Assembly (NCBI GenBank): GCA_050012255.1
Contig: JBEKHN010000005.1
Span: 1-64,000, forward strand
Reading direction: 5' to 3'
Source of the DNA: Candidatus Bathyarchaeia archaeon
GTDB taxonomy: Archaea > Thermoproteota > Bathyarchaeia > Bathyarchaeales > Bathycorpusculaceae
DNA length: 64,000 bases
Positions within the stretch are counted from its first letter, which is position 1. The number at the start of each line of letters is the position of its first letter. Shown one piece after another: positions 1-64,000 of the stretch. The translations under genes were made by a program, and so were the position numbers. The notes beneath the pieces are model-generated. The model was given only the letters and a program-made list of their open reading frames with translations. It had not been told where the DNA came from and did not search any database.

Positions 1-2
1 TA

Positions 3-230
3 CTTGAAGGCGAAGCAACATACAAACCAGATCCACTACCAGTAGTCGGCGACACAGCCCAGGACTTTTTAACATTGGATCACGCATTGGAAAGCACCAC
101 AATATCACTGTACCGCCAAATCATCGCCGAAGCACTCAAATGCGGCGACACAACAACAAGACGCATGTTCGAAGACATCATAATCCAAGAAGAAAACCAC
201 TTCTGGACATTCGACGACTTCGTAAGATAA
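3..230 (+). CDS. ferritin/bacterioferritin/DPS-like protein, C-terminal part (5' end outside window)
   Basis: Manual translation LEGEATYKPDPLPVVG...LESTTISLYRQII...GDTTTRRMFEDIIIQEENHFWTFDDFVR*, with the ferritin-like E..Y and GD.TT...EExH pattern. Confidence 0.8.
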   Translation, partial: LEGEATYKPDPLPVVGDTAQDFLTLDHALESTTISLYRQIIAEALKCGDTTTRRMFEDIIIQEENHFWTFDDFVR

Positions 231-611
231 AACAAAAATCTTCTTTTTATATCGAAAATTCTAGGCGCGCGCTAAAAATCACACTCGCGCGCGCTATCGT
301 TATTCTGTAGTTTCTAAATACGATTTGAACGTAATTTGTATTATTGTCAAACATCAATTTCAAAATGCCTATAGGCTTCTTGCAGCATAGCTGTATGGTA
401 GAAGGCGTTGTAATTGCCCAGAGAAAAGCGGAAATCATATTAAACTTTCTTGTGGACCACCGGTTATCGGAAGTTTAACTGTTTTTGCAGTGAACAAGCA
501 TGAGAAACAGACAGTAACTTAGTCTCAGCGCGCGCTGGACGGTGACAGTGAATCAAACAGCAGAGCTTATATCAAGTCATTCGAATAGTGAACATCAAGG
601 TGAAAGACCAA

Positions 612-1115
612 ATGAACAAGACCTTGGAGAACCTGAAAGCAGCGTTTGCAGGCGAGTCTCAGGCAAACAGGCGCTACCTAGCCTTTGCTCAGAAGGCCGA
701 GGAAGAAGGCCGACCGCAGGTCGCCAAACTGTTCAGGGCGGCTGCTGAGGCAGAGACCGTTCACGCGTTGAACCATATGAGGGTCATAGGAGAAGTTAAG
801 ACAACGGCTGAAAACCTGAACGCTGCTGTTGGGGGAGAAACCTTCGAGTTCAAACAAATGTACCCCGAATACCTCAAGATGGCGAAAGAGGAGAAGAATA
901 GTCAAGCGACCTGGAGCTTCAACGTGGCAAACCAAGTTGAACAGGTCCACGCGAAACTCTTCACAAAAGCAGTCAACGCCTTGAAAGCGGGCAATGAACC
1001 GCCAAAAGCCGAATATTACGTTTGCAGCGTCTGCGGAAACACTGTCGAAGATGAACCGCCTGAAAAATGTCCGATCTGTGGAAACCCCAAGTCAAAGTTC
1101 TTTAAAGCAGCTTAG
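612..1115 (+). CDS. rbr: rubrerythrin
   Basis: TLENLKAAFAGESQANRRY, EAETVH, EQVH and C-terminal CSVC/CPIC rubredoxin knuckles. ORF track starts at 588; ATG 612 preferred. Confidence 0.93.
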   Translation: MNKTLENLKAAFAGESQANRRYLAFAQKAEEEGRPQVAKLFRAAAEAETVHALNHMRVIGEVKTTAENLNAAVGGETFEFKQMYPEYLKMAKEEKNSQATWSFNVANQVEQVHAKLFTKAVNALKAGNEPPKAEYYVCSVCGNTVEDEPPEKCPICGNPKSKFFKAA

Positions 1116-1144
1116 AACCGTTCTTTCACGCAGCTTTCTTCTGG

Positions 1145-1486
1145 ATGCCAGAGCCCATGACCATCAAAACACCGAAGGAGTTCTTTGAGAAAGCCTTGCC
1201 GAGCACGTTCGACCCAAGCAAGGCAGGGGGGCTTGAGGCGGTGGTGCAGATGAACGTCACGGGATCCAACGGAGGAGACTGGACGATAATTATCAAAGAC
1301 GGAAAGATGGAAGTAAAGGAGGGAATCCACCCGTCTCCCGAAATCGCGATCAAAATCGTTGACGCGGACTTTGTTGACTTAATCAACCGCAAACAGAGCG
1401 CTCTGACAGCGTTCATGTCTGGAAAAATCCAATTCAAGGGAAGCCTGGCCCTCGGGCTGAGACTCATGGACGCTGGATTCATCTAG
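1145..1486 (+). CDS. SCP2 sterol-carrier-domain protein
   Basis: GGDWTIIIKDG...AFMSGKIQFKGSLALGLRL, typical of SCP2. Confidence 0.85.
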   Translation: MPEPMTIKTPKEFFEKALPSTFDPSKAGGLEAVVQMNVTGSNGGDWTIIIKDGKMEVKEGIHPSPEIAIKIVDADFVDLINRKQSALTAFMSGKIQFKGSLALGLRLMDAGFI

Positions 1487-1534
1487 GATGTCTAAGGCTT
1501 GTCTTCCCTCAAGGTCTGATGCGACAAGAATTGA

Positions 1535-2269
1535 TTGACGATGAATCCTACATACAAGGGCTCCGTTGAATCGCTCAGGGATTTCTGGGAGCGCAGAAGC
1601 GAATCGTTCGAAAAGGACTATGGCATACGCACGGAAGGAATCGTCAAGATAGTCAACGAGATTGCAGAGCTGATTGAGGGCAGGCTGGTCCTCGATATCG
1701 GGTGCGGCCCTGGAATCGCTGGAAAGCTTTTTCCAGGAAACAGCGACACCGTGGGTCTGGACTTCTCCATCTCAATGCTGAGAAGTGCAAAAAATCGCAT
1801 CCGACAACTGGTTCTTGGAGACTCTCTCAACCTTCCATTCGGCAATGAGACTTTTGAAATTGTGACCTGTTTCTTTGTGGCCTCAGACTATTCTCAAAAG
1901 GAAGGCATCTTTTCAGAGGCCTTTCGAGTCCTTCAAGACAAGGGGCTGCTACTGTTCACCGACTACTCATCCGGGGACGCACATTGGAAGCTTAGGAGAA
2001 GAATTCGTCCAGTCATGGACGAAAGCTGCGACATTTACATAGAAGACGAGGAGACGCTTTCGAACAAGCTGGAACTGACAGGGTTCAAGGTTCAAGAAGC
2101 CAAACTCATCCGATTCAACGCCACTTTTGAACTCAGACGGTACGTAAGAACAGAAACGGAATTACAACTGTTGAAAGAAACCGATCCTGACCTTTTCACG
2201 CATGTTCAAGGCCTGACAGAACGCAAAAGAATCGAGCGAGAATTCATCCTCCTGGTCGCCAGAAAATAG
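1535..2269 (+). CDS. class I SAM-dependent methyltransferase
   Basis: VLDIGCGPG motif I, GLDFSISML, GDSLNLPF. Confidence 0.88.
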   Translation: MTMNPTYKGSVESLRDFWERRSESFEKDYGIRTEGIVKIVNEIAELIEGRLVLDIGCGPGIAGKLFPGNSDTVGLDFSISMLRSAKNRIRQLVLGDSLNLPFGNETFEIVTCFFVASDYSQKEGIFSEAFRVLQDKGLLLFTDYSSGDAHWKLRRRIRPVMDESCDIYIEDEETLSNKLELTGFKVQEAKLIRFNATFELRRYVRTETELQLLKETDPDLFTHVQGLTERKRIEREFILLVARK

Positions 2270-2362
2270 CGAACGCTCTCTATTCACGTCTTTGTGACGG
2301 AGGAAGCAACTCGTGCAGTGTAAAAGGCTATTAAAGGAATATAACAAATATCGGACGGGTAT

Positions 2363-2814
2363 ATGATGGATTTCACAATTCCTCACACGATGGAGATGGA
2401 GCACGAGGAGCTGCACAAAGAGCTGAGAAAGGGGACAAGAGGGGGCGGCGAAACAGGAGAAACAGCAAAGAAAGTGGCGAAGATTCTGCTTCCGCATTTT
2501 GTGAAAGAGGAAGATTTTGCCTTGCCGCCGCTTGGGTTGTTGCCTCTGCTTTCAAAAGGCAGGGTAACGTCAGACATGGAGGACATCTTGCTGATGACCG
2601 ACAAGCTGAAGGCAGAGCTTAACCAGATGCTAAAGGAACACAAACAAATACTCACTGCCATCAAAAACTGGTTGCTGCCGCAAAGAAAGAAGGGAAACTG
2701 GAATACCTCCGATTTGCCGAGAGACTTACCCTACACGCGCAGGCTGAAGAAGAATTGTACTATCCTGCTGCGATACTAGTAGGCGAATACGTGCAGCTTA
2801 AACTTAGAAAATAG
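2363..2814 (+). pseudogene. hemerythrin/HHE-domain protein with a 1-nt frameshift at the A5 run 2663-2667
   Basis: EHEELH, HFVKEE, EHKQI in the first frame. The shifted frame continues LVAAAKKEGKLEYLRFAERLTLHAQAEEELYYPAAILVGEY to TAG at 2812-2814. May be a homopolymer sequencing error. Confidence 0.75.
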
Positions 2815-2952
2815 CTTGTCCGCCCAAAGCAGAGCTTTTCGAGACTTGTTTGGCAACGAAGCCCATTCTGACTTCGATGACGGGAGAGGGCCATGGACGT
2901 CCGTGCAGGTTGACGGCGTCTTGATTCGAAGCTTTAAGTTCCCTTTGCTCCT

Positions 2953-3504
2953 TCAGTTACCCTTGATCTTTCTCACATTTGCCTTTTCCAAGGTCAATAT
3001 GATGGGCAGGGTTATCGCAAGCGTTAGCATTCCACCAATCAGGTGCCATCCTCCCCAAAAAGTCAGCGCCCATTGAAGCGTTTGGTTGGGCGTGAATAAC
3101 ACGCCGATCAATACTCCGGCAATATAGGCAGATACGATCGTCGCAATGGCTGCTATTGTCAAGCTGTAGATTGAAATGCGGATTCTGTGTTGATTTGCAA
3201 ACATTAGCAGGTCAAAGATTACCGCTGAAGCGGCAAAACAGATTATAAGCGATGGGCCTCCTAGGAGTATGGCAACCATTGAGCCAATGATGCCGACTAG
3301 CAGCCTTGTGCCGAACCGCCCGGTCGCCCATGTGACGACTAGCAATGGAAAGAAAACTGCAAAATCATGAAGTATTGGAAGCTGCAGCAGTTGAAAACTC
3401 AGGGGTCCCAAAGTCAAGTTTAAGGCCGCGAAAACGGCACAGAAGACACCTGTTAGCGCAACGTCGACTGTTGTAAAGTAGGTCTTGTTGCTCATTTTGT
3501 TCAC
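2953..3504 (-). CDS. ECF-transporter S-component-like membrane protein (candidate Ni/Co uptake)
   Basis: About 5-6 TM helices with a T..DVAL.GVF.A start; divergent from nikR. Confidence 0.6.
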   Translation of the reverse strand: MNKMSNKTYFTTVDVALTGVFCAVFAALNLTLGPLSFQLLQLPILHDFAVFFPLLVVTWATGRFGTRLLVGIIGSMVAILLGGPSLIICFAASAVIFDLLMFANQHRIRISIYSLTIAAIATIVSAYIAGVLIGVLFTPNQTLQWALTFWGGWHLIGGMLTLAITLPIILTLEKANVRKIKGN

Positions 3505-3507
3505 TCA

Positions 3508-3536
3508 GTAACACTTTTTTATACAACGGTAACACT
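3508..3536. promoter_or_regulatory. candidate NikR operator straddling a TATA box
   Basis: GTAACACT at 3508 and 3529, flanking TTTTTTATA (TATAAAAAA on the minus strand), between nikR and the transporter gene. Confidence 0.5.
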
Positions 3537-3588
3537 GGACCTGCATAAAAACTTTATTTGAGGACGCGATAGAACGAGGTGTGAAAGA

Positions 3589-3996
3589 ATGACGAACATA
3601 GTGAGGGTGGGCGTAACGTTTCCCCCAGAGCTGCTCGGCGATTTTGACAAAATCACACGCAGAATGGGCTACAGCAACCGTTCTAAGGCTGTTCAAGACG
3701 CCGTTAGGATGTTCATCTCTGAGAAAGAGTGGCTTCAAAAGGAAAAGGGAGGTCAGGCTGGAGTCCTGATGATGCTTTACGATCATGAAGTCAGAGGCCT
3801 AGAGAGCGTGCTCACAGACGTGCAGCACCATTTTTCGGAGTTAATATGTTCGACAATGCACATTCACCTCAGCGAAAGAGAATGTCTTGAAGCGATAGCT
3901 GTCAAAGGAGATGGCACGGGAATTCGCAAGCTGAGCAATGAACTTGCTGCGAAAAAAGGAGTCAAACTGCTGAGGACCATGGTGGTTTCCATCTAA
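3589..3996 (+). CDS. nikR: nickel-responsive regulator NikR
   Basis: RHH N-terminus RVGVTFP...GYSNRSKAVQDAVR; YDH and HIHL...CLE Ni-site. Confidence 0.95.
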   Translation: MTNIVRVGVTFPPELLGDFDKITRRMGYSNRSKAVQDAVRMFISEKEWLQKEKGGQAGVLMMLYDHEVRGLESVLTDVQHHFSELICSTMHIHLSERECLEAIAVKGDGTGIRKLSNELAAKKGVKLLRTMVVSI

Positions 3997-4365
3997 CACT
4001 TATGCCCCTAATTTCACGCGCGCCTGTTCTAGTCTGGTCTTGGGTGAAGTCGCTTGGCCAAATACGCATCTTCTAGGAGTTCTTGAGTGCATGTGCGCAA
4101 CTGCCCCACCCCGGGTTCAGCATATGTATCAAATATGACCTAAGTATCCTTGTGAGCAACCTCCGACAGCGAATCCGATTTCGCGCGCTCTACTTGGAAT
4201 TCTTTCGCGCGAATGTTTATCCATGTTTGGCCCCTCCGAGATGATGGTGCACCAACAGGATGTTATGCAGCTACTCTTTGAAAATGCTTTTTGCAGGACG
4301 TGCGCGCCGAGGAACAACGATAATAGACGCGTGGTATCGATGTAGATTTGGCAAGGGTTTAGCTT

Positions 4366-4658
4366 TGTCAACCAAAACAAGACTCTTGATACTCGCAGTG
4401 TTGGTTGGGGTCGTGCTCTTCGCAATTTTCTACTACCTAGAAGGAATCAACAATCCCTATATGATTCGATATCCGATTCTGATGGCGACTGTGATTCTGT
4501 TCATAGTGGTGGTGGCGACGTTAGCAGTTGTGATGGGAAAGCGGGTTGGTGTTCCGCTTCCTTCATCCACGCTCTTGAACTACATTCTTAGTATGCACAA
4601 TTCTATCGACTTATTCAGGTTTGATTTTGGGATAAAACTTTACCCCAAACCAACGTGA
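4366..4658 (+). CDS. small two-TM membrane protein (start uncertain)
   Basis: Two hydrophobic segments in ORF 4260..4658; likely TTG start near 4366. Confidence 0.45.
4630..4644 (+). repeat. GGATAAAACTTTACC dispersed repeat, copy 1
   Basis: Exact 15-mer, also at 5770-5784 (reverse strand), 6432-6446 and 16498-16512. Confidence 0.85.
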
Positions 4659-4735
4659 GGACGGTTCGATACTGCCGCTGGAGCAAAGTTGTTAATGGAG
4701 TGAAGGAGAGCTTGAGTGTGTGCCATGCGCTTCAC

Positions 4736-5620
4736 TTATGAACATATACCTATTTTCATCATCTCTCTTGGATGCCTCAGCATTTTTAAGGGACTTTGAA
4801 AGGTCCCTGCCAGACACCCACAATTGGAGCAGTCCGCATTGTTTCCAAAACACCGCCTTCTGTTCCATGAAGCGTCGAAATGTAACACTTCATCGCCCCA
4901 GTAGCATGGACCAGTATGGTCTGGGTATTCATACCATTTTATCATCGCTTTGCTCAAAAGAAAATCTTTTGGGTATAATGTCTTCACTCGTTTCAGTTCT
5001 TTTACTATGGTTTTTCTCTCCTTTATTCCTACAACCAGAGGAACAGTGACATCGGTTCCACCTGTGCATATGTTACAAACGACACCTTTGAAACCGTTCT
5101 CTTTTGCAATTTTTATAACGTCCTCAAGCTCTTTGTAATTATCCCTCGTGATTGTCATATTGACAACAACACGCTTATCCCCTGAAAAGTTCTTCACCAC
5201 TTTTGAGAAAACATGGTCTCCTCTGATTGAATCATTTGTTTTTTGAGACCCATCTATTGAAGCATAGAGCCTATGATTGAATTCTTCTGGTATCTTAATT
5301 GTTCCGTTTGTTATGACATAGACAAAAGGAAATATCCTGTGGGCAAGCATAAGAACATCAATCCTGAGCGCAGGCTCCCCACCAACCAGAAGAATGTTCC
5401 TAATTCCTGACTTGTACAGTTCTTTGAACCTTTGTTCCCATACGTCTATGGATAGCTCTTGTTTGTTAAATTCGTCTTTACCGTGAAAATGATAGCAATG
5501 TTTGCATCTGAGATTACAGTTGTCCGTCACATCAACTTCTGCAAAATACTTCACTCCAAATATGCTTCTCTTTAGCTCAAGCCAAAATAGGTACAACAAT
5601 GCGCGCGCATATTTTTCCAT
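4736..5620 (-). CDS. radical SAM protein
   Basis: CNLRCKHC (CxxxCxxC), GGEP, TNG and a Cys-rich C-terminus; more AT-rich than its flanks. Confidence 0.9.
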   Translation of the reverse strand: MEKYARALLYLFWLELKRSIFGVKYFAEVDVTDNCNLRCKHCYHFHGKDEFNKQELSIDVWEQRFKELYKSGIRNILLVGGEPALRIDVLMLAHRIFPFVYVITNGTIKIPEEFNHRLYASIDGSQKTNDSIRGDHVFSKVVKNFSGDKRVVVNMTITRDNYKELEDVIKIAKENGFKGVVCNICTGGTDVTVPLVVGIKERKTIVKELKRVKTLYPKDFLLSKAMIKWYEYPDHTGPCYWGDEVLHFDASWNRRRCFGNNADCSNCGCLAGTFQSPLKMLRHPREMMKIGICS

Positions 5621-5769
5621 GATAGAATTATTACAAAGAAAGCGTTAATTAAATGCTTCATAGGCTCTAGCGCACGCAACGCTTTGGCAAATCCGAACCG
5701 TCTATACAGTCCTGATAACTACCTTTCCGTAGAAGAAGGTTCATTAGCACGTGAAAGATAGTTCGTTGA

Positions 5770-5784
5770 GGTAAAGTTTTATCC
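5770..5784 (-). repeat. GGATAAAACTTTACC dispersed repeat, copy 2 (inverted)
   Basis: Reads GGTAAAGTTTTATCC on the plus strand. Confidence 0.85.
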
Positions 5785-5820
5785 CCAAACCCAAATTTCA
5801 CTCGACGGTTGTTGATGTTT

Positions 5821-6405
5821 TTACCAATAACCTTTTCCATAATGAAATATCTTTTCACTGTTCATTAGCTGGTTACAGACTTCTTTTGAACAGACTGGTA
5901 TGAACATCGTTCCAGTATCGTATCTTGTTTTCCCGTGGACATCCTCAAAGGATATTTGTCGGTTCATTAACCTAAATCCAATCTTTTCATAGAATTTGTC
6001 AGCCGTTTTCTTAAAGTCCGCGTTGAGACACGCAACGTCGCAACCTTCGTCTTCAAGAATTTGAAGACCTTTCTTCATCAGTCTTGTGCCAATCTTTCTG
6101 CGTCTCAAACTTTCTGACACGCACACTCCATCGAAGCCTCCAAGAATAACATCCTTTCCGTCAAATTCCACATGTCTTTTGATTAACATCAAGTGACCCA
6201 CAAGCCCAGTCTCCTCATAGGCGAGAACCCTAGCAAAACCCTGAGCAATGAAGCATCCATCAATGTCCTCTTGGTAAACATCACTGAAACAGTGCTGTTT
6301 CAATGCTTTCACAGCGGTTTTCTGTTCCAACGTGAGACCATCCTCAGGAATTGTCTTAATGCTGATATGCCCCATTGCCCGTGAAACCATCCTTTGTTCG
6401 CCCAA
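5821..6405 (-). CDS. GNAT acetyltransferase
   Basis: VCVSESLRRRKIGTRLM motif A; KFYEKIGF. Confidence 0.88.
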   Translation of the reverse strand: MGEQRMVSRAMGHISIKTIPEDGLTLEQKTAVKALKQHCFSDVYQEDIDGCFIAQGFARVLAYEETGLVGHLMLIKRHVEFDGKDVILGGFDGVCVSESLRRRKIGTRLMKKGLQILEDEGCDVACLNADFKKTADKFYEKIGFRLMNRQISFEDVHGKTRYDTGTMFIPVCSKEVCNQLMNSEKIFHYGKGYW

Positions 6406-6431
6406 ACTACTGTAGCAGATTCCACCCTTTT

Positions 6432-6446
6432 GGATAAAACTTTACC
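6432..6446 (+). repeat. GGATAAAACTTTACC dispersed repeat, copy 3
   Basis: Exact 15-mer followed by CCCCACACAC, similar to the flank of copy 4. Confidence 0.85.
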
Positions 6447-7055
6447 CCCCACACACGCTCACAAGATGTGCTCAAAACAGATTCCGTTTGATGGAAATAA
6501 GGCAGAATTAGGTTTGGCGGGGTCGCTTAGGTCAAAGCTCACGTTTGAACTCTTAAGCCCTCTCTATTGACATCTTGTCGGTTTGCATCACGCGCGTAGT
6601 CAAGAGTGTAAATCTCTCCAATTGAAAGAATATACAGGTACCTTATGTTTTCAAGGCCCAGTTTTTATCTTTTTGCAGCACAAACTCATCTTTTTCAACG
6701 TTGTCTACTGAAAAAAGCAAAAAATACTTCAAACGGTAAGTATCAATGGATGAGTGTGGTGGATGGTCGTTCTCCCTTCTCCTTTCATCACCATCCTCCT
6801 CATGAAACATGTTCTATTCATACTAAGTCCCAAAGCACTTTGGGAAATCGCAAAGGGCAAGAAATGGATTCCAGGCAGTTCTACGGGTTCTAGCGCGTGC
6901 TTGCTTGTTAATGTTCGCGTTGGGCTCATTATGATTTTCCGATCAAGACGAAGACTGAGAGTTGATGTTTTTGTGGCTGATGGGTTGATGCTTCACCTCT
7001 TGCGCGCGCGCCGTAGTTGAGTGCGTCCTGATCTGGTTCATGAGTTCAGCGTCGC

Positions 7056-9353
7056 TCAAGCTGGCAGTTTGGTTTGTCGCTGTCCTCTAACCTCATCATA
7101 AGTGGTCTTTACGGAATAGCCGAAAGGACTGAGCAGGTTGGCGGCTGACGCGTATAGAAGGAGCAGGTACTTTTTGACGTCTGAGCTCGTGTTCTTCTCT
7201 ATCAACTCTTCAGCAGTAACCCTTCGGTCGTAGCGTTTGTTCTCGGCGCTGGTGAAGAGGAACTTCACGTTTTTTCCAGCGGTAACTTCGACGCCTTCTT
7301 TCATCAGTTGTTTGGCTGCGATGACTTGACTGACCATCTGCTTGTACATCTTCGGGTCCTTGGACAGGTGCTTCGTGATTATCAGGTCCCAGACAGAAAC
7401 GTCTCCTGCAAGGAGCTTCTCTCTGAAGTCTCTTAAAACCTTCAACACGTCAGGGATCTTCTCCAGAAATTCCTTCGAGTTCTTGGCCTCTGCAAGCGCT
7501 TCCAGCATTCTGGTCTGAGCATCTTGCACGAATGGAGGCGTGTCTCTTCTTCTAACCTCCAGGCCTCTGACCTTGATTTTGCCATTCTCCATCACTCCGT
7601 AGTAGCGATTCAAAACGCCGACGTTTGGATGCATCCTAGACGGTAGAAATACGATCCAGTTGTAGCGGCCTTCAAAGCTCAGTGGGATCTTGGTCTCTTC
7701 AGCGATGTGCCTGCAGAGTTCGTGATATTCCTCGTCTGTGGCCCCCTTCTTCTTCAGCCACAGAGAATCAACGATACCATGAATGACCCTGAACCCCTTT
7801 TGTTCGGCCATTCTTGACGCTTTCAAGAAAGCATCTCTGCCGAAAGCACAGACGCCGATGTGTCCGTCTACAGTTCCGAATCTTGCGTTTCTGTAGCCGA
7901 GATAGCCAAAACACGTGACGAGAATCCATTTCAAAGCCGTCTGACGATTATCATAAACCATCCTGAGTCTCTCGTCGTTGGTCTCCGATTTCAGCTTCTT
8001 GTAGAGAAGCCTCTTCGCGATCACAGATTTCAGAGCTTTGGGAACGATTCCAACCCTTTTCTCGCAGATGTTATATCCAAGCTCGGGAATGCGGAGTTTC
8101 GAGTCGGGACAGCATTTGCAGAGAACTGTTTCGGCAGAAATGTTGTTATTAACCATCACAGTCGGGTACATTGAGGCAAAGTCAACTTCGCCAACGTCGT
8201 CGTGAACTCCGACCTCTGGCTCATAAACGAAGCCTCCTCGGTCTCCGACTAGCAGCTCAAGAGTGGATTTGAAGGCTTCTGGGATGCTTTTGTTCCTAGG
8301 AACTAAAACTTCGTCTTTTATGGCTTGGTAGAACTGAATGGACGACATGCTTGAGCCGATTGACGAACGCGCAGCCGTGTGCAACGATACCCTGCAAGTT
8401 CTGGCTATCTCATACAGCCCATCCAGTCCACACTCAGCCAAGATGAACGTGTTCTTCTCGTCAACATGGACCCTGCCGTACAATCGTCTCATCGGAGCGC
8501 GATAATACGTTCGCCCATAGGAAAAGAAGGTTCTCCCCCGAACGTTTCTTGCAACAAGAGGAACCCCGTCTCTGCTCAGAACAAGCTTATCCAAAACCCC
8601 GTTGATGACTGCCCTGCGCACGAGATACGGAAAAAGATAGGAATCTCCACCTTTGGTAACGATGATGTCTGGGTCAAGTTCTGCGACAGTCCGTGCCAGC
8701 CGAAGCAGCATGTCTTTCTCATCACCCGAATCAACGATCACCTTGTCATCGCCTTGGCTCACGACCACCTTGCCGATCGGGTCAGTGATCTTGGCAATCT
8801 TGCCCTGTTTGGCAACCTCAACGTCGACTTTCGAGATGCGCAACGGCGGAACCGCGTAGTCCACGCTTTCAGCGGAATCTAGAAGACAGTACTTCAACTG
8901 GGAATCTTCAGACTCAACCTCGACGAATGCCAGAGGAAAAACGTCGCGATTGTAGAAGTACAGCTGCTCGTGTTTCAAGTCGCAATTGAAAACGTGATAC
9001 TGCAAGTATCTTCCGGCCTTGAGGACTCTCTGAGTAAACGACGGTGAAGCTCGGCAGTCTTTCAGAGTCACTTCCAAGACTTTGGACTGTTCGGAGTCAG
9101 TTGTGTCTGCGTATCTTCGGACAAAATCCCAGGAGACAACGGCCCTATCGTAAATGAATTGACCGGCAAGTCTCTCCAGGCTGTCTTCATTCCCTGAAAC
9201 GTAGATTTTGGGTTTGAAACTGTCCGTAAAGCGTAGGCGTTCTCCGTTTTCAGCTATGACCCAAACCGCGAACTCTCCAAGCGCGGAAGGATATACGTCG
9301 AGTACCCAGCCTTTCACCCGATCAGGGTTGGGCAAGCTTCTGCTTGATTGCAA
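7056..9353 (-). CDS. polB2: family B DNA polymerase, PolB2 group
   Basis: DFASMYP (motif A), KWILVTCFGYLGY (B), degenerate HGIVDSLW (C), no clear exonuclease motifs; operon context. Confidence 0.88.
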   Translation of the reverse strand: MQSSRSLPNPDRVKGWVLDVYPSALGEFAVWVIAENGERLRFTDSFKPKIYVSGNEDSLERLAGQFIYDRAVVSWDFVRRYADTTDSEQSKVLEVTLKDCRASPSFTQRVLKAGRYLQYHVFNCDLKHEQLYFYNRDVFPLAFVEVESEDSQLKYCLLDSAESVDYAVPPLRISKVDVEVAKQGKIAKITDPIGKVVVSQGDDKVIVDSGDEKDMLLRLARTVAELDPDIIVTKGGDSYLFPYLVRRAVINGVLDKLVLSRDGVPLVARNVRGRTFFSYGRTYYRAPMRRLYGRVHVDEKNTFILAECGLDGLYEIARTCRVSLHTAARSSIGSSMSSIQFYQAIKDEVLVPRNKSIPEAFKSTLELLVGDRGGFVYEPEVGVHDDVGEVDFASMYPTVMVNNNISAETVLCKCCPDSKLRIPELGYNICEKRVGIVPKALKSVIAKRLLYKKLKSETNDERLRMVYDNRQTALKWILVTCFGYLGYRNARFGTVDGHIGVCAFGRDAFLKASRMAEQKGFRVIHGIVDSLWLKKKGATDEEYHELCRHIAEETKIPLSFEGRYNWIVFLPSRMHPNVGVLNRYYGVMENGKIKVRGLEVRRRDTPPFVQDAQTRMLEALAEAKNSKEFLEKIPDVLKVLRDFREKLLAGDVSVWDLIITKHLSKDPKMYKQMVSQVIAAKQLMKEGVEVTAGKNVKFLFTSAENKRYDRRVTAEELIEKNTSSDVKKYLLLLYASAANLLSPFGYSVKTTYDEVRGQRQTKLPA

Positions 9354-9594
9354 CGAGCCCCTTCTCCAGACGATTCAGTTTCTTTTGTTGTTCCAGCAGG
9401 ATTGACATGACCATCGGCTCAAAAACCTCAGGTCGTGTCGCATTGCTTCCTGCGGAGGCGTGGTTTCTGCACGCGTCGGTCATCTGTTCAAACGCGCTTC
9501 TGTCATCAGCGCGCAGAGCCTTGACAAACCCGCTCCAGCTCTGAATCTCCGTGTCTAAAGCAAGTCGATAAGACTCAACAGTCTTTCCCATCAT
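9322..9594 (-). CDS. small PolB2-operon protein (arCOG07300-like)
   Basis: MGKTVESYR...W..F.KALR..DR..F; lies between the RadA-like gene and polB2, the known arrangement. Confidence 0.75.
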   Translation of the reverse strand: MMGKTVESYRLALDTEIQSWSGFVKALRADDRSAFEQMTDACRNHASAGSNATRPEVFEPMVMSILLEQQKKLNRLEKGLVAIKQKLAQP

Positions 9595-10325
9595 AGAGCA
9601 CCTCTCTCGAAATCTTTCAACGTCAAGTTTTCAGACTGGAAATCAACAGTCGCCAGCTTGAACATCGAGTGCTTTTGAAGAGTGAACTGTTTGTCGAAGG
9701 GGTACGTCGGTTTCTTGCCTATGGATATCGTGACGTTGGACCTTGCACACAAAACGGCATCGAAGAAAGCACTGCGCCTAGAATAGTAATGTGGCAGGCA
9801 CGTCGCTAATACGATGACGCTCTTTTCTTCAGCAAACTTCGAAAGGTATGCCGTTACTTGAGTGAAGACCTCTCTGCTTTCTTCTGGCGGGACGTCTTTG
9901 TCGAGGTATAGCCCCTGAAAATCCGAAATGATCACGAGTCTAGCATCGTGTCTTGTGACAGCTTCTTCAAGTCTGTCGAGGATTATTGAGGTCATCTGGT
10001 GCGCTGTAAAAGCTCTTGAAATGAAGATTCGCTGCAAAACGTTCCTTGGTTTCAGATGATGAAGTCGGGCCAGTCGAGACACTTTGTAGAGCCTAAACGT
10101 GTTCCCTCCGTCGACGAACACGACACTGGACTCCAGCCCTCCCAACTGGTATGGGAGTTGAGCTCTGACGGCAAGCAGCAACGAGAGCGTCAAGATAGAC
10201 GAGAGGCCGTGAACGACGGCGAAGTCGCCTAACATGAACCCTGGGAACAGGGTGTCTATGTTTTCCATGTTGAATGATAGTAGCGCCTTAGATGAAATCG
10301 GCTTAACCACCGCATTCTGTGCCAA
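9591..10325 (-). CDS. RadA/RecA-fold protein with degenerate Walker A (PolB2-associated)
   Basis: GGLESSVVFVDGGNTF, IFISRAFTAHQ, LVIISD; no GKT/S. Confidence 0.85.
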   Translation of the reverse strand: MAQNAVVKPISSKALLSFNMENIDTLFPGFMLGDFAVVHGLSSILTLSLLLAVRAQLPYQLGGLESSVVFVDGGNTFRLYKVSRLARLHHLKPRNVLQRIFISRAFTAHQMTSIILDRLEEAVTRHDARLVIISDFQGLYLDKDVPPEESREVFTQVTAYLSKFAEEKSVIVLATCLPHYYSRRSAFFDAVLCARSNVTISIGKKPTYPFDKQFTLQKHSMFKLATVDFQSENLTLKDFERGAL

Positions 10326-10514
10326 AATTGCTCACTTCCTCGAGTCAACAGGGATTAAAACATGCGATTCTTCGAGCTTTTAACAGTTAAGTTGAACAGT
10401 AAATCGCCGGGTGTGGAGAGTAAAGTTAAAGTGAAAACCACCATACGCAGCACGGACCACGTGCTTCACGAGTGCTAACAAAGTATAAGTTGCCAATTTG
10501 AAGCATAAGTTGTT

Positions 10515-12587
10515 GTGAAAAAATTGCCTCAGACTTACGCTTGTCGCAAATGCGGTAAGATCTACTCTTCAGAAGAGTATGAGAACAGTCGATTCTGCAC
10601 TGAATGCGGAACATACCTGATGTCCGAAAGCATGGCTTCTGAGCATTTCAAGGCGAGCCGTCAACGTGTGAAAAACAAGATTCCGAAGAGAAGCATGCTT
10701 CCTGAAAACTATCAGATACGGAAGGAACAGATGGAGTTTGTCCAGGAGGCAGTGAAAGCGCTCAAGAGCAAAGAGGTTTTTGTGGGGAGTGCTCCATGCG
10801 GAGTAGGCAAGTCTCTTGCGTCGTTGCTTGCTGTTTTGCCCGGGCTCGAAGATAACAGACTGATGATCTGCTTCAGAACGAGAAGCCAGTTGCACATTTA
10901 CCTTAAAGAGCTAAGAGCACTCTCAAGTGACCTTTCCGCGGTCTCCTTCTTTAGCAAGCAAGACATGTGTCCTTTGAAGACAAGGGGCGATCTCTCATAT
11001 GTTGACTTTTTTGAAGAATGCAAGAGACTGAAAGATAGCTGCGAATCTTCTGCCAAGCCCTACTGCAAATTCTACATGAACATCTTGAGAGGGAAAAAGG
11101 AAGCTGAAGAATTGGCTCTGGATTGCGCCCAAAGAATTCTTGCGCCAGAGGAATCGGTTGAGATCATGGCCAGGCGAGGATTCTGTGCTCACGAAGCCTT
11201 GAAGAGAATTCTCCCTAAGGCGAACGTTTTTCTCGGAACATACCACTACGCTTTCGACCCCAGAATTAGGGAATCAATACTGAAGAGCTTCGGAGTCGAT
11301 CTCTCAAAGGTCTTCTTAATCGTGGACGAGGCTCATAATCTTCCAACCTTCGCCAGAGAATTGCTTTCTGATCAATTGACAGAGAGTACAGTAGAAAGAG
11401 CTCAAAAGGAGACTGAGATTTTCGAGCATGAGTCACTTGGGTCGGTCAGAGAACACCTAAACGTTCTTCTGGGAGAGGTTTTTCAGCACGCTCGGCAGAC
11501 GTTGAAAGACGAAGATCTCAGACGGCTTAACCCTCAAGAACTCAGTGATCTGTTCCTGGCTCACAATAGCGTATCCGGTCTTGAAGCTTCAGCAACACTT
11601 CTAGAATATGGCGAATTCGTGAAAGAGAAGCGACTTGAGTCTGGCTCTGAGAGAATTTCAAGTTACAATTATCGAATTGGCACGTTCATGGAGAGCTTCT
11701 TCAAGAATGTTGGGTCGAAACATACGCACCTGATCGAAAGAGACCAGAAGAACAGGATTGCTCTGGAGGTCAGGTGCTTCGACGGAAGAGAGGTCGTTGA
11801 TCCCGTTCTGAGAGGAGCGCGAGGAGCCATCCTCATGAGCGGCTTTCTGTCTCCTCCAACCGTCTACAGGGACTTGATGCTCTACAAGCCAGATAATGCT
11901 CGCCTGAAAGAGTTTGACCCTCCTTTTCCGGCTGAGAACAGACTTATCCTAGCTGCTGAGGACGTGTCGTCAGAGTTCAAGAAAAGAACCGACTTGATGC
12001 TTGAGAAGTGGAAAAGTTACGTTGAAGCCATATCCAACGTCAGTCAAGGCAACATAGCCGTCTTCTTCACGAGCTACAGACTAATGCATAGAGTCGCATC
12101 ACTGATAAAGACATACAGAAGGACAACTATGGAAGAGCCGAATATGAAGAGAAACGAAGTGATTGAGAAGCTAGCAAGTTCGTCTAACAACATTCTGTAC
12201 GGAGTCATGGGAGCTAAACTGAGCGAGGGAATAGACTACCCTCACAACATCCTAAAATGTGTTGTAGCCATTGGATTGCCATATGCAACGTGGGACGCTT
12301 ACCAAGAATCACTGATAGGTTATCTTGATCAACAGTTCCCTGGAAACGGGAGAACATATGCCTACTTGACCCCGGCCATACTGCGGCTGGTTCAAGCCTG
12401 TGGGCGCGTTCACAGATCAGCGATAGACAGAGGGTGCATAGTGATATTGGATGAACGGATCACTCAGCCTCACATCAAACGACAACTTCCAAGCTATTAC
12501 CAGAAAGAGATGATTGCTGTGAAAAGCCCCTCTGATTGTGCAGAGCGAATAAAGAGTTTTTGGCACATGCCTGACGCAAGGAAGTAG
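10515..12587 (+). CDS. Rad3/XPD/DinG-family Fe-S helicase with N-terminal Zn ribbon
   Basis: APCGVGKS, Fe-S cysteines, DEAHN, SEGID, QACGRVHRS; N-terminal CRKC...CTEC. Confidence 0.9.
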   Translation: MKKLPQTYACRKCGKIYSSEEYENSRFCTECGTYLMSESMASEHFKASRQRVKNKIPKRSMLPENYQIRKEQMEFVQEAVKALKSKEVFVGSAPCGVGKSLASLLAVLPGLEDNRLMICFRTRSQLHIYLKELRALSSDLSAVSFFSKQDMCPLKTRGDLSYVDFFEECKRLKDSCESSAKPYCKFYMNILRGKKEAEELALDCAQRILAPEESVEIMARRGFCAHEALKRILPKANVFLGTYHYAFDPRIRESILKSFGVDLSKVFLIVDEAHNLPTFARELLSDQLTESTVERAQKETEIFEHESLGSVREHLNVLLGEVFQHARQTLKDEDLRRLNPQELSDLFLAHNSVSGLEASATLLEYGEFVKEKRLESGSERISSYNYRIGTFMESFFKNVGSKHTHLIERDQKNRIALEVRCFDGREVVDPVLRGARGAILMSGFLSPPTVYRDLMLYKPDNARLKEFDPPFPAENRLILAAEDVSSEFKKRTDLMLEKWKSYVEAISNVSQGNIAVFFTSYRLMHRVASLIKTYRRTTMEEPNMKRNEVIEKLASSSNNILYGVMGAKLSEGIDYPHNILKCVVAIGLPYATWDAYQESLIGYLDQQFPGNGRTYAYLTPAILRLVQACGRVHRSAIDRGCIVILDERITQPHIKRQLPSYYQKEMIAVKSPSDCAERIKSFWHMPDARK

Positions 12588-12647
12588 TTTGGGCTATGTA
12601 GCCAACGATAAATACCAGGTCGGATTAAGAACGAAGAGAAGGAGGAG

Positions 12648-13490
12648 GTGAAGAATATGTTTGAGGATTGGACTGTAACCGTGCTTCCTCTCATTTTAGG
12701 AGCGTTCGTTGTTCTCGTCATTTTCTTCTTTAGCTATTACATTGTCAGGCAATGGGAGAGAGTAGCGTTAATTCGTTTGGGTAGGATAGTGAAGATCGAA
12801 GAGAAACCAGGATTGCATTTCAAAATGCCCCTCATTGACACGCTTTATGTCGTTGACATGAGGATGCAGACGATTCAGCTGAAAGGGCAAACAACGATCA
12901 CAAAAGACAACATTTCAGTCAGCATAGACACGGTTGTTTTTTCCAAAGTGGAGGACCCCATGAAAGTCATACTGCAAATCGAAGATTATAAGGACGCTGT
13001 GGCCAAGTATGCACAGACTTCCATCAGAGACGTGATGGGGAAATACAGTCTAGACGACTTGCTTATGAAACGTGAAGAAGTGGCGAACACTTTCAAGGAC
13101 AAGGTTGACGAATTGTCTAAAGTGTGGGGTGTGGACATTACTAAGGCAGAGATTCAAGACATATCTTTGCCTGATGATATGAAAAGAGCCTTGGCGGTAA
13201 AAGCAGAAGCGGATAGAGAAGGACAGGCAGTTTTGATTAAAGCAGATGCAGAACTGAAAGCGTCAAGCATTTACAAACAAGCGGCTGATAACATGAAAGA
13301 CCCTAATGCTATGCAGCTAAGAATCCTGGCGGCAGTGAGTGAAGCAAGCAAAGAAGCGGCAAACACAATAATCATGGCGTTACCGTTAGAGACGTTGAAG
13401 TATGCGAGTATAGGAGATTTGGGAGCATTAGCTTCTATAAACAGCAGTGCGGCTAGAAGACGAGTGGAGGACAGAAGTAAACCACAGTGA
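12648..13490 (+). CDS. SPFH/band-7 (stomatin-like) protein
   Basis: N-terminal TM, VRQWER...RLGR, PGLHF, TKDN, WGVDI..EIQDI.LP, AMQLR. Confidence 0.92.
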   Translation: MKNMFEDWTVTVLPLILGAFVVLVIFFFSYYIVRQWERVALIRLGRIVKIEEKPGLHFKMPLIDTLYVVDMRMQTIQLKGQTTITKDNISVSIDTVVFSKVEDPMKVILQIEDYKDAVAKYAQTSIRDVMGKYSLDDLLMKREEVANTFKDKVDELSKVWGVDITKAEIQDISLPDDMKRALAVKAEADREGQAVLIKADAELKASSIYKQAADNMKDPNAMQLRILAAVSEASKEAANTIIMALPLETLKYASIGDLGALASINSSAARRRVEDRSKPQ

Positions 13491-13822
13491 AAGCTATGAT
13501 TCTGTTTCTTCTTGGTCTATTTGACAATAACGCTTGAGCCCCAGCGCGGTGGTTGCGTGCGCACGGTTAAGAGAGTAGACCTACCTCTTGCCAAACAGTG
13601 CAGCTCGTAATGGATACAGGGCAGCGCATAACGTGAACAAAAAGCGAATGGAAAACAAGTCGAAAAGGAATCCTTCTAGTGACAGGTTGGAGCCCCCATT
13701 TGAACCCCAAGAATTCTTTGCAAGAGGTAGATGATGCAGACTAACGATTACTGAAGATTCAGAAACGTTCCATAGTTTATGAAGAGAAACTCCATATATT
13801 CTTCGCATCAATATTGGGCTAA

Positions 13823-14854
13823 TTGAGTTCAATGAAAGTCGAGCAACTGATAAGAAAGCTTCCGAAAGCAGAGCAGCACATTCACATTGTAGGCTCAACT
13901 AGACCTGAAACCCTACTATGGCTTGCGGATGACGGCGGCCTGGAAAAACCCTTCAAAACTTCAAGGGACGTCCAAAACTTTTTCCAGTTCACGAGCTTTC
14001 CTCAGTTCATCAATGCATACTGCACCATCGTTGACTGCATCACAAAAGAGAATCAATTCGAACGCATCACCTACGAAATGCTAGAGTCAGAGGCCCAGTG
14101 CAACGTTCAATACGTGGAGGCCAGCTTCTCACCGCTTGATCACGTGCTCCGGGGCCTTGATTACGGAAAAATGCTCGATGCCGCAAACAGAGGCATAGAC
14201 CGTGCAAGAATGGACTTCGCAATAGAATGCAATCTTAGAATCGACCTCGTCCGGAACTATGGGCCAGAAAAGGGAATGGAAATCCTAGACTGGGTAGAAA
14301 GCAAGAACGATAACATCATATCAGTTGACCTAGGAGGAAGCGAGGAAAGATTCCCTGCAAAGCAATACAAGTCGGTGTATCAAAGAGCAAAAAAGATCGG
14401 CCTCCATCTGGTTGCTCACGCAGGAGAGGCTGCCGGACCAGACAGCATCTGGCAAGCCGTGACAGAACTCGAAGTTGAACACATAGGTCATGGAGTAACC
14501 GCAATTCACGAACCAAAACTAATGGAACATCTCAAGAAGCGGAACATCACGATCGAAGCATGTCCCACAAGCAACGTAAGAACCCGAGTGGTAAATACAA
14601 TCAAGGATCATCCTATTAAAGTCTTTAACGACCTCGGTCTGGCAGTCACCGTGAACACGGATGATCCATCAATGTTCGGAACTGACATGAACAATGAGTA
14701 TCTGCAGCTTCATCATCAACTCGGCTTCTCGCTCCAAGAACTCTTCAAGTTCAGTCTCAACGCCGTTGACTCATCCTTTCTCCCAGAAGAATCGAAATCC
14801 AAGATGCGTAAATCTTTCATGAAAACTTGTAATCGCATATTGAACGAAAAGTAG
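13823..14854 (+). CDS. add: adenosine/adenine deaminase
   Basis: PKAEQHIH, HAGE, IGHG, CPTSN, NTDDP. Confidence 0.93.
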   Translation: MSSMKVEQLIRKLPKAEQHIHIVGSTRPETLLWLADDGGLEKPFKTSRDVQNFFQFTSFPQFINAYCTIVDCITKENQFERITYEMLESEAQCNVQYVEASFSPLDHVLRGLDYGKMLDAANRGIDRARMDFAIECNLRIDLVRNYGPEKGMEILDWVESKNDNIISVDLGGSEERFPAKQYKSVYQRAKKIGLHLVAHAGEAAGPDSIWQAVTELEVEHIGHGVTAIHEPKLMEHLKKRNITIEACPTSNVRTRVVNTIKDHPIKVFNDLGLAVTVNTDDPSMFGTDMNNEYLQLHHQLGFSLQELFKFSLNAVDSSFLPEESKSKMRKSFMKTCNRILNEK

Positions 14855-14983
14855 CACCTAACAGAACCTCATTTTCTATGTGTACGCGCCTAGAGGAAGA
14901 AGCCATGACAAGGGTAAGAACTGGCTATTCTTATGTTTTTCGTAGACAAGGACCAATCTGTCTTTATTTCGCGAAATAAGGCT

Positions 14984-15106
14984 TGGTGGGGTCGCTGGGA
15001 TTTGAACCCAGGATCGCCAACGCCCCAGGCTGGTATACTAAACCACTCAAGGTAACGGTAGACCAGTATACTATACAGTCACCGTCACTAGCTATACGAC
15101 GACCCC
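14984..15106 (-). tRNA. tRNA-Pro(GGG), CCA encoded, with a 44-nt insertion (15046-15089) at D-loop position 17/17a
   Basis: GGGGTCGTCGTATAGCT-[44 nt]-TGGTTTAGTATACCAGCCTGGGGCGTTGGCGATCCTGGGTTCAAATCCCAGCGACCCCACCA folds into a 79-nt cloverleaf once the insert is removed. Confidence 0.9.
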
Positions 15107-15990
15107 AACCAGAGATAGCATGCAAAGAACAGATAGATAAGACAATCGCCAAAGCCACAATCGAAGGCAAAGCAAAGAACACAATCAACGCCTTCAGACA
15201 CAGACTAATTGAATTAAGCAGAGTTGCCGACCTAATGAACCCCGACGACGTGAAGAAAGCAATCGGATACTCAAAACTAACAAACTCCTCAAAATGCTCG
15301 TTCGCCCTTGCATATGAATGGTTTACCAAAGCCAACGGACTCAAATGGGAAAAGCCACGATTCAAATGGAACTTAACCACGCCGATTATCCCGACCACCG
15401 ACCAAGTCAACAAGATTATTTCAGCCACCACGCTAAGATTTGCTACAATATTCAAGCTAATGGCAGAAACAGGCGTAGAAGGCGAAGAGCTTCACCAGAC
15501 ACACCGAAACCAATTCGAGCAGACACAAGGAATCATAAGCATAAAAGGCCTCAAAGGACACGGTTCAGCCAACTACAAACTGAAGCCACCGACAGCCGAA
15601 ATGCTCAGAGAATACTTAGCCAAGAATCCGACAGACTACCCATTCCCACGACCATACGTAATGTCAGTCATGTGGCGACGAGCCAGAGAAACCGCTAGCA
15701 AAAACAACAACGACCCATGCCTAAGAACAATACCGATGAAGAACCTTAGAAACTACTCAGGCGCACAATTCTGGTACTCATTCCCAGACCCAATAGGCGT
15801 AATGCGACACCTAAGACACAAACGCATGGAAACAACGATGCACTACCTAAGAGCAATCACGCTGGACGGAGATGTTCAATACGACTGTAAGACAGCCAAA
15901 ACGCCCGAAGAAATCCAGAAGCTAATAGAACTAGGATACACAAAGGCCGACGAAATAGACGGAATACACTTCTACAAGAAACGCAAATAA
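15028..15990 (+). CDS. tyrosine integrase, C-terminal part Int(C) of a split SSV1-type integrase
   Basis: ETGVEGEEL, GLKG, KNLRN, LRHKRMETTMHY; ORF begins inside the att/tRNA. Confidence 0.85.
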   Translation, partial: GWYTKPLKVTVDQYTIQSPSLAIRRPQPEIACKEQIDKTIAKATIEGKAKNTINAFRHRLIELSRVADLMNPDDVKKAIGYSKLTNSSKCSFALAYEWFTKANGLKWEKPRFKWNLTTPIIPTTDQVNKIISATTLRFATIFKLMAETGVEGEELHQTHRNQFEQTQGIISIKGLKGHGSANYKLKPPTAEMLREYLAKNPTDYPFPRPYVMSVMWRRARETASKNNNDPCLRTIPMKNLRNYSGAQFWYSFPDPIGVMRHLRHKRMETTMHYLRAITLDGDVQYDCKTAKTPEEIQKLIELGYTKADEIDGIHFYKKRK

Positions 15991-16292
15991 CCCCCTTTTT
16001 TCTTTAACGCGCGTGCTGTTTTCATTCCTACTAGGCTCTCAAAGAAAGTAGCAACCAAAACAACTGTTCCAGAATCAACTAACCTCAAACCTAAATCCGA
16101 ATACGGATGAATTATAAAAGGAGGACCAGCCACCCAGATGCCCGTCACCTTGATTCCATTAATCCAAGCTGTACCAGGGCCAGCCCCACCGACTGTCTCA
16201 GTGAAAAAATACAATTCTAATCCAATAGTTATGAAAGCAAGACTCACAATGAAGAACACGATTAGAGTTCTTCTACCTAGGCTCACAAACAA
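15972..16292 (-). CDS. small two-TM cargo protein
   Basis: 106-aa ORF with two hydrophobic segments, bracketed by integrase-tail repeats. Confidence 0.55.
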   Translation of the reverse strand: MFVSLGRRTLIVFFIVSLAFITIGLELYFFTETVGGAGPGTAWINGIKVTGIWVAGPPFIIHPYSDLGLRLVDSGTVVLVATFFESLVGMKTARALKKKGGYLRFL

Positions 16293-16338
16293 GCCTCAAT
16301 AACAAGTATGACAAATGCGGTCATTAGTCTTTTTCGTT

Positions 16339-16395
16339 GGATCCGAATACGTAACGGAAATGGACAGAACAAAACTGTTCCGAAAACGCAAATAA
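16339..16395 (+). pseudogene. integrase C-terminal tail remnant
   Basis: GSEYVTEMDRTKLFRKRK* followed by CCCTCCTTTTTTT, mirroring the end of Int(C). Confidence 0.7.
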
Positions 16396-16497
16396 CCCTC
16401 CTTTTTTTCTATCTGTTCAGGCACAAGCCTTGATGCTCCTCGGCTCACGCCTCGTCGCACCCGCAAGAAAAAGAAGCGCGCCCTAAAAGACCTCTAA

Positions 16498-16512
16498 GGA
16501 TAAAACTTTACC
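16498..16512 (+). repeat. GGATAAAACTTTACC dispersed repeat, copy 4 (inside the integrated element)
   Basis: Exact 15-mer followed by CCACACAC. Confidence 0.85.
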
Positions 16513-16639
16513 CCACACACACTTCCCTCCCTTCTTCCATCCTTCTATTACATACATACAATTATATACAGACAGACACAGACAGACAAACAGAAATCTT
16601 TAATCTGCACAGCAACATAAGGCAAACTAGAGGTTCAAA

Positions 16640-17236
16640 TTGTCTCAGCAAGTACCGCCGCCGCCTTCAAGACTTAGAAAAGGCTTTCTCGTAATTGGAT
16701 TAGTACTTTTGATTTTGGGTTTCTTCTTTTTCTATCTAGGAAGTGTTACCAATATTGACCATGTGACTACTTATCAAAATGTCGCTAACCTCAACTCTGG
16801 CGGTATGAGTTGGAACCTTGCCCCTTTATTTGGAAGTGTCTATATATATCCCGCCAATCCTCAAACAGTCCAAACAGTCACCGTGCAACCTCATGATTAT
16901 CTTACTGTAAGTTTTCAAAATGTTTCATACGGCTCTACTAATGGAACAATATACATAGTGTTTTTTTCGCCAATTGACAGTGAGAGTGAGAGTTTTAATG
17001 CACCTCCTGGTGGGCAAAGAATAGTAGCGTATTCTCCGTATGGTTCTCTGGATTTCACGAATAAGGCTAATTTCGAAACGACCATTCAGGTTTATCTTTT
17101 CAGTCAAAACACAGACAACATAATCCCAATTATAACAACCTTAAATCATTACGAAAGACCGCAATGGGTCTATTTTGGTGTTGGTGTAGTTCTTTCGTTA
17201 CTAGCTGTAATTCCGATTTTCAAATCGAAAAAGTAA
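16640..17236 (+). CDS. membrane protein with N- and C-terminal TM helices (cargo)
   Basis: 198-aa AT-rich ORF; two terminal TM segments around a beta-rich domain. Confidence 0.7.
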   Translation: MSQQVPPPPSRLRKGFLVIGLVLLILGFFFFYLGSVTNIDHVTTYQNVANLNSGGMSWNLAPLFGSVYIYPANPQTVQTVTVQPHDYLTVSFQNVSYGSTNGTIYIVFFSPIDSESESFNAPPGGQRIVAYSPYGSLDFTNKANFETTIQVYLFSQNTDNIIPIITTLNHYERPQWVYFGVGVVLSLLAVIPIFKSKK

Positions 17237-17340
17237 GCCTAAGCCATACCGTACAGAAGGCTCTAGCACGACTGAGCAAGCCTTAAAGTGTGGATTTCAC
17301 TTACAAACCTGTTGGATGTGGAATAGGGAAAACGGCTTTT

Positions 17341-17529
17341 TCAAAAGCGCGCGCGCTTTCGCGCTCTTCGCCTCCAACCCAGCACACACCAGCTAACCTC
17401 CAAAACAATCCTATCAGCACCACCACGACAAGACTCATCAACACTCAAATGACCCAAAAACTCGGCCTCAGAATCAAAAACACCCTTACAGAAACGACAG
17501 CAACAAAAGCCACCACGTACAGCCCTCAC
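17341..17529 (-). CDS. small Zn-finger-like protein
   Basis: CRFCKGVFDSEAEFLGH; GTGA overlap with the upstream ORF; runs into GCGCGCGCGC at 17347. Confidence 0.5.
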   Translation of the reverse strand: MRAVRGGFCCCRFCKGVFDSEAEFLGHLSVDESCRGGADRIVLEVSWCVLGWRRRARKRARF

Positions 17530-17777
17530 GTAAGACCATCCGACTCCTCATCATCGAAATCGTCATCATCACCGTAAACAACGTCCTGAGGCAACAACTT
17601 AACACCCTTAGGAACAACAGCCCTACGACACAAATGGTCAGGCTCAGCACCATCCACAAACTGACATGCATCAATACACGATTCAACCCGACAACAATGC
17701 TTCTTATCAAATGGACACTTCTTGACTGAACGCCAATAACGAATCGCCTCCTCACCAAATAACTCACCCTCCAACAT
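17526..17777 (-). CDS. small Cys-rich protein with acidic tail
   Basis: 83-aa ORF directly downstream of rep in the same operon. Confidence 0.5.
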   Translation of the reverse strand: MLEGELFGEEAIRYWRSVKKCPFDKKHCCRVESCIDACQFVDGAEPDHLCRRAVVPKGVKLLPQDVVYGDDDDFDDEESDGLT

Positions 17778-18780
17778 CCATAGCCTCCGCTACCTCTTCC
17801 CAAACAACAACACCGCTCTCCACTAAATCCTCATGAGACTCATACTTAAAATCAGGCGACTCCCTATCAACACACAAATGCCTAGAGCCAAGATAGCGAA
17901 CCTTCACCAACCGACGACCACAATACGGACAAACAGACTTCTTAGCAACATACTTGACTTTCAACTTACGATACGAGCAAACACCAAAGTAAGTAACAAC
18001 GCCAAAACGCTTACGGTCAGTTCTCACTGAAGCATGAGACAATTGGTATTTTGCCGTATCAAAAATAGACCTACGCTCACCCGCAACCCCGCATCCTTCA
18101 TTATCCACGGCAATCTTGACTATCCAACCGTCACGCTTGAAATACTCCCTAGTACGACCCTCAAAACCATCACACTCGGAACAGAACTGCTTCCTACAAG
18201 AACGACAACGATACCCACCCTTAATGAATCCAATTATGTGAAAGTGAGGGCTAAAAAACCAATATCCCGTTGCCCTATTCAAGCGAAAGGCATGACGAAT
18301 CACAGTGCCCCCAATCACGCCACGCCTGCCCAAAGCCTCATAAAGCAATCTATATAATTCATCGAGACTCAAATTGTAACGCTCAGGCGGTACAGAAGCC
18401 ACCACATGATCGCACTTACCAAACTGCTTTTCAGCTTCCAACAGGCGGAACTCAATACTACGAGCCTCACGATACAACCAACTCCTAAAGCATATCGGGC
18501 ACGTCGGCGAATGGCAATGATAGAAAACAGGATGCTGATAGACCTGCTCCCGCCACTTCTCACCCTGCAACTGCAACGGTAACTCATGCCCTTCAACGTT
18601 AAGACAACCCCAACGACCCCGATATTTACCACAATTCTCATTAGTCACAGGCCCATGACCGACGAGCTGATTAACCCCACAACTACCATAACTATCATTA
18701 ACAAACTTCTGATACTCCTCATCGTCAAACTCTTCATCATCAGAGAAATCTACATTAACCAAAGACTGGCGGTCAGCCAT
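17764..18780 (-). CDS. rolling-circle replication initiator (HUH endonuclease Rep)
   Basis: CHSPTCPIC, HVVAS, FSPHFHIIG (HUH motif II), TAKYQLSH (catalytic Tyr motif III), C-terminal CPYC. Confidence 0.78.
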   Translation of the reverse strand: MADRQSLVNVDFSDDEEFDDEEYQKFVNDSYGSCGVNQLVGHGPVTNENCGKYRGRWGCLNVEGHELPLQLQGEKWREQVYQHPVFYHCHSPTCPICFRSWLYREARSIEFRLLEAEKQFGKCDHVVASVPPERYNLSLDELYRLLYEALGRRGVIGGTVIRHAFRLNRATGYWFFSPHFHIIGFIKGGYRCRSCRKQFCSECDGFEGRTREYFKRDGWIVKIAVDNEGCGVAGERRSIFDTAKYQLSHASVRTDRKRFGVVTYFGVCSYRKLKVKYVAKKSVCPYCGRRLVKVRYLGSRHLCVDRESPDFKYESHEDLVESGVVVWEEVAEAMDVGG

Positions 18781-18912
18781 TTAAGAACCCCTCCGTTTAA
18801 AACAAGCACCGAACGGACAGCGATACACACCAATCTCAACAGTCAAAATCGCATGAGCACAATAAGCACCAACAAAACACGAATCGACCTGATTTCCCAC
18901 CCGCTCAACCAT
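18781..18912 (-). CDS. 43-aa Cys-rich peptide
   Basis: MVERVGNQVDSCFVGAYCAHAILTVEIGVYRCPFGACFKRRGS*; GGAGG upstream; stop abuts the rep ATG. Confidence 0.45.
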   Translation of the reverse strand: MVERVGNQVDSCFVGAYCAHAILTVEIGVYRCPFGACFKRRGS

Positions 18913-19106
18913 CAAGAAAACCTCCAACGCAATCGAGAAAGGCTCAAAAAAGAGCCAATCCCAACGCCCGCGAGCATTACGCGGAATGAGCTGTGATCTA
19001 GCACATCGAACATTGCACTGATTCTGCTATGACCCGACATATTAGATCAAAATAACAATAGCAAACACCTTAATAAGCGGTGAAGTTAATTTACCAGTAA
19101 AGGTAG

Positions 19107-19769
19107 TTGACCCCTATGGAGAGAGATACAGACCCATACTGTAACAAAATTTTCTCCTTACTCGTGGCAACCAGAAAGAAAATCAGGTTTAATGAATTGC
19201 ACAAGACACTTAACGCATTGGGAGCCGAGATGTCCAAACCAACTTTAATACAGCACTTACACCATCTCCAGAAAAAAAGCTTCATACTGCGAAAAAAAGA
19301 AGATAAACAAAACGTGACTTACCAAGTCAACTGGAAGAAATTCGAACAATTAGAGAAATCTTTGGAGTTCAAGGAATTAATCGCTCACAACTTAGAGAAC
19401 GAGAAGAGCTTCAAGTCAGAGAGCTTGGAATACCAGATGTATTTCGTAATTGGCATAATGAACATGGTAGATGTCATTGGTCTAAAACTTAATGTAGCCG
19501 CAATCGTTGAACCACAAGGCAAAGCCTATGCCTCACTCGGCTATCTTCTCATTCATAATCTATATGATTCCTACAGGCGATGGTTCCTAGAGAGCTGCAG
19601 ACAATCTAAAGAAAACACCCAGAAGGCATCCAAACTGCTGGACGAAACATTAGAACATTATCAAAAAATTCTTTTCGAACGTTCAGCAAAATTTTCACAA
19701 AACAATAACGCCCCGACAAACTCTAATGAGCGTGCGCGCCGAGAAACTCCCACTACAGATAGTCGCTAG
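19107..19769 (+). CDS. winged-helix (ArsR/HxlR-like) regulator with helical C-terminal domain
   Basis: IRFNELHKTL...MSKPTLIQHLHHL; a paralogous fragment lies at 53027-53411. Confidence 0.8.
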   Translation: MTPMERDTDPYCNKIFSLLVATRKKIRFNELHKTLNALGAEMSKPTLIQHLHHLQKKSFILRKKEDKQNVTYQVNWKKFEQLEKSLEFKELIAHNLENEKSFKSESLEYQMYFVIGIMNMVDVIGLKLNVAAIVEPQGKAYASLGYLLIHNLYDSYRRWFLESCRQSKENTQKASKLLDETLEHYQKILFERSAKFSQNNNAPTNSNERARRETPTTDSR

Positions 19770-19827
19770 CCGACCAATCAAGAAAGAAAAAGAGGACGCA
19801 ACGTCACCTTTCAGGGACGATTACGCT

Positions 19828-20598
19828 CTAGCGAGCATCCGCTCTCTCTCGAAAAACAAATACCAAAACTGCGAAAATGGGAAGCAAAACTACGCCGAAA
19901 TACACTGCATAAGTCAATAACCTCAAAGTGATAATTCCATCAATCACATTTTCGGGATATCCCCATACAGTAGATTGAAAGAGTCTTGAATACATAAGAA
20001 ATGAAATCACAACTGCAAAGTAGCAAATGACGACGACAGAGACCATCTTGAAAATCCTCCTTGCCTTTTCACTACGAAGATTCAATATGCCGCCACACAC
20101 GCTTAGGAATGTCATCGAACCTTCAACAGAAACCAAACCATCAACGATATCAGAAGAGACATAATGTGTGCTAAAGATCACTTTTCCACTACGTAAATCG
20201 CCGCTGTAAGCTTGAAATGCAACGTCGCTATACTCAGACAAATACTTGAAAGTGGTCTGCCCGTCTGTGTCGACTGACAAGTTGTAGGTCTGCATGAAAC
20301 CTCCGACATTGACAAATGCCAGAACAGTTGAATTATGCGATGGTTGAAAAGTGGCATTACCCGAGACGATGATAACTGCATATACCCTTATCGTCCAAGA
20401 TTCTCCAATTACAGGATATCCTTGGGGCGAAACCTCAATTTGAAGAGGATTTATCCATCTGAGAGTTTGAGAAAAAATTACATATGTGCCTCCCCTTACA
20501 GGTTTGCCTAGATAAGAAACAGCAATGTATCCCGCAAGAAATGCTATCATTGCTGTCACTATGACGAGAATCTTCTTTCGATTTACCGCTAATTTCAA
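19828..20598 (-). CDS. multi-pass membrane protein (cargo)
   Basis: 256-aa ORF; N-terminal TM, beta-rich domain, three C-terminal TMs; AGGTGA RBS. Confidence 0.7.
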   Translation of the reverse strand: MKLAVNRKKILVIVTAMIAFLAGYIAVSYLGKPVRGGTYVIFSQTLRWINPLQIEVSPQGYPVIGESWTIRVYAVIIVSGNATFQPSHNSTVLAFVNVGGFMQTYNLSVDTDGQTTFKYLSEYSDVAFQAYSGDLRSGKVIFSTHYVSSDIVDGLVSVEGSMTFLSVCGGILNLRSEKARRIFKMVSVVVICYFAVVISFLMYSRLFQSTVWGYPENVIDGIITLRLLTYAVYFGVVLLPIFAVLVFVFRERADAR

Positions 20599-20615
20599 GG
20601 CGTCACCTAATTCAC

Positions 20616-20858
20616 CTAAGTTTCGTCAAAACTTCTCAAATGGAAATATCTGCCTATCAGACAGGCTCCGACTATCCCAAACATTATCGAAAGCCAACTG
20701 AAACACATTAACGCCCAAAGGGAGTCCGAGGTAATAGTCACAGATGCTCCAAATGTCAGACCAGAAAAAAGCCATTCTCGTACAAGGCCAATGGAAAAAC
20801 CCAAGGAGACAGCAAGGCATGCGATTCCTATCAAGGACATGGTTAACTCTCGTTGCAA
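20616..20858 (-). CDS. small two-TM protein
   Basis: 80-aa hydrophobic ORF upstream of the 256-aa gene. Confidence 0.5.
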   Translation of the reverse strand: MQRELTMSLIGIACLAVSLGFSIGLVREWLFSGLTFGASVTITSDSLWALMCFSWLSIMFGIVGACLIGRYFHLRSFDET

Positions 20859-21224
20859 TAAGACACCCTGCCAAAACCTAGGCGCTTACAGCTTTTAAAA
20901 CATTACGAAAAATAGAATGAATTATCTTAAAAGAAGCTAGGTTCATAGAGGCGCAAGCCAAACTTGTGGAAGAACGTAATGAAGAACTTCTACGCAACAA
21001 TGGATAACACAGCGAATAGACTAAATAATGACGACGAACGATGTCCTCGGAGACATAAGCCTTCCCCTCATTTAAAAAAGAGGAAAAGTTAGAAAGCATC
21101 TCATACGGAAGCCAATCTTGCAACTATGCATGAGCTTCCTATTAGCATCTTGTTATGAAGGCATATTGTCTCCTCGTCCACAAACCGACGGAATCATGAA
21201 AATCAATGAATGAACATCGGAGAT

Positions 21225-21326
21225 ATGAAAATGAGAACCCTTAAAAGAACCCAAGAAGAAATACGACATGCCCAACTATGGGCCGAAATTGAACTCCCAA
21301 AACTTTTAGGAGAAAAGAAGCCATGA
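21225..21326 (+). CDS. 33-aa peptide translationally coupled to Int(N)
   Basis: MKMRTLKRTQEEIRHAQLWAEIELPKLLGEKKP*; GGAG upstream; ATGA overlap with the Int(N) start. Confidence 0.45.
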   Translation: MKMRTLKRTQEEIRHAQLWAEIELPKLLGEKKP

Positions 21327-21433
21327 GCACAGACAAAGCCACAACCGAAAGCAATCTGCAAACAATAACACCTAACAATAAGACAACATCCATAGAATTA
21401 CTAAGGTTGAACGTAGGCTGGTATACTAAACCA
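21323..21433 (+). CDS. integrase N-terminal fragment Int(N)
   Basis: AGGAG RBS; MSTDKATTESNLQTITPNNKTTSIELLRLNV-GWYTKP is in frame with GWYTKP of Int(C) across the att core. Confidence 0.78.
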
Positions 21434-21450
21434 AGCTATACGACGACCCC
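21415..21450 (-). repeat. attR: uninterrupted 5' half of tRNA-Pro
   Basis: GGGGTCGTCGTATAGCTTGGTTTAGTATACCAGCCT, identical to the tRNA 5' half without the 44-nt insert. Confidence 0.92.
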
Positions 21451-21494
21451 CCAGCGAGGTTTTAGGACCCCTTGGAGATGTGACCGCTAGAGCC

Positions 21495-21599
21495 TTATTT
21501 TCTTTTCCTGAAGAGCTTAGTGTCATCCATCTCTGTAACGTATTCGAATCCTCTTTCTATTAGTTGAGTTGCTTCTTTGAGGGCCTTTGCGGCTTTGCA
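21495..21599 (-). pseudogene. integrase C-terminal remnant of an earlier element
   Basis: CKAAKALKEATQLIERGFEYVTEMDDTKLFRKRK* aligns with Int(C) CKTAKTPEEIQKLIELGYTKADEIDGIHFYKKRK; begins beside GCGCGCGC at 21602. Confidence 0.8.
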
Positions 21600-21793
21600 G
21601 AGCGCGCGCAAATGCGTAATCAAGGAAAAAATGCAAGATCTTAAATGGATTTCATCTAATGCATTTCCACAAGCTTTCTGAAGTCTTTTGTCGGTTCATT
21701 TATTCCAATCATTCGAAGGGCAGCCCACATTGTTGCCTGAGCGCGCGCGTTGACACTGGCGCTCCTGTGGACCAAAATAGGAAAAAGAGTGAG

Positions 21794-24016
21794 TTATGGG
21801 TAGTGTTGGTTGAAGTGGCCTGACTGTATTATGGCGTCGTAGATGTCAACAGTGCCGTCACCGTTGATGTCGCCTAGAATGGTCACCTTAACGGTTCCGC
21901 CTATGAAGTTGTTGTCCGCTATGCTTATTTCGCCTAGAACAGGCCAAGCATAAGCGCTTAACGTGTAGTTGCCATATGCAAAGCCAGTAGTGTCCCATGT
22001 GAACGTAACCGTCGTAGAACTGCCAGCTGGTAAGGTGACGTTTTCTGATCCTATGATGGTTGCGTTGGCGTATGTTGTGACGTTGAAGGTTTCAGTGTAG
22101 CTGCCTTGATTTGCAACTGTGACGTTTATGGTGACGCTGTAGCCTTGATAAACCACAGTCTTAGAAGACGCAACATTAGTGACGGCTACATCATGAACGC
22201 CAAAAGCGTAAACCTTGCCGTCGAGCGAGCCTACGTAAACCACGCCGCCAGCAACAGCAGGAGAAGAAAACACCTCGTTGCCAGTTGCATAGCCCCATAC
22301 GAATGCGCCCGTCGTAGCGTTCAAAGCGTAAACATCGTTGTCGTATGAGCCCACGTAGACGACACCACCAGCAACAGCAGGAGAAGAAGACACCGCCCAG
22401 CCGGTTCCGCAGCTCCATACCTGCGCGCCCGTCGTAGCGTTCAAAGCATAAACCATGTGGTCATATGAGCCCACGTAGACGACACCACCAGCAACAGCAG
22501 GAGAAGAATTCACACTATTGCCTGTTGTGTAGCTCCATATGAATGCGCCCGTCGTAGCGTTCAAAGCGTAAACCATGTGGTCAGTTGAGCCCACGTAGAC
22601 GACACCACCAGCAACAGCAGGAGAAGAGGTCACAAGGTCGCCGGTTGTGCAGCTCCATATGAAAGCACCTGTAGAAGCGTTCAAAGCGTAAACCTTGCCG
22701 TCGACCGAGCCTACGTAAACCACGCCGCCAACAACAACCGGAGAAGAAAACACGAGCCCGCCGGTCGTATAGTTCCATACCTGCGCGCCCGTCATAGCGT
22801 CCAAACAGTAAATCTTGTAATCCCACGATCCCACGTACACCATGCCGTCAGCAACGGCAGGCGAAGAAGTTACTGCGCCACCTGTCGTGTAGTTCCACAC
22901 TTGCGAGCCCGTTGTTGCGTTCAAAGCGTAAACATTGCCGCCCCCAAACAGGGGCCCTGAGCCTACGTAGACGACACCACCAGCAACGGCAGGAGAAGAA
23001 AGCACACTATTGCCTGTTGTGTAGTTCCAGAGAAGTTGGTTTGTGGTTGGCGCCGTTGATGTGGAGTAGCCAGTGTGCGTCAAGTCGCGGTGAAACATCG
23101 GCCACCAGCCAACAGGGAGCTGACCGTTCACTATAACGGTCGCGGTGTTAGACGTTGCTTGCGCTCCTACGCTGTCGGAGACTTCCATATAAACGGTGTA
23201 AGCACCTGCTGACGTAGGCGTAAAGGTCCAGCTGCTAGAAGTGGCGTCTTGAACTGCAGAGCCATTCAAATACCATTGGTACGTGTAAGGCGACGTGCCA
23301 CGAGAGACGCTTGAAGTGAACCACTGAGACTGACCAACACCCAACGTTGCGGAACTAGGCCAAATAGAAGCAGAAAGCGCGGGCGCTAATATGTAGGTTC
23401 CGTCCACAGGTGGATTGCCAGTGTTCGAGGGAGTATCTATGAGTTTGTTACCGTCTATGTCACCTATCTTGACGGTGGTCAAGTGGAAGACGCAGGTCAG
23501 ATTGCCTTCAGCCATAGTCGGAACCTTCAAAACCTGGAATGTAAACGTGGCAGCAGCCAGTTTTCCCTCAGGCGGGTCAGTGGCCGTTGTTACGTTTAAC
23601 GGCGCGTAGCCATCGGCTTGTGCTGTGCCAGAGTCCGACCACGCCTGCGCGTAGTCTGCGTAGCCGGCAGTGTTGTTGTAGGCGAACGATAGATTCCAGA
23701 TGTTGCCCCAGTGTGCGCTTGGTGTTTTTGTTTGAAACAGGATTTCCGTCATGTTCGTGACGCTCAGAAGGGTCGGGTCCCACGTGAAGTGGAACCTGAC
23801 GCCTGCGACGTTTGTGATGTTTACTAGGCTGACGTTTACGTTGAACGTGCTGCCGACGACAAAGACTGGTGGTGGGAACGAGCTCAAGGCCGGGTCTACG
23901 ATGACGTAGGCGTTGGGCTCTGGGTTCACTGCGAACGTTGGAAGTACTGCTGCAAAGCCAAGAAGAGCTGTTACGATCATTAATGCAGAGAGCATTTTAG
24001 CAAAGTTATTCTTCAT
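21794..24016 (-). CDS. secreted surface protein: cohesin-like, PKD/Ig, PQQ-type beta-propeller, CARDB and dockerin-like domains
   Basis: Signal peptide MKNNFAK...; WPMFHRD; about 7 repeats of SSPAVAGGVVYVGS.D..VYALNATTG; HDVAVTNV; GDINGDGTVDIYD. Confidence 0.85.
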   Translation of the reverse strand: MKNNFAKMLSALMIVTALLGFAAVLPTFAVNPEPNAYVIVDPALSSFPPPVFVVGSTFNVNVSLVNITNVAGVRFHFTWDPTLLSVTNMTEILFQTKTPSAHWGNIWNLSFAYNNTAGYADYAQAWSDSGTAQADGYAPLNVTTATDPPEGKLAAATFTFQVLKVPTMAEGNLTCVFHLTTVKIGDIDGNKLIDTPSNTGNPPVDGTYILAPALSASIWPSSATLGVGQSQWFTSSVSRGTSPYTYQWYLNGSAVQDATSSSWTFTPTSAGAYTVYMEVSDSVGAQATSNTATVIVNGQLPVGWWPMFHRDLTHTGYSTSTAPTTNQLLWNYTTGNSVLSSPAVAGGVVYVGSGPLFGGGNVYALNATTGSQVWNYTTGGAVTSSPAVADGMVYVGSWDYKIYCLDAMTGAQVWNYTTGGLVFSSPVVVGGVVYVGSVDGKVYALNASTGAFIWSCTTGDLVTSSPAVAGGVVYVGSTDHMVYALNATTGAFIWSYTTGNSVNSSPAVAGGVVYVGSYDHMVYALNATTGAQVWSCGTGWAVSSSPAVAGGVVYVGSYDNDVYALNATTGAFVWGYATGNEVFSSPAVAGGVVYVGSLDGKVYAFGVHDVAVTNVASSKTVVYQGYSVTINVTVANQGSYTETFNVTTYANATIIGSENVTLPAGSSTTVTFTWDTTGFAYGNYTLSAYAWPVLGEISIADNNFIGGTVKVTILGDINGDGTVDIYDAIIQSGHFNQHYP
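22200..23030 (-). repeat. intragenic ~120-bp tandem repeats (propeller blades)
   Basis: Near-identical units visible with 120-bp periodicity. Confidence 0.85.
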
Positions 24017-24100
24017 TTTTGTTTCTCCCTTCTCCTTATTCTTCACGTATATGTTTCCACTGCACGGACTTGGAGATTCTGAAATTGTCGTAGCGCGCGC

Positions 24101-24161
24101 GAAACACCGAAACCGAGAACAACACAACCAAGACGAAACTAACAACTGCTTTTCTCTTCAT
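24101..24161 (-). pseudogene. orphan signal-peptide fragment
   Basis: GGGGAGAGG RBS, then MKRKAVVSFVLVVLFSVSVF running into CGCGCGCGCTA. Confidence 0.55.
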
Positions 24162-24300
24162 TTCCTAAACCTCTCCCCGTTTTCCCTGGAACAAGTCTGC
24201 TCGACCAATGATTGTTAGCCCATTAGTGCTATTTAAACTCTGTGAAACAATGTTTCGACCCTTACGAGCGCGCGCTGAAAATGAAGCGTCTGATACAGGT

Positions 24301-24549
24301 TCAGTTCTGATAAGCTTCCTTTCCATTCTCCATCCTCGAAGGCGCCTCAGGTTCACCCCAAACATCAAACCCGAAACCAGTCAAGGCCCAGTGCTATCCT
24401 TGCTTTTCAGCGACATGCTCGCCAACCTCCTTTTCCAAATGCTTATTCATCCGCAGGATCCTGCGGCTAACCTGATGCCGCCTAACCTGAAACTGGCTTA
24501 GGCGAGCTGCAAGATCTTTCGGCAACAAACCCGCATTGCCAGCTTCAAA
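24301..24549 (-). pseudogene. 5'-truncated wHTH-like gene with internal stop
   Basis: FEAGNAGLLPKDLAARLSQFQVRRHQVSRRILRMNKHLEKEVGEHVAEKQG*HWALT...; begins right at TAGCGCGCGC. Confidence 0.55.
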
Positions 24550-24654
24550 CGCGCGCGCTAAAAAACACCTTAGCCCAGTGTTTCTTGGTTCCAGTCAAAA
24601 AAGGGGAAAGAGGCCGCGAAGAAGCGTTCAAGTGGAGATATCGCCAGCGAAGTC

Positions 24655-24747
24655 CTAAACCAAGCTATACGACGACCCCACAGGGGCAGGTTAGTATTCC
24701 TTGAGGATGTAGCCCTTAAGGCTTTATTCTCTTTTCCTGAATAGCAT
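24655..24747 (-). repeat. third tRNA-Pro 5' fragment plus integrase-tail remnant
   Basis: CTAAACCAAGCTATACGACGACCCC (24655-24679), 44-bp spacer, then MLFRKRE* (24724-24747); similar to 21426-21520. Confidence 0.8.
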
Positions 24748-24803
24748 TTCTACGGATAGAAAATCAGATGGATGATGAAATCATCGTTTGTCGGCGTGGG
24801 CGA

Positions 24804-25115
24804 TTAGCTTAGGGTTTTCTTTTCAAGATATACGGGTGCTTTCTGGCTGATCAAGCGTTTCTGTATAAATTCATAGCCGCATTCACATTTGAACCCGACA
24901 GTCTCATTCTTTATCGTCAGTAGACTATTGATGCGTGATGCTTTGCATCCTGTCTCCAGTTTGTGCATCCTCCACGTCAAAGCAAGATCGTCCAGATTCA
25001 TAGGGTGAAGCGTTTCCGCTTTGAACAGGAACCAAAAGACATATGACATCAAGCTGACCCAGAAAATCAACGCTAGCCATTCTAGCACTTTTTCACAACC
25101 ATGCTTACCACGCAT
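24804..25115 (-). CDS. hypothetical membrane-anchored protein with CxC motif
   Basis: One TM segment; GFKCECGYEF. Confidence 0.6.
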   Translation of the reverse strand: MRGKHGCEKVLEWLALIFWVSLMSYVFWFLFKAETLHPMNLDDLALTWRMHKLETGCKASRINSLLTIKNETVGFKCECGYEFIQKRLISQKAPVYLEKKTLS

Positions 25116-25335
25116 ACTCTATATGTTTCACCAGTACGCGTCTAATGTTTAGGACAAGCCCTAGATTAAACAATTGTGAACCAAGCATCATTACTTCAAA
25201 TCCAAGATTGCAGCATGATCAAGCCCCTACTTGCCTCTGTTTTGTGGCCTGGTTCTGATCGCTCAGCCTTTGGGGAGGCCAATGGGCAACAAATGGAGAT
25301 ATCTCCTGCATGATCCCGTCTTTTGGCAACTGGAA

Positions 25336-26430
25336 TTATTCTGTCCAGTAAACCCTTCCATCCGGTCCATTGGATTCTTTTAAGACCTCCTTTTTCACTC
25401 TGCGAGCGAGAAAATTCACAATCTTGCGCTCTTTGCCTGTGGTCAAGAGACCTCTGGCCTCCAAGGCTTTGACTACATCACCCACTGTTCTTTTGCTGGG
25501 TTGCTTGAAAAATCCTTCTTGAAGAAGACCTCCAAACGCACGATGGGCCTGACCACCCCACGTTTGAGCACCCTTGCGCTGTGCACGTCGTGTCTTCTGT
25601 GTTGTTCCGAGGGACATGAATTTTTTCTTAAGAAGTTCAAAGGAAGACCCCGCGACCTGGATATTCTCCATGACTCCTTCTCCGAGGCCCCTCTTCACAA
25701 ATTCTTGTATCACAGGCATCTTTTGAGGGTTAAGACCAGCAAGGGTCGCTCCAACTGTCTCTACAGCAACCGCATCTCTTCCCACTAGCACGGTGTTCAC
25801 TCGCACTGGAGCGCTGCCTGCACCGCGCCAAAGATATGTTCCGTCTAGTACGGCAAGGTCTATGCCACCGATAGCTTCGTACACGTCCGCGAGGAGTGTG
25901 GGAAGAACTTTGTGGTATTTTACTCTCTTCGAGTCTGGGATGCACCCGAAAAGGTTCTTGAGGATGCTTCCACTTTCAAAGGAGCGCAGTATGTGTGTGT
26001 CAATCAAGACGTTGGGTTTGAACAGTATGTGCGACAAGTTCATTTCTTGGTCAGCAAGCTTCACTTTTTTGGTGTCTGAGTCATCTGAGAGGTTGAAGGG
26101 AACGACTCGCTCTGTGAAAAGTCTCCTCCATATTTGAAGCCTCTCCGAACCGGTGCCTTTGTAATTGTCAGATTCAGCCAAAAAAATCTTTGGCGTTCTG
26201 TCGAAACAATGGATGATTGCCTCAACCAAGCTTACTGATGCGTGGTTCTCTGCCTTATGACTAAATACGCCGACCTTAATAACAACAGGTCTCACAACAG
26301 TGTTCAGGTCATCTATTCCACCGATTAGGTCGAGAAGTCGCTTCAACTGTGCCTCCTCGTCACCATTAAATTCGACAACAGCCACTTTCGAAGTCAAAGC
26401 CAAACCTCGCTTGAGTCTAGAATGGAACAA
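25336..26430 (-). CDS. DUF362-domain protein
   Basis: LDLIGGI, LKNLFGCIP, LAVLDG, GRDAVAVE. Confidence 0.8.
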   Translation of the reverse strand: MFHSRLKRGLALTSKVAVVEFNGDEEAQLKRLLDLIGGIDDLNTVVRPVVIKVGVFSHKAENHASVSLVEAIIHCFDRTPKIFLAESDNYKGTGSERLQIWRRLFTERVVPFNLSDDSDTKKVKLADQEMNLSHILFKPNVLIDTHILRSFESGSILKNLFGCIPDSKRVKYHKVLPTLLADVYEAIGGIDLAVLDGTYLWRGAGSAPVRVNTVLVGRDAVAVETVGATLAGLNPQKMPVIQEFVKRGLGEGVMENIQVAGSSFELLKKKFMSLGTTQKTRRAQRKGAQTWGGQAHRAFGGLLQEGFFKQPSKRTVGDVVKALEARGLLTTGKERKIVNFLARRVKKEVLKESNGPDGRVYWTE

Positions 26431-26597
26431 TCTGGATATCCCTTGACAAACAAAAACCTTTCTACTACGGCAAATTGCGTTGCCAGCAACGTTAACTCTT
26501 CATGCACCACGGCGCTGACTGCAAGATTCAAACTTGAAAAATGGATACATCTCCCGAAATCCGCGACGACTCAAATCAGAGTGTGAGTTCCCATTTG

Positions 26598-27173
26598 TCA
26601 TCTTGTTTCGACTGCGCTTACGAAATTCCTGTAAATCTCCTCACCGTGCTCAGTGTTGTTCACTTCTGGATGGAACTGAACCCCATAGTAGGGCCTCTCC
26701 AAGTGTTTAGCTGCTTGGACGCTGCAATTCTCTGAAACCGCAAGAACCTTGAAGCCCGGTGCATCTTTCACCTCGTCGTTGTGCGACTCCCAAACAAGGA
26801 ACTCTTTCGGTAGTCCTTTGAACAGGTCATCCTCTTCGATGACTCTGATCTTGGCCAACCCGTATTCTGGAACCTTCGACGGCCCGGCCTTGCCTCCGCA
26901 GTGGATGGCCATCAGCTGAAGTCCAACGCATATGCCCATTATTGGACCGCGAAACTTGTTCAAATAGTCGGTGCAGTTGCCCAGTCTGGGAGATTCCCAG
27001 GCGACCCTGAGTGCGCCGCCGCTCAGAACCAGCGCATCGGCGTCTATCTCGCTCACGGGAGTCGTGTTTGGGATGATCTTGGTTTCGCATCCTATCTCTC
27101 GCAGAACCCTCCAGATCCTGTGAGTCCACTGTCCACCGTTGTCGATAACGTAGACTCTCGCGGGTTTACTCAT
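26598..27173 (-). CDS. guaAA: GMP synthase glutamine amidotransferase subunit A
   Basis: IDNGGQWTHRI, GICVGLQ, WESHNDEV, GVQFHPEV. Confidence 0.93.
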   Translation of the reverse strand: MSKPARVYVIDNGGQWTHRIWRVLREIGCETKIIPNTTPVSEIDADALVLSGGALRVAWESPRLGNCTDYLNKFRGPIMGICVGLQLMAIHCGGKAGPSKVPEYGLAKIRVIEEDDLFKGLPKEFLVWESHNDEVKDAPGFKVLAVSENCSVQAAKHLERPYYGVQFHPEVNNTEHGEEIYRNFVSAVETR

Positions 27174-28119
27174 ACTCAATAGTCCCCGGCGGCTTGTTCG
27201 TAACGTCAAAAACAACCCTGCCAACATCATCTTTTAAAGAGTTTGTTATTCTGACGGATATTCTCTCCAACACAGCGTGAGGAATCTTCGAGTAAGCAGC
27301 GCTCATCCCGTCTAGGCTTTCAACCGCACGGACTGAGACCATGCTTCTGTAGACCCTGACGTCACCGTGAACACCAACGGTCTTACAGGGCAACAGGACA
27401 GCAAAGTACTGCCAGGGCCTACTCATCTCTTTGTTTGCCGCGGCGTTCTCGATCTCCTCCTCAACTATAGCGCACGCTTCTCTCACGATTCTCGCACTGT
27501 TCGGATCAGCCTCGCCGAGAATCCTCACAGCCAACCCTGGACCAGGAAAAGGCTGTCTCTCATAAATATCCTTAGGCAACCCCAAGTTCTGTCCAACGAT
27601 TCTGACCTCATCCTTGTACAAGTCTCTAAGCGGCTCAACAATTTCAAACTCTATCCTCTCGGGCAGACCGCCGACGTTGTGGTGAGACTTGATCCTGTCC
27701 CTGAGTCCCCCTCCGCTCTCTATCCAGTCTGGCGCGATCGTGCCCTGAACAAAGAATCTTGCATTCTCTTTCTTCGCAACTTCCTCGAAGACCCTTATGA
27801 AAAGCTCACCTATGATCTTCCTCTTCTGCTCCGGGTCAACAACACCCTTCAACTTTTCATAAAATCGTTCCTTCACATCCACAACAAGTACGTTTAACCC
27901 CAGCTTCTCCAGCAATTTCTGATTGTTGGCTATCTCATTCTTCCTCATGTAGCCAGTGTCGACCAAAACACACCGCAGACTGTTCCCAATGGCCCTGTTA
28001 ACCAACACCGCGGCAACAGTAGAGTCAACGCCGCCAGAAACGCCGATAACAGCAACGCCCTTTATCCTGCGTCTTAGCTCCTCAACAGTGCCCTCTATGA
28101 ATTTCTTAGCATCAAACAT
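27166..28119 (-). CDS. guaAB: GMP synthase ATPPase subunit B
   Basis: SGGVDST, IKSHHNVGGLP, PFPGPGLAVR, KPPGTIEYE. Confidence 0.95.
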   Translation of the reverse strand: MFDAKKFIEGTVEELRRRIKGVAVIGVSGGVDSTVAAVLVNRAIGNSLRCVLVDTGYMRKNEIANNQKLLEKLGLNVLVVDVKERFYEKLKGVVDPEQKRKIIGELFIRVFEEVAKKENARFFVQGTIAPDWIESGGGLRDRIKSHHNVGGLPERIEFEIVEPLRDLYKDEVRIVGQNLGLPKDIYERQPFPGPGLAVRILGEADPNSARIVREACAIVEEEIENAAANKEMSRPWQYFAVLLPCKTVGVHGDVRVYRSMVSVRAVESLDGMSAAYSKIPHAVLERISVRITNSLKDDVGRVVFDVTNKPPGTIEYE

Positions 28120-28563
28120 CAGACCATCACAAGCTAGGATAAACAGGGGACTATAAAAATCTTGTAAAAGACACAAAACCGATAATGAGTAATAAACACG
28201 TAGCGTTAGGATTTAGAGTTCCGTAAACTCTCAGGGGCTCGACATAGAAGTATGGAATACTCACATGCAAATCAAGCAAAGCCTCCCCAGCCAACACTCA
28301 ACCTTTTTTTTCCCCGGCAGGCCTCTTAGCTCATAGAACCTATGACCAGATTGCATGTGATTAAATTTCAAGGCTCAATCTACTCATTCTATTCCCTCAG
28401 GCGATACAAATGTTGGACACACACATCTTTGGGAAAAAGCCTCTTCGGTTAACATGGACAAACCCCGACCCATACAAGACCACAAGAGTTAACAGAACCG
28501 CGTTTGGAAAACTATAAAACACAGGTCAGAAGTCTACCTAATCCCTAACTACTTGCCAACCAG

Positions 28564-30273
28564 GTGAACAGCATGGAAAAATCCACTCACGACGTAGCCA
28601 TAGTCGGAGCCGGCCTAGCCGGTCTTAGAGCCGCGGTGGCTGCCGCTGAGGTCAGCGACAAACTGGACATAGCCGTAATCTCAAAGCACCACCCCATACG
28701 TTCACACTCGGTGTGCGCGCAGGGTGGAACCGCAGCGGCGATGCGTGAAAAGGACTCGTTTGACCTTCACGCTTTCGACACGGTGAAGGGCGCTGATTAC
28801 CTAGCAGACCAAGATGTCGTAGAATTCTTCGTAAAACAGGCTCCAAGAGAAATAGTCCTCACTGAACATTGGGGATGCCCCTGGAGCCGAACCCCAGACG
28901 GAAAGATAGACCAAAGAGCGTTCGGCGGCCACACGCTTCCACGAGCATGCTTTGCAGCGGACATGACCGGATTCCACGAGATGCACGCGTTGTACGGAAA
29001 AGCAACGTCATACCCAAACATCAAGTTTTACGACGAGTGGTTCGCCACCTCGCTCATAGTCGAGAACGACAGGGCAGCAGGGTTAACGGCGATAGAAATG
29101 AAAAGCGGGGAGATGAACGCGTTCAGTGCCAAATCGATCGTGATGGCAACCGGAGGTCACGAACGCATCTACGAGTTCACCACTTTTTCACACACAACAA
29201 CCGGCGACGGAATGGCAATGGCCTACCGTGCCGGAGCACCACTGGAAGACATGGAATTTGTGCAATTTCATCCGACAGGCTTGGTCCCATCCGGCGTGCT
29301 GATAACCGAAGGAGCCCGTGGCGAAGGAGGCTACTTGGTCAACTCCAGCGGCGAGCGTTTCATGAAACGCTATGCGCCAGAGAAGATGGAGCTCGCACCA
29401 CGCGACGTAGTTTCAAGGGCTGAACAGACGGAAATCCTGGAAGGAAGAGGTCTGCAAGGACCTCACGGGCCCTACATAGCAATAGACCTGAGGCACTTGG
29501 GTGAAGAAAAAATCAACCTGAGATTGCCGCTGATCCGAGATGTTGCAATGAAACTCGGGGGCGTGGACCCTGTAAAGGAGTTGATACCGATCAGACCCGC
29601 GGCTCACTACTCGATGGGAGGAATCAAAGCCAACATGAGAACCGAAACGCCGATTTCTGGGTTGTACGCTTCTGGAGAATGCTCTTGTCTGAGCATACAC
29701 GGAGCAAATAGGCTGGGAACGAACTCGACAAGCGAGTGCCTAGTCTTCGGAGCGGTGTCAGGCGAGGAAGCTGCCAAGCATGCCATGAGGAACGGTGTGC
29801 ATGAGATTCAACGTGAAAGGTTTATGGCGGAAGAAAAGCGGGTTTTTGATGGGATACTGGGAAGCGAGGGCGGTGAAAGTGTGCCCAAAATCAGGGATGA
29901 GATGAGGCGAACGATGAATGAGAAAGCTTGGATCTACCGAAGAGGCGACTTGCTTGAAAACGGCCTGAAAGAGATAAGACAGTTGAAGGAGAGATTCAAA
30001 AAAATGAAGGTGGAGGACAAGGGCAGACCATTCAACACTGGCATGCTGAATGCCCTGCAGCTGGACTTTATGCTGGAGCTGGCTGAGGTCACCTTTGTCG
30101 GAGCGCTTCCAAGAAACGAGTCGCGTGGAGCCCACTCGAGAACCGATTATCCAAAACGTGACGACGAAAAATGGCTGAAACACACACTGGCGTACTACAC
30201 GAAAGATGGACCAAGACTAGAGTACTCGCCAGTCACGATCACAAGGTGGCCGCCCGCGGCTAGAACCTATTAG
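28564..30273 (+). CDS. sdhA: succinate dehydrogenase/fumarate reductase flavoprotein
   Basis: GAGLAG, RSHSVCAQGG, QFHPTG, EGARGEGG, HGANRLG. Confidence 0.93.
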   Translation: MNSMEKSTHDVAIVGAGLAGLRAAVAAAEVSDKLDIAVISKHHPIRSHSVCAQGGTAAAMREKDSFDLHAFDTVKGADYLADQDVVEFFVKQAPREIVLTEHWGCPWSRTPDGKIDQRAFGGHTLPRACFAADMTGFHEMHALYGKATSYPNIKFYDEWFATSLIVENDRAAGLTAIEMKSGEMNAFSAKSIVMATGGHERIYEFTTFSHTTTGDGMAMAYRAGAPLEDMEFVQFHPTGLVPSGVLITEGARGEGGYLVNSSGERFMKRYAPEKMELAPRDVVSRAEQTEILEGRGLQGPHGPYIAIDLRHLGEEKINLRLPLIRDVAMKLGGVDPVKELIPIRPAAHYSMGGIKANMRTETPISGLYASGECSCLSIHGANRLGTNSTSECLVFGAVSGEEAAKHAMRNGVHEIQRERFMAEEKRVFDGILGSEGGESVPKIRDEMRRTMNEKAWIYRRGDLLENGLKEIRQLKERFKKMKVEDKGRPFNTGMLNALQLDFMLELAEVTFVGALPRNESRGAHSRTDYPKRDDEKWLKHTLAYYTKDGPRLEYSPVTITRWPPAARTY

Positions 30274-30277
30274 AAGG

Positions 30278-31852
30278 GTGAGCTTGATGAGCACACGCGT
30301 TGAGAAAACCGTCGAGTTCAAGATAAACCGTTTTGATCCTACGCAAAAGAGAAGGTACACTTCAACGTTCAAGGTTCCAGTTCGAAAAGGAACAACACTG
30401 CTGGACGCTCTTCTCTACGTCAAGGACAATCTGGACGAATCACTCACTTTCAGGCAGTCGTGCAGAATGGGCATATGCGGAGACTGCGCCATCAACGTCA
30501 ACGGAAAACCCATGTTAGCATGCTACACGCAGATTCTCGACCTCGGTGCAGACTCGTTACTCATCGAACCGCTCTCGAACGCACCGGTCATAAAAGACCT
30601 GGTGGTCGATATGCAGCCTTTCTTCGACACGTACAAGAGGATAAAGCCTTACTTGATCAAACCCGGAGACGAGCTGAAAAAACCAGACGAATTTGCCCAG
30701 TCTCCAGCCGACCTCAAGAAGTACTGGGACCTAACGCTCTGCATAAAATGTTCCATCTGCAACTCGGCATGCCCCGCGATCATAGACGAGAAATTCTTAG
30801 GTCCCTCGGCTTTAACCTCGAACTACCGGTTTGTAGCAGATTCAAGGGATCAAGGCGCGGATGAACGCTTAAAGCCGATGGCAGACAACGTTTGGCTGTG
30901 CACCCAGTGCAATTCTTGCACGCTTTTCTGCCCCAAGAAACTAAGCTGCGCCGACGCGATAGTTGACGACCACAGCCTTCTCGTAGAGAACAGCAACATT
31001 CCCAGAACCGTCAAAGACGTACTCGAGAGCGTCTACAAATACCACAACCCAATGAGCACACCGCAGACAAAAAGAATGGACTGGGCAAAAGACCTGAACG
31101 TAAAAACTTACCCAACAGTCACCAAAGCCGATGTGCTCTTCTTCGTTTGCTGCTCAAACGTCTACGACCTGAGAAACCAGGAAGCCGCCAGAAACATGGT
31201 CGGAGTGTTCAACAGCATGGGCCTGTCCTTCGCAACGCTGGGCGCCGAAGAGTGGTGCTGCGGAGACCACATGCTGAGAATGGGCGAGAAAGGACTCTTC
31301 GAAGAACTGGCCGAACACAACATCTCCATGTTCAAGAAGCTCGACGCTGAAAAGATTGTGACGCTATCACCGCACTGCTACAACACTTTCAAGAACGACA
31401 AACCATACAAAGACGCCAACCTCAACGTTCAACACTACACACAATTCTTGGCTGAGGCAATAAACGACGGCAAGATCAAACTCGGCAAGCCAGTGAAGAA
31501 AACCGTTGCCTACCATGATCCATGCTTCCTGGGCAAGCGCAACGACGTGTTCGACGCGCCCAGACAGATCTTGCAATCAATAGACGGCATCAAGCTTGTT
31601 GAGATGAAGAGAACAAGACAGAGCAGCTTTTGCTGCGGCGGAGGAGCAGGGAGAGTCTGGACAGAAGACGCGGTGACCGAGAAGAGGCCCAGCACGAATA
31701 GACTTCGGGAAGCCCTTGAACTCGGCGTTGACACCGTGGCCGTTGCATGTCCCTACTGCGTGACAACTCTCGAAGACGCAGTAAAAGTATTGGACGTCGA
31801 AAACAAGATTGCCGTGAAAGACATCCTCGAACTCGTCAAAGAAGCGATGTAG
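30278..31852 (+). CDS. SdhB/FrdB Fe-S subunit fused to two CCG domains (TfrB/HdrD-like)
   Basis: SCRMGICGDC, CIKCSICNSACP, then WCCG, YHDPCFLG, FCCGGG, ACPYC. Confidence 0.88.
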   Translation: MSLMSTRVEKTVEFKINRFDPTQKRRYTSTFKVPVRKGTTLLDALLYVKDNLDESLTFRQSCRMGICGDCAINVNGKPMLACYTQILDLGADSLLIEPLSNAPVIKDLVVDMQPFFDTYKRIKPYLIKPGDELKKPDEFAQSPADLKKYWDLTLCIKCSICNSACPAIIDEKFLGPSALTSNYRFVADSRDQGADERLKPMADNVWLCTQCNSCTLFCPKKLSCADAIVDDHSLLVENSNIPRTVKDVLESVYKYHNPMSTPQTKRMDWAKDLNVKTYPTVTKADVLFFVCCSNVYDLRNQEAARNMVGVFNSMGLSFATLGAEEWCCGDHMLRMGEKGLFEELAEHNISMFKKLDAEKIVTLSPHCYNTFKNDKPYKDANLNVQHYTQFLAEAINDGKIKLGKPVKKTVAYHDPCFLGKRNDVFDAPRQILQSIDGIKLVEMKRTRQSSFCCGGGAGRVWTEDAVTEKRPSTNRLREALELGVDTVAVACPYCVTTLEDAVKVLDVENKIAVKDILELVKEAM

Positions 31853-32013
31853 GGCCCCGGGAAATTTCGCGGCTTTCTCAACATGCGTTTTTTCTCATGT
31901 TTCCCGGTTTCTCACTTGCTCTAGCTTCTCTCCATGGAGATTCTCGTTTGCAAATCGATAAATTAATATCAATCACGCATCGTTCCTTTACAAATAGCAA
32001 GGTGGAGGAAACA

Positions 32014-33861
32014 TTGTTAGGATACGCTGGTCGAATGCTTCATGTTGACTTAACCTCAGGAAAAACCCATGTTGAGCCTTTGAACGAAGAGTACGCTAAG
32101 AAATACCTCGGCGGAATAGGCTTAGGCATGCGCCTGTGGTTAGACAACTCTAAACCCGGAGTGGAACCGTTCAGCCCGGAAAACCCGCTGATCTTGACGA
32201 CTGGGTCGATAGCGGGCACAATGTGGCCCACGGGCGGAAACGGACACGCCTTCGTCTCAAAGTCGCCAGCAAGCTACGGCGTAGGCGAGTCCAAGGCCCA
32301 CGGCACGTTCGGAACAGAGTTGAAAAGAGCCGGATACGACGGCGTAATAATCAAGGGCAAGGCTGAAAAACCAGTCTACATTTGGATTGACGATGACGCT
32401 GTCCAGATTCTGGACGCTTCACGTCTGATGGGTAAGTCGCCGGCCGAGACAGAGGACGCGATAAGAGAAGAGTTGGGAGACTACTACATCCGCGTCGCCG
32501 CGATAGGCGTCGCCGGCGAGAAACTCTCGCGCATCGCGTGCATCATCAACGACAAGACCAGAGCCTGTGGAAGAACTGGACTAGGCGCAATCATGGGGTC
32601 AAAGAACCTGAAGGCAATCGCTGCCCGTGGCACGCATGACATCACGGTGGCTAAGCCTGATGAGTTTATGGAGATGGTCAAAGAGTTTCACGAGAGAATG
32701 AAGGGCCCCGCGGCGCAGAAGTACCGCACTTTGGGCACTGCGGAGAATGTTCTGGTGCACAACTCCTTGGCTTGCATGCCTACGAGGAACTACAACAACG
32801 CATCCTTCGAGGGTGCAGAGAAAGTCAGCGGAGAGTGCCTGAACGAGAAATACGTCGCGAAGATCATAGGATGCAGCTCCTGTGCGATGCGGTGTGAACA
32901 CATGTGCGTCGTTGCAGAAGGTCCGTACAAGGGCACGATGACGCGGATGGAGTACGAGACCTTGTGGGCGCTAGGTCCGTACTGCGGTGTGGATCGCCTT
33001 GACGCGATAATAAAGGGCATGGAACTCTCAAACTACTACGGCGTAGACGCGATTAGCGCCGGCGTTATCGCAGGCTTCACCATGGACTGCTACGAGAAAG
33101 GCATACTGACTGAGAAGGACCTCGGTGGGATAGACGCTCACTTCGGTAACCATGAAGCGATGGTTCAGCTCGTCGAGAAGATTGGCAAACGCGAGGGCAT
33201 AGGTGAAGTGTTGGCCGACGGGGTCAAGGTCGCCTCAGAAAAGATCGGTCAGGGCTCAGAGAAGCTGGCTGCACACATTAAAGGCGTGGAAGTAACGGGT
33301 TACGACCTGAGATGCCTGAAGACGGCGGCGCTGGGTTTTGCAGTTTCGTTCCGTGGAGCAGACCACAATAGACACGGGGCCTACGCGTTCGATGTGAAGG
33401 GAAAAGTCAACCGCTTGATCGCTGAGAAGGGCAGGGGGAAGATGGTGATGGGCATGGAAGACTCGTACGCGGTCATCGACTCGCTGGTCGTGTGCAAGTT
33501 CTCAAGGGGCACTTACTACAAGGAGTGGGAGGACATGGCTAAACTCTACAGCGTCGTCACGGGTTACCCGATGACGCCGGAAGAACTCAGGCGTGCTGGT
33601 GAAAGGATAAACAACCTCGGCAGACTGTTCAACATAAGAGAAGGACTCGGCAGGAAGGACGACACGTTGCCGTACAAGGTTATGCACATGCCGATCCCCG
33701 ACGAGGGCCCGTCAAAAGGAGCCGTCTTTACTCAAGCGGAGCTGGACCTGCTTCTCGATGATTATTATGAAGCCCGCGGCTGGACAAAGCATGGAGTACC
33801 AACAGTGGAGAAGCTCAAGGAACTTGGGATGGAAGACCTAACCACGATAGTTGAGAAGTGA
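32014..33861 (+). CDS. aor: tungsten aldehyde:ferredoxin oxidoreductase family protein
   Basis: GYAGRMLHVDLTSG, ELKRAGYD, GRTGLGAIMGSKNLKAI, YYEARGW; TTG start after GGAGG. Confidence 0.93.
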   Translation: MLGYAGRMLHVDLTSGKTHVEPLNEEYAKKYLGGIGLGMRLWLDNSKPGVEPFSPENPLILTTGSIAGTMWPTGGNGHAFVSKSPASYGVGESKAHGTFGTELKRAGYDGVIIKGKAEKPVYIWIDDDAVQILDASRLMGKSPAETEDAIREELGDYYIRVAAIGVAGEKLSRIACIINDKTRACGRTGLGAIMGSKNLKAIAARGTHDITVAKPDEFMEMVKEFHERMKGPAAQKYRTLGTAENVLVHNSLACMPTRNYNNASFEGAEKVSGECLNEKYVAKIIGCSSCAMRCEHMCVVAEGPYKGTMTRMEYETLWALGPYCGVDRLDAIIKGMELSNYYGVDAISAGVIAGFTMDCYEKGILTEKDLGGIDAHFGNHEAMVQLVEKIGKREGIGEVLADGVKVASEKIGQGSEKLAAHIKGVEVTGYDLRCLKTAALGFAVSFRGADHNRHGAYAFDVKGKVNRLIAEKGRGKMVMGMEDSYAVIDSLVVCKFSRGTYYKEWEDMAKLYSVVTGYPMTPEELRRAGERINNLGRLFNIREGLGRKDDTLPYKVMHMPIPDEGPSKGAVFTQAELDLLLDDYYEARGWTKHGVPTVEKLKELGMEDLTTIVEK

Positions 33862-33875
33862 CCGGAGGAAAAACC

Positions 33876-34385
33876 ATGGTGAAGATTCATGATAGAAAAT
33901 TCGTTTCAGCAGACCCGGACAAGTGCGTAGGATGCCAAGTGTGCGAGTACATCTGCTCATGGACGAAGGAAAAAGCCTTCAACCCGTTGAAATCCAGAAT
34001 ACGCGTCGTGAGGATAAACCAGCTGATAAACATGGCAGTCACGTGCAGACTCTGCGAAGACCCGCCCTGCGTTGCCGCATGCCCAAGAGAGGCGCTGACC
34101 CAATCAGAAGAAACAGGACTCGTGTCCGTGGACAAAGACAAGTGCAACGGCTGCGGATGGTGCATCGAAGCATGCGACTACGGCGCAATCATGCTGCATC
34201 CAGACAGCAAAGTGGTCTACATTTGTGACTTGTGCAAAGAAAAAGGGGAGCCCCAATGCATCAAATGGTGCCCAGAAGAAGCCCTAGACCTCGTCACGAG
34301 CGACGTCCTGGCACAGAAGGCAAGAATCACAGCGGTGAAGAAACTCTTCCAAGAAGCCGTACAAGAAACAACAAAGAAGTCCTAG
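33876..34385 (+). CDS. 4Fe-4S dicluster protein (AOR partner)
   Basis: Multiple CxxCxxCxxxC motifs. Confidence 0.9.
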   Translation: MVKIHDRKFVSADPDKCVGCQVCEYICSWTKEKAFNPLKSRIRVVRINQLINMAVTCRLCEDPPCVAACPREALTQSEETGLVSVDKDKCNGCGWCIEACDYGAIMLHPDSKVVYICDLCKEKGEPQCIKWCPEEALDLVTSDVLAQKARITAVKKLFQEAVQETTKKS

Positions 34386-34409
34386 CACGCGCTAACTTAT
34401 TCAAAAGTA

Positions 34410-34633
34410 TCAAATCTCTTTTAAGAGTTTGAGGAATTCTTCCCTCGTCAGGCCTGCTTCACTTATGATTTCCATCAGTAAACCTCTTTTTATCTCTCTA
34501 TGTCTTGGAACTGGCACAATGCACTCGTTTTGATGAGCATTAGATGGCTTCCCTTTTTTCTAGCAACTCGGAAACCCAGTTTCGCAAGGACTTTAACAAC
34601 TTCACGCCAAGAGAGCAGAGGGAGCTTCGACAA
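34410..34633 (-). pseudogene. hicA: HicA toxin with a 1-nt frameshift
   Basis: MSKLPLLSWREVVKVLAKLGFRVARKKGSHLMLIK, then shifted frame ECIVPVPRHREIKRGLLMEIISEAGLTREEF; span is 224 nt. Confidence 0.75.
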
Positions 34634-34832
34634 CTACCTCAACCTTTTCTCCTCTAATCTTGCCGTGAAGCTTTGCCTTAACTTCCAAATAGCCCTCAAT
34701 AGCTTCCCTGATGTTTTTTAGGGCTTCATCCCTTGTTTCGCCTTGAGTAGCTACTGGAAGCTCCAAGCACTTAACTACGAAGCCGCCCTCCTCAGCAGGC
34801 TCCAAAACAACCGTGAACCTACGGGTAACCAT
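34602..34832 (-). CDS. hicB: HicB-family antitoxin
   Basis: FTVVLEPAEEGGFVV..ELP.ATQGETRDEALKNIREAI. Confidence 0.88.
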   Translation of the reverse strand: MVTRRFTVVLEPAEEGGFVVKCLELPVATQGETRDEALKNIREAIEGYLEVKAKLHGKIRGEKVEVVVEAPSALLA

Positions 34833-34996
34833 AAAACCGCCAGAAACACAATATTGCGGCATCTATATGAACCTATCTTTAATCTTAAATTGCACTACGA
34901 GAGCATCAGAATCAAATCGTGGTCTTCGCGATTTTCGAACCCTTCCTCTTTTCTCTGAGTCGGGTTCACTCCAGAAGCGCGCTCTATGCTGGCTTG

Positions 34997-35908
34997 CTAC
35001 CGGATGAATCGTGCTAATACCAAGGTCACGTCCTGAACTGGCTTACCGTCATCCGGGTACTGGGGATTCGTGGGGGTTACGGGCACCTGGCTGATAGGGC
35101 CCACGACGTCGTCCATGCCTGCTACCACCGTGCCAAAAACCGAGTAATTGCTGTCCAAACTGGCAGCGTTGGTATCATTCAAGTCTATGAAAAACTGGCT
35201 CGCAGCAGAGTTGGGTTGGCTTGTTTTAGCCATGGCCACTGCTCCGCGCACGTTGCTGTGCTTGTTAGGAAGTTCATCCTGAATCGGAGGCACCGTTATC
35301 CCCTTGGGCGTAGTGTCCCCGCCCTGGATCACAAAACCCTTAGCAACCCTGCTAAAGATGGTTCCATCGTACACTCCTGTGCTCACGAGGTTCTTGAAGT
35401 TAGCCGTTGTAATGGGCATGTCATCGTAGAGTTCGATCGTTATGTCTCCCATACTCGTCACAAGCAGAACTGTGTTTGTGTCAACAAAAAGGCTCTGCAT
35501 CGAAACCGCGTTCCACTTGTTACTGGTGTCGTTGCACCAGAACCTCCATTGAACAACGTCGCCGATCGCGTTGTCCAAGGTCTTCGTAGCCGTGGCATAG
35601 CTAGATGTTGGACCTACGAAATTGGAGAACGGTGTCCACGTGTCATTAACGAACGCGCCAGTGTTGTTGGATTCGAAAATGTAGCCGCTCACGTTCACGT
35701 CATCGGCCCACCGAGTACTGAAGGTACACGATGAACCTGCCACCGTTGAACTGCTTGAGACACTCGAATACGTGGGAAGGCTACTGCCCCCTGGTCCTCC
35801 GCCGTTCATTCGATAAGCCACCACGACTATGCTGAGGATAAACATCGAGGCTACGATGACGATCAACGTGTTTCTGAGCCTGTGAGACTTCCTGCGCCTG
35901 CGTGGCAT
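34997..35908 (-). CDS. membrane-anchored cyclophilin-type peptidyl-prolyl isomerase
   Basis: N-terminal TM; TSMGDITIEL, PITTANF, FVIQGGD, GAVAMA, SQFFI, YSVFG. Confidence 0.88.
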   Translation of the reverse strand: MPRRRRKSHRLRNTLIVIVASMFILSIVVVAYRMNGGGPGGSSLPTYSSVSSSSTVAGSSCTFSTRWADDVNVSGYIFESNNTGAFVNDTWTPFSNFVGPTSSYATATKTLDNAIGDVVQWRFWCNDTSNKWNAVSMQSLFVDTNTVLLVTSMGDITIELYDDMPITTANFKNLVSTGVYDGTIFSRVAKGFVIQGGDTTPKGITVPPIQDELPNKHSNVRGAVAMAKTSQPNSAASQFFIDLNDTNAASLDSNYSVFGTVVAGMDDVVGPISQVPVTPTNPQYPDDGKPVQDVTLVLARFIR

Positions 35909-36080
35909 GGTAGAACCTTCAGCAGAAGAGCATATAAACCTTGAACCTCAACGGCGAGTTGTCGAAACTAATGTATTTAGCTCCAAACAGAGGTGTCCAC
36001 CGCTGGTGCACGTACACTCTATGTTACGGACGTCTCGCATGCCTGTCGCCTGGCAGCAGTCTTCTGGCAGTGTTGGAGGT

Positions 36081-36180
36081 TGTATTCGCGTTTTTTCCAG
36101 TCTATTTTACTCTCACCATCCCCCTCGGGTGTTAGTACTGCAAGTAGGCGCTGGTGAAGGCCCTAGTGGATTTGCGCGGG
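36081..36180 (+). repeat. ~100-bp dispersed repeat, copy A
   Basis: Diverged inverted copy at 44215-44315. Confidence 0.75.
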
Positions 36181-36303
36181 TCTGAGGTCGTCCGCGCGCA
36201 TCGAGCTTGGCGGAGAGTCTGTTGTAGACTTAAGAAACTGTTCATTGTGCTCAACTGTCACGCTGGTTTCTCGTTTCATCTGCTCTGTCGCCCTAGCGCG
36301 CGC

Positions 36304-36426
36304 CAGCTAAAACCGAGAATATCCTATCTTGATGAAAACGGCAAGTGCAGATCTTATGAGCCTGAGCCTGTGAGCGTCATAGTCAAGGAACTTGGGATGA
36401 AGGGTTGGCTCAAAGGAGAGAGATGA
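36304..36426 (+). pseudogene. C-terminal fragment paralogous to the 1096-aa protein
   Basis: LKPRISYLDENGKCRSYEPEPVSVIVKELGMKGWLKGER versus LKPTVLYLDENGKYKSHEPEPVLIVVRELGIKSWLKGER; begins right after TAGCGCGCGC. Confidence 0.85.
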
Positions 36427-36577
36427 TTTGCCAGCTAGTAGCGGGCGCTAGAGAACTCAACGACAAAGAGGCAATCGTGTCCTCGCTTGGACTCCGGCGG
36501 CAGATAATCCTTTGTATCCATGGCTAACAAACGCGGGGCTTTCCTGTGTTGTAGAACATAAAGCTATCACGGGGCGG

Positions 36578-37051
36578 TCAAACTATGAAGTATTTGGGGC
36601 AGAGCTCCATTTCTTTAGCCCAGAAAGACACCTGAAGGTCTTTGACGCCAGGTATTCTTGCGATGTCATCTCTCACCTTGATTAGGTGCTCGAAGCTCAT
36701 CACCACGCTGATAGCGAGCAAATCGTGGTCTCCGACACTTTTCGCAGCTACGATTATGTTAGGCATGCGAATCAGCCTGTCCAGGATCATTGATGAGTCA
36801 GGTGGATTGTTTTGACGCGGCAGGATGTGCGTAGGCGAGGTGTCGATCACAAACACGGCCATTGCTTGATATCCAATCTTCCTCGGGTCGATCACGATCG
36901 TGGACCCGCGAATCGCTCCCTCTCTCTGCAGCGTGGCGTATCTGTGCATCACCGTGTCAGGTGAGACACCGAGTTCCCTGGCAATCTTCCTGAAAGACAT
37001 GCGAGCATCCTCGGTGAGTTTATCAATTATGGCAAGGTCTGTTTTGTCCAA
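36578..37051 (-). CDS. Lrp/AsnC regulator
   Basis: DKTDLAII..L.EDARMSFRKIARELGVS. Confidence 0.9.
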   Translation of the reverse strand: MDKTDLAIIDKLTEDARMSFRKIARELGVSPDTVMHRYATLQREGAIRGSTIVIDPRKIGYQAMAVFVIDTSPTHILPRQNNPPDSSMILDRLIRMPNIIVAAKSVGDHDLLAISVVMSFEHLIKVRDDIARIPGVKDLQVSFWAKEMELCPKYFIV

Positions 37052-37057
37052 TCCTTG

Positions 37058-37537
37058 TCACTTCTTCCTTAGCTGTTCGAATTCAAAGTTCTTTGGACAC
37101 AACAGTATCTCATCGACCCAGATGCTGGTGGCGACCTCCCTGACCATGGGATGTCCTTGTATCGACTCTTTGAGTTGCCCCAACCTGCCAACGTTTTCAA
37201 GTACTGCTATCGCGAATATGTTGTGTCTGCCCATAGATGGGCTGCAGAAAACTACTCCTGGCATCCTTTCGATAAAGTCCACGACATCCTCGACGTGAGG
37301 ATACTCGACGCGAATTCCAAAGCTCGCAACACAATCACAGCCAAAGCTCTTGGGGTTCAACAGTATCGTTGTCCCTCTGACAACACCGGCTCTCCTCAAC
37401 CTCCCAAACCTCTTGCTTATCGTATCCACAGACACCTTGCAACCCTTGGCAATGTCTGCAAAGTTCGTGCGCGCGTCTTCCTGCAAAGCTCGAATGATGT
37501 TAACGTCAATTTCGTCAATCTTCATTTTGGAAGCCAA
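37058..37537 (-). CDS. Lrp/AsnC regulator
   Basis: IDEIDVNIIRALQEDARTNFADIAK; tandem paralog of the neighbouring gene. Confidence 0.9.
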   Translation of the reverse strand: MASKMKIDEIDVNIIRALQEDARTNFADIAKGCKVSVDTISKRFGRLRRAGVVRGTTILLNPKSFGCDCVASFGIRVEYPHVEDVVDFIERMPGVVFCSPSMGRHNIFAIAVLENVGRLGQLKESIQGHPMVREVATSIWVDEILLCPKNFEFEQLRKK

Positions 37538-37759
37538 CTTACCTCCTCCTATCCGAAAAATACGCGTTCAAAGCTTTTAAATCATATGATTTGCCCCTTG
37601 AAATCTTACAGTGTCGAATGTCTCAAGAAGAAAAACGATTATCGCAGGCATTATCCGCAGGATATAACGAGATTATCTTACAATGCACGAATATTGAGCC
37701 TGAAATCGGACAAAATGTATAAATAGGGCCAAATGTGCTTAAAATATTGGGAGAGTAAA

Positions 37760-38083
37760 ATGAAACTAGAACAGATATTTCAAGAAATGAAAAGCAGAGA
37801 TTCAAGTGAGGAGCTGATAAAGAGAAGATACGCGTGCGCTAGCTGCGGAATAACTTGGACTGAGTTTGTAGGGATGGTCATCGGCCACAGAGACGGAAAG
37901 GAAGACCTGTGCCTTCGAATCGGAATGGAATCAGAAGCGTGCCAAGTGTGCAGATTGAAAGCCAGAGAGTGCCAAGAATGTGGTTCAAAAGATGTGTATG
38001 AGCTCAGGTTTGAAGAGGAAGTTTCCGAGGTCCCACTGAGCTTCAAAGGCATAAAAACGGTCGACAGAGGATCACGCGATTGA
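37760..38083 (+). CDS. small Zn-ribbon protein
   Basis: CASC, CQVC and CQEC pairs. Confidence 0.6.
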   Translation: MKLEQIFQEMKSRDSSEELIKRRYACASCGITWTEFVGMVIGHRDGKEDLCLRIGMESEACQVCRLKARECQECGSKDVYELRFEEEVSEVPLSFKGIKTVDRGSRD

Positions 38084-38122
38084 TGTGCTGTGAAATCGAG
38101 ATAATGTGGAGATGAAAAGAAT

Positions 38123-39907
38123 ATGTTAAGCTCGATACAGCTTTCAGGCCGAGAACTTGGAATGATAAAACTGATGGCAGAGTTTCTCTCTGAAAAACCT
38201 GAACTGACCGCAAAGATTGAAAGTTTCTCCACGGCTCATTATGCGTTGACAACGACGTATTCGGAGAACTTTGACGTCCCTGAAGCCGACGCTTGGAAGA
38301 TACTTGAGGAACTTGAGAGAAAAATCAATGAAGCGGAATACGTTCACGTAGAAGCACCTTATCCGGTTAAGAAATGGCATGCCATGTCTAGAGAAGAAAT
38401 CAACATGGTTCGCGTGCTCATCGACTACTTCTCTCCGAATCCCAGAATGACATCTGCGAGCGGTTTCGTCGCAAGCAGAACGGAATCAGTGATAGAGACT
38501 TACAAGTGGTTCTTTGGAACTTCTGAAGGAAACGGTGAAATGGCCAGAGAAAACTTCCGAAACCTCATTGAGAAAACTCAGACCGCTTTGTCGATCAGAA
38601 CGGAAACGCTTTCGCCCATAACGACGATGCCGAATCCCTACAAAGCCGTTCTGGAACTAATGCAAATCGCGGGAGAAAAACTGAAACTAGACCAGGGAAT
38701 CCACGAAATGCTCAAACGCCCAATGAGAACAATGATCGTCAATGTCCCAGTTGTGATGGACGACGGAAGCATGCGAGTGTTCACGGGCTACCGTGTACAG
38801 TACAACGACACCTTGGGTCCGACAAAAGGCGGCATAAGATATCACCCTGAACTGACACTTGAGGAGGTCATAGCGCTGTCTGCATGGATGACGCTGAAAA
38901 CTGCCGTCGTAGGACTGCCTCTTGGCGGCGGCAAAGGAGGAATACGCTGCAACCCGAAGGAAATGTCTTCCGGAGAGTTAGAAAGGCTAACGCGAGGTTA
39001 CACACGTGCATTGGCAAGATTCATCGGTCCATACTCTGACGTGCCCGCACCGGATGTTTACACGGACGCGCAAACGATGGCATGGATAATGGATGAGTAC
39101 AGTCAGATGATTGGGTGCAACGCTTTTGGCGTTGTGACAGGCAAACCGGTGTGCATAGGGGGCTCACTTGGAAGAATCGAAGCAACCTCCAGAGGAGTGA
39201 TGTACACTGTCGTCGAAGCTGCAAAGCATTTAGGTATGGAGCTCAAAGGAGCAACTGTTGCCGTTCAAGGGTTCGGAAACGTGGGCTACCATGCTGCAAA
39301 ATTGCTCCATGAACTTGGGTGCAGAATCGTGGCAATCTCTGATTCCAGAGGCGGGATTTACAGTCCAGATGGGTTAGACCCAACAAGAGTCTTAGAGCAC
39401 AAAAACGAAAGGGGATCCGTCATCGACTACGAGAACAGCAAAGGCCTGACCAATGGAGAACTTCTGGAATTGGAATGTGACATTCTTGTGCCGGCAGCAA
39501 TGGAAAACCAGATTACAGAGACGAATGCAGGCAAGATCAGATCGAAGATAGTGGCCGAAGGAGCAAATGGGCCCACAACACCTGAGGCGGACGAAATACT
39601 GTTCAGAAACGGCGTGTTCGTAATCCCAGACATCCTGGCAAATTCAGGCGGCGTAATTGTGAGCTACTTCGAACAGGTTCAGAACCAAATGAACTACTAC
39701 TGGTCGGAAGAAGAGGTACGCAGCAAACTGCAGAATATGATAGTCAACGCATTCAATGAAGTCTTAGCAGTTGCGGAGGAACACAAGGTCAACATGCGTA
39801 TTGCAGCCTACATGAACGCTCTGAAAAGAATCGCTGACGCAATGCTTGTCCGCAAGCAGAATCCCTTTTTACCGATCACGAGTCCACAGAGAATAAGTAC
39901 CAAATAA
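38123..39907 (+). CDS. gdhA: glutamate dehydrogenase with ~165-aa N-terminal extension
   Basis: GPTKGGIRYHP, GGGKGG, DVPAPD, VQGFGNVG, EGANGP. Confidence 0.92.
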   Translation: MLSSIQLSGRELGMIKLMAEFLSEKPELTAKIESFSTAHYALTTTYSENFDVPEADAWKILEELERKINEAEYVHVEAPYPVKKWHAMSREEINMVRVLIDYFSPNPRMTSASGFVASRTESVIETYKWFFGTSEGNGEMARENFRNLIEKTQTALSIRTETLSPITTMPNPYKAVLELMQIAGEKLKLDQGIHEMLKRPMRTMIVNVPVVMDDGSMRVFTGYRVQYNDTLGPTKGGIRYHPELTLEEVIALSAWMTLKTAVVGLPLGGGKGGIRCNPKEMSSGELERLTRGYTRALARFIGPYSDVPAPDVYTDAQTMAWIMDEYSQMIGCNAFGVVTGKPVCIGGSLGRIEATSRGVMYTVVEAAKHLGMELKGATVAVQGFGNVGYHAAKLLHELGCRIVAISDSRGGIYSPDGLDPTRVLEHKNERGSVIDYENSKGLTNGELLELECDILVPAAMENQITETNAGKIRSKIVAEGANGPTTPEADEILFRNGVFVIPDILANSGGVIVSYFEQVQNQMNYYWSEEEVRSKLQNMIVNAFNEVLAVAEEHKVNMRIAAYMNALKRIADAMLVRKQNPFLPITSPQRISTK

Positions 39908-40009
39908 GTCAGCTCCCCCCCTTTTCCCTTTCCTTCTACGGAGCCAGTCAGAATGTTCGTAACGTATCCCAGACAAGACTTAAAACAGAAAGCACCCGTC
40001 TCAAAATGG

Positions 40010-40789
40010 TCAGCGCATCAGCTCTTCCACGAGTCTGGCCACGTTGTCCACGACGTAACTGTTTATCATCCGTCCCTTCCTCCGCGACGCCGCTGTCGGG
40101 TCGCCGATCACACCGCTCGGAAAATAGCGCTGCGCATCCGCGACTATCTCGAACCTCGGCAGCTCCGGAAAACTCTTCCTACCCCTCATCTTAACCAAAT
40201 CAGGCCTGATGGCCATAACCCTCGAAGTCTCAATCGCTCCAGCATGACCATCCTTCTCGCTGAAATACTTCCCCCTCAACTCATAAGCAAAGTCATAATC
40301 CGAACACACCATAATCCGACACCTCTTCTCCGCACTGTCGCCCTGATGACACCAAACAACCTCCTGCGCTGCAAGTCTGAGCGCAGCCATGTGAGCCTGA
40401 CCAGCGTGACCGCTCAAAACGAGAATCCTCCTGAAACCGTTGCGAACAAACTCCTCAAGAACGTCTCGAACAACCCTGTGCAACGACTCAAACCCAATCG
40501 AAATCGTCCCCGGAAAACCCCGCGTCGAATCGCAGACACCGTACCTCAAAGGCGGCGCAACCAGACACCGTGTCCTCTTGGCAACCTCCAACGCCACAAA
40601 CTCAGGCTGCACACTGTCAGTACACAGGGGCAAGTGAGCCCCATGCTCCTCAACACTTCCAACAGGAACAATGACCACCCCACGTTTCCGAGCACTCTTC
40701 TCAGCTTCTCTCATGCTCAACTCATCAAACCACAAACTCTGTCTCTCCTCTGACCGAGCACCACCAACGCCGCTTCCCATCACCTTCAA
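40010..40789 (-). CDS. creatininase-family amidohydrolase
   Basis: PVGSVEEHGAHLP..TD, FPGTISI, GHAG, GHAGAIETS. Confidence 0.92.
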   Translation of the reverse strand: MKVMGSGVGGARSEERQSLWFDELSMREAEKSARKRGVVIVPVGSVEEHGAHLPLCTDSVQPEFVALEVAKRTRCLVAPPLRYGVCDSTRGFPGTISIGFESLHRVVRDVLEEFVRNGFRRILVLSGHAGQAHMAALRLAAQEVVWCHQGDSAEKRCRIMVCSDYDFAYELRGKYFSEKDGHAGAIETSRVMAIRPDLVKMRGRKSFPELPRFEIVADAQRYFPSGVIGDPTAASRRKGRMINSYVVDNVARLVEELMR

Positions 40790-41059
40790 ACGTCAACCCC
40801 CGCTTGGCCGTTCCAGAAACAAGTCAACAGCTGCGCTTATAAGCCTCTGAGCAGAGGCACTTCAACTCATGCACACTTTTTCTCAAAAAACAACAGGACG
40901 GCCAGAGCTGTTGGCCGACGCGCAGCTGAGCATACCAAGTCTCCACGTTTGACTTTGGCGAGCCTTCTCGAGCAACTGACTTACACGTGTATGTGTGTAG
41001 ATCAGGCAGGCAGAAAGGTTTATTACGACTCCAGATATGGGTAAAGCTCGGCGAAAAAA

Positions 41060-41503
41060 ATGGCAATGCAAAAAATGGTTGTCGGAACCGCTGTAGCAGT
41101 GGTCGTTGTGCTGATGATGACAAGCGTTCTAGCTCTTCTTCAGTCCAACCGGACTCTTCTGACCAGCGGAACAGTCAGAACGGTCAACGTTGGCGTGTAC
41201 AGTGACCCCGCCTGCACTCAACCAGCTTCTTCCATCGATTGGGGAACAATAAACCCTGGAACATCAACGGTGAAAACAGTCTATGTGAAAAACGAAGGAG
41301 CAGTGACCCTGAGCCTGAACATGACGAGCAACACTTGGACCCCGTCGAACTGTCCAACCTACATGACTTTGACTTGGAACGAGGAGAACGCGTCAGTCGC
41401 CGTCGGAAATCACGTTCAAGCTGACTTCAATCTCACCGTCTTACCGAACATCACCGGAATAGGCGCCTTCAGCTTCGACATAGTCGTAACCGGAACAGGA
41501 TAA
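41060..41503 (+). CDS. secreted Ig-like protein
   Basis: Hydrophobic N-terminus; SIDWGTINPG, VYVKNEG. Confidence 0.7.
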   Translation: MAMQKMVVGTAVAVVVVLMMTSVLALLQSNRTLLTSGTVRTVNVGVYSDPACTQPASSIDWGTINPGTSTVKTVYVKNEGAVTLSLNMTSNTWTPSNCPTYMTLTWNEENASVAVGNHVQADFNLTVLPNITGIGAFSFDIVVTGTG

Positions 41504-41661
41504 GAAAACACGCACTCAACGAGCGCACCTGCAGGGCAAGCGTTCCAATTTCTCTTTTTCAAACTTACCAAACGCACACTGTGCAGTACTGAAGCTCCGC
41601 CGTGTCGGACAGCAGCCAAGCCTGTTTTGTTGGCAAAGTTGTCACCGGTTAGCGAGCATGG

Positions 41662-42366
41662 ATGGTGGCAAAGAATTTAAATACGGGCCCAGACAAACAC
41701 GGGTTCTCTGTTACGAGGAGAGAAGCCTTGGAGGCCAGGAAGAAAATATTCTTGATACTTTTTTCAACCATGTTTCTTCTGGGCACGTCTGCAACTCTGT
41801 TTCGGCCGATTTTCGCATCTGAAACGCTGATTTGGGAGGCATACGTGCCCTCCACAGGGTCAAACGTTACGACAAACGTTACGTTGCTTCAGGGAAATCA
41901 ATATCGCATCGTAGCGTCAGACAGGTGGTGGTACAGCATGCCGAACGAAAGCAACCTGGCGGCTGACGCGCAGTACTACACGACCGACTGGAACGACTCT
42001 TGGAACTGGGGAAACTACTTCAAAAATGACAGTCACTCGTTTCTGCAGATCAACGGGAATGACATGAACTGGGGGCCGTTTAGCAACGGGGACACAAACC
42101 ACACGTATACTATCCTCTACACCGGTCAGGGAGCACCAATCACATTCAGAATCTTCGACTGGATTGACGAAAACTACGCGAATAACCAGTGCAAACTACA
42201 CGTAAGAATCTATGAGGAGGTCACTGTCGGAGGACACATAGTGGACTTCAACCCGCTCGACACGATGCCCTTGTGGACATTAGGCTCCCTTGCCGTTGCC
42301 TTGTCTATCGTAGTTTCCCTCGTATATCGTAGCAAGGTCGGTCGCGGACGCTCCGCACTTTCATGA
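41662..42366 (+). CDS. secreted protein with C-terminal membrane anchor
   Basis: Signal-like segment, VGG motif, TM helix and basic tail. Confidence 0.7.
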   Translation: MVAKNLNTGPDKHGFSVTRREALEARKKIFLILFSTMFLLGTSATLFRPIFASETLIWEAYVPSTGSNVTTNVTLLQGNQYRIVASDRWWYSMPNESNLAADAQYYTTDWNDSWNWGNYFKNDSHSFLQINGNDMNWGPFSNGDTNHTYTILYTGQGAPITFRIFDWIDENYANNQCKLHVRIYEEVTVGGHIVDFNPLDTMPLWTLGSLAVALSIVVSLVYRSKVGRGRSALS

Positions 42367-42399
42367 CAAGGACAAAGCGTTCAACACAACGTAGCGTGT

Positions 42400-42942
42400 C
42401 TAGTCAAGCTTGGGAGGCTTCACGTTCTTTCTTTTGACGAAAAAGAGTCCAAGCGCTAGGATGCCCAATGAGAGACCAACGAACGGTGCAGGCTCAGGAA
42501 CCTTGTTGCTGGGAATCGTGAACACTCCTGCTCGCTGCTGATTTGCTGGATACGTGCAGCCAGGCGAATCAAGGTTCTCTGCGCATGTCCACCTAAACTG
42601 GTAATACCCGACGTTTGACAAGACATATGACGCCTTGTTTGTGTAGCCATCGTTTACCACGCCGGTGAAGAGATTTCCAACGAACGTGAGCGAGCTGGGG
42701 TCTAGGCCATAGTATTCGTCGAGGGATGCAGATGCCCTCGCCTTCGTCGTTGGGTCTCCGTAACTGATGATGACGGTGACGACCGTGCCGACGGGTACAG
42801 CCTTGTTTACGATGCTGGTGCCGCCTGAGTCTTGCACGTCGATGGACTCTTGCAGGTTTGCTTTAACCACGCTTGCGGCGCCGAAGATTAGCATTAATGC
42901 AAAAACTGCGGCAAGAATGGCGACATGATTTTTTGCACTCAT
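42400..42942 (-). CDS. secreted protein with PEP-CTERM-like tail
   Basis: Signal peptide; VPEP, TM helix, KRK. Confidence 0.72.
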   Translation of the reverse strand: MSAKNHVAILAAVFALMLIFGAASVVKANLQESIDVQDSGGTSIVNKAVPVGTVVTVIISYGDPTTKARASASLDEYYGLDPSSLTFVGNLFTGVVNDGYTNKASYVLSNVGYYQFRWTCAENLDSPGCTYPANQQRAGVFTIPSNKVPEPAPFVGLSLGILALGLFFVKRKNVKPPKLD

Positions 42943-43057
42943 CGTTCAGGCCTTCTCCATCTGTCTTTTTGGGCTTCCCGATTTATATGCATGTAAGGAA
43001 TAATCCTATAGAGGGTTTTTATAGAGTTGTCGGAAACGTGGCAGTCCAATATGAGGT

Positions 43058-43270
43058 TTATGATTGCATTGGCTGAACAACGCGCATGATGACGGTTGCC
43101 ATGAAGCCCATTCCGAGCGCTAACGCGACTAGTCTGAGACGTTTCTTTTCGATCGCAACGTTTCCCAGCTGGCCAGTCGAAGAGGAGAGCAGTTCAGAGG
43201 TGACTAAGAGTATGATCGCGGTGACGGCGAGCCACAGTCCGATGTCGGAGACTGACAGTGGAAACCTCAT
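43058..43270 (-). CDS. small two-TM protein
   Basis: 70-aa hydrophobic ORF directly downstream of the 43275 gene. Confidence 0.65.
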   Translation of the reverse strand: MRFPLSVSDIGLWLAVTAIILLVTSELLSSSTGQLGNVAIEKKRLRLVALALGMGFMATVIMRVVQPMQS

Positions 43271-43274
43271 CTTC

Positions 43275-43940
43275 CTAACCTTCTTTGAAGTTGAAGGAGA
43301 CTTCGATAGTTTGAACGTCTGGCGAAGTGTTTATGGACTCGATCAGAGTCGGTTTGCCCGTGGCCTTTCCTAGTGCGGATGCTACGGCGCTGACGAGAGG
43401 GCATCCTAGAAGTCGCACGCTTCTTGGGCCTTCTTCAACGTAGAGATTCTTGAAGACCGAGTCTGATGTTTTCAGGATGACCCGGTGATCCTCTGTTTTC
43501 ATCTCGATTTCCTTTGCGAGCTGAAAGTTTTCCAGAATGATCTGTGGTAGGCTGGCGCACAAGTCTTCGAGGCTAATCTTCGTCAGGTCTGTTCTCAACA
43601 TCCTTTCAAACTGGTCCACAAGGCCTGATCCGGGCGCAGTTATGCATATTCCTCTGGGTTTTTTCGTCATAAACTTGCTGCTCGCAATCTCTTCAACCGA
43701 TGGCGGACCTGAGTTGACGTCGGCGGATATGAACACGATCGATTCTTTGAGGCCTTTTAAGTGTTCAGGCAGATAAACATCTTTTGGGTATGGCGGTACG
43801 TAGAGGCCCTTTCCTTCGTAGTTCAAGTCTTTGATTATTCTGTCGATCGTTGAATACAGCGTGACAGACGTTATGCCTAGGATGCTGCCTCTAACATAGG
43901 CGATGGGTCTGACCAAGAAGAAGAGGGCTCCCCACAGACA
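43275..43940 (-). CDS. hypothetical protein, probably 5'-truncated
   Basis: WGALFFLVRP...GCPLVSAVASAL; the N-terminus of ORF 43275..44018 does not look coding. Confidence 0.6.
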   Translation of the reverse strand, partial: CLWGALFFLVRPIAYVRGSILGITSVTLYSTIDRIIKDLNYEGKGLYVPPYPKDVYLPEHLKGLKESIVFISADVNSGPPSVEEIASSKFMTKKPRGICITAPGSGLVDQFERMLRTDLTKISLEDLCASLPQIILENFQLAKEIEMKTEDHRVILKTSDSVFKNLYVEEGPRSVRLLGCPLVSAVASALGKATGKPTLIESINTSPDVQTIEVSFNFKEG

Positions 43941-44214
43941 GGAATAATAGGACCGCCCTAAACACTCGCCAGCACAGGTCTGCTCTAATCCTCCACCCCA
44001 CCATTCTTCATAATCCAATATTTAAACAATTCAGTATGAAACATCTGTGCAAATTTTCTAGAACAATACTACACTGATTCTATATATCAATTATTCCCAA
44101 GATGTTCGATAACTTCAGAACAGATCCACCATACGAGTGAGGCTTCGTTAAACGTGAAACACGACCCCGCTCCAGACTCTACGTTGAGCCCTATGCACAC
44201 ACTCGGCCCCAGGC

Positions 44215-44315
44215 CTGCGGAAAGTCGGTAGGGCCTTGCCCAACGCCTACGTGCAGTACTAGCACCCTAGGGGGGAGGGGGAGGGTGAAATAGACGAGGT
44301 GAAAACGCGAATACA
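44215..44315 (-). repeat. ~100-bp dispersed repeat, copy B
   Basis: Inverted homolog of 36081-36180. Confidence 0.75.
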
Positions 44316-44396
44316 GGGATGTAGCGCATCCAACTCGGGGATAACAAGCGTCCCCTGTTTCACAGCACACAGGAAGAGCTCTTTGAAACCGAGTTC

Positions 44397-45155
44397 TCAC
44401 CTGTACAAGTCTTTCTCCTTCGGCCTGACAAGCTCCGTGGCCTTCGCAGAATCAGACGCGGGGTAGTTGTACCCTCTGATTATGGCAACAGGAACGCCTT
44501 CGCTTGCTTGCCCAATCACCAGCTCAGCAGCCGAAGCAAGCTCGTCCACAATCGCCGTCTGCTTCACTCTCAGCACATACCCAAACAAATCCTTCTCCCC
44601 CCTCCTGTCTCTAATCGGCTTAATTCCCGCGACGCCTACGGCCACGTTTATCTCGCCAAGCCTAAGCGGACGACCATGAGTGTCAGAGACAATAACGGCC
44701 ACTTCACAGCCAGTCAACCTTCTCGTTTCTCGCCTAATCGTCTCAGCTGACCTGTCAGGGTCCACTGGCAACAAAGCCACGTTTCTCTCTCCAGGAACGT
44801 TAGACCTGTCAACACCAGAATTCGCGCAGACAAACCCCTGCTTCGTTTCCGTAACTAGGATACCCTCACCCATCCGGCTGATGCTCTTCGACTCACGAAG
44901 AACAACCTCCACCAAAGCAGGGTCCTTTCCAAACTGCTCCGCTATGCTCCTCGCAAAAGCTGACGGAACAACCTCATCAAGATTAACAACGTTGCCCTCG
45001 GCTCGCGAAACAAAAACATGCGTAACCACCAGTACGTCCCTGTCCTGAACGGGAGTACCCTGCTTCCGAGCCGCATCACAAACGAGCTTAGCAACACTGT
45101 CCCCTGTTTTTATGATGGGCAGCCCTTCTACCGCGATCACTTGAACCGCTTTCAA
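44397..45155 (-). CDS. cofE: coenzyme F420-0:L-glutamate ligase
   Basis: GLPIIKTGD, VSRAEG, CANSGVDRSN, DTHGRPLR.G. Confidence 0.93.
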   Translation of the reverse strand: MKAVQVIAVEGLPIIKTGDSVAKLVCDAARKQGTPVQDRDVLVVTHVFVSRAEGNVVNLDEVVPSAFARSIAEQFGKDPALVEVVLRESKSISRMGEGILVTETKQGFVCANSGVDRSNVPGERNVALLPVDPDRSAETIRRETRRLTGCEVAVIVSDTHGRPLRLGEINVAVGVAGIKPIRDRRGEKDLFGYVLRVKQTAIVDELASAAELVIGQASEGVPVAIIRGYNYPASDSAKATELVRPKEKDLYR

Positions 45156-45279
45156 CCGAAAGACCTCCGCCGATAAACACGTCGTATACTTGAAAGCAAC
45201 TTGAACTTATGCATTATACTGCCTATGACCAATCCGTACTGAAGACGTTCATGGCTAGGTTCAACAAAAAGAAGAGCCG

Positions 45280-46221
45280 TCATCTTCCCCCTTCTTTCAC
45301 AACAATCCTTGCTAATTCAACCCTGTCCCTCACCGTCTTCATTATTGTGTTCGCCGTGACTACTTTAATCCCGAGTTTTTCGATCTTCATCTTCGCCATT
45401 TCATCGGCAACGTCCAGCACAAAGACGTCAAGAAAGTCCTTGTAAAGACAAGCAACGGAATAGGCTGAGACCTCCAAGCCTAATCCTTTCATCAACCTGT
45501 CCGCAGGGCCTCTTATTGGGGCACCCGCAACTATCGGACTTATCCCGATCTTCCGAGCCTCACTCCGTCTTAAAGCCTCTCTCACGCCTCTTACAGACAG
45601 GATCGTGCCTATACTGACAATCGGATTACTCGGGCACACGATGACCAATTCGCTTCCAAGAATGGAGTCGATGACTCCTGGCGCAGCCTCGGCAGCCTCT
45701 GCTCCCACAAGTTTCACGCCTAACACAGCGTCTCTCCCACCTCGTCTCACTATATACTCTTGAAAATGCATGGAGCCTAACTCGGTTGTCACCCATGTTT
45801 CACACCTGTCGTCAGTCATCGGAAGAATCCTGACCTTCAGTCCCAAGGCCCGCGATATTTCAGCCGTCACCACAGACAGCTTGTACCCCCTCTTCAGCAG
45901 ACTGGTTCTGTACAGATGCGTTGCGAGGTCCTTATCGCCCAGGTTGAACCAAGTTTCAAACCCGTAACTTCTCAACATTTCGAGGCAACAAAACGTGTCT
46001 CCTCTTATCCCCCAACCCTTCTCCTCATCGACCATGCCTGCCAGAGTGTACGAGACTATGTCGAGGTCCGGTGAAACGTGCAGTCCGTAGAGCTCGATGT
46101 CATCACCCGTGTTCACAATCACGGACAGTTCCTTCTCCGGGATAACTCTGACCAGTCCAGAAAGGAATCTTGCAGCCCCAACCCCTCCAGCCAAGGCGGT
46201 TATCAAAAACTGGCACCCCAA
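45280..46221 (-). CDS. cofD: 2-phospho-L-lactate transferase
   Basis: LAGGVGAARFL, NTGDD, SPDLD, HFQEY, PSNPIVSIG. Confidence 0.95.
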   Translation of the reverse strand: MGCQFLITALAGGVGAARFLSGLVRVIPEKELSVIVNTGDDIELYGLHVSPDLDIVSYTLAGMVDEEKGWGIRGDTFCCLEMLRSYGFETWFNLGDKDLATHLYRTSLLKRGYKLSVVTAEISRALGLKVRILPMTDDRCETWVTTELGSMHFQEYIVRRGGRDAVLGVKLVGAEAAEAAPGVIDSILGSELVIVCPSNPIVSIGTILSVRGVREALRRSEARKIGISPIVAGAPIRGPADRLMKGLGLEVSAYSVACLYKDFLDVFVLDVADEMAKMKIEKLGIKVVTANTIMKTVRDRVELARIVVKEGGR

Positions 46222-46458
46222 CGGTCTTTACCCGCTTTAGGGAGACATCCCTTAATATCACTGTCGCAACTTATGGGAAAAGTTTTCTCACAAGCCACAT
46301 GTGCGTTTTGTCATGGACAGCGAGCAACGTTTATATTAACAATTCGGACTCTGAAAGCTTTCCAAGAAGAAGGACTACTCATCCATGTCACACGTCAACT
46401 CCAGACCTGCAGCATTGTGCTTCGTTTCATGTTGGAGAGACGTTGAAGGATGTGACTT

Positions 46459-47403
46459 TTGATGCCGTTGAAAGCGCTGAAGGAAGAAACGGCAGAATCA
46501 CTAACGTTAGAATGGGTTTTGCACGTGAAGAATTACAAGCTTACCCTTGATAAGAGCAAGTGTGTGGGTTGCCAGATTTGCACCTTAGCTTGTCCAAAAG
46601 AGGCTGTTAGACTTGAAAGACATCCGAAGATTCAGGGGGAAAAGGCGCAGAAAGCTAGGGTAGATATCGACTTGGCCAAGTGTAACTTCTGCGGGATATG
46701 TGACGTATCCTGTCCGTACGGTGCGATCAACGTTACTGTAGACGGAAAGCATTTACTCTCCGTTCTTGATAAGCAAAGTTTTCCTCAGCTCGTACGCGAT
46801 ATCAAGGTTGATGCACACAAGTTTCCGTTGGACCGCGAGAAGAGTGAAGATGTCTGCCCGCTGAAACTTATAAAAGTCTCCTTCTTGACTGCAGATGGAA
46901 AAAAGGTTGAAGATCTCTCTTCTTTAAGCGAGCCTGAGAGGCGACGGCTCAGCGTCAACGTTGAAATTGAAAAGGACCATTGCCCATGCTGCGGAGTATG
47001 CGAAGTGAAGCTTCCTGACGGGGCAATTCATGTGCGCAAGTTTCTTTCTGGAAAGCTCTCGATCAACGCCGAGAAGTGCCCAGACGGATGCACAGCCTGC
47101 ATGGATGTTTGTCCAATCACCGGAGCACTCTACGTTTCAGACAGCGACAAGAAGGTGCACGTAAACGAGATGTTCTGCGTCTACTGTGGAGCCTGTAAAC
47201 TCGCTTGCCCAGTGGACGATGCTCTTGAGCTCAAAAGGACCCGCATTAACCATACGCCCGTCCGCTCAGGCGCTTGGAACAAGGCTCTGGAACGCCTCAC
47301 CTCATCCACAGAGATGAGCAAGGAATTGAAGACCAGGGGTTCTCTGAAAGCGCGAGAATCTGTGAAGAAGAGGGTAGGATTGAAGGGGGAGAAATGTGCC
47401 TAG
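46459..47403 (+). CDS. polyferredoxin (FwdF/MvhB-like)
   Basis: Several CxxCxxCxxxCP motifs. Confidence 0.85.
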   Translation: MMPLKALKEETAESLTLEWVLHVKNYKLTLDKSKCVGCQICTLACPKEAVRLERHPKIQGEKAQKARVDIDLAKCNFCGICDVSCPYGAINVTVDGKHLLSVLDKQSFPQLVRDIKVDAHKFPLDREKSEDVCPLKLIKVSFLTADGKKVEDLSSLSEPERRRLSVNVEIEKDHCPCCGVCEVKLPDGAIHVRKFLSGKLSINAEKCPDGCTACMDVCPITGALYVSDSDKKVHVNEMFCVYCGACKLACPVDDALELKRTRINHTPVRSGAWNKALERLTSSTEMSKELKTRGSLKARESVKKRVGLKGEKCA

Positions 47404-49456
47404 AAGAACTGCCCTTAAGAAAGCTGAAACGCCTGAGAAAGAAAGAAGACCGAGACAGACGAAGCCGAAGGCAAAAGCCGAAGAGCCTCGGATAGGAGTC
47501 TTCGTCTGCCAATGCGGTTCAAACATAGCTTCAGTGATAGATGTTGATGCTCTAACAAGATATGCCAGGACTTTGCGGAACGTGGCTCACGCTGAGAACA
47601 TGAACTATCCCTGCAACCACCAGGGTCAGGACGCGATAATCGCAGCCATAAAGGACAAGAAGCTCAACCGCGTAGTCGTGGCCGGCTGCTCACCAAGGCT
47701 TTATGAACCGACCTTTCAAAGCTGTGTGTCTCAAGCAGAGCTTAATCCATGGCTTTTTGAGATGGCAAACATCCGAGAATTCGCATCCTACTGCCACCAG
47801 ACCACACCTGGAGAGGCAACGGAAAAAGCAAAAGACACAGTTAGAATGGCCGTTGCCAAAGCAAGACTCTTGGAACCGTTAAAACCGATAGAACTGCCCA
47901 TGACGAAAAGGGTTATGGTCATCGGCGGCGGAATCGCCGGAATCAACGCTGCCCTAGACTTGGCCGACATGGGTTTCAAAGTTTACATAGTTGAAAAAAC
48001 CGAAACCATAGGAGGCTACATGGCGCTGCTGGACAAGACGTTTCCAACTCTTGACTGCAGTATATGCATCGAAGGGCCCAAAATGGTTGACGTCGGCAGA
48101 CATCCTAACATTGAAATAATCTCTTACGCCGATGTCTTGAAAGTCGACGGGTATGCTGGCAACTTCAAGGTTAAAGTCCGTAAGAACCCCCGTTACGTCA
48201 TAGCTGCAAACTGCACCGGCTGCGGCGAGTGCAGAGACGCGTGTCCGATAGAATATCCAAACTATGCAGACATGTATCTTGGCGTGAGAAAGGCAATATC
48301 GATTCCGTTCGGTCAAGCTGTCCCACTTACGCACACGATCAACCGCGACTACTGCATCGAATGCTACAAGTGTGTTGACGCCTGTGGGGCCCGTCAAGCG
48401 ATAAACTTTGACCAGAAGCCCGAAGAGATTGACCTCAACGTTGGAGCCATAGTCGTCACCATTGGCTACGGAATGTACAACCCTAAGGACCTAGAGTGGA
48501 CCGGCTACGGCAAGTTCTCTAATGTTTTCACAGCGCTGGAGTTTGAAAGGCTTATACTCGCGGCAGGACCGACCGGCGGCAAAGTAGTCCGGGCCTCAGA
48601 TGGGCAAAAACCACATTCTGTAGCGTTCATCCAGTGCGTCGGATCGCGAGACGTCAACAGGTACGAATACTGCTCGAGCTTCTGCTGCATGTACACCCTT
48701 AAACATGCGGTCATGCTTAAAGAGAAGTACAGGGACGCCATCGAAGTCCACGTTTTTTACAACGACATGAGAAGCAACTTCAAAGGCTACGAGGAATTCT
48801 TCAACAGAGCCCAAAAATCCGGAGTCAGATTCCTGAGAGTCAAGCTTGAAAACCGGCGAATAACCGAGGACGCGCAGACCAAGAGCTTGACAGTTTACGG
48901 GGAAACAGAGGACTGCAAGCCTGTCTCAGCAGAGGCGGACATGGTAGTCTTGGCAAACGCGGCCGTTCCAGCCGAAACGGGGCCTGAGGTGGCAAGAATT
49001 CTGAACATCCCCCTTGGAAAAGACGGGTTCTTCAAGGAATGTCAACCCAAGATCAGGCCAACAGACACTGAAGTGCCTGGAATATTCTTGGCAGGCGCAT
49101 GCCAAGGCCTGAAGGATATTCCCTACAGCGTAGCCCAAGGAAGTGCCGCGGCAGCTCAAGCTGCATCTGTTCTCAGCAAAGATTCATGGACCGTTGAGCC
49201 GCTCGTTGCAAAAGTCAACGAGGAACTTTGCAGCGGCTGCAGAATATGCGAATCAGCCTGCAGTTACCGCGCCATCAACGTCGAGAAAGTTGACGAAAAA
49301 CCCGTCGCAAAGGTTGTTGAAGGCTTGTGCCGAGGCTGCGGCATCTGCAGTTCTGCTTGTCCGATGGACGCGATAACGATGCCGAACTATTCGGACAACC
49401 AGATCGTGACCCAGATTCAGGCAGTCATGGAAAAAAGGGTGAAAAAGCGTGAGTGA
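47396..49456 (+). CDS. hdrA: heterodisulfide reductase subunit A
   Basis: RIGVFVCQCGSNIA, GGGIAG, KTFPTLDCSIC, QCVGSRD, YCSSFCCMY. Confidence 0.95.
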   Translation: MPRRTALKKAETPEKERRPRQTKPKAKAEEPRIGVFVCQCGSNIASVIDVDALTRYARTLRNVAHAENMNYPCNHQGQDAIIAAIKDKKLNRVVVAGCSPRLYEPTFQSCVSQAELNPWLFEMANIREFASYCHQTTPGEATEKAKDTVRMAVAKARLLEPLKPIELPMTKRVMVIGGGIAGINAALDLADMGFKVYIVEKTETIGGYMALLDKTFPTLDCSICIEGPKMVDVGRHPNIEIISYADVLKVDGYAGNFKVKVRKNPRYVIAANCTGCGECRDACPIEYPNYADMYLGVRKAISIPFGQAVPLTHTINRDYCIECYKCVDACGARQAINFDQKPEEIDLNVGAIVVTIGYGMYNPKDLEWTGYGKFSNVFTALEFERLILAAGPTGGKVVRASDGQKPHSVAFIQCVGSRDVNRYEYCSSFCCMYTLKHAVMLKEKYRDAIEVHVFYNDMRSNFKGYEEFFNRAQKSGVRFLRVKLENRRITEDAQTKSLTVYGETEDCKPVSAEADMVVLANAAVPAETGPEVARILNIPLGKDGFFKECQPKIRPTDTEVPGIFLAGACQGLKDIPYSVAQGSAAAAQAASVLSKDSWTVEPLVAKVNEELCSGCRICESACSYRAINVEKVDEKPVAKVVEGLCRGCGICSSACPMDAITMPNYSDNQIVTQIQAVMEKRVKKRE

Positions 49457-51956
49457 GCAGTCGGCCCTGAAATCCCCGGCGAAAGTTGAGGAACCGCGCA
49501 TCGGCGTTTTCGTGTGCTACTGCGGTCTCAACATTGCTGGCACCGTGGACGTTGAGGATGTGGCCGAGTACGCCCGCAAACTGCCCAACGTGGTCTATGT
49601 TAAGACAAACCGTTACACGTGTGCCGACCCAGGTCAGGAGGAGATACGAAAGGGCGTAAGAGACCATAAGCTGAACCGCGTTGTGGTTGCAGCTTGTTCA
49701 CCCAGAATGCATGAGCCAACCTTTCGGAGAACTGTATCGGAGGCTGGGCTGAACCCCTTCCTGTACGAGATGGCAAACATCCGCGAGTTTTCGTCCTGGT
49801 GCCATCAAGGAACGCCTAAGGAGGCAACTGAAAAGGCAAAAGAACTCGTTAAGATGGCCGTTGCGAAAGTGAGACTTCTTGAACCGCTAGACGTGATCGA
49901 GGTCCCCGTTACTAACAGAGCGCTAGTCGTAGGTGCAGGCGTTGCAGGCGCAAGCGCCGCCGTTGACCTTGCAGAGATGGGTTACCAAGTGTACCTGGTT
50001 GACCGGGCCGAAATAATGGGCGGCCACATGGCTCAGCTCGGCAAAACCTTCCCCGTCTTTGAATGTTCAAACTGTCCACAGCAGATTCACTGTCCCAGGT
50101 TCTCATGCGTTGCCACAAGAATAGGCGCTGCGGCCGTAAATCCAAAGATTAGACTTCTTGCTTACACCGATGTGAAGCATGTTGAAGGTGTCATAGGAAG
50201 CTACAAAGCCAGCGTCGTAAGAAAACCGCGCTTCGTCGACGAAAACAAGTGCATAAGCTGCGGCAAGTGCTCTGAGGTCTGTCCTGTTGAATCATTGAAC
50301 AAGTTCGACGCGGGCATGAGGAAACGCAAAGCCATTTATTTGCCGTTCGCGAACGCGACGCCTAACACTTACACGATTGACAATGAGACCTGCCTTTACT
50401 TCAAGGACGGAAGCTGCAGGAAATGCCAAGAAATCTGTCCTGTGGATGCTGTGGATTTTGAGCAGAAACCTTCAGAGGAAAAGCTTGAAGTCGGCTGCAT
50501 GGTCGTAGCAACGGGCTACGACATCTACGAGCCATACGACCTCCCAAACTACAGCTTTGGAAAACACAAAGATGTCATCACGGCCCTGCAGCTTGAAAGA
50601 ATCATAGACACCGACACTCAGCTTCTCGGAGACCTTCGCAAACCTTCGGACGGTAAAATGCCTGAAAGCCTGACGTACATACAGTGCGTCGGCTCGAGGG
50701 ACATAAACAAGTTCGAGTACTGCTCAGGCTTCTGCTGCATGCTCACGCTCAAGAGCGCCGTTTTCCTCAAGGAGAAGTACGGTGACAAACTGGAAATCAA
50801 CGTGCTATACACTGACATGCGGGCAAACGGGAAAGGGTATGAAGAGCTTTACAGAAAGGGTCAACAGCTGGGCATAAACTTCATCCGTGTCGGCCTTACG
50901 AACAGAAACGTGAGTGAGAACGCGGAGACAAAGAAGCTCGTGGTGCGTGCTGAGAAGGAAAACGGTGAACCTGTTGCAGTTGAAACCGACCTGGTCGTGT
51001 TGGCAACGGCCGCGGTGCCGAGCCAGGGGTCGGAAGAAGTTGCAAGGGTCTTCAACATCAGCCGGGGAAGCGATGGGTTCTTTATGGAGAGCCATCCGAA
51101 GCTGAAGCCCATAGACACGCCGTCAGACGGTGTTTTCGTTGCAGGAGGTTGCCAGGGGCCGAAGGATGTTCCTTACAGCGTTTCTCAGGGCATGGGAACA
51201 GCTGCTAGGGCAGCAACTGTTCTTTCTAAGCCGACGTACAAGATTCAGCCCATAGTAGCCGTGGTTGACCCAGCAAAGTGCCGGAACACCAAAGTCAAGT
51301 GTGGCCTCTGCGCCAAGGCCTGTCCGTACGGCGCGATAAGAGCAGTTGAAGGCCAGGTTGCAGAGGCGATGAGTGCAATGTGCCACGGCTGCGGCACGTG
51401 TGTTGCCGAATGTCCAACAGACGCGATAACGCAGAAGCATTTCACAGACGTACAAATAGTGTCCCAGATAAGAGCTGCGTTGGAGACAGACGCAGAAGAT
51501 AAGATATTGGCGTTTCTGTGTAACTGGTGCAGCTACGCTGGCGCCGACTTGGCTGGCACAAGCAGGTTTGAGTATCCGCCGGTTATTAGGCCGATCAGGG
51601 TGATGTGTTCGGGCAGAGTTGACCGCGACTTTGTCCTTGAAGCTTTCAGGCTTGGAGCAGGCACGGTTATGGTGGGCGCCTGCCACCTTCCCTACGACTG
51701 CCACTACATCAGTGGAAACTATAAGATGAAGGCCAGAATGGACGCTTTGGCGCCGATGCTGCAGAAGCTCGGCATGAGCCCTGAGCGATTGCGTGTAGAA
51801 TACGTGTCGGCAGCTGAAGGTATCAAGTTCGCTGAGGTGGTCAAGGAAATAGCCGCGCAGATGAACGTGCTGGGCAGGGAAAAGATAATGGCGGAGAACG
51901 CGAAGATGCGGCCGATCTTGGAGAACATGCTGAAGAGAAAGGAACAGAAACAGTAA
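49449..51956 (+). CDS. hdrA: HdrA-MvhD fusion
   Basis: HdrA motifs plus C-terminal FLCNWCSYAGADLAG...RVMCSGRVD...DCHY (MvhD). Confidence 0.92.
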   Translation: MSEQSALKSPAKVEEPRIGVFVCYCGLNIAGTVDVEDVAEYARKLPNVVYVKTNRYTCADPGQEEIRKGVRDHKLNRVVVAACSPRMHEPTFRRTVSEAGLNPFLYEMANIREFSSWCHQGTPKEATEKAKELVKMAVAKVRLLEPLDVIEVPVTNRALVVGAGVAGASAAVDLAEMGYQVYLVDRAEIMGGHMAQLGKTFPVFECSNCPQQIHCPRFSCVATRIGAAAVNPKIRLLAYTDVKHVEGVIGSYKASVVRKPRFVDENKCISCGKCSEVCPVESLNKFDAGMRKRKAIYLPFANATPNTYTIDNETCLYFKDGSCRKCQEICPVDAVDFEQKPSEEKLEVGCMVVATGYDIYEPYDLPNYSFGKHKDVITALQLERIIDTDTQLLGDLRKPSDGKMPESLTYIQCVGSRDINKFEYCSGFCCMLTLKSAVFLKEKYGDKLEINVLYTDMRANGKGYEELYRKGQQLGINFIRVGLTNRNVSENAETKKLVVRAEKENGEPVAVETDLVVLATAAVPSQGSEEVARVFNISRGSDGFFMESHPKLKPIDTPSDGVFVAGGCQGPKDVPYSVSQGMGTAARAATVLSKPTYKIQPIVAVVDPAKCRNTKVKCGLCAKACPYGAIRAVEGQVAEAMSAMCHGCGTCVAECPTDAITQKHFTDVQIVSQIRAALETDAEDKILAFLCNWCSYAGADLAGTSRFEYPPVIRPIRVMCSGRVDRDFVLEAFRLGAGTVMVGACHLPYDCHYISGNYKMKARMDALAPMLQKLGMSPERLRVEYVSAAEGIKFAEVVKEIAAQMNVLGREKIMAENAKMRPILENMLKRKEQKQ

Positions 51957-52065
51957 CGTGCTTCTGTGCTTGTGTGAGTTGAGTTTGTGTAGGCTCGGTG
52001 TTTCGCGTTTGACCCCCCTCGTGTTTTTTAGTAACGTCAGTTGTAATGTTGTGTGGTAACAAGTC

Positions 52066-52650
52066 TTGAAGAAGCAGACAGGTATGTGGGTCGATGCTCA
52101 AGTGTGGGGTGCCTACAGGATTCTTTGCAGCCGCGAGAAGCTGCGGCCGTCCGAGCCGTTAGAGGAGTTTCTTAAACTTGTGCTGCGGACCGGTTCGGCT
52201 TTATCGGTTTTGAACATGATGCAGGGTATGGCGAAGGCGAGGCTTCAAGGTTTGGAAGCTTATGCTCGCGTACTCCTCAACTGGTACAAAAATGGAAAGC
52301 AGTGGGTCTACGTCTCAGATGAGGGTGAGGCCCCTGTGGAAACGATGCTTTTGCACGCGTTGAAGGACGTTGCGGACCCGCAGCTGCGCAATGATATACA
52401 GGAAGCCCTAATGATGAAGCCCAGCAAACAGGCCGACGAGAAAGAAGGGAAGAGAAGAATAGATGCGAAAGAAGAGCCAGCGACAAAGCCAGAGGTGCCC
52501 GCAGAGCCTGCAGCAACCGCATTCTCGGAAAGAATCGGAATGATCGAAAAGCAAGTTGCGAATCATGAAATGGGCCCGGAACAGGCGATGAAAATGCTGG
52601 AGAAGATACGTCAAATGCGAAAAAAACTCAAGACTGATGAACAGGGTTGA
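52066..52650 (+). CDS. hypothetical protein (probable mobile-element relic)
   Basis: 194-aa ORF at the edge of a patchwork region; possible RHH-like N-terminus. Confidence 0.6.
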   Translation: MKKQTGMWVDAQVWGAYRILCSREKLRPSEPLEEFLKLVLRTGSALSVLNMMQGMAKARLQGLEAYARVLLNWYKNGKQWVYVSDEGEAPVETMLLHALKDVADPQLRNDIQEALMMKPSKQADEKEGKRRIDAKEEPATKPEVPAEPAATAFSERIGMIEKQVANHEMGPEQAMKMLEKIRQMRKKLKTDEQG

Positions 52651-53026
52651 AGCTTGAACCGCGCAGAGTTCCAGGATCCCAAAAAACCATAAACCCTAGA
52701 CACGAGCAATTGTCCTTCCACCCCTAATAAAAGCGCACGCGGATTTGTGAACGTGCCAAGGGGCTCTCAACGCGGGCCGGCCGGGCGCGCGCGGTTCATG
52801 CGACCGATGGTCGTCTTCACTTGATAGTTAGTTACAAAACTGTACGCGGATTTTATTGAATTCGCGTTTATTCATAAACAAAGAAAATGATGGGGATTTG
52901 TGCGTTTGTAAGTGATTTTCCGTTCTCACTTCTTTACGGGCTTTTTCTTCTTTCCTTTTGCGGCTTTGGGCACTATTTTGGCCTCAAATACAATTATCGC
53001 GTTTTTTTATTTAAATTTATGGTTGG

Positions 53027-53411
53027 TTACAAAACTGTGCGCTGATTTTTGTTGGGTTGCGAGGTTTCTGGTATCTTGTCGAATAGTACTTGTTTGAAGT
53101 GTTCTATGTTGCGTTCTATCATGTTGAGGGATGCCTGAGCGTTTTCCTTTGAGTCTTTGCAGCTCTGAAGAAGCCATGTTTTGAAAAGGTCGTATAATCT
53201 GCTGGTAAATAGGTATTGTAGGCTGTTTTCGTAACTCTTTTTCGGTTCAAGGATACACTGAACTGCAAGCTTGAGTCCGTAGAGGTCGGCAAGTGTCAGG
53301 ATATTCGTTACGTACATTGTTTGTTCGTCTAAGGGAAAGGACTTGAAACGTTTTTTGTTTTCCAGAGTGTGCAAGAGCATCTGTCTAGTCTCGAGGCTTT
53401 GCTTAAGATTC
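53027..53411 (-). pseudogene. C-terminal fragment paralogous to the wHTH protein 19107..19769
   Basis: NLKQSLETRQMLLHTLENKKRFKS...WLLQSCKDSKENAQ versus QLEKSLEFKELIAHNLENEKSFKS...WFLESCRQSKENTQ; homology starts at GCGCGCTAG. Confidence 0.85.
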
Positions 53412-53729
53412 TAGCGCGCATGCCTGTTCCCAAATTCGTTTGCAGAGTATCTTGTGCTTCCGGCTTTACTCCGCCTATGGACAGTGATGGACGTCGGGAT
53501 ACGACGAGCATCGTTCAGAAGGCGCAAATCAACTCTATCACACTTAAAAATAGGAATTTAGGAACACGCTAGCGCGCGCTATGGCGATTGGGGGTGTTTC
53601 AGTCATTAACCACACTTTGAAGTCTTTCGATCAGAACCATTTCTATCCATTCGTGCGAAGGATTCCGTGCTATAACATTTCTTTCTGCGTAGCCTCTGCC
53701 AAGGCTTAGATTCAGCCAAGCTTGTAGTC

Positions 53730-56700
53730 TTATCTTCCGTCCGGTTTAGCCTTGGGTATGTTTATTGTGAATTGTGCTCCTTTGCCATGCGTGCCTGTTT
53801 CGCTGATCGTCCAGCCATAAACCTCCATCATCCTTCTAATCAGGTAAAGCCCGTAGCCTGAGCCTTTGCCAGTAGTGAAACCTTCAGTGAAAAGCTTGGA
53901 TTTTGCGTCTCGAGATATGCCAACGCCATCATCCTCATAGATCAGCTTCAGCTTGTCCTCGAATTCCTCATAGCGAACTCTGATTTGAGTTAACTTCTCG
54001 CCATACTTGAGCGAGTCATCAATCAAATTGTAGAAAAGCTGTCTCAGGAGCGAATCAGCCAACACGGTCAATCCTCCGCACTCGTTCGTTATTCTGATGC
54101 CCTTCAAGTCTGGGAAGAGCGACGCTGCCTCGTCAACAGCCTTGCCAACGTTCATGTTGACCAGTTGTTCGACGCCCAGCTTCTCGTATGTTCTGGCAAA
54201 CTCGAAAATGGCTTCCACGTTTCTGACCGCGTTTTCCATGTCGGCCAACTGCTCCAACGCTTCAGGGTTTCCAGCCAGCTTTCGCCTTAGCAGATAAGCG
54301 TTTCCAGTTACCGCGCAAAGCTTGTTTCGCACATCATGCCTCGTGAGGCTACCAACAACCCGCAGTTTTTCCTCCAGATTCTTCCTTTCCAAAATGTCGC
54401 GGAATACCACCAGATCCGCCGGTTTACCTTTATAATCGATTTTCGCCGCGTTTATTTCGTACACCAGTTTTCCCCCGTCCTTCTTCAGCATTTCGACTTC
54501 GTACGGTTCCACGTGCACTCCCATCATCCTTTCGGCCAAGTTCTTTATCATTACTGCTTTGGTCCTCGCCCCAAACATTTCTACTTTCAGCAAGTTCTTT
54601 CCGACAAGCTCTTCTTTCTTGAACCCAGTTATTTCTTCCACTTTTTGAGTGACTTCCAAGATTTTTCCTCTTCCATCCACGACAGCCACCGGGTCAGCCA
54701 TAAGGTCAAACAACATTTGGAAATGCTTTCTCGACTCTTCCGATTCTTCCTGCGCCCTTTTCAGCTCTGTGATGTCCTTGTACAAAACTATGTCACCTAA
54801 ATGCTGGCCTTGGAGCACGATTGGGGCAGAGGACAAGGCCACAGGAATTGGAGAGCCCTTTTTGTTCTTCCTAACAGTCTCATAGTAGACGTATCCTTCC
54901 TTGCCTCTCTGGGCTAACATCAACGCCTCTTTTCTCCTATCCTCTGGCACCACAAAGTCGTCGAGGAATTTTTCCTTGACTTCGTCAAAAGAGTATCCAA
55001 AAAGCTCGGTGAAACGCGGATTAACGTTCAAGACTCTTTCGTTTGGGTCTACGTACACTGCCGCCTCGGGATTACTCATGAATAGCTGTTCAAACTTCTC
55101 TTGATTCTCTTGAATCAGCTTTTCTGCGTTCTTTCGTTCAGAGACATCTCTCATGACTACTTGAACGCCTACAGGCTTGCCATCTTCAATCAATAATCCA
55201 GGATGCACTTCTGCCCATCGACTCGTTCCATCTTTCCGAACATAAAGGAATTCAACTGGTGAAAGTGGTTCTCCATTCATCAGTGAGCTGAGCATCTCTT
55301 GAAATTTTGGAATGTCCTCCACTGGAATAGTCTTCAACTCCGTGAATGGCTTGCCAACGATTCCTTCGTCAGAGTCATAGCCCACTAGCCTCAGGAAACT
55401 ACGGTTGGCCGATGTGACTATGCCTTCTGCATTCACAGCTACTATGCCGTCGGGAGCCAGCTCAATCAGATTTCTATATTTTTCCTCAGATTCCTTCAAC
55501 GTTTGTTCTGCTTTCTTGCGTTCGGTGATGTCTCTATGTATGACTTCTATACCGATGACCTTGCCTTTCTGTTTATACGTGCTAACACTGAGCTCAAGCG
55601 GAATGGATTCTCCTTTCTTGTTCATTCCCCTTATTTCGTATACGAGGGGAAGTTCCTCTTCTGAGTATTTTGTCTGATATTTTTCTAGAACCATGGCGCG
55701 ATCGTCAGGGTGGACAAAATCCAAGAACGCTTTGCCTTTCAGTTCTTCATCAGTGTATCCTGATGATTTCTTGAATGCTGCGTTGTAGTCTATGAGGCGA
55801 CCTTCTCTTCCAACGAAGATGCCCACAGGGTCTTGTATGCTTTCGAACAAGCCCCTAAACCTTTCCTCAGACTCTCTTAACAATTCCTCGCTTTTCTTGC
55901 GTTCAGTAATGTCTTCTATTGCACTCACAAAGCCTATTGGATTGCCAGAAATGTCTCTTAGAACGCTCGCACTAACTGACAGCGCCCGTCTGCTGCCATC
56001 ATTGGCGATAATTGTGTATTCTATGCTTCTCATTAGACCTTGCTTCAGGACTTTTTCCATGTTCTCCATTGCCCTTTGCCTGTCTTCCTCAGCGATGGGC
56101 TCAAGAGCACTTCTTCCGACAGACTCGCTTCTTGACGAATACCCAAAAATCTCCTGAGCCCGCCCATTGCACTCCACAATTTTCCCATTCAGATCAATAA
56201 CGAGAATGGCGTTAGGAGATGCATCGAACAAGCTCTGCAACCTCCTCTGCCTGTCAGATGACTCGCTTTCGTTTTTCTTGGTTTCAGTGATGTCCAGAAC
56301 TATGCCGACTGTGCCTGCAAATCGTCCATCGTGATCAAAAAAAGGGGCACCGGAAATCAGAGCATTCCGAACAGTGCCGTCGCTCCTGCGGAATACGGCT
56401 TCATAGCGGCTGGCCTCTCCTTGGCGGCGTCGTTGTGTCTCATTTTCTATTTTTGCCCAGTTCTCATCGTCGACTATTTTGTGCAGGTTCATGCCTGCAA
56501 GCTGGTCTTGTTCGTAACCAACGATGTCAGCGAATGCTTTGTTGGCATAAACAATGTTCTCTTCAGCATCCACATACGAGATTCCTTCAACCGCGTTCTG
56601 ATAAATTGTTCGGAGCTTCTGGACTGTCTCCTTCATCTGAGCTTCTGCGGAGTGTTTCTCCACAGTAGACCGCAGACAATGTGCCAGTTCACAATACACT

Positions 56701-57095
56701 GCTTCAGGATCGCCAGTCTTGTTAACATAGTGGTCAGCGCCCAGACTCCACGCCTTAACAGCAACTTCCTCTCTTCCTTTTCCAGTGAACATGATAAATG
56801 GGATAGTGTTTCCGTTCTTTCTCAGCATTTCCAGAAATTCAAGCCCATCTTTCCCAGGCATCTGATAGTCCGAAACGACCGCGTCATAATGCTCTTTCTG
56901 AAGCTTCGCTAACGCTTCTTCAACTGAACTCGCGGCGTCCACTTGGAATAGGCCCTGCAACTCCAAACATTGCTTCGCAACCTTCAGCAAAGCAGGCTCG
57001 TCGTCAACATGCAAGACACGAATCTTCGACTTCTCTGTGGAATCGACAACTATCTCGGCATGTGACTGAACAACAGATTCAACCATGCAAATCAC
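53730..57095 (-). CDS. hybrid sensor kinase: REC, about six PAS domains, HisKA/HATPase
   Basis: VLHVDDE, DYQMP; PAS repeats ending DITERK; RHDVRNKL, DDGVG, GSGYGL. Confidence 0.93.
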   Translation of the reverse strand: MICMVESVVQSHAEIVVDSTEKSKIRVLHVDDEPALLKVAKQCLELQGLFQVDAASSVEEALAKLQKEHYDAVVSDYQMPGKDGLEFLEMLRKNGNTIPFIMFTGKGREEVAVKAWSLGADHYVNKTGDPEAVYCELAHCLRSTVEKHSAEAQMKETVQKLRTIYQNAVEGISYVDAEENIVYANKAFADIVGYEQDQLAGMNLHKIVDDENWAKIENETQRRRQGEASRYEAVFRRSDGTVRNALISGAPFFDHDGRFAGTVGIVLDITETKKNESESSDRQRRLQSLFDASPNAILVIDLNGKIVECNGRAQEIFGYSSRSESVGRSALEPIAEEDRQRAMENMEKVLKQGLMRSIEYTIIANDGSRRALSVSASVLRDISGNPIGFVSAIEDITERKKSEELLRESEERFRGLFESIQDPVGIFVGREGRLIDYNAAFKKSSGYTDEELKGKAFLDFVHPDDRAMVLEKYQTKYSEEELPLVYEIRGMNKKGESIPLELSVSTYKQKGKVIGIEVIHRDITERKKAEQTLKESEEKYRNLIELAPDGIVAVNAEGIVTSANRSFLRLVGYDSDEGIVGKPFTELKTIPVEDIPKFQEMLSSLMNGEPLSPVEFLYVRKDGTSRWAEVHPGLLIEDGKPVGVQVVMRDVSERKNAEKLIQENQEKFEQLFMSNPEAAVYVDPNERVLNVNPRFTELFGYSFDEVKEKFLDDFVVPEDRRKEALMLAQRGKEGYVYYETVRKNKKGSPIPVALSSAPIVLQGQHLGDIVLYKDITELKRAQEESEESRKHFQMLFDLMADPVAVVDGRGKILEVTQKVEEITGFKKEELVGKNLLKVEMFGARTKAVMIKNLAERMMGVHVEPYEVEMLKKDGGKLVYEINAAKIDYKGKPADLVVFRDILERKNLEEKLRVVGSLTRHDVRNKLCAVTGNAYLLRRKLAGNPEALEQLADMENAVRNVEAIFEFARTYEKLGVEQLVNMNVGKAVDEAASLFPDLKGIRITNECGGLTVLADSLLRQLFYNLIDDSLKYGEKLTQIRVRYEEFEDKLKLIYEDDGVGISRDAKSKLFTEGFTTGKGSGYGLYLIRRMMEVYGWTISETGTHGKGAQFTINIPKAKPDGR

Positions 57096-57275
57096 ACTTT
57101 ACACTAGTCCACTACACGCACGTGCACCTGTGACGTTGTTTTGAATGTCCTTCTCCTGATTAAACACTTATGAACACAAAATCAATACTCAATGGCAACC
57201 CCTCCAAAACCACACAAACACTCAACACAAGACCAACATTCAGCCGTAAAAGCGCGCGTGCAAAGCGTTCAAAAC

Positions 57276-57309
57276 GAAGACGAGAGTTCGAATCTCTCCC
57301 GGGCTACCA
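57276..57309 (+). repeat. isolated tRNA 3' fragment (T arm, acceptor strand, CCA), tRNA-Gln-like; probable att remnant
   Basis: GAAGACGAGAGTTCGAATCTCTCCCGGGCTACCA; no matching 5' half upstream. Confidence 0.75.
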
Positions 57310-57719
57310 CTCTCGAGTTTGATTATACTAAATTCTGCTGAGAGGTTTCGCTCATTTCCCCTCTTTTTCTGTTTCTAGGAGACGATCATCCTTGAATGAG
57401 TGTAAAGTCGTTCTTGTTTTCAGAAGGTATGAAGAGTTTTGGAGGTTCTGTTTTTCAGAGTGCAGAGATTTCAAGCTCGGTTGTGCTAAGTCTTGCAAGT
57501 TTAGGAAGGCTCTTGTTATCTCCCATGCTGATCGATCCAGCTACTTCTTGCCGTTAATTCATAATACTTGTCGATGGAGAGATGAGCAGCGCGCGCTACC
57601 AAAAAAACAACCTGCAATAAATCTATTGCTATCCTGTGTTTCTCTGTTCTTTAGCTCTTTCAGCTTGACTAGAGCCTTTTCTTTGAGGGGCAATCTGGAT
57701 TTCTGCGATATTTGAAGAA

Positions 57720-57875
57720 CTAAGTTATACTTGTTCCTGTTTTCTCTCTACAATACCAACAATAGCCTTCTTCATCCATATTATAGTCTTTACATTTTGG
57801 ACAAAGTCTTCCTTGTCTTGATTCTTCAAGAAATCGTTTTCTTGGTTCTTTCGAAGTTTTTTTCTCTTCACTCAT
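57720..57875 (-). CDS. 51-aa Zn-finger protein
   Basis: GAGG RBS; CPKC...CWYC. Confidence 0.6.
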   Translation of the reverse strand: MSEEKKTSKEPRKRFLEESRQGRLCPKCKDYNMDEEGYCWYCREKTGTSIT

Positions 57876-57924
57876 TTTTAAACCTCTAGTTTGTCTTCTG
57901 TTTACGCGCAGATAATGCGCGCGC

Positions 57925-58101
57925 CGTGAAAGACAATGATTCACCCGTCCTCTCCTTGTAATTATGCATATACTCACGGGCCTTAGTCACGTCAAGCTCA
58001 ATCAACCCGTAGACCCGATTCTTCACTGCCATGTTATCCAGCATCTCAATACCCCAACCGCGATTCTTCCTTACTTCCCGAAAAGTCCCTATGTAATCCA
58101 G
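57925..58101 (-). pseudogene. N-terminal fragment of a 2-oxoacid dehydrogenase E2-like acyltransferase domain
   Basis: VYGLIELDVTKAREYMHNYKERTGESLSFTA, then GCGCGCGC at 57917-57924. Confidence 0.65.
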
Positions 58102-58319
58102 CTCTCATCCCAACCCAAGACTATTCGCAGATACTATTTGTCAACCTTGGCAGTAAAAGACCTTGCGCAACATAATCTAAGCGCGCGCTACAATGTTGAG
58201 ACAGCACTGCAGAATATCAGACATAATCAAGGGTGGCGTTGTCAGGTGGCTACCTCATGAAGAGGCTTGAGAGAACTAAGAGACTAAAGAGAGATAGACT
58301 ATTGCGCTAATCTCGCGCG

Positions 58320-58451
58320 CTATTTCTTACCTTTATCATATTCTGCAGGGAGTTCAACACTCCGTTTCTCTTTCCTTTTCAGTTCCTTCTCTCTCTGCAA
58401 TTTCATGTGGCGTTTATGATCCATAGCTTTCTCTTTCTTGCCTTTGGGCAC
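58320..58451 (-). CDS. 43-aa basic peptide
   Basis: GGAGGGTGA RBS; MPKGKKEKAMDHKRHMKLQREKELKRKEKRSVELPAEYDKGKK*. Confidence 0.55.
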   Translation of the reverse strand: MPKGKKEKAMDHKRHMKLQREKELKRKEKRSVELPAEYDKGKK

Positions 58452-58667
58452 AATTCACCCTCCTTAAGATTAGACTATGCTCTCACGTCTATTAAAATTG
58501 CGCGTGCTTTGCCGTAGTAGAAACTGATGGATCGATCGATCAATGATAGTAGTGGTTGAACAATGATATCGTATCAGAGAGGTTTGCAAAGAACAAAGAG
58601 ATTGAAAAGAGATTAGTCGTAGTGTGCTCGATAGAGCACGTTAAGAATGAATGTGAGATAAATGGAA

Positions 58668-58754
58668 CTATTTCTTTAATCGCTTTTCCTTGTGTTTTTT
58701 CCTTTTCTCTTCTCGTTCTTTCTTAGTCATCGGTTTATTCTTGGCGCTTCCCAT
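58668..58754 (-). CDS. 28-aa basic peptide
   Basis: GGTGA upstream; MGSAKNKPMTKKEREEKRKKHKEKRLKK*. Confidence 0.45.
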   Translation of the reverse strand: MGSAKNKPMTKKEREEKRKKHKEKRLKK

Positions 58755-58892
58755 ACTCAATGCAATCACCACTGAAGAATGGTTAGAACAATGAATAAGG
58801 TTTTTGCACATAAAGAACTAAGAGGTTAGAAAGAGGTAGGCAGTTTTGAGCTCGAAGAGCTCGCTGAGCCATCAAATAGTATGTTCATGAAG

Positions 58893-59480
58893 CTATGTTT
58901 CAGATTTCTGGGGCTGCGGAAAGTTTTGTCTCAGGTATTGACAATACTTGTCTTCTATGCGGTCATAATACCCAAGTTCCCAGTGTGTTGGGCTCATCAA
59001 CCCGTACTCAGTACAGCCAAGCATCCATGACATCACATGGGCAATTTCAACTCTCTCACTGGAACCAAAATAGTCGTCCTTCAGCATCTCTATGACCAAA
59101 CCACTCATCTTGCTGAGAAGACTACAGAATTCTGGAAACTTGTCGACACCCGACTTGGATATTCTTTTTTCGGTGCCCCAAGCAACATATTTGTTCAACG
59201 GGTTCTGTGAGTCAGGATTGACTGCGAACTTGTCGGGAACAAGAAGTCCGAGTTTGTAGTTCATCTTGCTCTGAACAACTTCGCGGCACTTCTTTTCTGT
59301 CAACACGCGAAAGCTGACAACAACCTCGTCTTCAACACGATCTCTGATCAAAAAGTGAACACTCTTAACCCCTACAAGGTCTACCACAAAACCGTAGAAT
59401 TCAAGAAGAACACTTCTGACATTCTCTGGTGCACATTTGAAAACTGCTACAGACCAATCATCATCTGGCATAGCAACCAC
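58893..59480 (-). CDS. hypothetical protein
   Basis: 195-aa ORF with no recognisable motif. Confidence 0.7.
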   Translation of the reverse strand: MVAMPDDDWSVAVFKCAPENVRSVLLEFYGFVVDLVGVKSVHFLIRDRVEDEVVVSFRVLTEKKCREVVQSKMNYKLGLLVPDKFAVNPDSQNPLNKYVAWGTEKRISKSGVDKFPEFCSLLSKMSGLVIEMLKDDYFGSSERVEIAHVMSWMLGCTEYGLMSPTHWELGYYDRIEDKYCQYLRQNFPQPQKSET

Positions 59481-59569
59481 ATTTTCGTGTATTCTTCTTC
59501 TGTTCCTCTTATATGAAACTCAAGTATGATGGCAAGCGCGGGCTACAAGGTTTCCGCAAAACTAGCAGA

Positions 59570-62500
59570 TCATCTTTCCCCTTTCAGCCAGCTCTTTATT
59601 CCAAGTTCTCTCACAACAATCAGTACAGGTTCAGGTTCGTGTGACTTGTACTTGCCATTCTCGTCCAAGTACAGCACTGTTGGCTTCAGTGAAAACATAC
59701 CTTGTACCGTCGGCTTAAGGGTAATTCTTATTTCTTCTGTCTTAAGTGGGTCAAGTCTCTTTCCTTTCAGGTTGATGTAGCTGTCCTCTACTCGACAGGT
59801 TTCGGGTTTTTCTGTCAGCTCGAAACCTTTTGGGATGATTTCCGTGATCTTTGTCAAGAGGGCAGCGCCCTTCCCGGAATTCACAAGTTCGATCTCTATC
59901 TCAAGGTTTTCGCCAACCTTCAGGTCCCTTTGACGGATTATCAGGTTTGCTTGTATGTCTGCATGCTCAAACCTTTCTAATCCAACTGCTTCTTCGTGCG
60001 AAGGCGTTGGAACTGACATGCTGGCGGTGCTGGAGGCAACAGCTGGCGCTACCAAAACTTTGTCAAGGGATAGTGCAAATTCACGTTTTTCCTTAACTCT
60101 CTCGAGGGTTCTGAGAACGTCGCTGGCTTTTTTGGTGTATCCTGCTTTATTGAACAGCTTGGCCGAACGATCTAAATACCCTTCAACCAGCCCATAGAAC
60201 TTCGTTTTGTCTTTGTGATCAGCTTCAGTTTCAGCTTTGCCCATGTAGAAGTAGGCGTCAAACAAAGCCTCAGTCGCGCTGACCCAGGTGGAGGCATTTC
60301 CGAATCCAGCATCCATGTAATAGTCGGAGGCGCTCTCCATGTAGTGTTTGGCTTCATAATAGAGGATCACATTTCTTGTCGACTTGTAATTCGCGCCCAG
60401 CTCAAGTGCTTTGCATATGCTGGAGTTGCCGGCCGCGAACATGGCAGTCCTCTTTTTCACGCTGCTTTCTTTGGCCTTTGCAAACAGTAGAGATGCTTCC
60501 GCATAAAGGCTCGCGTCGGCCATTTCATCAGCAACGCTCATCTTTTGCCAAGCTTGACACATATAAATCATTGAATAAAGCTCCTTAACTTCAGCTTCAA
60601 TTTCCATCGTTTGGACAATCTTCTCCAGCTCTCTTGCTGCAAGCGCATATTTTTCTCCGCTCAATGCGCAGTCTCCGGAGGCGTAAAGGTTCTTGGCCTC
60701 CTCGATGAGGACTCTCGTAAGACAATAGTCTTCTCTCAGATTGGAAGCCTTAATCAGTTTGAATGCCAATTCTTTTTCATCCAAGCCTGCAATCTCATTG
60801 CGTTTTGTTTCAATAGATTTTCTGGCTTGACGGAAAAGTCTAGCTGCTTCTTCGAAAGCATGAATGCATTCTTGGCTTTGATCGTTCCTACTCAGGCCTT
60901 CCGCTTGTTCAAGACAAGCCCACGCTGAGTAGTTCGGAGCTATGTAGATCCATGATTTCGATGAGTTGAGATATGCAGCTGCTCTCTCGTAGTTGTCTTT
61001 GGACTTACCAAACTCCTCTCTTTCGTGGTTGTATTTTGCTCTCTCAATGCAACTCCAAGCCTGCATGTACGTCACATAATCCGCGTAAAAACTACTAAGT
61101 TGAGGAGTGTTGTGAGCGCCAAGCGTGAACTGCTTTGAGGCAGACTCAAAGTTGTTTGCAGATTCCAAGTATTCACCAAGACGATCATAGATCACAGCAG
61201 TCTGCCAGTAAGCTTCAGCGACCCTAGTAGGGAGATCTGCATTCTTGTTAAGCTGAACAGCGCTTTGATAGGTTTCTACTAGTTTCTTCAGGATTTCTTT
61301 TTCCGCGGTGGTCTGGTAGAGTTGGTTCAATATGCTTCCCAATTCCGTCTCAAAACTTCCCAGTAGTGCGAAGAGTTCTCTACGTGAAGGATAGGAAGCT
61401 ACGTGCTTTTCGAAGAGTCCTATGCAAGTTTCCATGTTAGAAACCGCCTTTTCAAGGAGCTCTTTTCTGTTCTCTTTTGTTTCCTCTAATCTGCTAAGTT
61501 CAAGCAGGATAAGTGCAAGTGCTTCGTAAGGAAGAGATCGGGGCAACGCATACTGAGGACGCAGTTGCTCTGTATAGTGAACGGCTTTCTCTCCAAGTGT
61601 CATAGCCTCAACCAGTAGCTCTCTTTTCTCAGCCCCCGTTCTTAGAGTTGACAAGTCATAGAGGGCATGCGACAGTTCAGATGAACTGTGAAAAATCGCA
61701 TGTGTTGAACCTATGCGTTGTGCATATTCAAGGCCATTCTTCCCTAGATTTACGGCTTTCTTAAGTAATTCATGTCTTGCTTCCAATTCCGTCTCTATAC
61801 TTGCTAGTTCTCTAAGATTCGCGACGTATCCATACCCATAAGAATGAAAGATCCCGGGACTGTAATTAGCAGGAACACTGTAGGCGATGGCTTTGCCAGC
61901 ATACTCCTCACATTTCGCTGATGTTTCTTTTATTTCCTCTAGGTTTTCTTTCCAGGTCAGACTCCATGCCGTTGAAAATGCCAAACCGTCAAACGCCCCA
62001 GACATAATACGGTAATCGTTTACTTTGCTGCAATATTGGAGTGCTTTGTTGAAGAGGCTTGATCCCACTTCCACTCCAGCGCCAAGATCATTCTCAGCAA
62101 ATCCTAAACAAACAGTTGATTTGGCTAGAAGGTAGGTGTCACCGATTTTTTCCGAGATTCTGATTGCTTCTTTCACATATTCGAATGCCCTCTGCTCGCA
62201 TTCCTTTCTTTTCGTTTCCAACCGTAGAGACATGGCGGCGTCAACGCAGTTAATGCTTGTTACGTGATATGCTCTCGCGAGTTCGTGCTCATCATCCGCC
62301 TCAGAGAATATTCGTATCGCTCTCTCCCCGAGGCTTATTGCCTCGTCCAGTATGTTCTCCCTCATCTGCATGTCCAGTTCTAGGTCCAATCGATCAGATA
62401 GGATGCAAGCTAGTCTGGTGCAGGTCTTCCCCAACTCGAGTTGGTCTCTTTTTTCATGATAGACTTTCAAGACTTCCCTCTCAATCCTGCAGCCTTCATC

Positions 62501-62860
62501 AAGTAGCGTTTTCTTTTCAGACCCTTCTGATGCAAGCCAATAGCCCATGTAAGCAATCATTGCATCGCAACGCAAAATACGAGGTGTCTTTTCTGACTCA
62601 TTCAGTCTTCCATGAAGTTCCTTAGCCTTCTCATAGCTTAGAATAGCCTGACGCAATCTTTCTCTAAACTCATCATTACTTTCAGCCTGAAATGCAGAGC
62701 GGTAAGAAGCATGACCTGACCGCTCATAAATCTCCGCTATCTTCGAGAAATCATCTTGGGGCAGCAGATTCAGTGCTTTCTCATACGACTCGGCAGCTCC
62801 AGACCAATCATATTCCCTCTCTAGTCGTTCTGCCTGATGCAGAATTTCCTCCACACTCAA
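59570..62860 (-). CDS. large TPR/alpha-solenoid protein with C-terminal Ig-like domain
   Basis: Repeated A..YEKA-type helices; beta-rich C-terminus. Confidence 0.8.
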   Translation of the reverse strand: MSVEEILHQAERLEREYDWSGAAESYEKALNLLPQDDFSKIAEIYERSGHASYRSAFQAESNDEFRERLRQAILSYEKAKELHGRLNESEKTPRILRCDAMIAYMGYWLASEGSEKKTLLDEGCRIEREVLKVYHEKRDQLELGKTCTRLACILSDRLDLELDMQMRENILDEAISLGERAIRIFSEADDEHELARAYHVTSINCVDAAMSLRLETKRKECEQRAFEYVKEAIRISEKIGDTYLLAKSTVCLGFAENDLGAGVEVGSSLFNKALQYCSKVNDYRIMSGAFDGLAFSTAWSLTWKENLEEIKETSAKCEEYAGKAIAYSVPANYSPGIFHSYGYGYVANLRELASIETELEARHELLKKAVNLGKNGLEYAQRIGSTHAIFHSSSELSHALYDLSTLRTGAEKRELLVEAMTLGEKAVHYTEQLRPQYALPRSLPYEALALILLELSRLEETKENRKELLEKAVSNMETCIGLFEKHVASYPSRRELFALLGSFETELGSILNQLYQTTAEKEILKKLVETYQSAVQLNKNADLPTRVAEAYWQTAVIYDRLGEYLESANNFESASKQFTLGAHNTPQLSSFYADYVTYMQAWSCIERAKYNHEREEFGKSKDNYERAAAYLNSSKSWIYIAPNYSAWACLEQAEGLSRNDQSQECIHAFEEAARLFRQARKSIETKRNEIAGLDEKELAFKLIKASNLREDYCLTRVLIEEAKNLYASGDCALSGEKYALAARELEKIVQTMEIEAEVKELYSMIYMCQAWQKMSVADEMADASLYAEASLLFAKAKESSVKKRTAMFAAGNSSICKALELGANYKSTRNVILYYEAKHYMESASDYYMDAGFGNASTWVSATEALFDAYFYMGKAETEADHKDKTKFYGLVEGYLDRSAKLFNKAGYTKKASDVLRTLERVKEKREFALSLDKVLVAPAVASSTASMSVPTPSHEEAVGLERFEHADIQANLIIRQRDLKVGENLEIEIELVNSGKGAALLTKITEIIPKGFELTEKPETCRVEDSYINLKGKRLDPLKTEEIRITLKPTVQGMFSLKPTVLYLDENGKYKSHEPEPVLIVVRELGIKSWLKGER

Positions 62861-63147
62861 CGCCTCTGATAACAGTAAACCATTAGAAGTTTAAGAACAA
62901 GTATCTGAAAAGTCTTTTCATGAATGAAGCACTCGATGGATACGGAGCGATTTTCAGTTTTGCGGATGGTTTTGCGACGTAGATTTCCGCGCGCGCTACA
63001 GACAGACACAGAAAACCAACAAAAAACAAAACAAGAGATGAAGGCTGTTCAATGGAGAAATATCTGACAATGAGTTTCAGAGATTACGTTTGAAAGTATG
63101 CCTATTATTCTTGGACTGTTGCACGCTTTTTTTGTGTGGCGCGCGCT

Positions 63148-63249
63148 ACGGTTCGAGAAGTGGTTCTGATACCATGCTCATACTGCGGCGGGCTCATGCC
63201 CCAAACTTCCCTCTTCTGTCCAAACTGTGGAGCAAGAAGAAGAGCCTGA
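63148..63249 (+). pseudogene. C-terminal Zn-ribbon fragment
   Basis: TVREVVLIPCSYCGGLMPQTSLFCPNCGARRRA*; begins right after GCGCGCGCT. Confidence 0.6.
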
Positions 63250-63538
63250 CGAACTGTATCAACATTCCATGAACATTTTCAAAACCCTGAAAACCCCATA
63301 TACAGCATACTGCGCTGACCAGCACCTGAACGGGTTTAGGCTTCTAGGGAATTGAACCCAAAAGGAGGCGGGCTCAAATCTCGTATAATCCTACGGCTTT
63401 GGATTTGGGCAAAAATCTGTACGCGCGCTTTCACATATATTCAGATTGTCCAACACGGGTTCTATGCCGATCCAGCCAAGAATTCATAAGGAATTGGCAA
63501 TTGAAGGGTTACATGAAACAAGGCATCTTGGCGCGCGC

Positions 63539-63681
63539 ACAGGCATCTTGAGAACACCGACGTAATCGGTCTTTCCATAATGCAAATCGCGGAGCCCATC
63601 AAGATTCGAAATGCCTACGGCTTTGAAACTTGTTTTCCTTGCTTCTTCTTTCACGTTCTCGGTCAATGTCACGATTGGCAC
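63539..63681 (-). pseudogene. N-terminal fragment, possibly of a QueG-like Fe-S protein
   Basis: LTENVKEEARKTSFKAVGIS..., ending at GCGCGCGC 63531-63538. Confidence 0.4.
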
Positions 63682-63693
63682 TTCCTACCGGTT

Positions 63694-64000
63694 TCAGAGT
63701 ACATTACGGATCTTTCGAAGATTCTCTGTCGCCACTGGTTCATTCGACAGAAATTCCTTCAACTTTCCGCAAGGATAATCATCACAGTGGACACATGTCT
63801 CGGCTTTCCTCTGTTCGGCACAGGGTCGTATCTCGCAGATTTTCCGACACCAACCAGAAAGCACGTCAGATTTGCAGCCCCGGCAGTCAATGTCTTCAGG
63901 TTTGAACTGGACTTTCATTCCTTCGGTCCACTGCTCAGCCAACTGTCTCTTTCGCTCAGCATCTTTCGCTTGGGTTGCCTTGAACGCCTTGCACTGACTG
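63694..64000 (-). CDS. DUF3795-like Cys-rich protein (5' end outside window)
   Basis: DIDCRGCKS...CEIRPCA...TCVHCDDYPC. Confidence 0.8.
   Translation of the reverse strand, partial: SQCKAFKATQAKDAERKRQLAEQWTEGMKVQFKPEDIDCRGCKSDVLSGWCRKICEIRPCAEQRKAETCVHCDDYPCGKLKEFLSNEPVATENLRKIRNVL

Follow-up and report, generated by a model that had tools for sequence, protein, structure and literature searches.

The palindromic octamer GCGCGCGC is found at the joints of deleted or swapped DNA in the genome of an uncultured member of the Bathyarchaeia (G000), and it therefore resembles a scar left by some break-and-join process not yet described. It is best explained as a junction scar that also acts as a later site of breakage and joining, and we give a probability of about 40% to the reading that DNA break repair makes this short, self-complementary GC tract and later uses it again. 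The motif was not described in the literature searched, and no repair process known to us puts an alternating tract of fixed sequence into DNA.

Abundance, shape and genomic context of the motif

GCGCGCGC is the most frequent 8-mer of the 2.35-Mb genome, where 434 overlapping copies form 368 runs and the observed/expected ratio reaches 13.9 genome-wide (order-3 Markov model), an excess of the type known for HIP1. The consensus is A(GC)3-5T or, more loosely, R(GC)3-5Y, with A(GC)4T as the commonest form. Flank bias is confined to positions -1 (A 68%, A+G 85%) and +1 (T 60%, T+C 79%); past 1-2 nt on either side the logo is flat, with no conserved binding arms around (GC)4. The left and right flanks look independent of each other, as sites of the A..T type were seen 74 times versus ~72 expected from the flank frequencies (our arithmetic). 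Run lengths come to an abrupt end, with 551 cases of (GC)3, 307 of (GC)4, 57 of (GC)5 and three of (GC)6; (GC)5 is the longest common class, and tandem (GC)8 products are absent from G000. Other dinucleotide repeats drop 10-20-fold between three and four units, GC repeats alone being different.

Genes are avoided: 317 of the 368 runs (86%) are intergenic and 45 coding, where coding sequence makes up 80% of the genome, and there is some enrichment downstream of genes. The copies behave neutrally, in that about nine orthologous sites are conserved (3-4 of them differing in GC-unit length), about six are point variants, and 74 exact copies stand against 122 over all 24 one-mismatch variants, among which transitions are mildly richer (mean of 7 versus 4.1 per variant). 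R(GC)3-5Y is neither a regulatory site nor the end of one repeat family. REP/BIME sequences, associated with the Y1 transposase RAYT, also amount to hundreds of extragenic palindromes, a REP being an imperfect palindrome of at least 20 nt with a conserved leader. The archaeal copies are similarly numerous and extragenic and share the tendency to lie downstream of genes, but they are 8-12 nt long, have no conserved flanking tetranucleotide and sit at deletion joints; moreover, G000 has no match to the Y1 transposase (PF01797, searched in this genome), and the motif, conserved to no more than 1-2 nt on either side, is not part of a palindrome of at least 20 nt with a leader.

Motif copies in the 64-kb window

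The window, that is, the whole stretch of 64,000 nt that was analysed, holds 22 overlapping matches to GCGCGCGC versus 0.84 expected (sd 0.88, maximum 4 in 100 dinucleotide shuffles, none of which reached 22). The octamer is present at all 20 positions listed in the preliminary description, the surplus of two matches arising because the copies at 7002 and 17347 are (GC)5. At the left end, (GC)4 at 265-272, flanked by cTAG and TA, is followed 14 nt later by C(GC)4 at 286-294, and A(GC)4T at 528-535 corresponds to a point variant, GCACGCGC, at the orthologous site of the closed comparison genome G001. The (GC)4 at 5601-5608 lies at the start of a radical-SAM ORF (4736-5620, minus strand) and was scored as coding by our gene caller, while (GC)5 at 7002-7011, 45 nt downstream of the PolB gene, is a pure insertion of 8 nt relative to G001, which has only GC there. 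Further copies are A(GC)5T at 17347-17356, A(GC)4 at 21602-21609, A(GC)4G at 21741-21749 (139 nt from the preceding one), TA(GC)4G at 24093-24101, A(GC)4T at 24268-24275, C(GC)4TA at 24550-24558, TA(GC)4 at 36296-36303 and, right after the end of a core operon, (GC)4G at 52785-52793. They are followed by TA(GC)4TA at 53572-53579, A(GC)4TA at 57589-57596, (GC)4 at 57917-57924, A(GC)4TA at 58181-58188, C(GC)4TA at 62988-62996, (GC)4TA at 63139-63146 and (GC)4 at 63531-63538, the last junction being spanned by a 517-bp contig from a run of another study (X2).

Ten of the 12 shorter or variant copies reported earlier could be recognized. Nine are alternating G/C runs of 6-7 nt (4017, 4182, 16008, 34977, 36193, 53414, 57252, 58314 and 63422), and the one at 34383-34392 is a decayed copy with one mismatch, AGCGCGTGCT, with a 2070-bp segment that is absent from G001 (34393-36464) starting right after it; no alternating G/C run of at least 6 nt exists at 5668 or 6891. 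As had been noted, the core operons are motif-free, with no (GC)4 within 24559-36295 or 36304-52784. The motif is not, however, a peculiarity of the accessory DNA of this window, since it is patchy across the whole class.

Gene fragments that end at the motif

Eight fragments had been described as starting or stopping at the motif, and four of the five ends tested proved to do so. Next to the copy at 21602, a 35-aa frame (21495-21602, minus strand) aligns with the C-terminal 34 aa of the integrase-like protein encoded at 14983-15990 (41% identity, E 2e-7), in agreement with the end placed at 21599. The end at 24101 belongs to a 170-bp fragment (24102-24267, minus strand) made up of the promoter and first ~20 codons of a signal-peptide gene, captured or left over, with a motif on both sides. 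Its left motif (24093-24101) joins it to the promoter of an unrelated gene (21794-24145, minus strand), and its right boundary is the copy at 24268-24275. The fragment is 87% identical to C7:98109-98278 and 82% identical to C11:18611-18780, and the 24093 breakpoint is motif-free in the paralogous loci, which are C8 and C10 for its left side and C7 and C11 for its right. For the end at 36304, homology to many dispersed loci of relatives begins at 36303, and for that at 57925 two unrelated homology tracts, 57822-57913 matching C12 and 57926-58089 matching C13, stop 4 nt before and begin 2 nt after the motif. The fifth, 53411, proved to be a MITE's left end and not a gene fragment, and the pair of ORFs that we took as the wHTH paralogs gave no alignment. 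BLASTN found no adjoining paralog at 24549, 63148 or 63539.

Synteny breakpoints and allele comparison

That the motif marks breakpoints of genes and homology was borne out genome-wide, both by homology tracts within G000, which start or end at the motif and cross only 9 of the 368 sites, and by comparison with G001 (92-95% identical, 1.2 of 2.35 Mb used). Among 225 runs, 15 fell inside conserved blocks, 53 at their edges (within 25 bp of a synteny-block edge) and 157 outside, versus 56.6%, 1.7% and 41.7% of random positions, respectively. Conversely, 90 of 368 block edges carried the motif versus 9.9 +/- 2.9 in a shifted control. Bounding by motifs on two sides was also observed in G001 (339440-341087).

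In the events whose polarity is readable, the allele with the motif is the derived one, a deletion cutting into intact genes; this polarity relies on our crude gene caller and on a single comparison genome, used over 1.2 of 2.35 Mb. The breakpoint lay inside a confident gene in 8 of 10 events in which G000 has the long allele. On the question raised earlier, of whether the motif is added at joining or pre-exists in a parental sequence, the alleles gave the following picture: neither breakpoint of the ancestral (long) allele had (GC)3 or more in 11 of 17 events, and in the remaining six one boundary motif was common to both genomes, which indicates that existing copies are re-used as a fixed end (these counts, like those of microhomology, are by-eye readings of allele alignments). 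GC, CGC or GCGC seeds occur at several ancestral breakpoints (e.g. G001 370826 and 404058, G000 C13:13168). Altogether, the 48 allele comparisons include about 17 tied to deletions, one pure insertion of 8 nt and four replacements of 6-9 unrelated nt, and none opposes (GC)2 to (GC)4. Accessory DNA may be imported, so that lineage-specific copies were not necessarily formed in place. Because ancestral alleles mostly lack the motif, its addition at joining fits best among the four alternatives that had been put forward.

An insertion sequence family with matching termini

TA-targeting DDE transposons and MITEs (Tc1/mariner, IS630, IS5/PIF-Harbinger) leave excision footprints and solo remnants, and a family with ends that match the motif resides in G000. 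The window contains an IS5-superfamily MITE of ~165 bp at 53412-53579, with ends TA/GCGCGC-AT-GCCTGTTCCCAAATT and AATTTAGGAACACGC-TA-GCGCGC(GC)/TA; the copy at 53572-53579 is its right terminus plus one extra GC, and the perfect 12-mer reported at 53570-53581 indeed reads TAGCGCGCGCTA. The TIR opens with AGCGCGC in ~100 copies in G000, so that the termini, (T)A/GCGCGC, equal half the motif, and the palindrome equals the fused terminal nucleotides of the family, two terminal half-sites. There are 45 paired MITEs in G000 with ~44% of ends TA-flanked (our count), autonomous copies of ~1.08 kb encode a DUF772 + DDE_Tnp_1 transposase, one intact copy is found in G009, and the family is widespread, in 65 of 301 genomes of the class.

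The motif could accordingly be a transposon scar: elements with (T)A/GCGCGC termini would excise or lose their interior, and their palindromic (GC)3 ends would fuse with an overlap of at least one GC unit to give (GC)3-5, with the added clause that adjacent deletions during residence account for missing flanks. Two fused (GC)3 ends predict the maximum seen, (GC)5, and at solo half-sites TA shows a six-fold enrichment (24% versus 4%). A MITE is the allele of two motif-like GCGCACGC sites, and a MITE end that of one solo motif, which makes 2-3 allelic cases of solo versus occupied sites in 11 MITE and 48 solo comparisons, where the change may have run either way; in one case the allele of a solo motif is a 40-bp internally deleted MITE. 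We nevertheless consider this origin unlikely, as motif abundance is uncoupled from the element. G004 has 39 motifs but neither a TIR (allowing 3 mismatches) nor a DUF772 transposase, G008 and G009 have 56 and 82 motifs with two TIRs each, and the five genomes of family f35 (fragmented MAGs) have 13-131 motifs and no transposase. Conversely, G238, with the same TIR and four transposase matches, has only six motifs, G155 (6 contigs), with five transposase matches, has three, and the f24 homologues likewise begin with (G)CGCGC. From genome to genome, the number of motifs does not follow the IS5-like family. In samples of G009 (400 kb) and G089 (342 kb), the top 8-mer, flanks and length cut-off are all as in G000, but no repeat family starts at the motif, versus clusters of 99, 14 and 12 in the G000 control, and the ends of 14 whole G089 contigs carry nothing TIR-like. 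In addition, most archaeal copies have no TA, left and right TA of MITEs are uncorrelated (8 versus ~9 expected, our count), and copies mostly arise with deletions, the single pure insertion apart, and not as small additions. The earlier proposal of TA-targeting transposon footprints thus stands as to the existence of a family with (GC)3 termini, which belongs to the IS5 superfamily and not to IS630, and fails as to its coupling with abundance. Under break repair, the match of these termini to half the motif is a coincidence left unexplained, or explained through target choice alone.

Possible readings as a fragile tract, a cleavage site or a maintained word

Z-DNA-forming (CG)n provokes deletions, and (CG)n tracts are known as fragile sites, while the protelomerase target has a TA(CG)3TA centre. 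Like these, the motif is an alternating purine-pyrimidine palindrome, sometimes TA-flanked, tied to breakage and rejoining; unlike them, it arises de novo and armless, whereas they pre-exist or need long arms. A fragile GC microsatellite with no dedicated enzyme, in which seeds slip to 4-5 units and the Z-DNA- or cruciform-prone tract provokes nearby breaks, so that deletions begin at the tract and the tract survives at the joint, is an unlikely source. It would account for the shared boundary motif retained in 6 of the 17 polarised events, the single-GC-unit differences at 3-4 of ~10 orthologous sites, the ancestral seeds and the restriction of this behaviour to GC among dinucleotide repeats; to this extent, the fragile-site suggestion made earlier holds for the events that re-use a motif and not for de novo copies. 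These appear whole, as +8 or as filler (11 of 17 without runs), with no (GC)2 versus (GC)4 pair, and slippage explains neither the A/T flank bias and abrupt 10-nt stop nor the lineage restriction at similar GC content.

Cleavage of the palindrome by a relaxed recombinase or a nuclease with sequence specificity, after which fill-in and ligation to other ends would duplicate the site, is improbable (one version invokes restriction-like self-cleavage followed by escape). The perfect palindrome with its purine/pyrimidine flanks, the fragments bounded on both sides (24102-24267 and G001 339440-341087) and the re-use of motifs as boundaries would suit such an enzyme, and G000 encodes two C5 methylases, one with uncharacterised neighbours lacking Pfam hits. 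Against this, there was no site to cut at most ancestral breakpoints (11 of 17), and tandem (GC)8 products are missing. Recombinase arms are not conserved either: the recombinase core site proposed earlier is weak, as conservation ends 1-2 nt from the tract. The survey for a cognate methyltransferase covered the HhaI-like one of the two, which does not co-occur with the motif in other motif-rich lineages and whose specificity domain gave no alignment to M.HhaI.

HIP1 of cyanobacteria (GCGATCGC) is likewise a GC-rich octameric palindrome, the top genome word and limited to certain lineages, and it occurs inside genes too, with positional conservation among relatives. A word maintained in this manner, selected or repair-driven and kept by methylation-linked correction of the very-short-patch type as proposed for HIP1, would agree with the lineage-specific abundance of the octamer, the C5 methylase beside an HhH-GPD glycosylase in G000 and the mild transition excess, but it is disfavoured and most improbable because the archaeal motif is excluded from genes, is not kept in position (15 of 225 runs inside conserved blocks), lies at indel junctions and arises via insertions and deletions, not substitution. 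The abstract of PMC4390886 ties HIP1 to orphan methylases, and a search of the paper for 'archaea' and 'GCGCGC' found neither.

Distribution and candidate enzymes

The same signature is patchy over several families of Bathyarchaeia, and the correlation of its abundance with candidate enzymes, suggested earlier, failed for all candidates tested across the class (the IS5 family, Ku/LigD, reverse transcriptase, the HhaI-like methylase and the PolB paralog of the window). Filler, N and P nucleotides occur at end-joining junctions (bacterial Ku/LigD NHEJ, V(D)J joints), and here too nucleotides absent from both parents are found at deletion joints. Ku/LigD is present in G000, which has a complete PolDom-Ku-Lig/PE operon, and in its genus. 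In contrast to known filler, however, the archaeal one is a fixed alternating sequence, and Ku does not track it, being found in only ~7 of ~26 motif-rich genomes and commonly in the motif-poor g23, f24 and f34 (our cross-tabulation). Ku/LigD NHEJ is accordingly not supported as the source, and neither is reverse-transcriptase-mediated end joining, as the gene (PF00078) was not found in G000 and was found in one of ~26 motif-rich genomes. The PolB paralog does not track the motif over the class, and PolX was not found in G000, the genome searched for it.

A proposed model of tract formation, and its implications

In the break-repair reading, when dispensable DNA breaks, a short alternating GC tract, complementary to itself, would bridge the ends. 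It would behave as two half-tracts no longer than 5 nt, each beginning with G after the last base of the flank, usually A or TA; the outcome would be a perfect palindrome of up to 10 alternating bases. The two half-tracts are our inference, as is tract synthesis during repair, for instance through repeated copying from a GC seed or through tails added to both ends. The finished tract would then decay by point mutation, gain or lose GC units, and be re-used as a fixed end for later deletions and insertions, which would turn accessory DNA into a patchwork of gene fragments with the motif between them. A more specific possibility, which we hold only tentatively, is that several lineages of Bathyarchaeia share a horizontally spread candidate end-processing activity that adds self-complementary (GC)n to any two broken ends, as tails or as a bridge, which would be a new kind of end joining with a fixed sequence signature; the palindrome would stay reactive, so that gene fragments of the flexible genome would be deleted, captured and shuffled again and again.

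Even as a transposon scar or a fragile microsatellite, the motif would represent a strong genome-shaping force of which we found no description in the literature searched. Many small ORFs adjoining it are gene remnants, and it is for this reason a caution for annotation. If break repair makes the tract, the places and the frequency of breakage and rejoining in the genome of an uncultured archaeon can be read from it; roughly one in four synteny-block edges between two closely related species bear this mark. The tract would then offer a means to date and map genome erosion, account for the patchwork of gene fragments in the accessory DNA of Bathyarchaeia, and point to a candidate activity in repair or recombination for which comparative genomics can search.

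The (GC)4 run is over-represented across the genome

The motif studied here, GCGCGCGC or (GC)4, is real and strongly non-random, occurs genome-wide and is common to several Bathyarchaeia lineages. All 20 sites of the preliminary description were recovered at their coordinates, and correspond to 22 overlapping matches in the window because two of them are (GC)5. Dinucleotide-preserving shuffles gave an expectation of 0.84 matches (sd 0.88, max 4), and none of 100 shuffles reached 22. The perfect TAGCGCGCGCTA at 53570-53581 was confirmed from its flanks, and the core operons were indeed motif-free, (GC)4 being absent from both stretches concerned (24559-36295 and 36304-52784). Of 12 positions proposed as shorter copies, nine are alternating runs of 6-7 nt and 34383 is a one-mismatch copy, but 5668 and 6891 hold no such runs.

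In the whole assembly (2,351,129 bases, 38 contigs, 48% G+C), of which the window is C5:1-64000, GCGCGCGC is the top 8-mer: overlapping copies number 434 and form 368 separate runs, and the runner-up word has 287. At exact (GC)4 runs (n = 176), bias is limited to positions -1 (A 68%) and +1 (T 60%), consistent with a consensus A(GC)3-5T, and the outer flanks are unconserved. With nothing conserved farther out, the motif does not form the end of a longer repeat; its flanks give a flat logo, and flank families are absent from two other Bathyarchaeia genomes, G009 and G089. Relative to a first-order expectation, counts were 479 vs 654 for A(GC)2T, 81 vs 37 for A(GC)3T, 74 vs 2.2 for A(GC)4T and 28 vs 0.12 for A(GC)5T, with a single A(GC)6T. 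The 74 exact copies of A(GC)4T compare with 122 copies over all 24 one-mismatch variants, which fits ongoing production followed by roughly neutral decay. In a depletion test of RGCGCY, the background was skewed by the GC runs themselves. A family of palindromic fillers was ruled out, as (GC)n alone is prominent, besides the unrelated GTACTAGTAC. This palindrome (17 copies genome-wide vs 0.4 expected) and CCCTAGGG (34 vs 10) are probably ends of some other repeat.

A rough gene caller of our own, which called 2167 genes with confidence over 80% of the genome, places 317 of the 368 runs between genes and 45 in coding sequence; the other six straddle gene ends. Their density is ~0.4-1.1 per kb of intergenic DNA regardless of spacer length, reaching 0.89 per kb in convergent vs 0.53 in divergent spacers, and is also somewhat higher after stops. 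A role as promoter or operator was ruled out by the variable distance to starts and the near-uniform density per intergenic kb. In G089 and G009, open frames of at least 150 aa make up ~80% of the DNA but contain only 7 of 44 and 15 of 57 runs, respectively. Among the long ORFs of the window, those at 59570-62860 (-, 1096 aa), 17764-18780 (-, 338 aa) and 19828-20598 (-, 256 aa) are without any Pfam match, and 53730-57095 encodes a response-regulator/PAS/histidine-kinase protein.

Among 30 relatives, all ten genomes of the same genus carry 7-114 copies of A(GC)4T, with 0-4 of the reversed control, and those of other genera carry 0-1. We then defined as motif-rich the genomes with at least 10 copies and a low control in a sample of 300 genomes of the class (completeness at least 80%). 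These are scattered patchily: they include several genera of the same family (30-40 copies), eight of ten genomes of family f26 (16-119), all five of f35 (13-131), and representatives of f36 (83), f27 (24) and f29 (16). The anatomy of the motif in G089, a member of f35, is the same as in the source genome. In f24 genomes (e.g. G126, G124, G179, G084 and G096), the reversed control T(CG)4A reaches 13-26 copies vs 2-9 for A(GC)4T, an excess that may be a phase-shifted analogue or merely reflect higher G+C.

The motif lies at rearrangement joints

Copies of the motif sit where the genome has been rearranged, and the ancestral sequence mostly lacks them. This placement at breakpoints, already claimed in the preliminary description, was borne out both by the ends of homology tracts in the source genome and by the edges of ortholog blocks shared with a relative. 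BLASTN of the ±300 bp round each run against the source genome gave non-self matches at 198 of the 368 sites, and homology crossed the motif at only nine of the 368. HSP starts cluster from 0 to +20 relative to the motif, with counts of 44, 41 and 28 in the 10-nt bins (background ~12), and HSP ends from -20 to 0 (42, 38 and 26; background ~13). In the window, the motif at 57917-57924 is the meeting point of two unrelated homology tracts, and the suspected integrase tail proved genuine, the 35-aa frame adjoining 21602 corresponding to the C-terminal 34 aa of the integrase-like protein encoded at 14983-15990. A 170-bp piece between the motifs at 24093-24101 and 24268-24275 carries the promoter of a signal-peptide gene together with the first ~20 codons; the breakpoints are motif-free in its paralogs (contigs C7 and C11) and in those of the neighbouring gene (C8 and C10). 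A sequence of ~140-205 bp at 36081-36287 has 25 diverged copies (70-80% identity) in the source genome and dozens in G001 and G007, and may represent a MITE, a leader or the 5' end of a gene. In a sample of G009 (loci L173-L192), the motif truncates a recurring promoter-like word, GGTT(T/G)GGGGTAAAGTTTTATCC, at varying offsets.

G001, a congeneric genome assembled as one contig and sharing 92-95% identity with the source genome, was compared over its first 1.2 Mb, giving 694,548 bp in 184 orthologous blocks (minimum 300 bp and 85% identity). Blocks enclose 15 of the 225 runs in this part of G001; a further 53 are no more than 25 bp from an edge, and the remaining 157 are outside. The corresponding figures for random positions are 56.6%, 1.7% and 41.7%. 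The first 400 kb by itself gave two, 14 and 55. A motif is present in either genome at 90 of the 368 block edges, as compared with 9.9 ± 2.9 (max 19, 200 trials) for edges shifted by 150-1500 bp. Some replaced segments bear the motif exactly at both ends (e.g. G001 339440-341087).

Alleles were compared where both 88-nt flanks mapped nearby, that is at 27 of 368 sites of the source genome (against half of G001) and 21 of 225 sites of G001, with classes and counts assigned by eye. About nine pairs are conserved, three or four of them differing by one GC unit, and about six have point variants such as GCACGCGC. In four pairs 6-9 unrelated nt are replaced, and one, at window position 7002, is a pure +8 insertion. 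In 17 the motif stands opposite 67 bp to 3.3 kb in the other genome, and in two opposite a MITE end or a 40-bp internally deleted MITE; two further GCGCACGC sites are allelic to full MITEs. Where the long allele is in the source genome, a breakpoint falls inside a confident gene in eight of ten cases according to the rough gene caller, and therefore the motif allele is a derived deletion. By eye, (GC)≥3 is absent at both breakpoints of the long allele in 11 of the 17 events, and microhomology is 0-4 nt and frequently GC-rich. In six of the 17, again by eye, one boundary has a motif common to both genomes, so that an existing copy was re-used.

The junctions also appear in sequencing data: in assembled Logan contigs, where rare variants and excision events cannot show, contigs of run X1, the best-matching run and perhaps the source sample, span 52785, 57589-58181 and 62989-63531, and one contig of X2, a run of another study, spans the 63531 junction; stretches beyond contig coverage count neither for nor against. 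One X1 contig matches the window to 53026 and continues with CGCGCGCG and unrelated sequence, a tail not found in the source genome.

Relationship to a resident IS5-superfamily element

The source genome harbours an IS/MITE family with inverted repeats of the form (T)A abutting GCGCGC-WW-GC-N-TGTTCC-Y-AAATT, represented by 173 loose matches to the terminal inverted repeat (TIR) and 45 paired MITEs of 150-320 bp; a MITE copy of this TIR family occupies 53412-53579 of the window. The ~1.08-kb IS copies (e.g. C24:15250-16330) encode a frameshifted DUF772 + DDE_Tnp_1 transposase, IS5/IS1182-like, of which an intact 328-aa copy reaches a contig end in G009 (L194, C18:148613 to end). IS630 was thus ruled out as the element family in favour of the IS5/IS1182 superfamily, and several MITE subfamilies accompany the IS. 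As many contigs end in the element, it probably breaks the assembly.

That the motifs are scars of this family, whose termini carry (GC)3, is rather unlikely. Each terminus amounts to half a motif, and fusion of two (GC)3 ends could yield no more than (GC)5, which gives the scar model its appeal. However, the numbers in different genomes do not agree with it: A(GC)4T is present in 39, 56 and 82 copies in G004, G008 and G009, which have 0, 2 and 2 TIRs, respectively (up to three mismatches), and DUF772 transposase was not found in G004 or G008. Under the same threshold, G007 has 44 TIRs and 92 copies, and G003 45 TIRs and 41 copies. Conversely, G238, with four transposase matches and the same TIR, has only six motifs, and G155, whose element is known by its five transposase matches alone, only three; (G)CGCGC starts are also seen in homologous elements of motif-poor genomes. 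In the G009 and G089 samples the motif was not the start of any repeat family, and TA to the left and right of MITEs is uncorrelated (both-TA 8 vs ~9 expected, our own count).

We regard a fragile, expanding GC microsatellite as unlikely. Run lengths in the source genome have a sharp cut-off, with 551 (GC)3, 307 (GC)4, 57 (GC)5 and three (GC)6, and no (GC)2 vs (GC)4 allele pair occurred among those read between the two genomes. In favour of the microsatellite, this behaviour is peculiar to GC: other dinucleotide repeats fall 10-20-fold from three to four units.

Candidate machinery

None of the candidates surveyed explains the distribution of the motif, all such comparisons across genomes being limited by kinship. 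Outside the window, a complete bacterial-type NHEJ operon (C10:11572-15305; L204, L207) comprises LigD PolDom, Ku, a ligase fused to a 3'-phosphoesterase, and then DUF72. This PolDom-Ku-ligase/phosphoesterase operon follows the genus among relatives, but the neat match is lost across the class sample, ruling out Ku/LigD as the cause: Ku is present in 89 of 301 Bathyarchaeia genomes and about 7 of about 26 motif-rich ones (our own cross-tabulation), and is frequent in the motif-poor groups g23 (22/30), f24 (25/53) and f34 (26/44).

A family-B DNA polymerase paralog at 7056-9353 (-), with a weak exonuclease-domain match, has homologues in 24 of 26 motif-rich genomes (own tally); as these are also frequent overall (130/301) and in motif-poor f34 (39/44), it is not discriminating. 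Its full-length homologues are patchy (the 130 being at E ≤ 1e-60), with 45% identity in distant families and none found in G018, the closest motif-poor relative tested. The IS-family transposase is present in 10 of about 26 motif-rich genomes. Reverse transcriptase (in one of about 26), Y1 transposase and PolX were ruled out, none being found in the source genome. An HhaI-like C5 methylase, whose alignment to M.HhaI is limited to catalytic parts, was discarded because other motif-rich lineages lack it.

At C6:37259-39024 (L241:3259-5024), the genes for a C5 DNA methylase and an HhH-GPD glycosylase are arranged back-to-back, resembling the known pairs of a methylase and a T/G-mismatch glycosylase. 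High-identity genes common to the source genome and G089 were housekeeping genes and were set aside. A bacterial-type S-adenosylmethionine synthetase (C6:53309-54541; G089 L228:17897-19048) is 83% identical between them, as against a median protein identity of 44% between the two families, which suggests a recent transfer.

Within the listings and abstracts covered and a term search of PMC4390886, no description of the motif was found. A cut-and-rejoin enzyme is a very doubtful source of the motif, and a maintained word of the HIP1 kind can practically be dismissed. We tentatively favour, with a probability of roughly 0.4, that the motif is a short self-complementary GC tract that would arise during DNA break repair in these archaea and be used by it again.

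What the first reader, a model, noticed from the sequence alone, without database searches (positions are those of the whole stretch)
15027..15106. A mobile element that appears to install an intron in its target tRNA, with the intron encoded inside its own integrase gene
Seen: the complete tRNA-Pro(GGG) has a 44-nt insert (15046-15089; minus strand AGTGACGGTGACTGTATAGTATACTGGTCTACCGTTACCTTGAG) at position 17/17a. The displaced 5' halves at 21415-21450 and 24655-24679 lack it. The insert forms an 8-bp helix (GUGACGGU/ACCGUUAC) plus an inner hairpin. Its ends fall where the bulge-helix-bulge rule cuts: bulge CU^A, a 4-nt spacer, then AG^U. The central helix AUAG/CUUG has only 2 Watson-Crick pairs, so the motif is relaxed or BHL-like. 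On the plus strand the same bases are in-frame integrase codons (LKVTVDQYTIQSPSL). Removing them shifts the frame, and the alternative frame is blocked by TAG at 21414, so the insert belongs to the element. Established: tRNA introns have been proposed as a host defence against integrative elements. Inference: here the element itself delivers the intron, giving a route for non-canonical intron gain and possibly shielding the site from competing elements.
Basis: partly seen in the sequence, partly recalled or inferred. Interest (0 to 1): 0.9.

Follow-up and report, generated by a model that had tools for sequence, protein, structure and literature searches.

The report
Integrase gene carries a tRNA intron
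A small mobile element in a Bathyarchaeia genome has replaced the front of the host's only tRNA-Pro(GGG) gene with its own copy, which carries a 44-base intron-like hairpin that also forms part of the element's integrase gene on the opposite strand, and a whole family of such elements does this, giving a concrete route by which archaeal tRNA genes gain introns.

Summary
tRNA-Pro(GGG) lies on the minus strand at 15106..14984 and carries a 44-nt insert (15046-15089) in the D-loop. The two displaced 5' copies (21450..21415 and 24679..24655) lack it.

The insert belongs to the element. The integrase ORF is continuous from Int(N) (21323) to Int(C) (stop at 15990) only when the 44 nt are present. 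In 19 related genomes sampled by tRNA similarity, 5 of 5 genes with antisense integrase sequence upstream carry an insert at this site, and 0 of 14 others do.

Across 74 distinct family members:
- Insert length is never 1 mod 3.
- A helix anchored at the bulge-helix-bulge positions is 91% paired, against about 43% in controls.
- Compensatory changes are many, and G·U outnumbers A·C 82 to 10, which points to an RNA structure on the tRNA strand.

The host has two EndA paralogues and no other tRNA-Pro(GGG) was found. Splicing itself is inferred, because no RNA data could be obtained.

The idea is not new. Sugahara et al. 2012 proposed an intron-bearing attP from one case. New here are the double coding inside a self-partitioning, XerA-like integrase, the family-wide scale, and related introns that sit without any integrase nearby (G418).

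The parts
14984..15106 (-). Reconstituted pre-tRNA-Pro(GGG), 123 nt (79-nt tRNA plus 44-nt insert), CCA encoded
   Evidence: One search gives the sequence. ARAGORN calls tRNA-Pro(ggg), 79 bases, after in-silico removal of the insert; no other tRNA-Pro(GGG) in the 38-contig assembly.
15090..15106 (-). 5' exon (tRNA nt 1-17). It is element-derived after integration. Its antisense encodes the integrase residues AIRRPQ.
15046..15089 (-). 44-nt intron-like insert in the D-loop (16/17 region): a 1-nt bulge base, a 9-bp inner helix, an apical loop, the central-helix strand CUUG and the bulge AG^U. Its antisense gives 15 in-frame integrase codons.
   Evidence: Family-wide covariation.
15027..15045 (-). 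Shared att block (tRNA nt about 17a-33), the inferred crossover region. It is identical to 21415-21433.
   Evidence: The insert stays with Int(C) at tandem junctions.
15107..15990 (+). Int(C), the catalytic part of a tyrosine recombinase. The ORF stays open back through the antisense tRNA to TTG/GTG at 14983/14986.
   Evidence: PF00589, 26.7 bits; 277 homologues; invariant R274, H275, R277, H278, Y287; nearest relatives are XerA.
15991..21322 (.). Body of element 1 (about 6.3 kb between the att copies). Its ORFs have no family assignment.
   Evidence: no Pfam or PHROG function apart from a weak HxlR-like hit at 19107-19769.
21323..21414 (+). Int(N): an ATG, a 31-codon N/Q/T-rich leader ending in ELLRLNV, running into the att block in the GWYTKP frame. 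A GGAG lies about 12 nt upstream of the ATG.
   Evidence: Comparable leaders (ELLRL or ELLSPK followed by GIL(N/D)Q or GWYTKP) sit beside displaced halves in other loci.
21415..21450 (-). Displaced 5' part of the tRNA (36 nt, copy B), without the insert.
   Evidence: D11.
21495..21695 (-). Remnant 3' end of a tyrosine recombinase gene that runs in the same direction as the tRNA. Its stop lies about 44 nt upstream of copy B. It marks the right end of an older, decayed element ('element 2').
   Evidence: 66-aa open frame; 24 of 34 residues identical to the C-terminus of P0117, E = 2e-14.
21794..24145 (-). 783-aa PQQ/beta-propeller, PKD and CARDB repeat protein, lying between copies B and C. It is either cargo or a later insertion in the decayed element 2.
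   Evidence: (120-nt repeats).
24655..24679 (-). Displaced 5' part of the tRNA (25 nt, copy C), without the insert. Its upstream region is 77% identical to that of copy B.
   Evidence: D3, D11.

Best explanation
The window holds a Bathyarchaeia chromosome in which a 6.3-kb integrative element sits in the 5' part of the only tRNA-Pro(GGG) gene found.

The attachment site. The element's tyrosine integrase has its attachment site inside its own reading frame, on the opposite strand. The site is an antisense copy of tRNA nt 1 to about 33, and this copy carries a 44-nt hairpin between nt 16/17 and 18.

Integration. It crosses over in the block 3' of the hairpin (nt about 17a-33; inferred). As a result:
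- The host promoter and the intron-free 5' part are displaced to 21450..21415, together with Int(N).
- The working gene now consists of an element-borne promoter (inferred: TTATCTAT at -34..-27, antisense to the conserved QIDKTI codons), the element's 5' exon, the hairpin, and the host's 3' part.

Splicing (inferred, not shown). The hairpin is a relaxed bulge-helix-bulge / bulge-helix-loop intron:
- tRNA nt 12-15 pair with the intron's CUUG.
- The 5' cut falls in the bulge C16 U17^A.
- An 8-9-bp inner helix follows.
- The 3' cut falls after AG^U.
The host's two-subunit EndA is expected to remove it and a ligase to join the exons, restoring a 79-nt tRNA.

Double constraint. The same 44 bases must keep the integrase frame open and must stay spliceable. 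Both constraints are visible across the family.

Consequence. Because both att blocks flank the intron, later recombination can leave such introns in genes without an element, or remove them again.
For: Shown directly:
- Sequence and coordinates.
- The integrase ORF is continuous only with the insert.
- ARAGORN calls tRNA-Pro(ggg) only after removal of the 44 nt.
- No second tRNA-Pro(GGG) was found in a genome rated 98.5% complete.

Comparative evidence:
- Among 19 relatives' loci chosen only by tRNA similarity, 5 of 5 with antisense integrase sequence upstream have an insert at the same site, of three unrelated sequence types. Of the other 14, 0 have one.
- Of 100 complete genes in all loci, 83 of 85 with Int(C) within 450 nt upstream have an insert. 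Of 15 without, 13 have none.
- Intact integrase ORFs that contain the insert occur at tandem-element junctions (L051, 338 aa) and in one database protein (P0065).

Coding constraint:
- Among 74 distinct sequences the insert length mod 3 is 0 in 54, 2 in 20 and 1 in 0.
- None of 19 distinct lengths is 1 mod 3.
- The third frame of the window's att block holds TAA.

RNA constraint:
- The 8 pairs anchored at the BHB positions are 363 Watson-Crick plus 82 G.U of 488 cells (91%) in 61 sequences. Shuffles and slid registers give 32-48%.
- G.U outnumbers A.C 82 to 10.
- In the 26-sequence alignment of the 48-nt class, 87.7% of cells pair, against 30-46% when slid. 12 of 19 pairs change on both sides, and 0 of 500 shuffles reach this.
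- The central helix has 3-4 pairs in 59 of 74 sequences.

Host capacity:
- Two EndA paralogues, both above the Pfam cut-off.
- Many intron-bearing tRNAs in the genome, some at positions outside 37/38 according to ARAGORN.
Against: - No RNA evidence of any kind. No RNA run was listed, so splicing, the exact cut sites and expression of the reconstituted gene are all inferred.
- The window's own intron has the weakest central helix in the family (2 of 4 pairs), and no outer helix can form.
- No free circular element was found. Two scans of viral contigs returned nothing, and no fetched contig has terminal overlaps. attP is therefore reconstructed from integrated copies and tandem junctions.
- The direction of intron transfer is not proven. 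G418 carries a related intron with no integrase within 19.7 kb. L106 shows the reverse arrangement, with the intron in the displaced half and none in the working gene.
- 13 of 74 sequences do not fit the anchored model: their H' does not begin with CU, and 9 have no anchored helix.
- The loci are not independent. Most come from a few metagenome series and were fetched through the integrase.
Confidence: 0.8

Rival explanations
1. The 44-nt insert is a native host intron that predates the element. The element merely crossed over 5' of it, and its presence inside the integrase ORF is a by-product.
For: Topologically possible if the crossover lay in tRNA nt 1-16. G418 shows an intron at this site without an adjacent integrase. 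L055, L067 and L077 show displaced halves with non-integrase upstream sequence that do carry an insert.
Against: - The element-free same-genus genome G002 and 13 other genera lack any insert.
- Within one genus, three unrelated insert types each accompany a different integrase subtype.
- The window's Int(N) is in the frame that needs the 44 nt.
- Insert length is never 1 mod 3.
- Inserts lie inside intact integrase ORFs at tandem junctions.
- Both displaced copies in the window lack the insert.
Confidence: 0.04
2. The insert is not spliced. Integration inactivates or cripples tRNA-Pro(GGG), the host gets by with tRNA-Pro(UGG) and tRNA-Pro(CGG), and the hairpin is kept for another reason.
For: There is no RNA evidence. 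The central helix is weak and the outer helix is missing in the window's copy. tRNA-Pro(TGG) and tRNA-Pro(CGG) genes exist.
Against: - The helix is anchored exactly where the BHB rule places it relative to both exon ends, in 61 of 74 sequences.
- The central-helix partner covaries with tRNA nt 12 (C.G in 4 sequences, A.U in 2).
- The G.U over A.C bias points to selection on the tRNA-sense RNA.
- The flanking exons remain a perfect cloverleaf.
- From general knowledge: archaea normally need a GNN tRNA to read CCU and CCC.
Confidence: 0.1
3. The hairpin is mainly a DNA- or mRNA-level element of the integrase system, for example an extra integrase-binding or synapsis site, or a regulator of integrase translation. 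On this view its ability to be spliced is a secondary adaptation.
For: The apical loop holds a nucleotide motif (GGTATACT-like) that is read in different protein frames in different length classes, so it is conserved as nucleic acid. The motif is complementary to tRNA nt 21-28: a perfect 8 of 8 match in 13 of 78 sequences and 7 of 8 in 31. It changes with the exon variant in some cases (L101).
Against: - Stem sequences differ freely between integrases that are 85-88% identical. That is not expected of a protein-binding site.
- G.U pairs are tolerated and A.C pairs are not.
- The similarity signal is modest: mean 8.5 of 12 against 7.3 for shuffles.
- This reading does not exclude splicing. It could only add a function.
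Confidence: 0.06

Closest known systems
Intron-bearing attP model of tRNA intron gain (Sugahara et al. 2012, PLoS One 7:e32504, Caldiarchaeum subterraneum tRNA-Thr(GGU); restated in the review PMC8371274)
   Same: The reconstituted tRNA carries an extra intron, and a displaced 5' fragment lacks it. A recombinase gene adjoins the tRNA. The authors propose recombination between an attP that contains an intron and an intron-free attB, and suggest the intron may protect the resident element from later invaders (Discussion read; review passage).
   Different: That was a single locus in one population. The recombinase lay on the same strand and did not overlap the tRNA (judged pNOB8-like), the intron was at 24/25, and there was no coding overlap and no family-wide test. 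Here the intron lies inside the integrase ORF on the opposite strand. At least 74 distinct versions exist with covariation and a frame constraint. Examples are seen both of introns left behind without an integrase and of intron removal.
SSV-type ('type I', 'suicidal') archaeal integrases (SSV1, pTN3, pT26-2)
   Same: attP lies inside the int ORF and overlaps a tRNA gene. Integration splits int into Int(N) and Int(C) at the two ends of the element (passages read).
   Different: By sequence this integrase is not in that family. Pfam gives only PF00589 at 26.7 bits and no PF16795. The nearest solved structures and NCBIfam model are XerA. It targets the 5' part of the tRNA. Int(N) is only a 9-45-residue leader. 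Tandem arrays with rebuilt intact int genes occur, whereas Badel et al. 2020 state these were never observed for suicidal integrases (passage). The hosts are Bathyarchaeia recovered from metagenomes, not the hyperthermophiles the review associates with suicidal integration.
Non-canonical archaeal tRNA introns with relaxed BHB (HBh' or BHL) motifs, as in Thermoproteales
   Same: The intron lies outside position 37/38, with a 4-bp central helix made from exon and intron, 3-nt bulges and an intron-internal helix. The host has two EndA paralogues, as in lineages with the broad-specificity heterotetramer. (The motif rule and the enzyme types are recalled, with abstracts seen in the listing.)
   Different: Proposed arrival there is transposition between tRNA genes (Fujishima 2010, known to me only through the passages). 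Here the carrier is an integrase gene's attP, and the intron is also protein-coding on the other strand.

Membership tests
Archaeal BHB (hBHBh') tRNA intron | 4-bp central helix between the two cut sites | tested here: inconclusive
   The window has 2 of 4 standard pairs (AUAG against CUUG). Relatives have 3-4 of 4 in 59 of 74. Columns 13-15 pair in 26 of 26 sequences of the 48-nt class.
Archaeal BHB (hBHBh') tRNA intron | Two 3-nt bulges, each cut after its second base, placed symmetrically (rule recalled, not taken from a call) | tested here: met
   The only excision that restores the D-loop of copies B and C places the cuts at CU^A and AG^U, each directly 3' of a central-helix strand.
Archaeal BHB (hBHBh') tRNA intron | Intron-internal helix (h') adjoining the 5' bulge | tested here: met
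   9 contiguous pairs in the window. 91% of anchored cells are paired across 61 sequences, with compensatory changes.
Archaeal BHB (hBHBh') tRNA intron | Outer exon-exon helix (h) closing the 3' bulge | tested here: not met
   Only U11.G18 could pair, by reading. The motif is therefore of the relaxed BHL/HBh' kind, not the strict one.
Archaeal BHB (hBHBh') tRNA intron | Cleavage by EndA and ligation to a functional tRNA | not testable with these tools
   No RNA run was listed. The host does encode two EndA paralogues.
Tyrosine recombinase superfamily | Catalytic domain with the R...HxxR...Y residues | tested here: met
   PF00589 over residues 139-290 scores 26.7 bits, just under the 27.1 cut-off, for this sequence. 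It is precomputed for many homologues. R274, H275, R277, H278 and Y287 are invariant in 39 sequences. XerA structures match at E = 4.7e-7.
SSV-type / suicidal integrase (architecture) | attP inside the int ORF, with int split into Int(N) and Int(C) on integration | tested here: met
   In-silico rejoining gives one ORF. Conserved Int(N) leaders sit beside displaced halves, and intact genes occur at tandem junctions. The frame constraint on insert length points the same way. No free form was seen.
SSV-type / suicidal integrase (sequence family, Pfam PF16795) | Match to Phage_integr_3 or to the SSV1/pTN3/pT26-2 integrases | tested here: not met
   The Pfam scan at E <= 0.01 returns only PF00589. 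A profile search of the PDB at E <= 1 returns only two XerA-type chains.
Sugahara-type intron-bearing attP | The rebuilt tRNA has an intron that the displaced direct repeat lacks, and the intron is contributed by the element | tested here: met

The most novel reading that the evidence does not exclude
A widespread Bathyarchaeia integrase family acts as a shuttle for spliceable tRNA introns.

- The intron is double-coded. On the tRNA strand it is a BHB-type intron. On the other strand it supplies leader codons of a self-partitioning, XerA-derived integrase.
- Site-specific recombination on either side of the intron installs it in host tRNA-Pro(GGG) genes, swaps it between them, leaves it behind or removes it.

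This would be the first family-scale, mechanistically explicit route for the arrival of non-canonical archaeal tRNA introns. It would also be an independent origin of the 'suicidal' integrase architecture outside the SSV/pTN3/pT26-2 clade.
Probability: 0.55. Interest if true: 0.85.

Novelty: new variant of a known kind. Interest (0 to 1): 0.72.

Why it matters
How non-canonical tRNA introns arrive is still treated as open. [quoted passage not shown]

The only mobile-element model I found in print rests on one Caldiarchaeum locus. This family supplies many natural replicates, and each step can be tested:
- an attP with an intron;
- an attB without one;
- displaced halves that record the earlier state;
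- tandem junctions;
- genes that kept the intron with no integrase left nearby.

It also shows one stretch of DNA under two simultaneous constraints on opposite strands, an open integrase frame and a spliceable RNA. And it extends the self-partitioning integrase architecture to a different recombinase lineage, in hosts outside the hyperthermophiles the review links it to.

Tried and rejected
RNA evidence. The look-up of sequencing runs listed no RNA holder. This says nothing either way about expression.

Free elements. Two scans of viral contigs, one with the protein and one with the alignment, found no relative. None of the fetched loci has terminal direct overlaps. Among 120 stored homologues only P0065 looks like an intact, non-integrated-type gene.

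Rfam. In the region it gave only a sub-threshold tmRNA-like match over 14984-15106 (27.6 bits against a gathering score of 47) and a weak mascRNA match. I read these as the acceptor and T arms of the interrupted tRNA, not as tmRNA.

Other copies. tblastn of Int(C) against the whole genome found only the window's own copy, so I could not ask whether other tRNAs of this genome use the same arrangement.

Element cargo. Pfam and PHROGs gave no function for the element's other ORFs, so I cannot say whether it is viral or plasmid-like.

'Native promoter'. I first treated the sequence upstream of the displaced halves as native host promoter. Searches showed that part of it is the decayed 3' end of a recombinase gene running in the same direction as the tRNA. 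I therefore speak of 'no antisense integrase upstream' and not of 'element-free'.

Intron origin. I considered that the intron began as a duplicate of the neighbouring exon block. The similarity is only modestly above shuffles, so I leave it as a note.

Not attempted. A tree-based test of introns against integrase lineage, because host and element are physically linked in integrated copies and the test would not discriminate.

Unavailable. Supplementary files of the papers were not consulted; those of Sugahara 2012 and Badel 2020 might hold further att alignments.

Full report
**What is there**

On the minus strand the window encodes a tRNA-Pro(GGG) from 15106 to 14984, with CCA encoded. A 44-nt insert (15089..15046) interrupts its D-loop between ...UAGCU and UGGUUUAG....

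Two partial 5' copies lie further along: 21450..21415 (36 nt) and 24679..24655 (25 nt). Both read through the D-loop without the insert.

ARAGORN sees no tRNA in the window or in the unspliced stretch. It calls a normal 79-nt tRNA-Pro(ggg) once the 44 nt are removed in silico.

No other tRNA-Pro(GGG) was found in the assembly. ARAGORN with introns allowed finds Pro(TGG) and Pro(CGG) elsewhere, and the exact 5' and 3' parts occur only on this contig. The assembly has 38 contigs and is rated 98.5% complete. Record titles of close relatives and one source name place the organism in Bathyarchaeia.

**The insert belongs to the element**

The plus-strand ORF 14983-15990 is a tyrosine recombinase:
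- PF00589 over residues 139-290 scores 26.7 bits.
- It has 277 homologues.
- R, H, R, H and Y are invariant.

The ORF reads antisense through the whole tRNA and the insert.

A short ORF starting at ATG 21323 runs into copy B in the same frame as the integrase uses in the shared block. Joining 21323..21414 to 15027..15990 in a script gives one uninterrupted ORF. Leaving out the 44 nt breaks the frame. This is the architecture in which attP lies inside the integrase gene and integration splits it into Int(N) and Int(C).

**Relatives settle the origin**

I fetched the tRNA-Pro(GGG) locus from 40 related genomes by tRNA similarity alone and inspected 19 loci from relatives.
- Five same-genus genomes have an insert at exactly this site, of three unrelated sequence types (44, 54 and 48 nt). 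All five have integrase or integrase-derived antisense sequence running straight into the tRNA 5' end.
- The remaining same-genus genome (G002) and 13 other genera have neither.

In 87 further loci fetched through the integrase the pattern holds. Over all 100 complete genes:
- 83 of 85 with an Int(C) homologue within 450 nt upstream carry an insert of 35-98 nt.
- 13 of 15 without such a homologue carry none.

The four exceptions are instructive:
- L017 has only a short recombinase remnant running in the tRNA's direction.
- L003 has a frame-broken integrase.
- L106 and L112 are discussed below.

These loci are not independent, and most were selected for having the integrase. The 19-locus sample is the unbiased one.

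**Two constraints on the same bases**

*Coding.* Among 74 distinct versions of 5' exon + insert + att block, insert length mod 3 is 0 in 54, 2 in 20 and 1 in none. None of the 19 distinct lengths is 1 mod 3. One of these, 21 nt at L042, is an artefact of overlapping anchors. The third frame of the window's block contains TAA. Translation must therefore enter the insert from Int(N). If it started downstream, insert length would be free.

Int(N) itself is a start codon plus a 9-45-residue N/Q/T-rich leader ending in ELLRL or ELLSPK. It recurs beside displaced halves in many loci. An intact 338-aa gene with the insert inside it sits at a tandem-element junction in L051, and one database protein (P0065) has the same form.

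*RNA.* I applied the bulge-helix-bulge rule as I recall it: a 4-bp central helix, with each strand followed by a 3-nt bulge that is cut after its second base. Under this rule the only excision that restores the D-loop of copies B and C gives:
- central helix nt 12-15 with the intron's last-but-two four bases;
- bulges CU^A and AG^U;
- an intron-internal helix that starts one base inside the 5' cut and ends directly before the central-helix strand.

In the 61 of 74 sequences whose central-helix strand begins with CU, the eight anchored pairs are 363 Watson-Crick plus 82 G.U of 488 cells (91%). Composition shuffles give about 43%, and registers slid by 1-3 give 32-48%.

The stems differ completely between insert types, for example GUGACGGUG/UACCGUUAC, GAAGCGGGA/UCCCGUUUC and CCGAAUUGG/CCAAUUCGG.

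On the 26-sequence alignment of the 48-nt class, 87.7% of cells pair, against 30-46% when slid. 12 of 19 pairs change on both sides, and 0 of 500 shuffles reach this.

Non-Watson-Crick cells are G.U 82 times and A.C 10 times. The selected structure is therefore on the tRNA-sense transcript, not on the integrase mRNA or in duplex DNA.

The central helix has 3-4 pairs in 59 of 74. The window's copy is the weakest, with 2, and no outer exon-exon helix can form. The motif is thus of the relaxed bulge-helix-loop kind.

The genome encodes two separate EndA paralogues, both above the Pfam cut-off. One resembles the catalytic subunit. The other resembles the N-terminal repeat or beta subunit. I infer this fits the heterotetrameric, broad-specificity enzyme.

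**Mechanism proposed**

- Shown: the insert and the 5' exon travel with Int(C). The displaced half keeps the earlier upstream region and lacks the insert.
- Inferred: the crossover lies in the 19-nt block 3' of the insert. At tandem junctions the first element's insert stays attached to its Int(C) while the next element's Int(N) follows the block (L051, L048/L049, L021, L027, L050, L094).
- Inferred: the rebuilt gene is transcribed from an AT-rich box (TTATCTAT at -34..-27). This box is the antisense of the conserved QIDKTI codons and recurs in relatives.
- Inferred: EndA and a ligase remove the 44 nt.

**Introns left behind and taken away**

A pattern scan of 401 Bathyarchaeia genomes found five, including the window's own genome, with a 34-64-nt insert at this site.
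- Three of the four new ones have antisense integrase sequence upstream. One of those is frame-broken.
- G418 has a 39-nt BHB-fitting intron. Its upstream region is promoter-like, there is no integrase homologue within 19.7 kb upstream, and there is no second 5' copy. Its intron resembles the element-borne intron of G374, a genome of a different family, with compensating stem changes (read from the matched sequences printed).

In L055/L067 and L077 the displaced half has the same non-integrase upstream sequence as insert-free counterparts (L054, L039/L086/L090) yet carries an insert. So a gene without an antisense integrase already had an intron when the next element arrived.

L106 is the mirror image. 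The displaced half has a 51-nt insert, while the working tRNA, with Int(C) upstream, has none. That is intron loss through integration of an insert-free element.

Exchange in both directions follows naturally from having two homology blocks around the intron.

**What it is related to**

The integrase works like an SSV-type 'suicidal' integrase but is not a member of that sequence family:
- There is no PF16795 match.
- The nearest solved structures and NCBIfam model are XerA.

The idea that an attP containing an intron recombines with an intron-free attB was published for one Caldiarchaeum tRNA-Thr locus, with a non-overlapping recombinase on the same strand. The same paper suggested that this could keep later invaders out (Sugahara et al. 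2012; abstract, passages and Discussion read). A 2021 review repeats it (passage).

Six full-text searches found no report of an intron inside an integrase ORF, nor of this Bathyarchaeia family. A 2026 preprint on Asgard tRNA introns states that the arrival route remains open.

The exclusion idea is not borne out for the element's own family, since tandem arrays and re-integration are frequent. However, the intron does split the 25-nt att (nt 1-25) shared by copies B and C. That att belongs to a second, older element type whose recombinase ran in the same direction as the tRNA. Its remnant 3' end lies about 44 nt upstream of copy B. Exclusion of that rival type is possible but untested.

**Limits**

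- No RNA data.
- No free circular element.
- Related and integrase-selected loci.
- The BHB rule and the EndA classes are taken from recall.
- 13 of 74 sequences do not fit the simple anchored model. Some have different boundaries or a duplicated D-loop segment (L098-L100, L025, L062).

**Verdict**

- Novelty is that of a new, well-replicated variant of a proposed mechanism.
- Confidence is about 0.95 that the insert is element-borne and about 0.8 that it is a spliced intron.

Noticed in passing
window 21495-21695 (-); also window 24680-24745, L098, L100, L052, L017, L115 (G418): Directly upstream of the displaced 5' halves, and of some uninterrupted tRNA-Pro(GGG) genes in other genera, lies the decayed 3' end of a tyrosine recombinase gene that runs in the same direction as the tRNA (tail ...GFEYVTE.D..KLFRKRK*, stop 24-44 nt before tRNA +1). 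The window's remnant is 24 of 34 residues identical to the C-terminus of family member P0117. The same integrase family therefore also occurs in a classical, non-overlapping arrangement, and the tRNA's 'native' promoter region is partly element-derived.
   Followed up: partly
L051 (tRNA-sense position 5505), L048/L049, L021 (5085), L027, L050, L094: Tandem arrays of self-partitioning elements occur in one tRNA. The junction between neighbours rebuilds an intact or hybrid integrase gene (338-aa ORF in L051). Badel et al. 2020 state that tandem integration was never observed for suicidal integrases (passage).
   Followed up: partly
window 14983-15106 (+) and homologues P0001, P0013, P0020, P0057: After integration the Int(C) ORF stays open across the whole antisense tRNA, in both frames the family uses. 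It reaches TTG/GTG start codons formed by the antisense of the CCA end. Integration may therefore not silence this integrase completely.
   Followed up: no
window 15060-15075 (intron apex); columns 38-46 of alignment A2: The intron apex carries a nucleotide motif (GGTATACT-like) that is read in different protein frames in different length classes. It is complementary to tRNA nt 21-28: a perfect 8 of 8 match in 13 of 78 sequences and 7 of 8 in 31. In some loci it changes with the exon variant (L101). It could be an RNA pairing, an integrase site or a trace of the intron's origin.
   Followed up: partly
L106 (tRNA-sense positions 498 and 2738): Reverse configuration: the displaced 5' half carries a 51-nt insert and the working tRNA beside Int(C) has none. 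An insert-free member of the family appears to have removed an intron from the working gene.
   Followed up: partly
L056-L059: In this lineage the same tRNA-Pro(GGG) also has a second insertion of about 20 nt at the canonical anticodon-loop position, so the gene carries two introns.
   Followed up: no
L098, L100, L099 (position 2): Here the extra sequence is flanked by a duplicated D-loop/D-stem segment (TGGTCTAGGA twice), so the intron boundaries are ambiguous. This may hint that such inserts arise by partial duplication of the att block.
   Followed up: no
L002 / L021 (G001, same genus): The otherwise near-identical tRNA has one extra A in the anticodon stem (CCAGACCU). It is either an assembly error or a damaged gene.
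   Followed up: no
window 22083-23029: Six to seven 120-nt (40-residue) repeats lie inside the 783-aa PQQ/beta-propeller, PKD and CARDB protein gene, which sits between the two displaced tRNA halves.
   Followed up: no
G000 whole genome: ARAGORN with introns allowed reports 44 tRNA genes, many with introns of 9-89 nt and some placed outside 37/38. Several isoacceptors may be missed because of non-canonical introns, as this one was.
   Followed up: no
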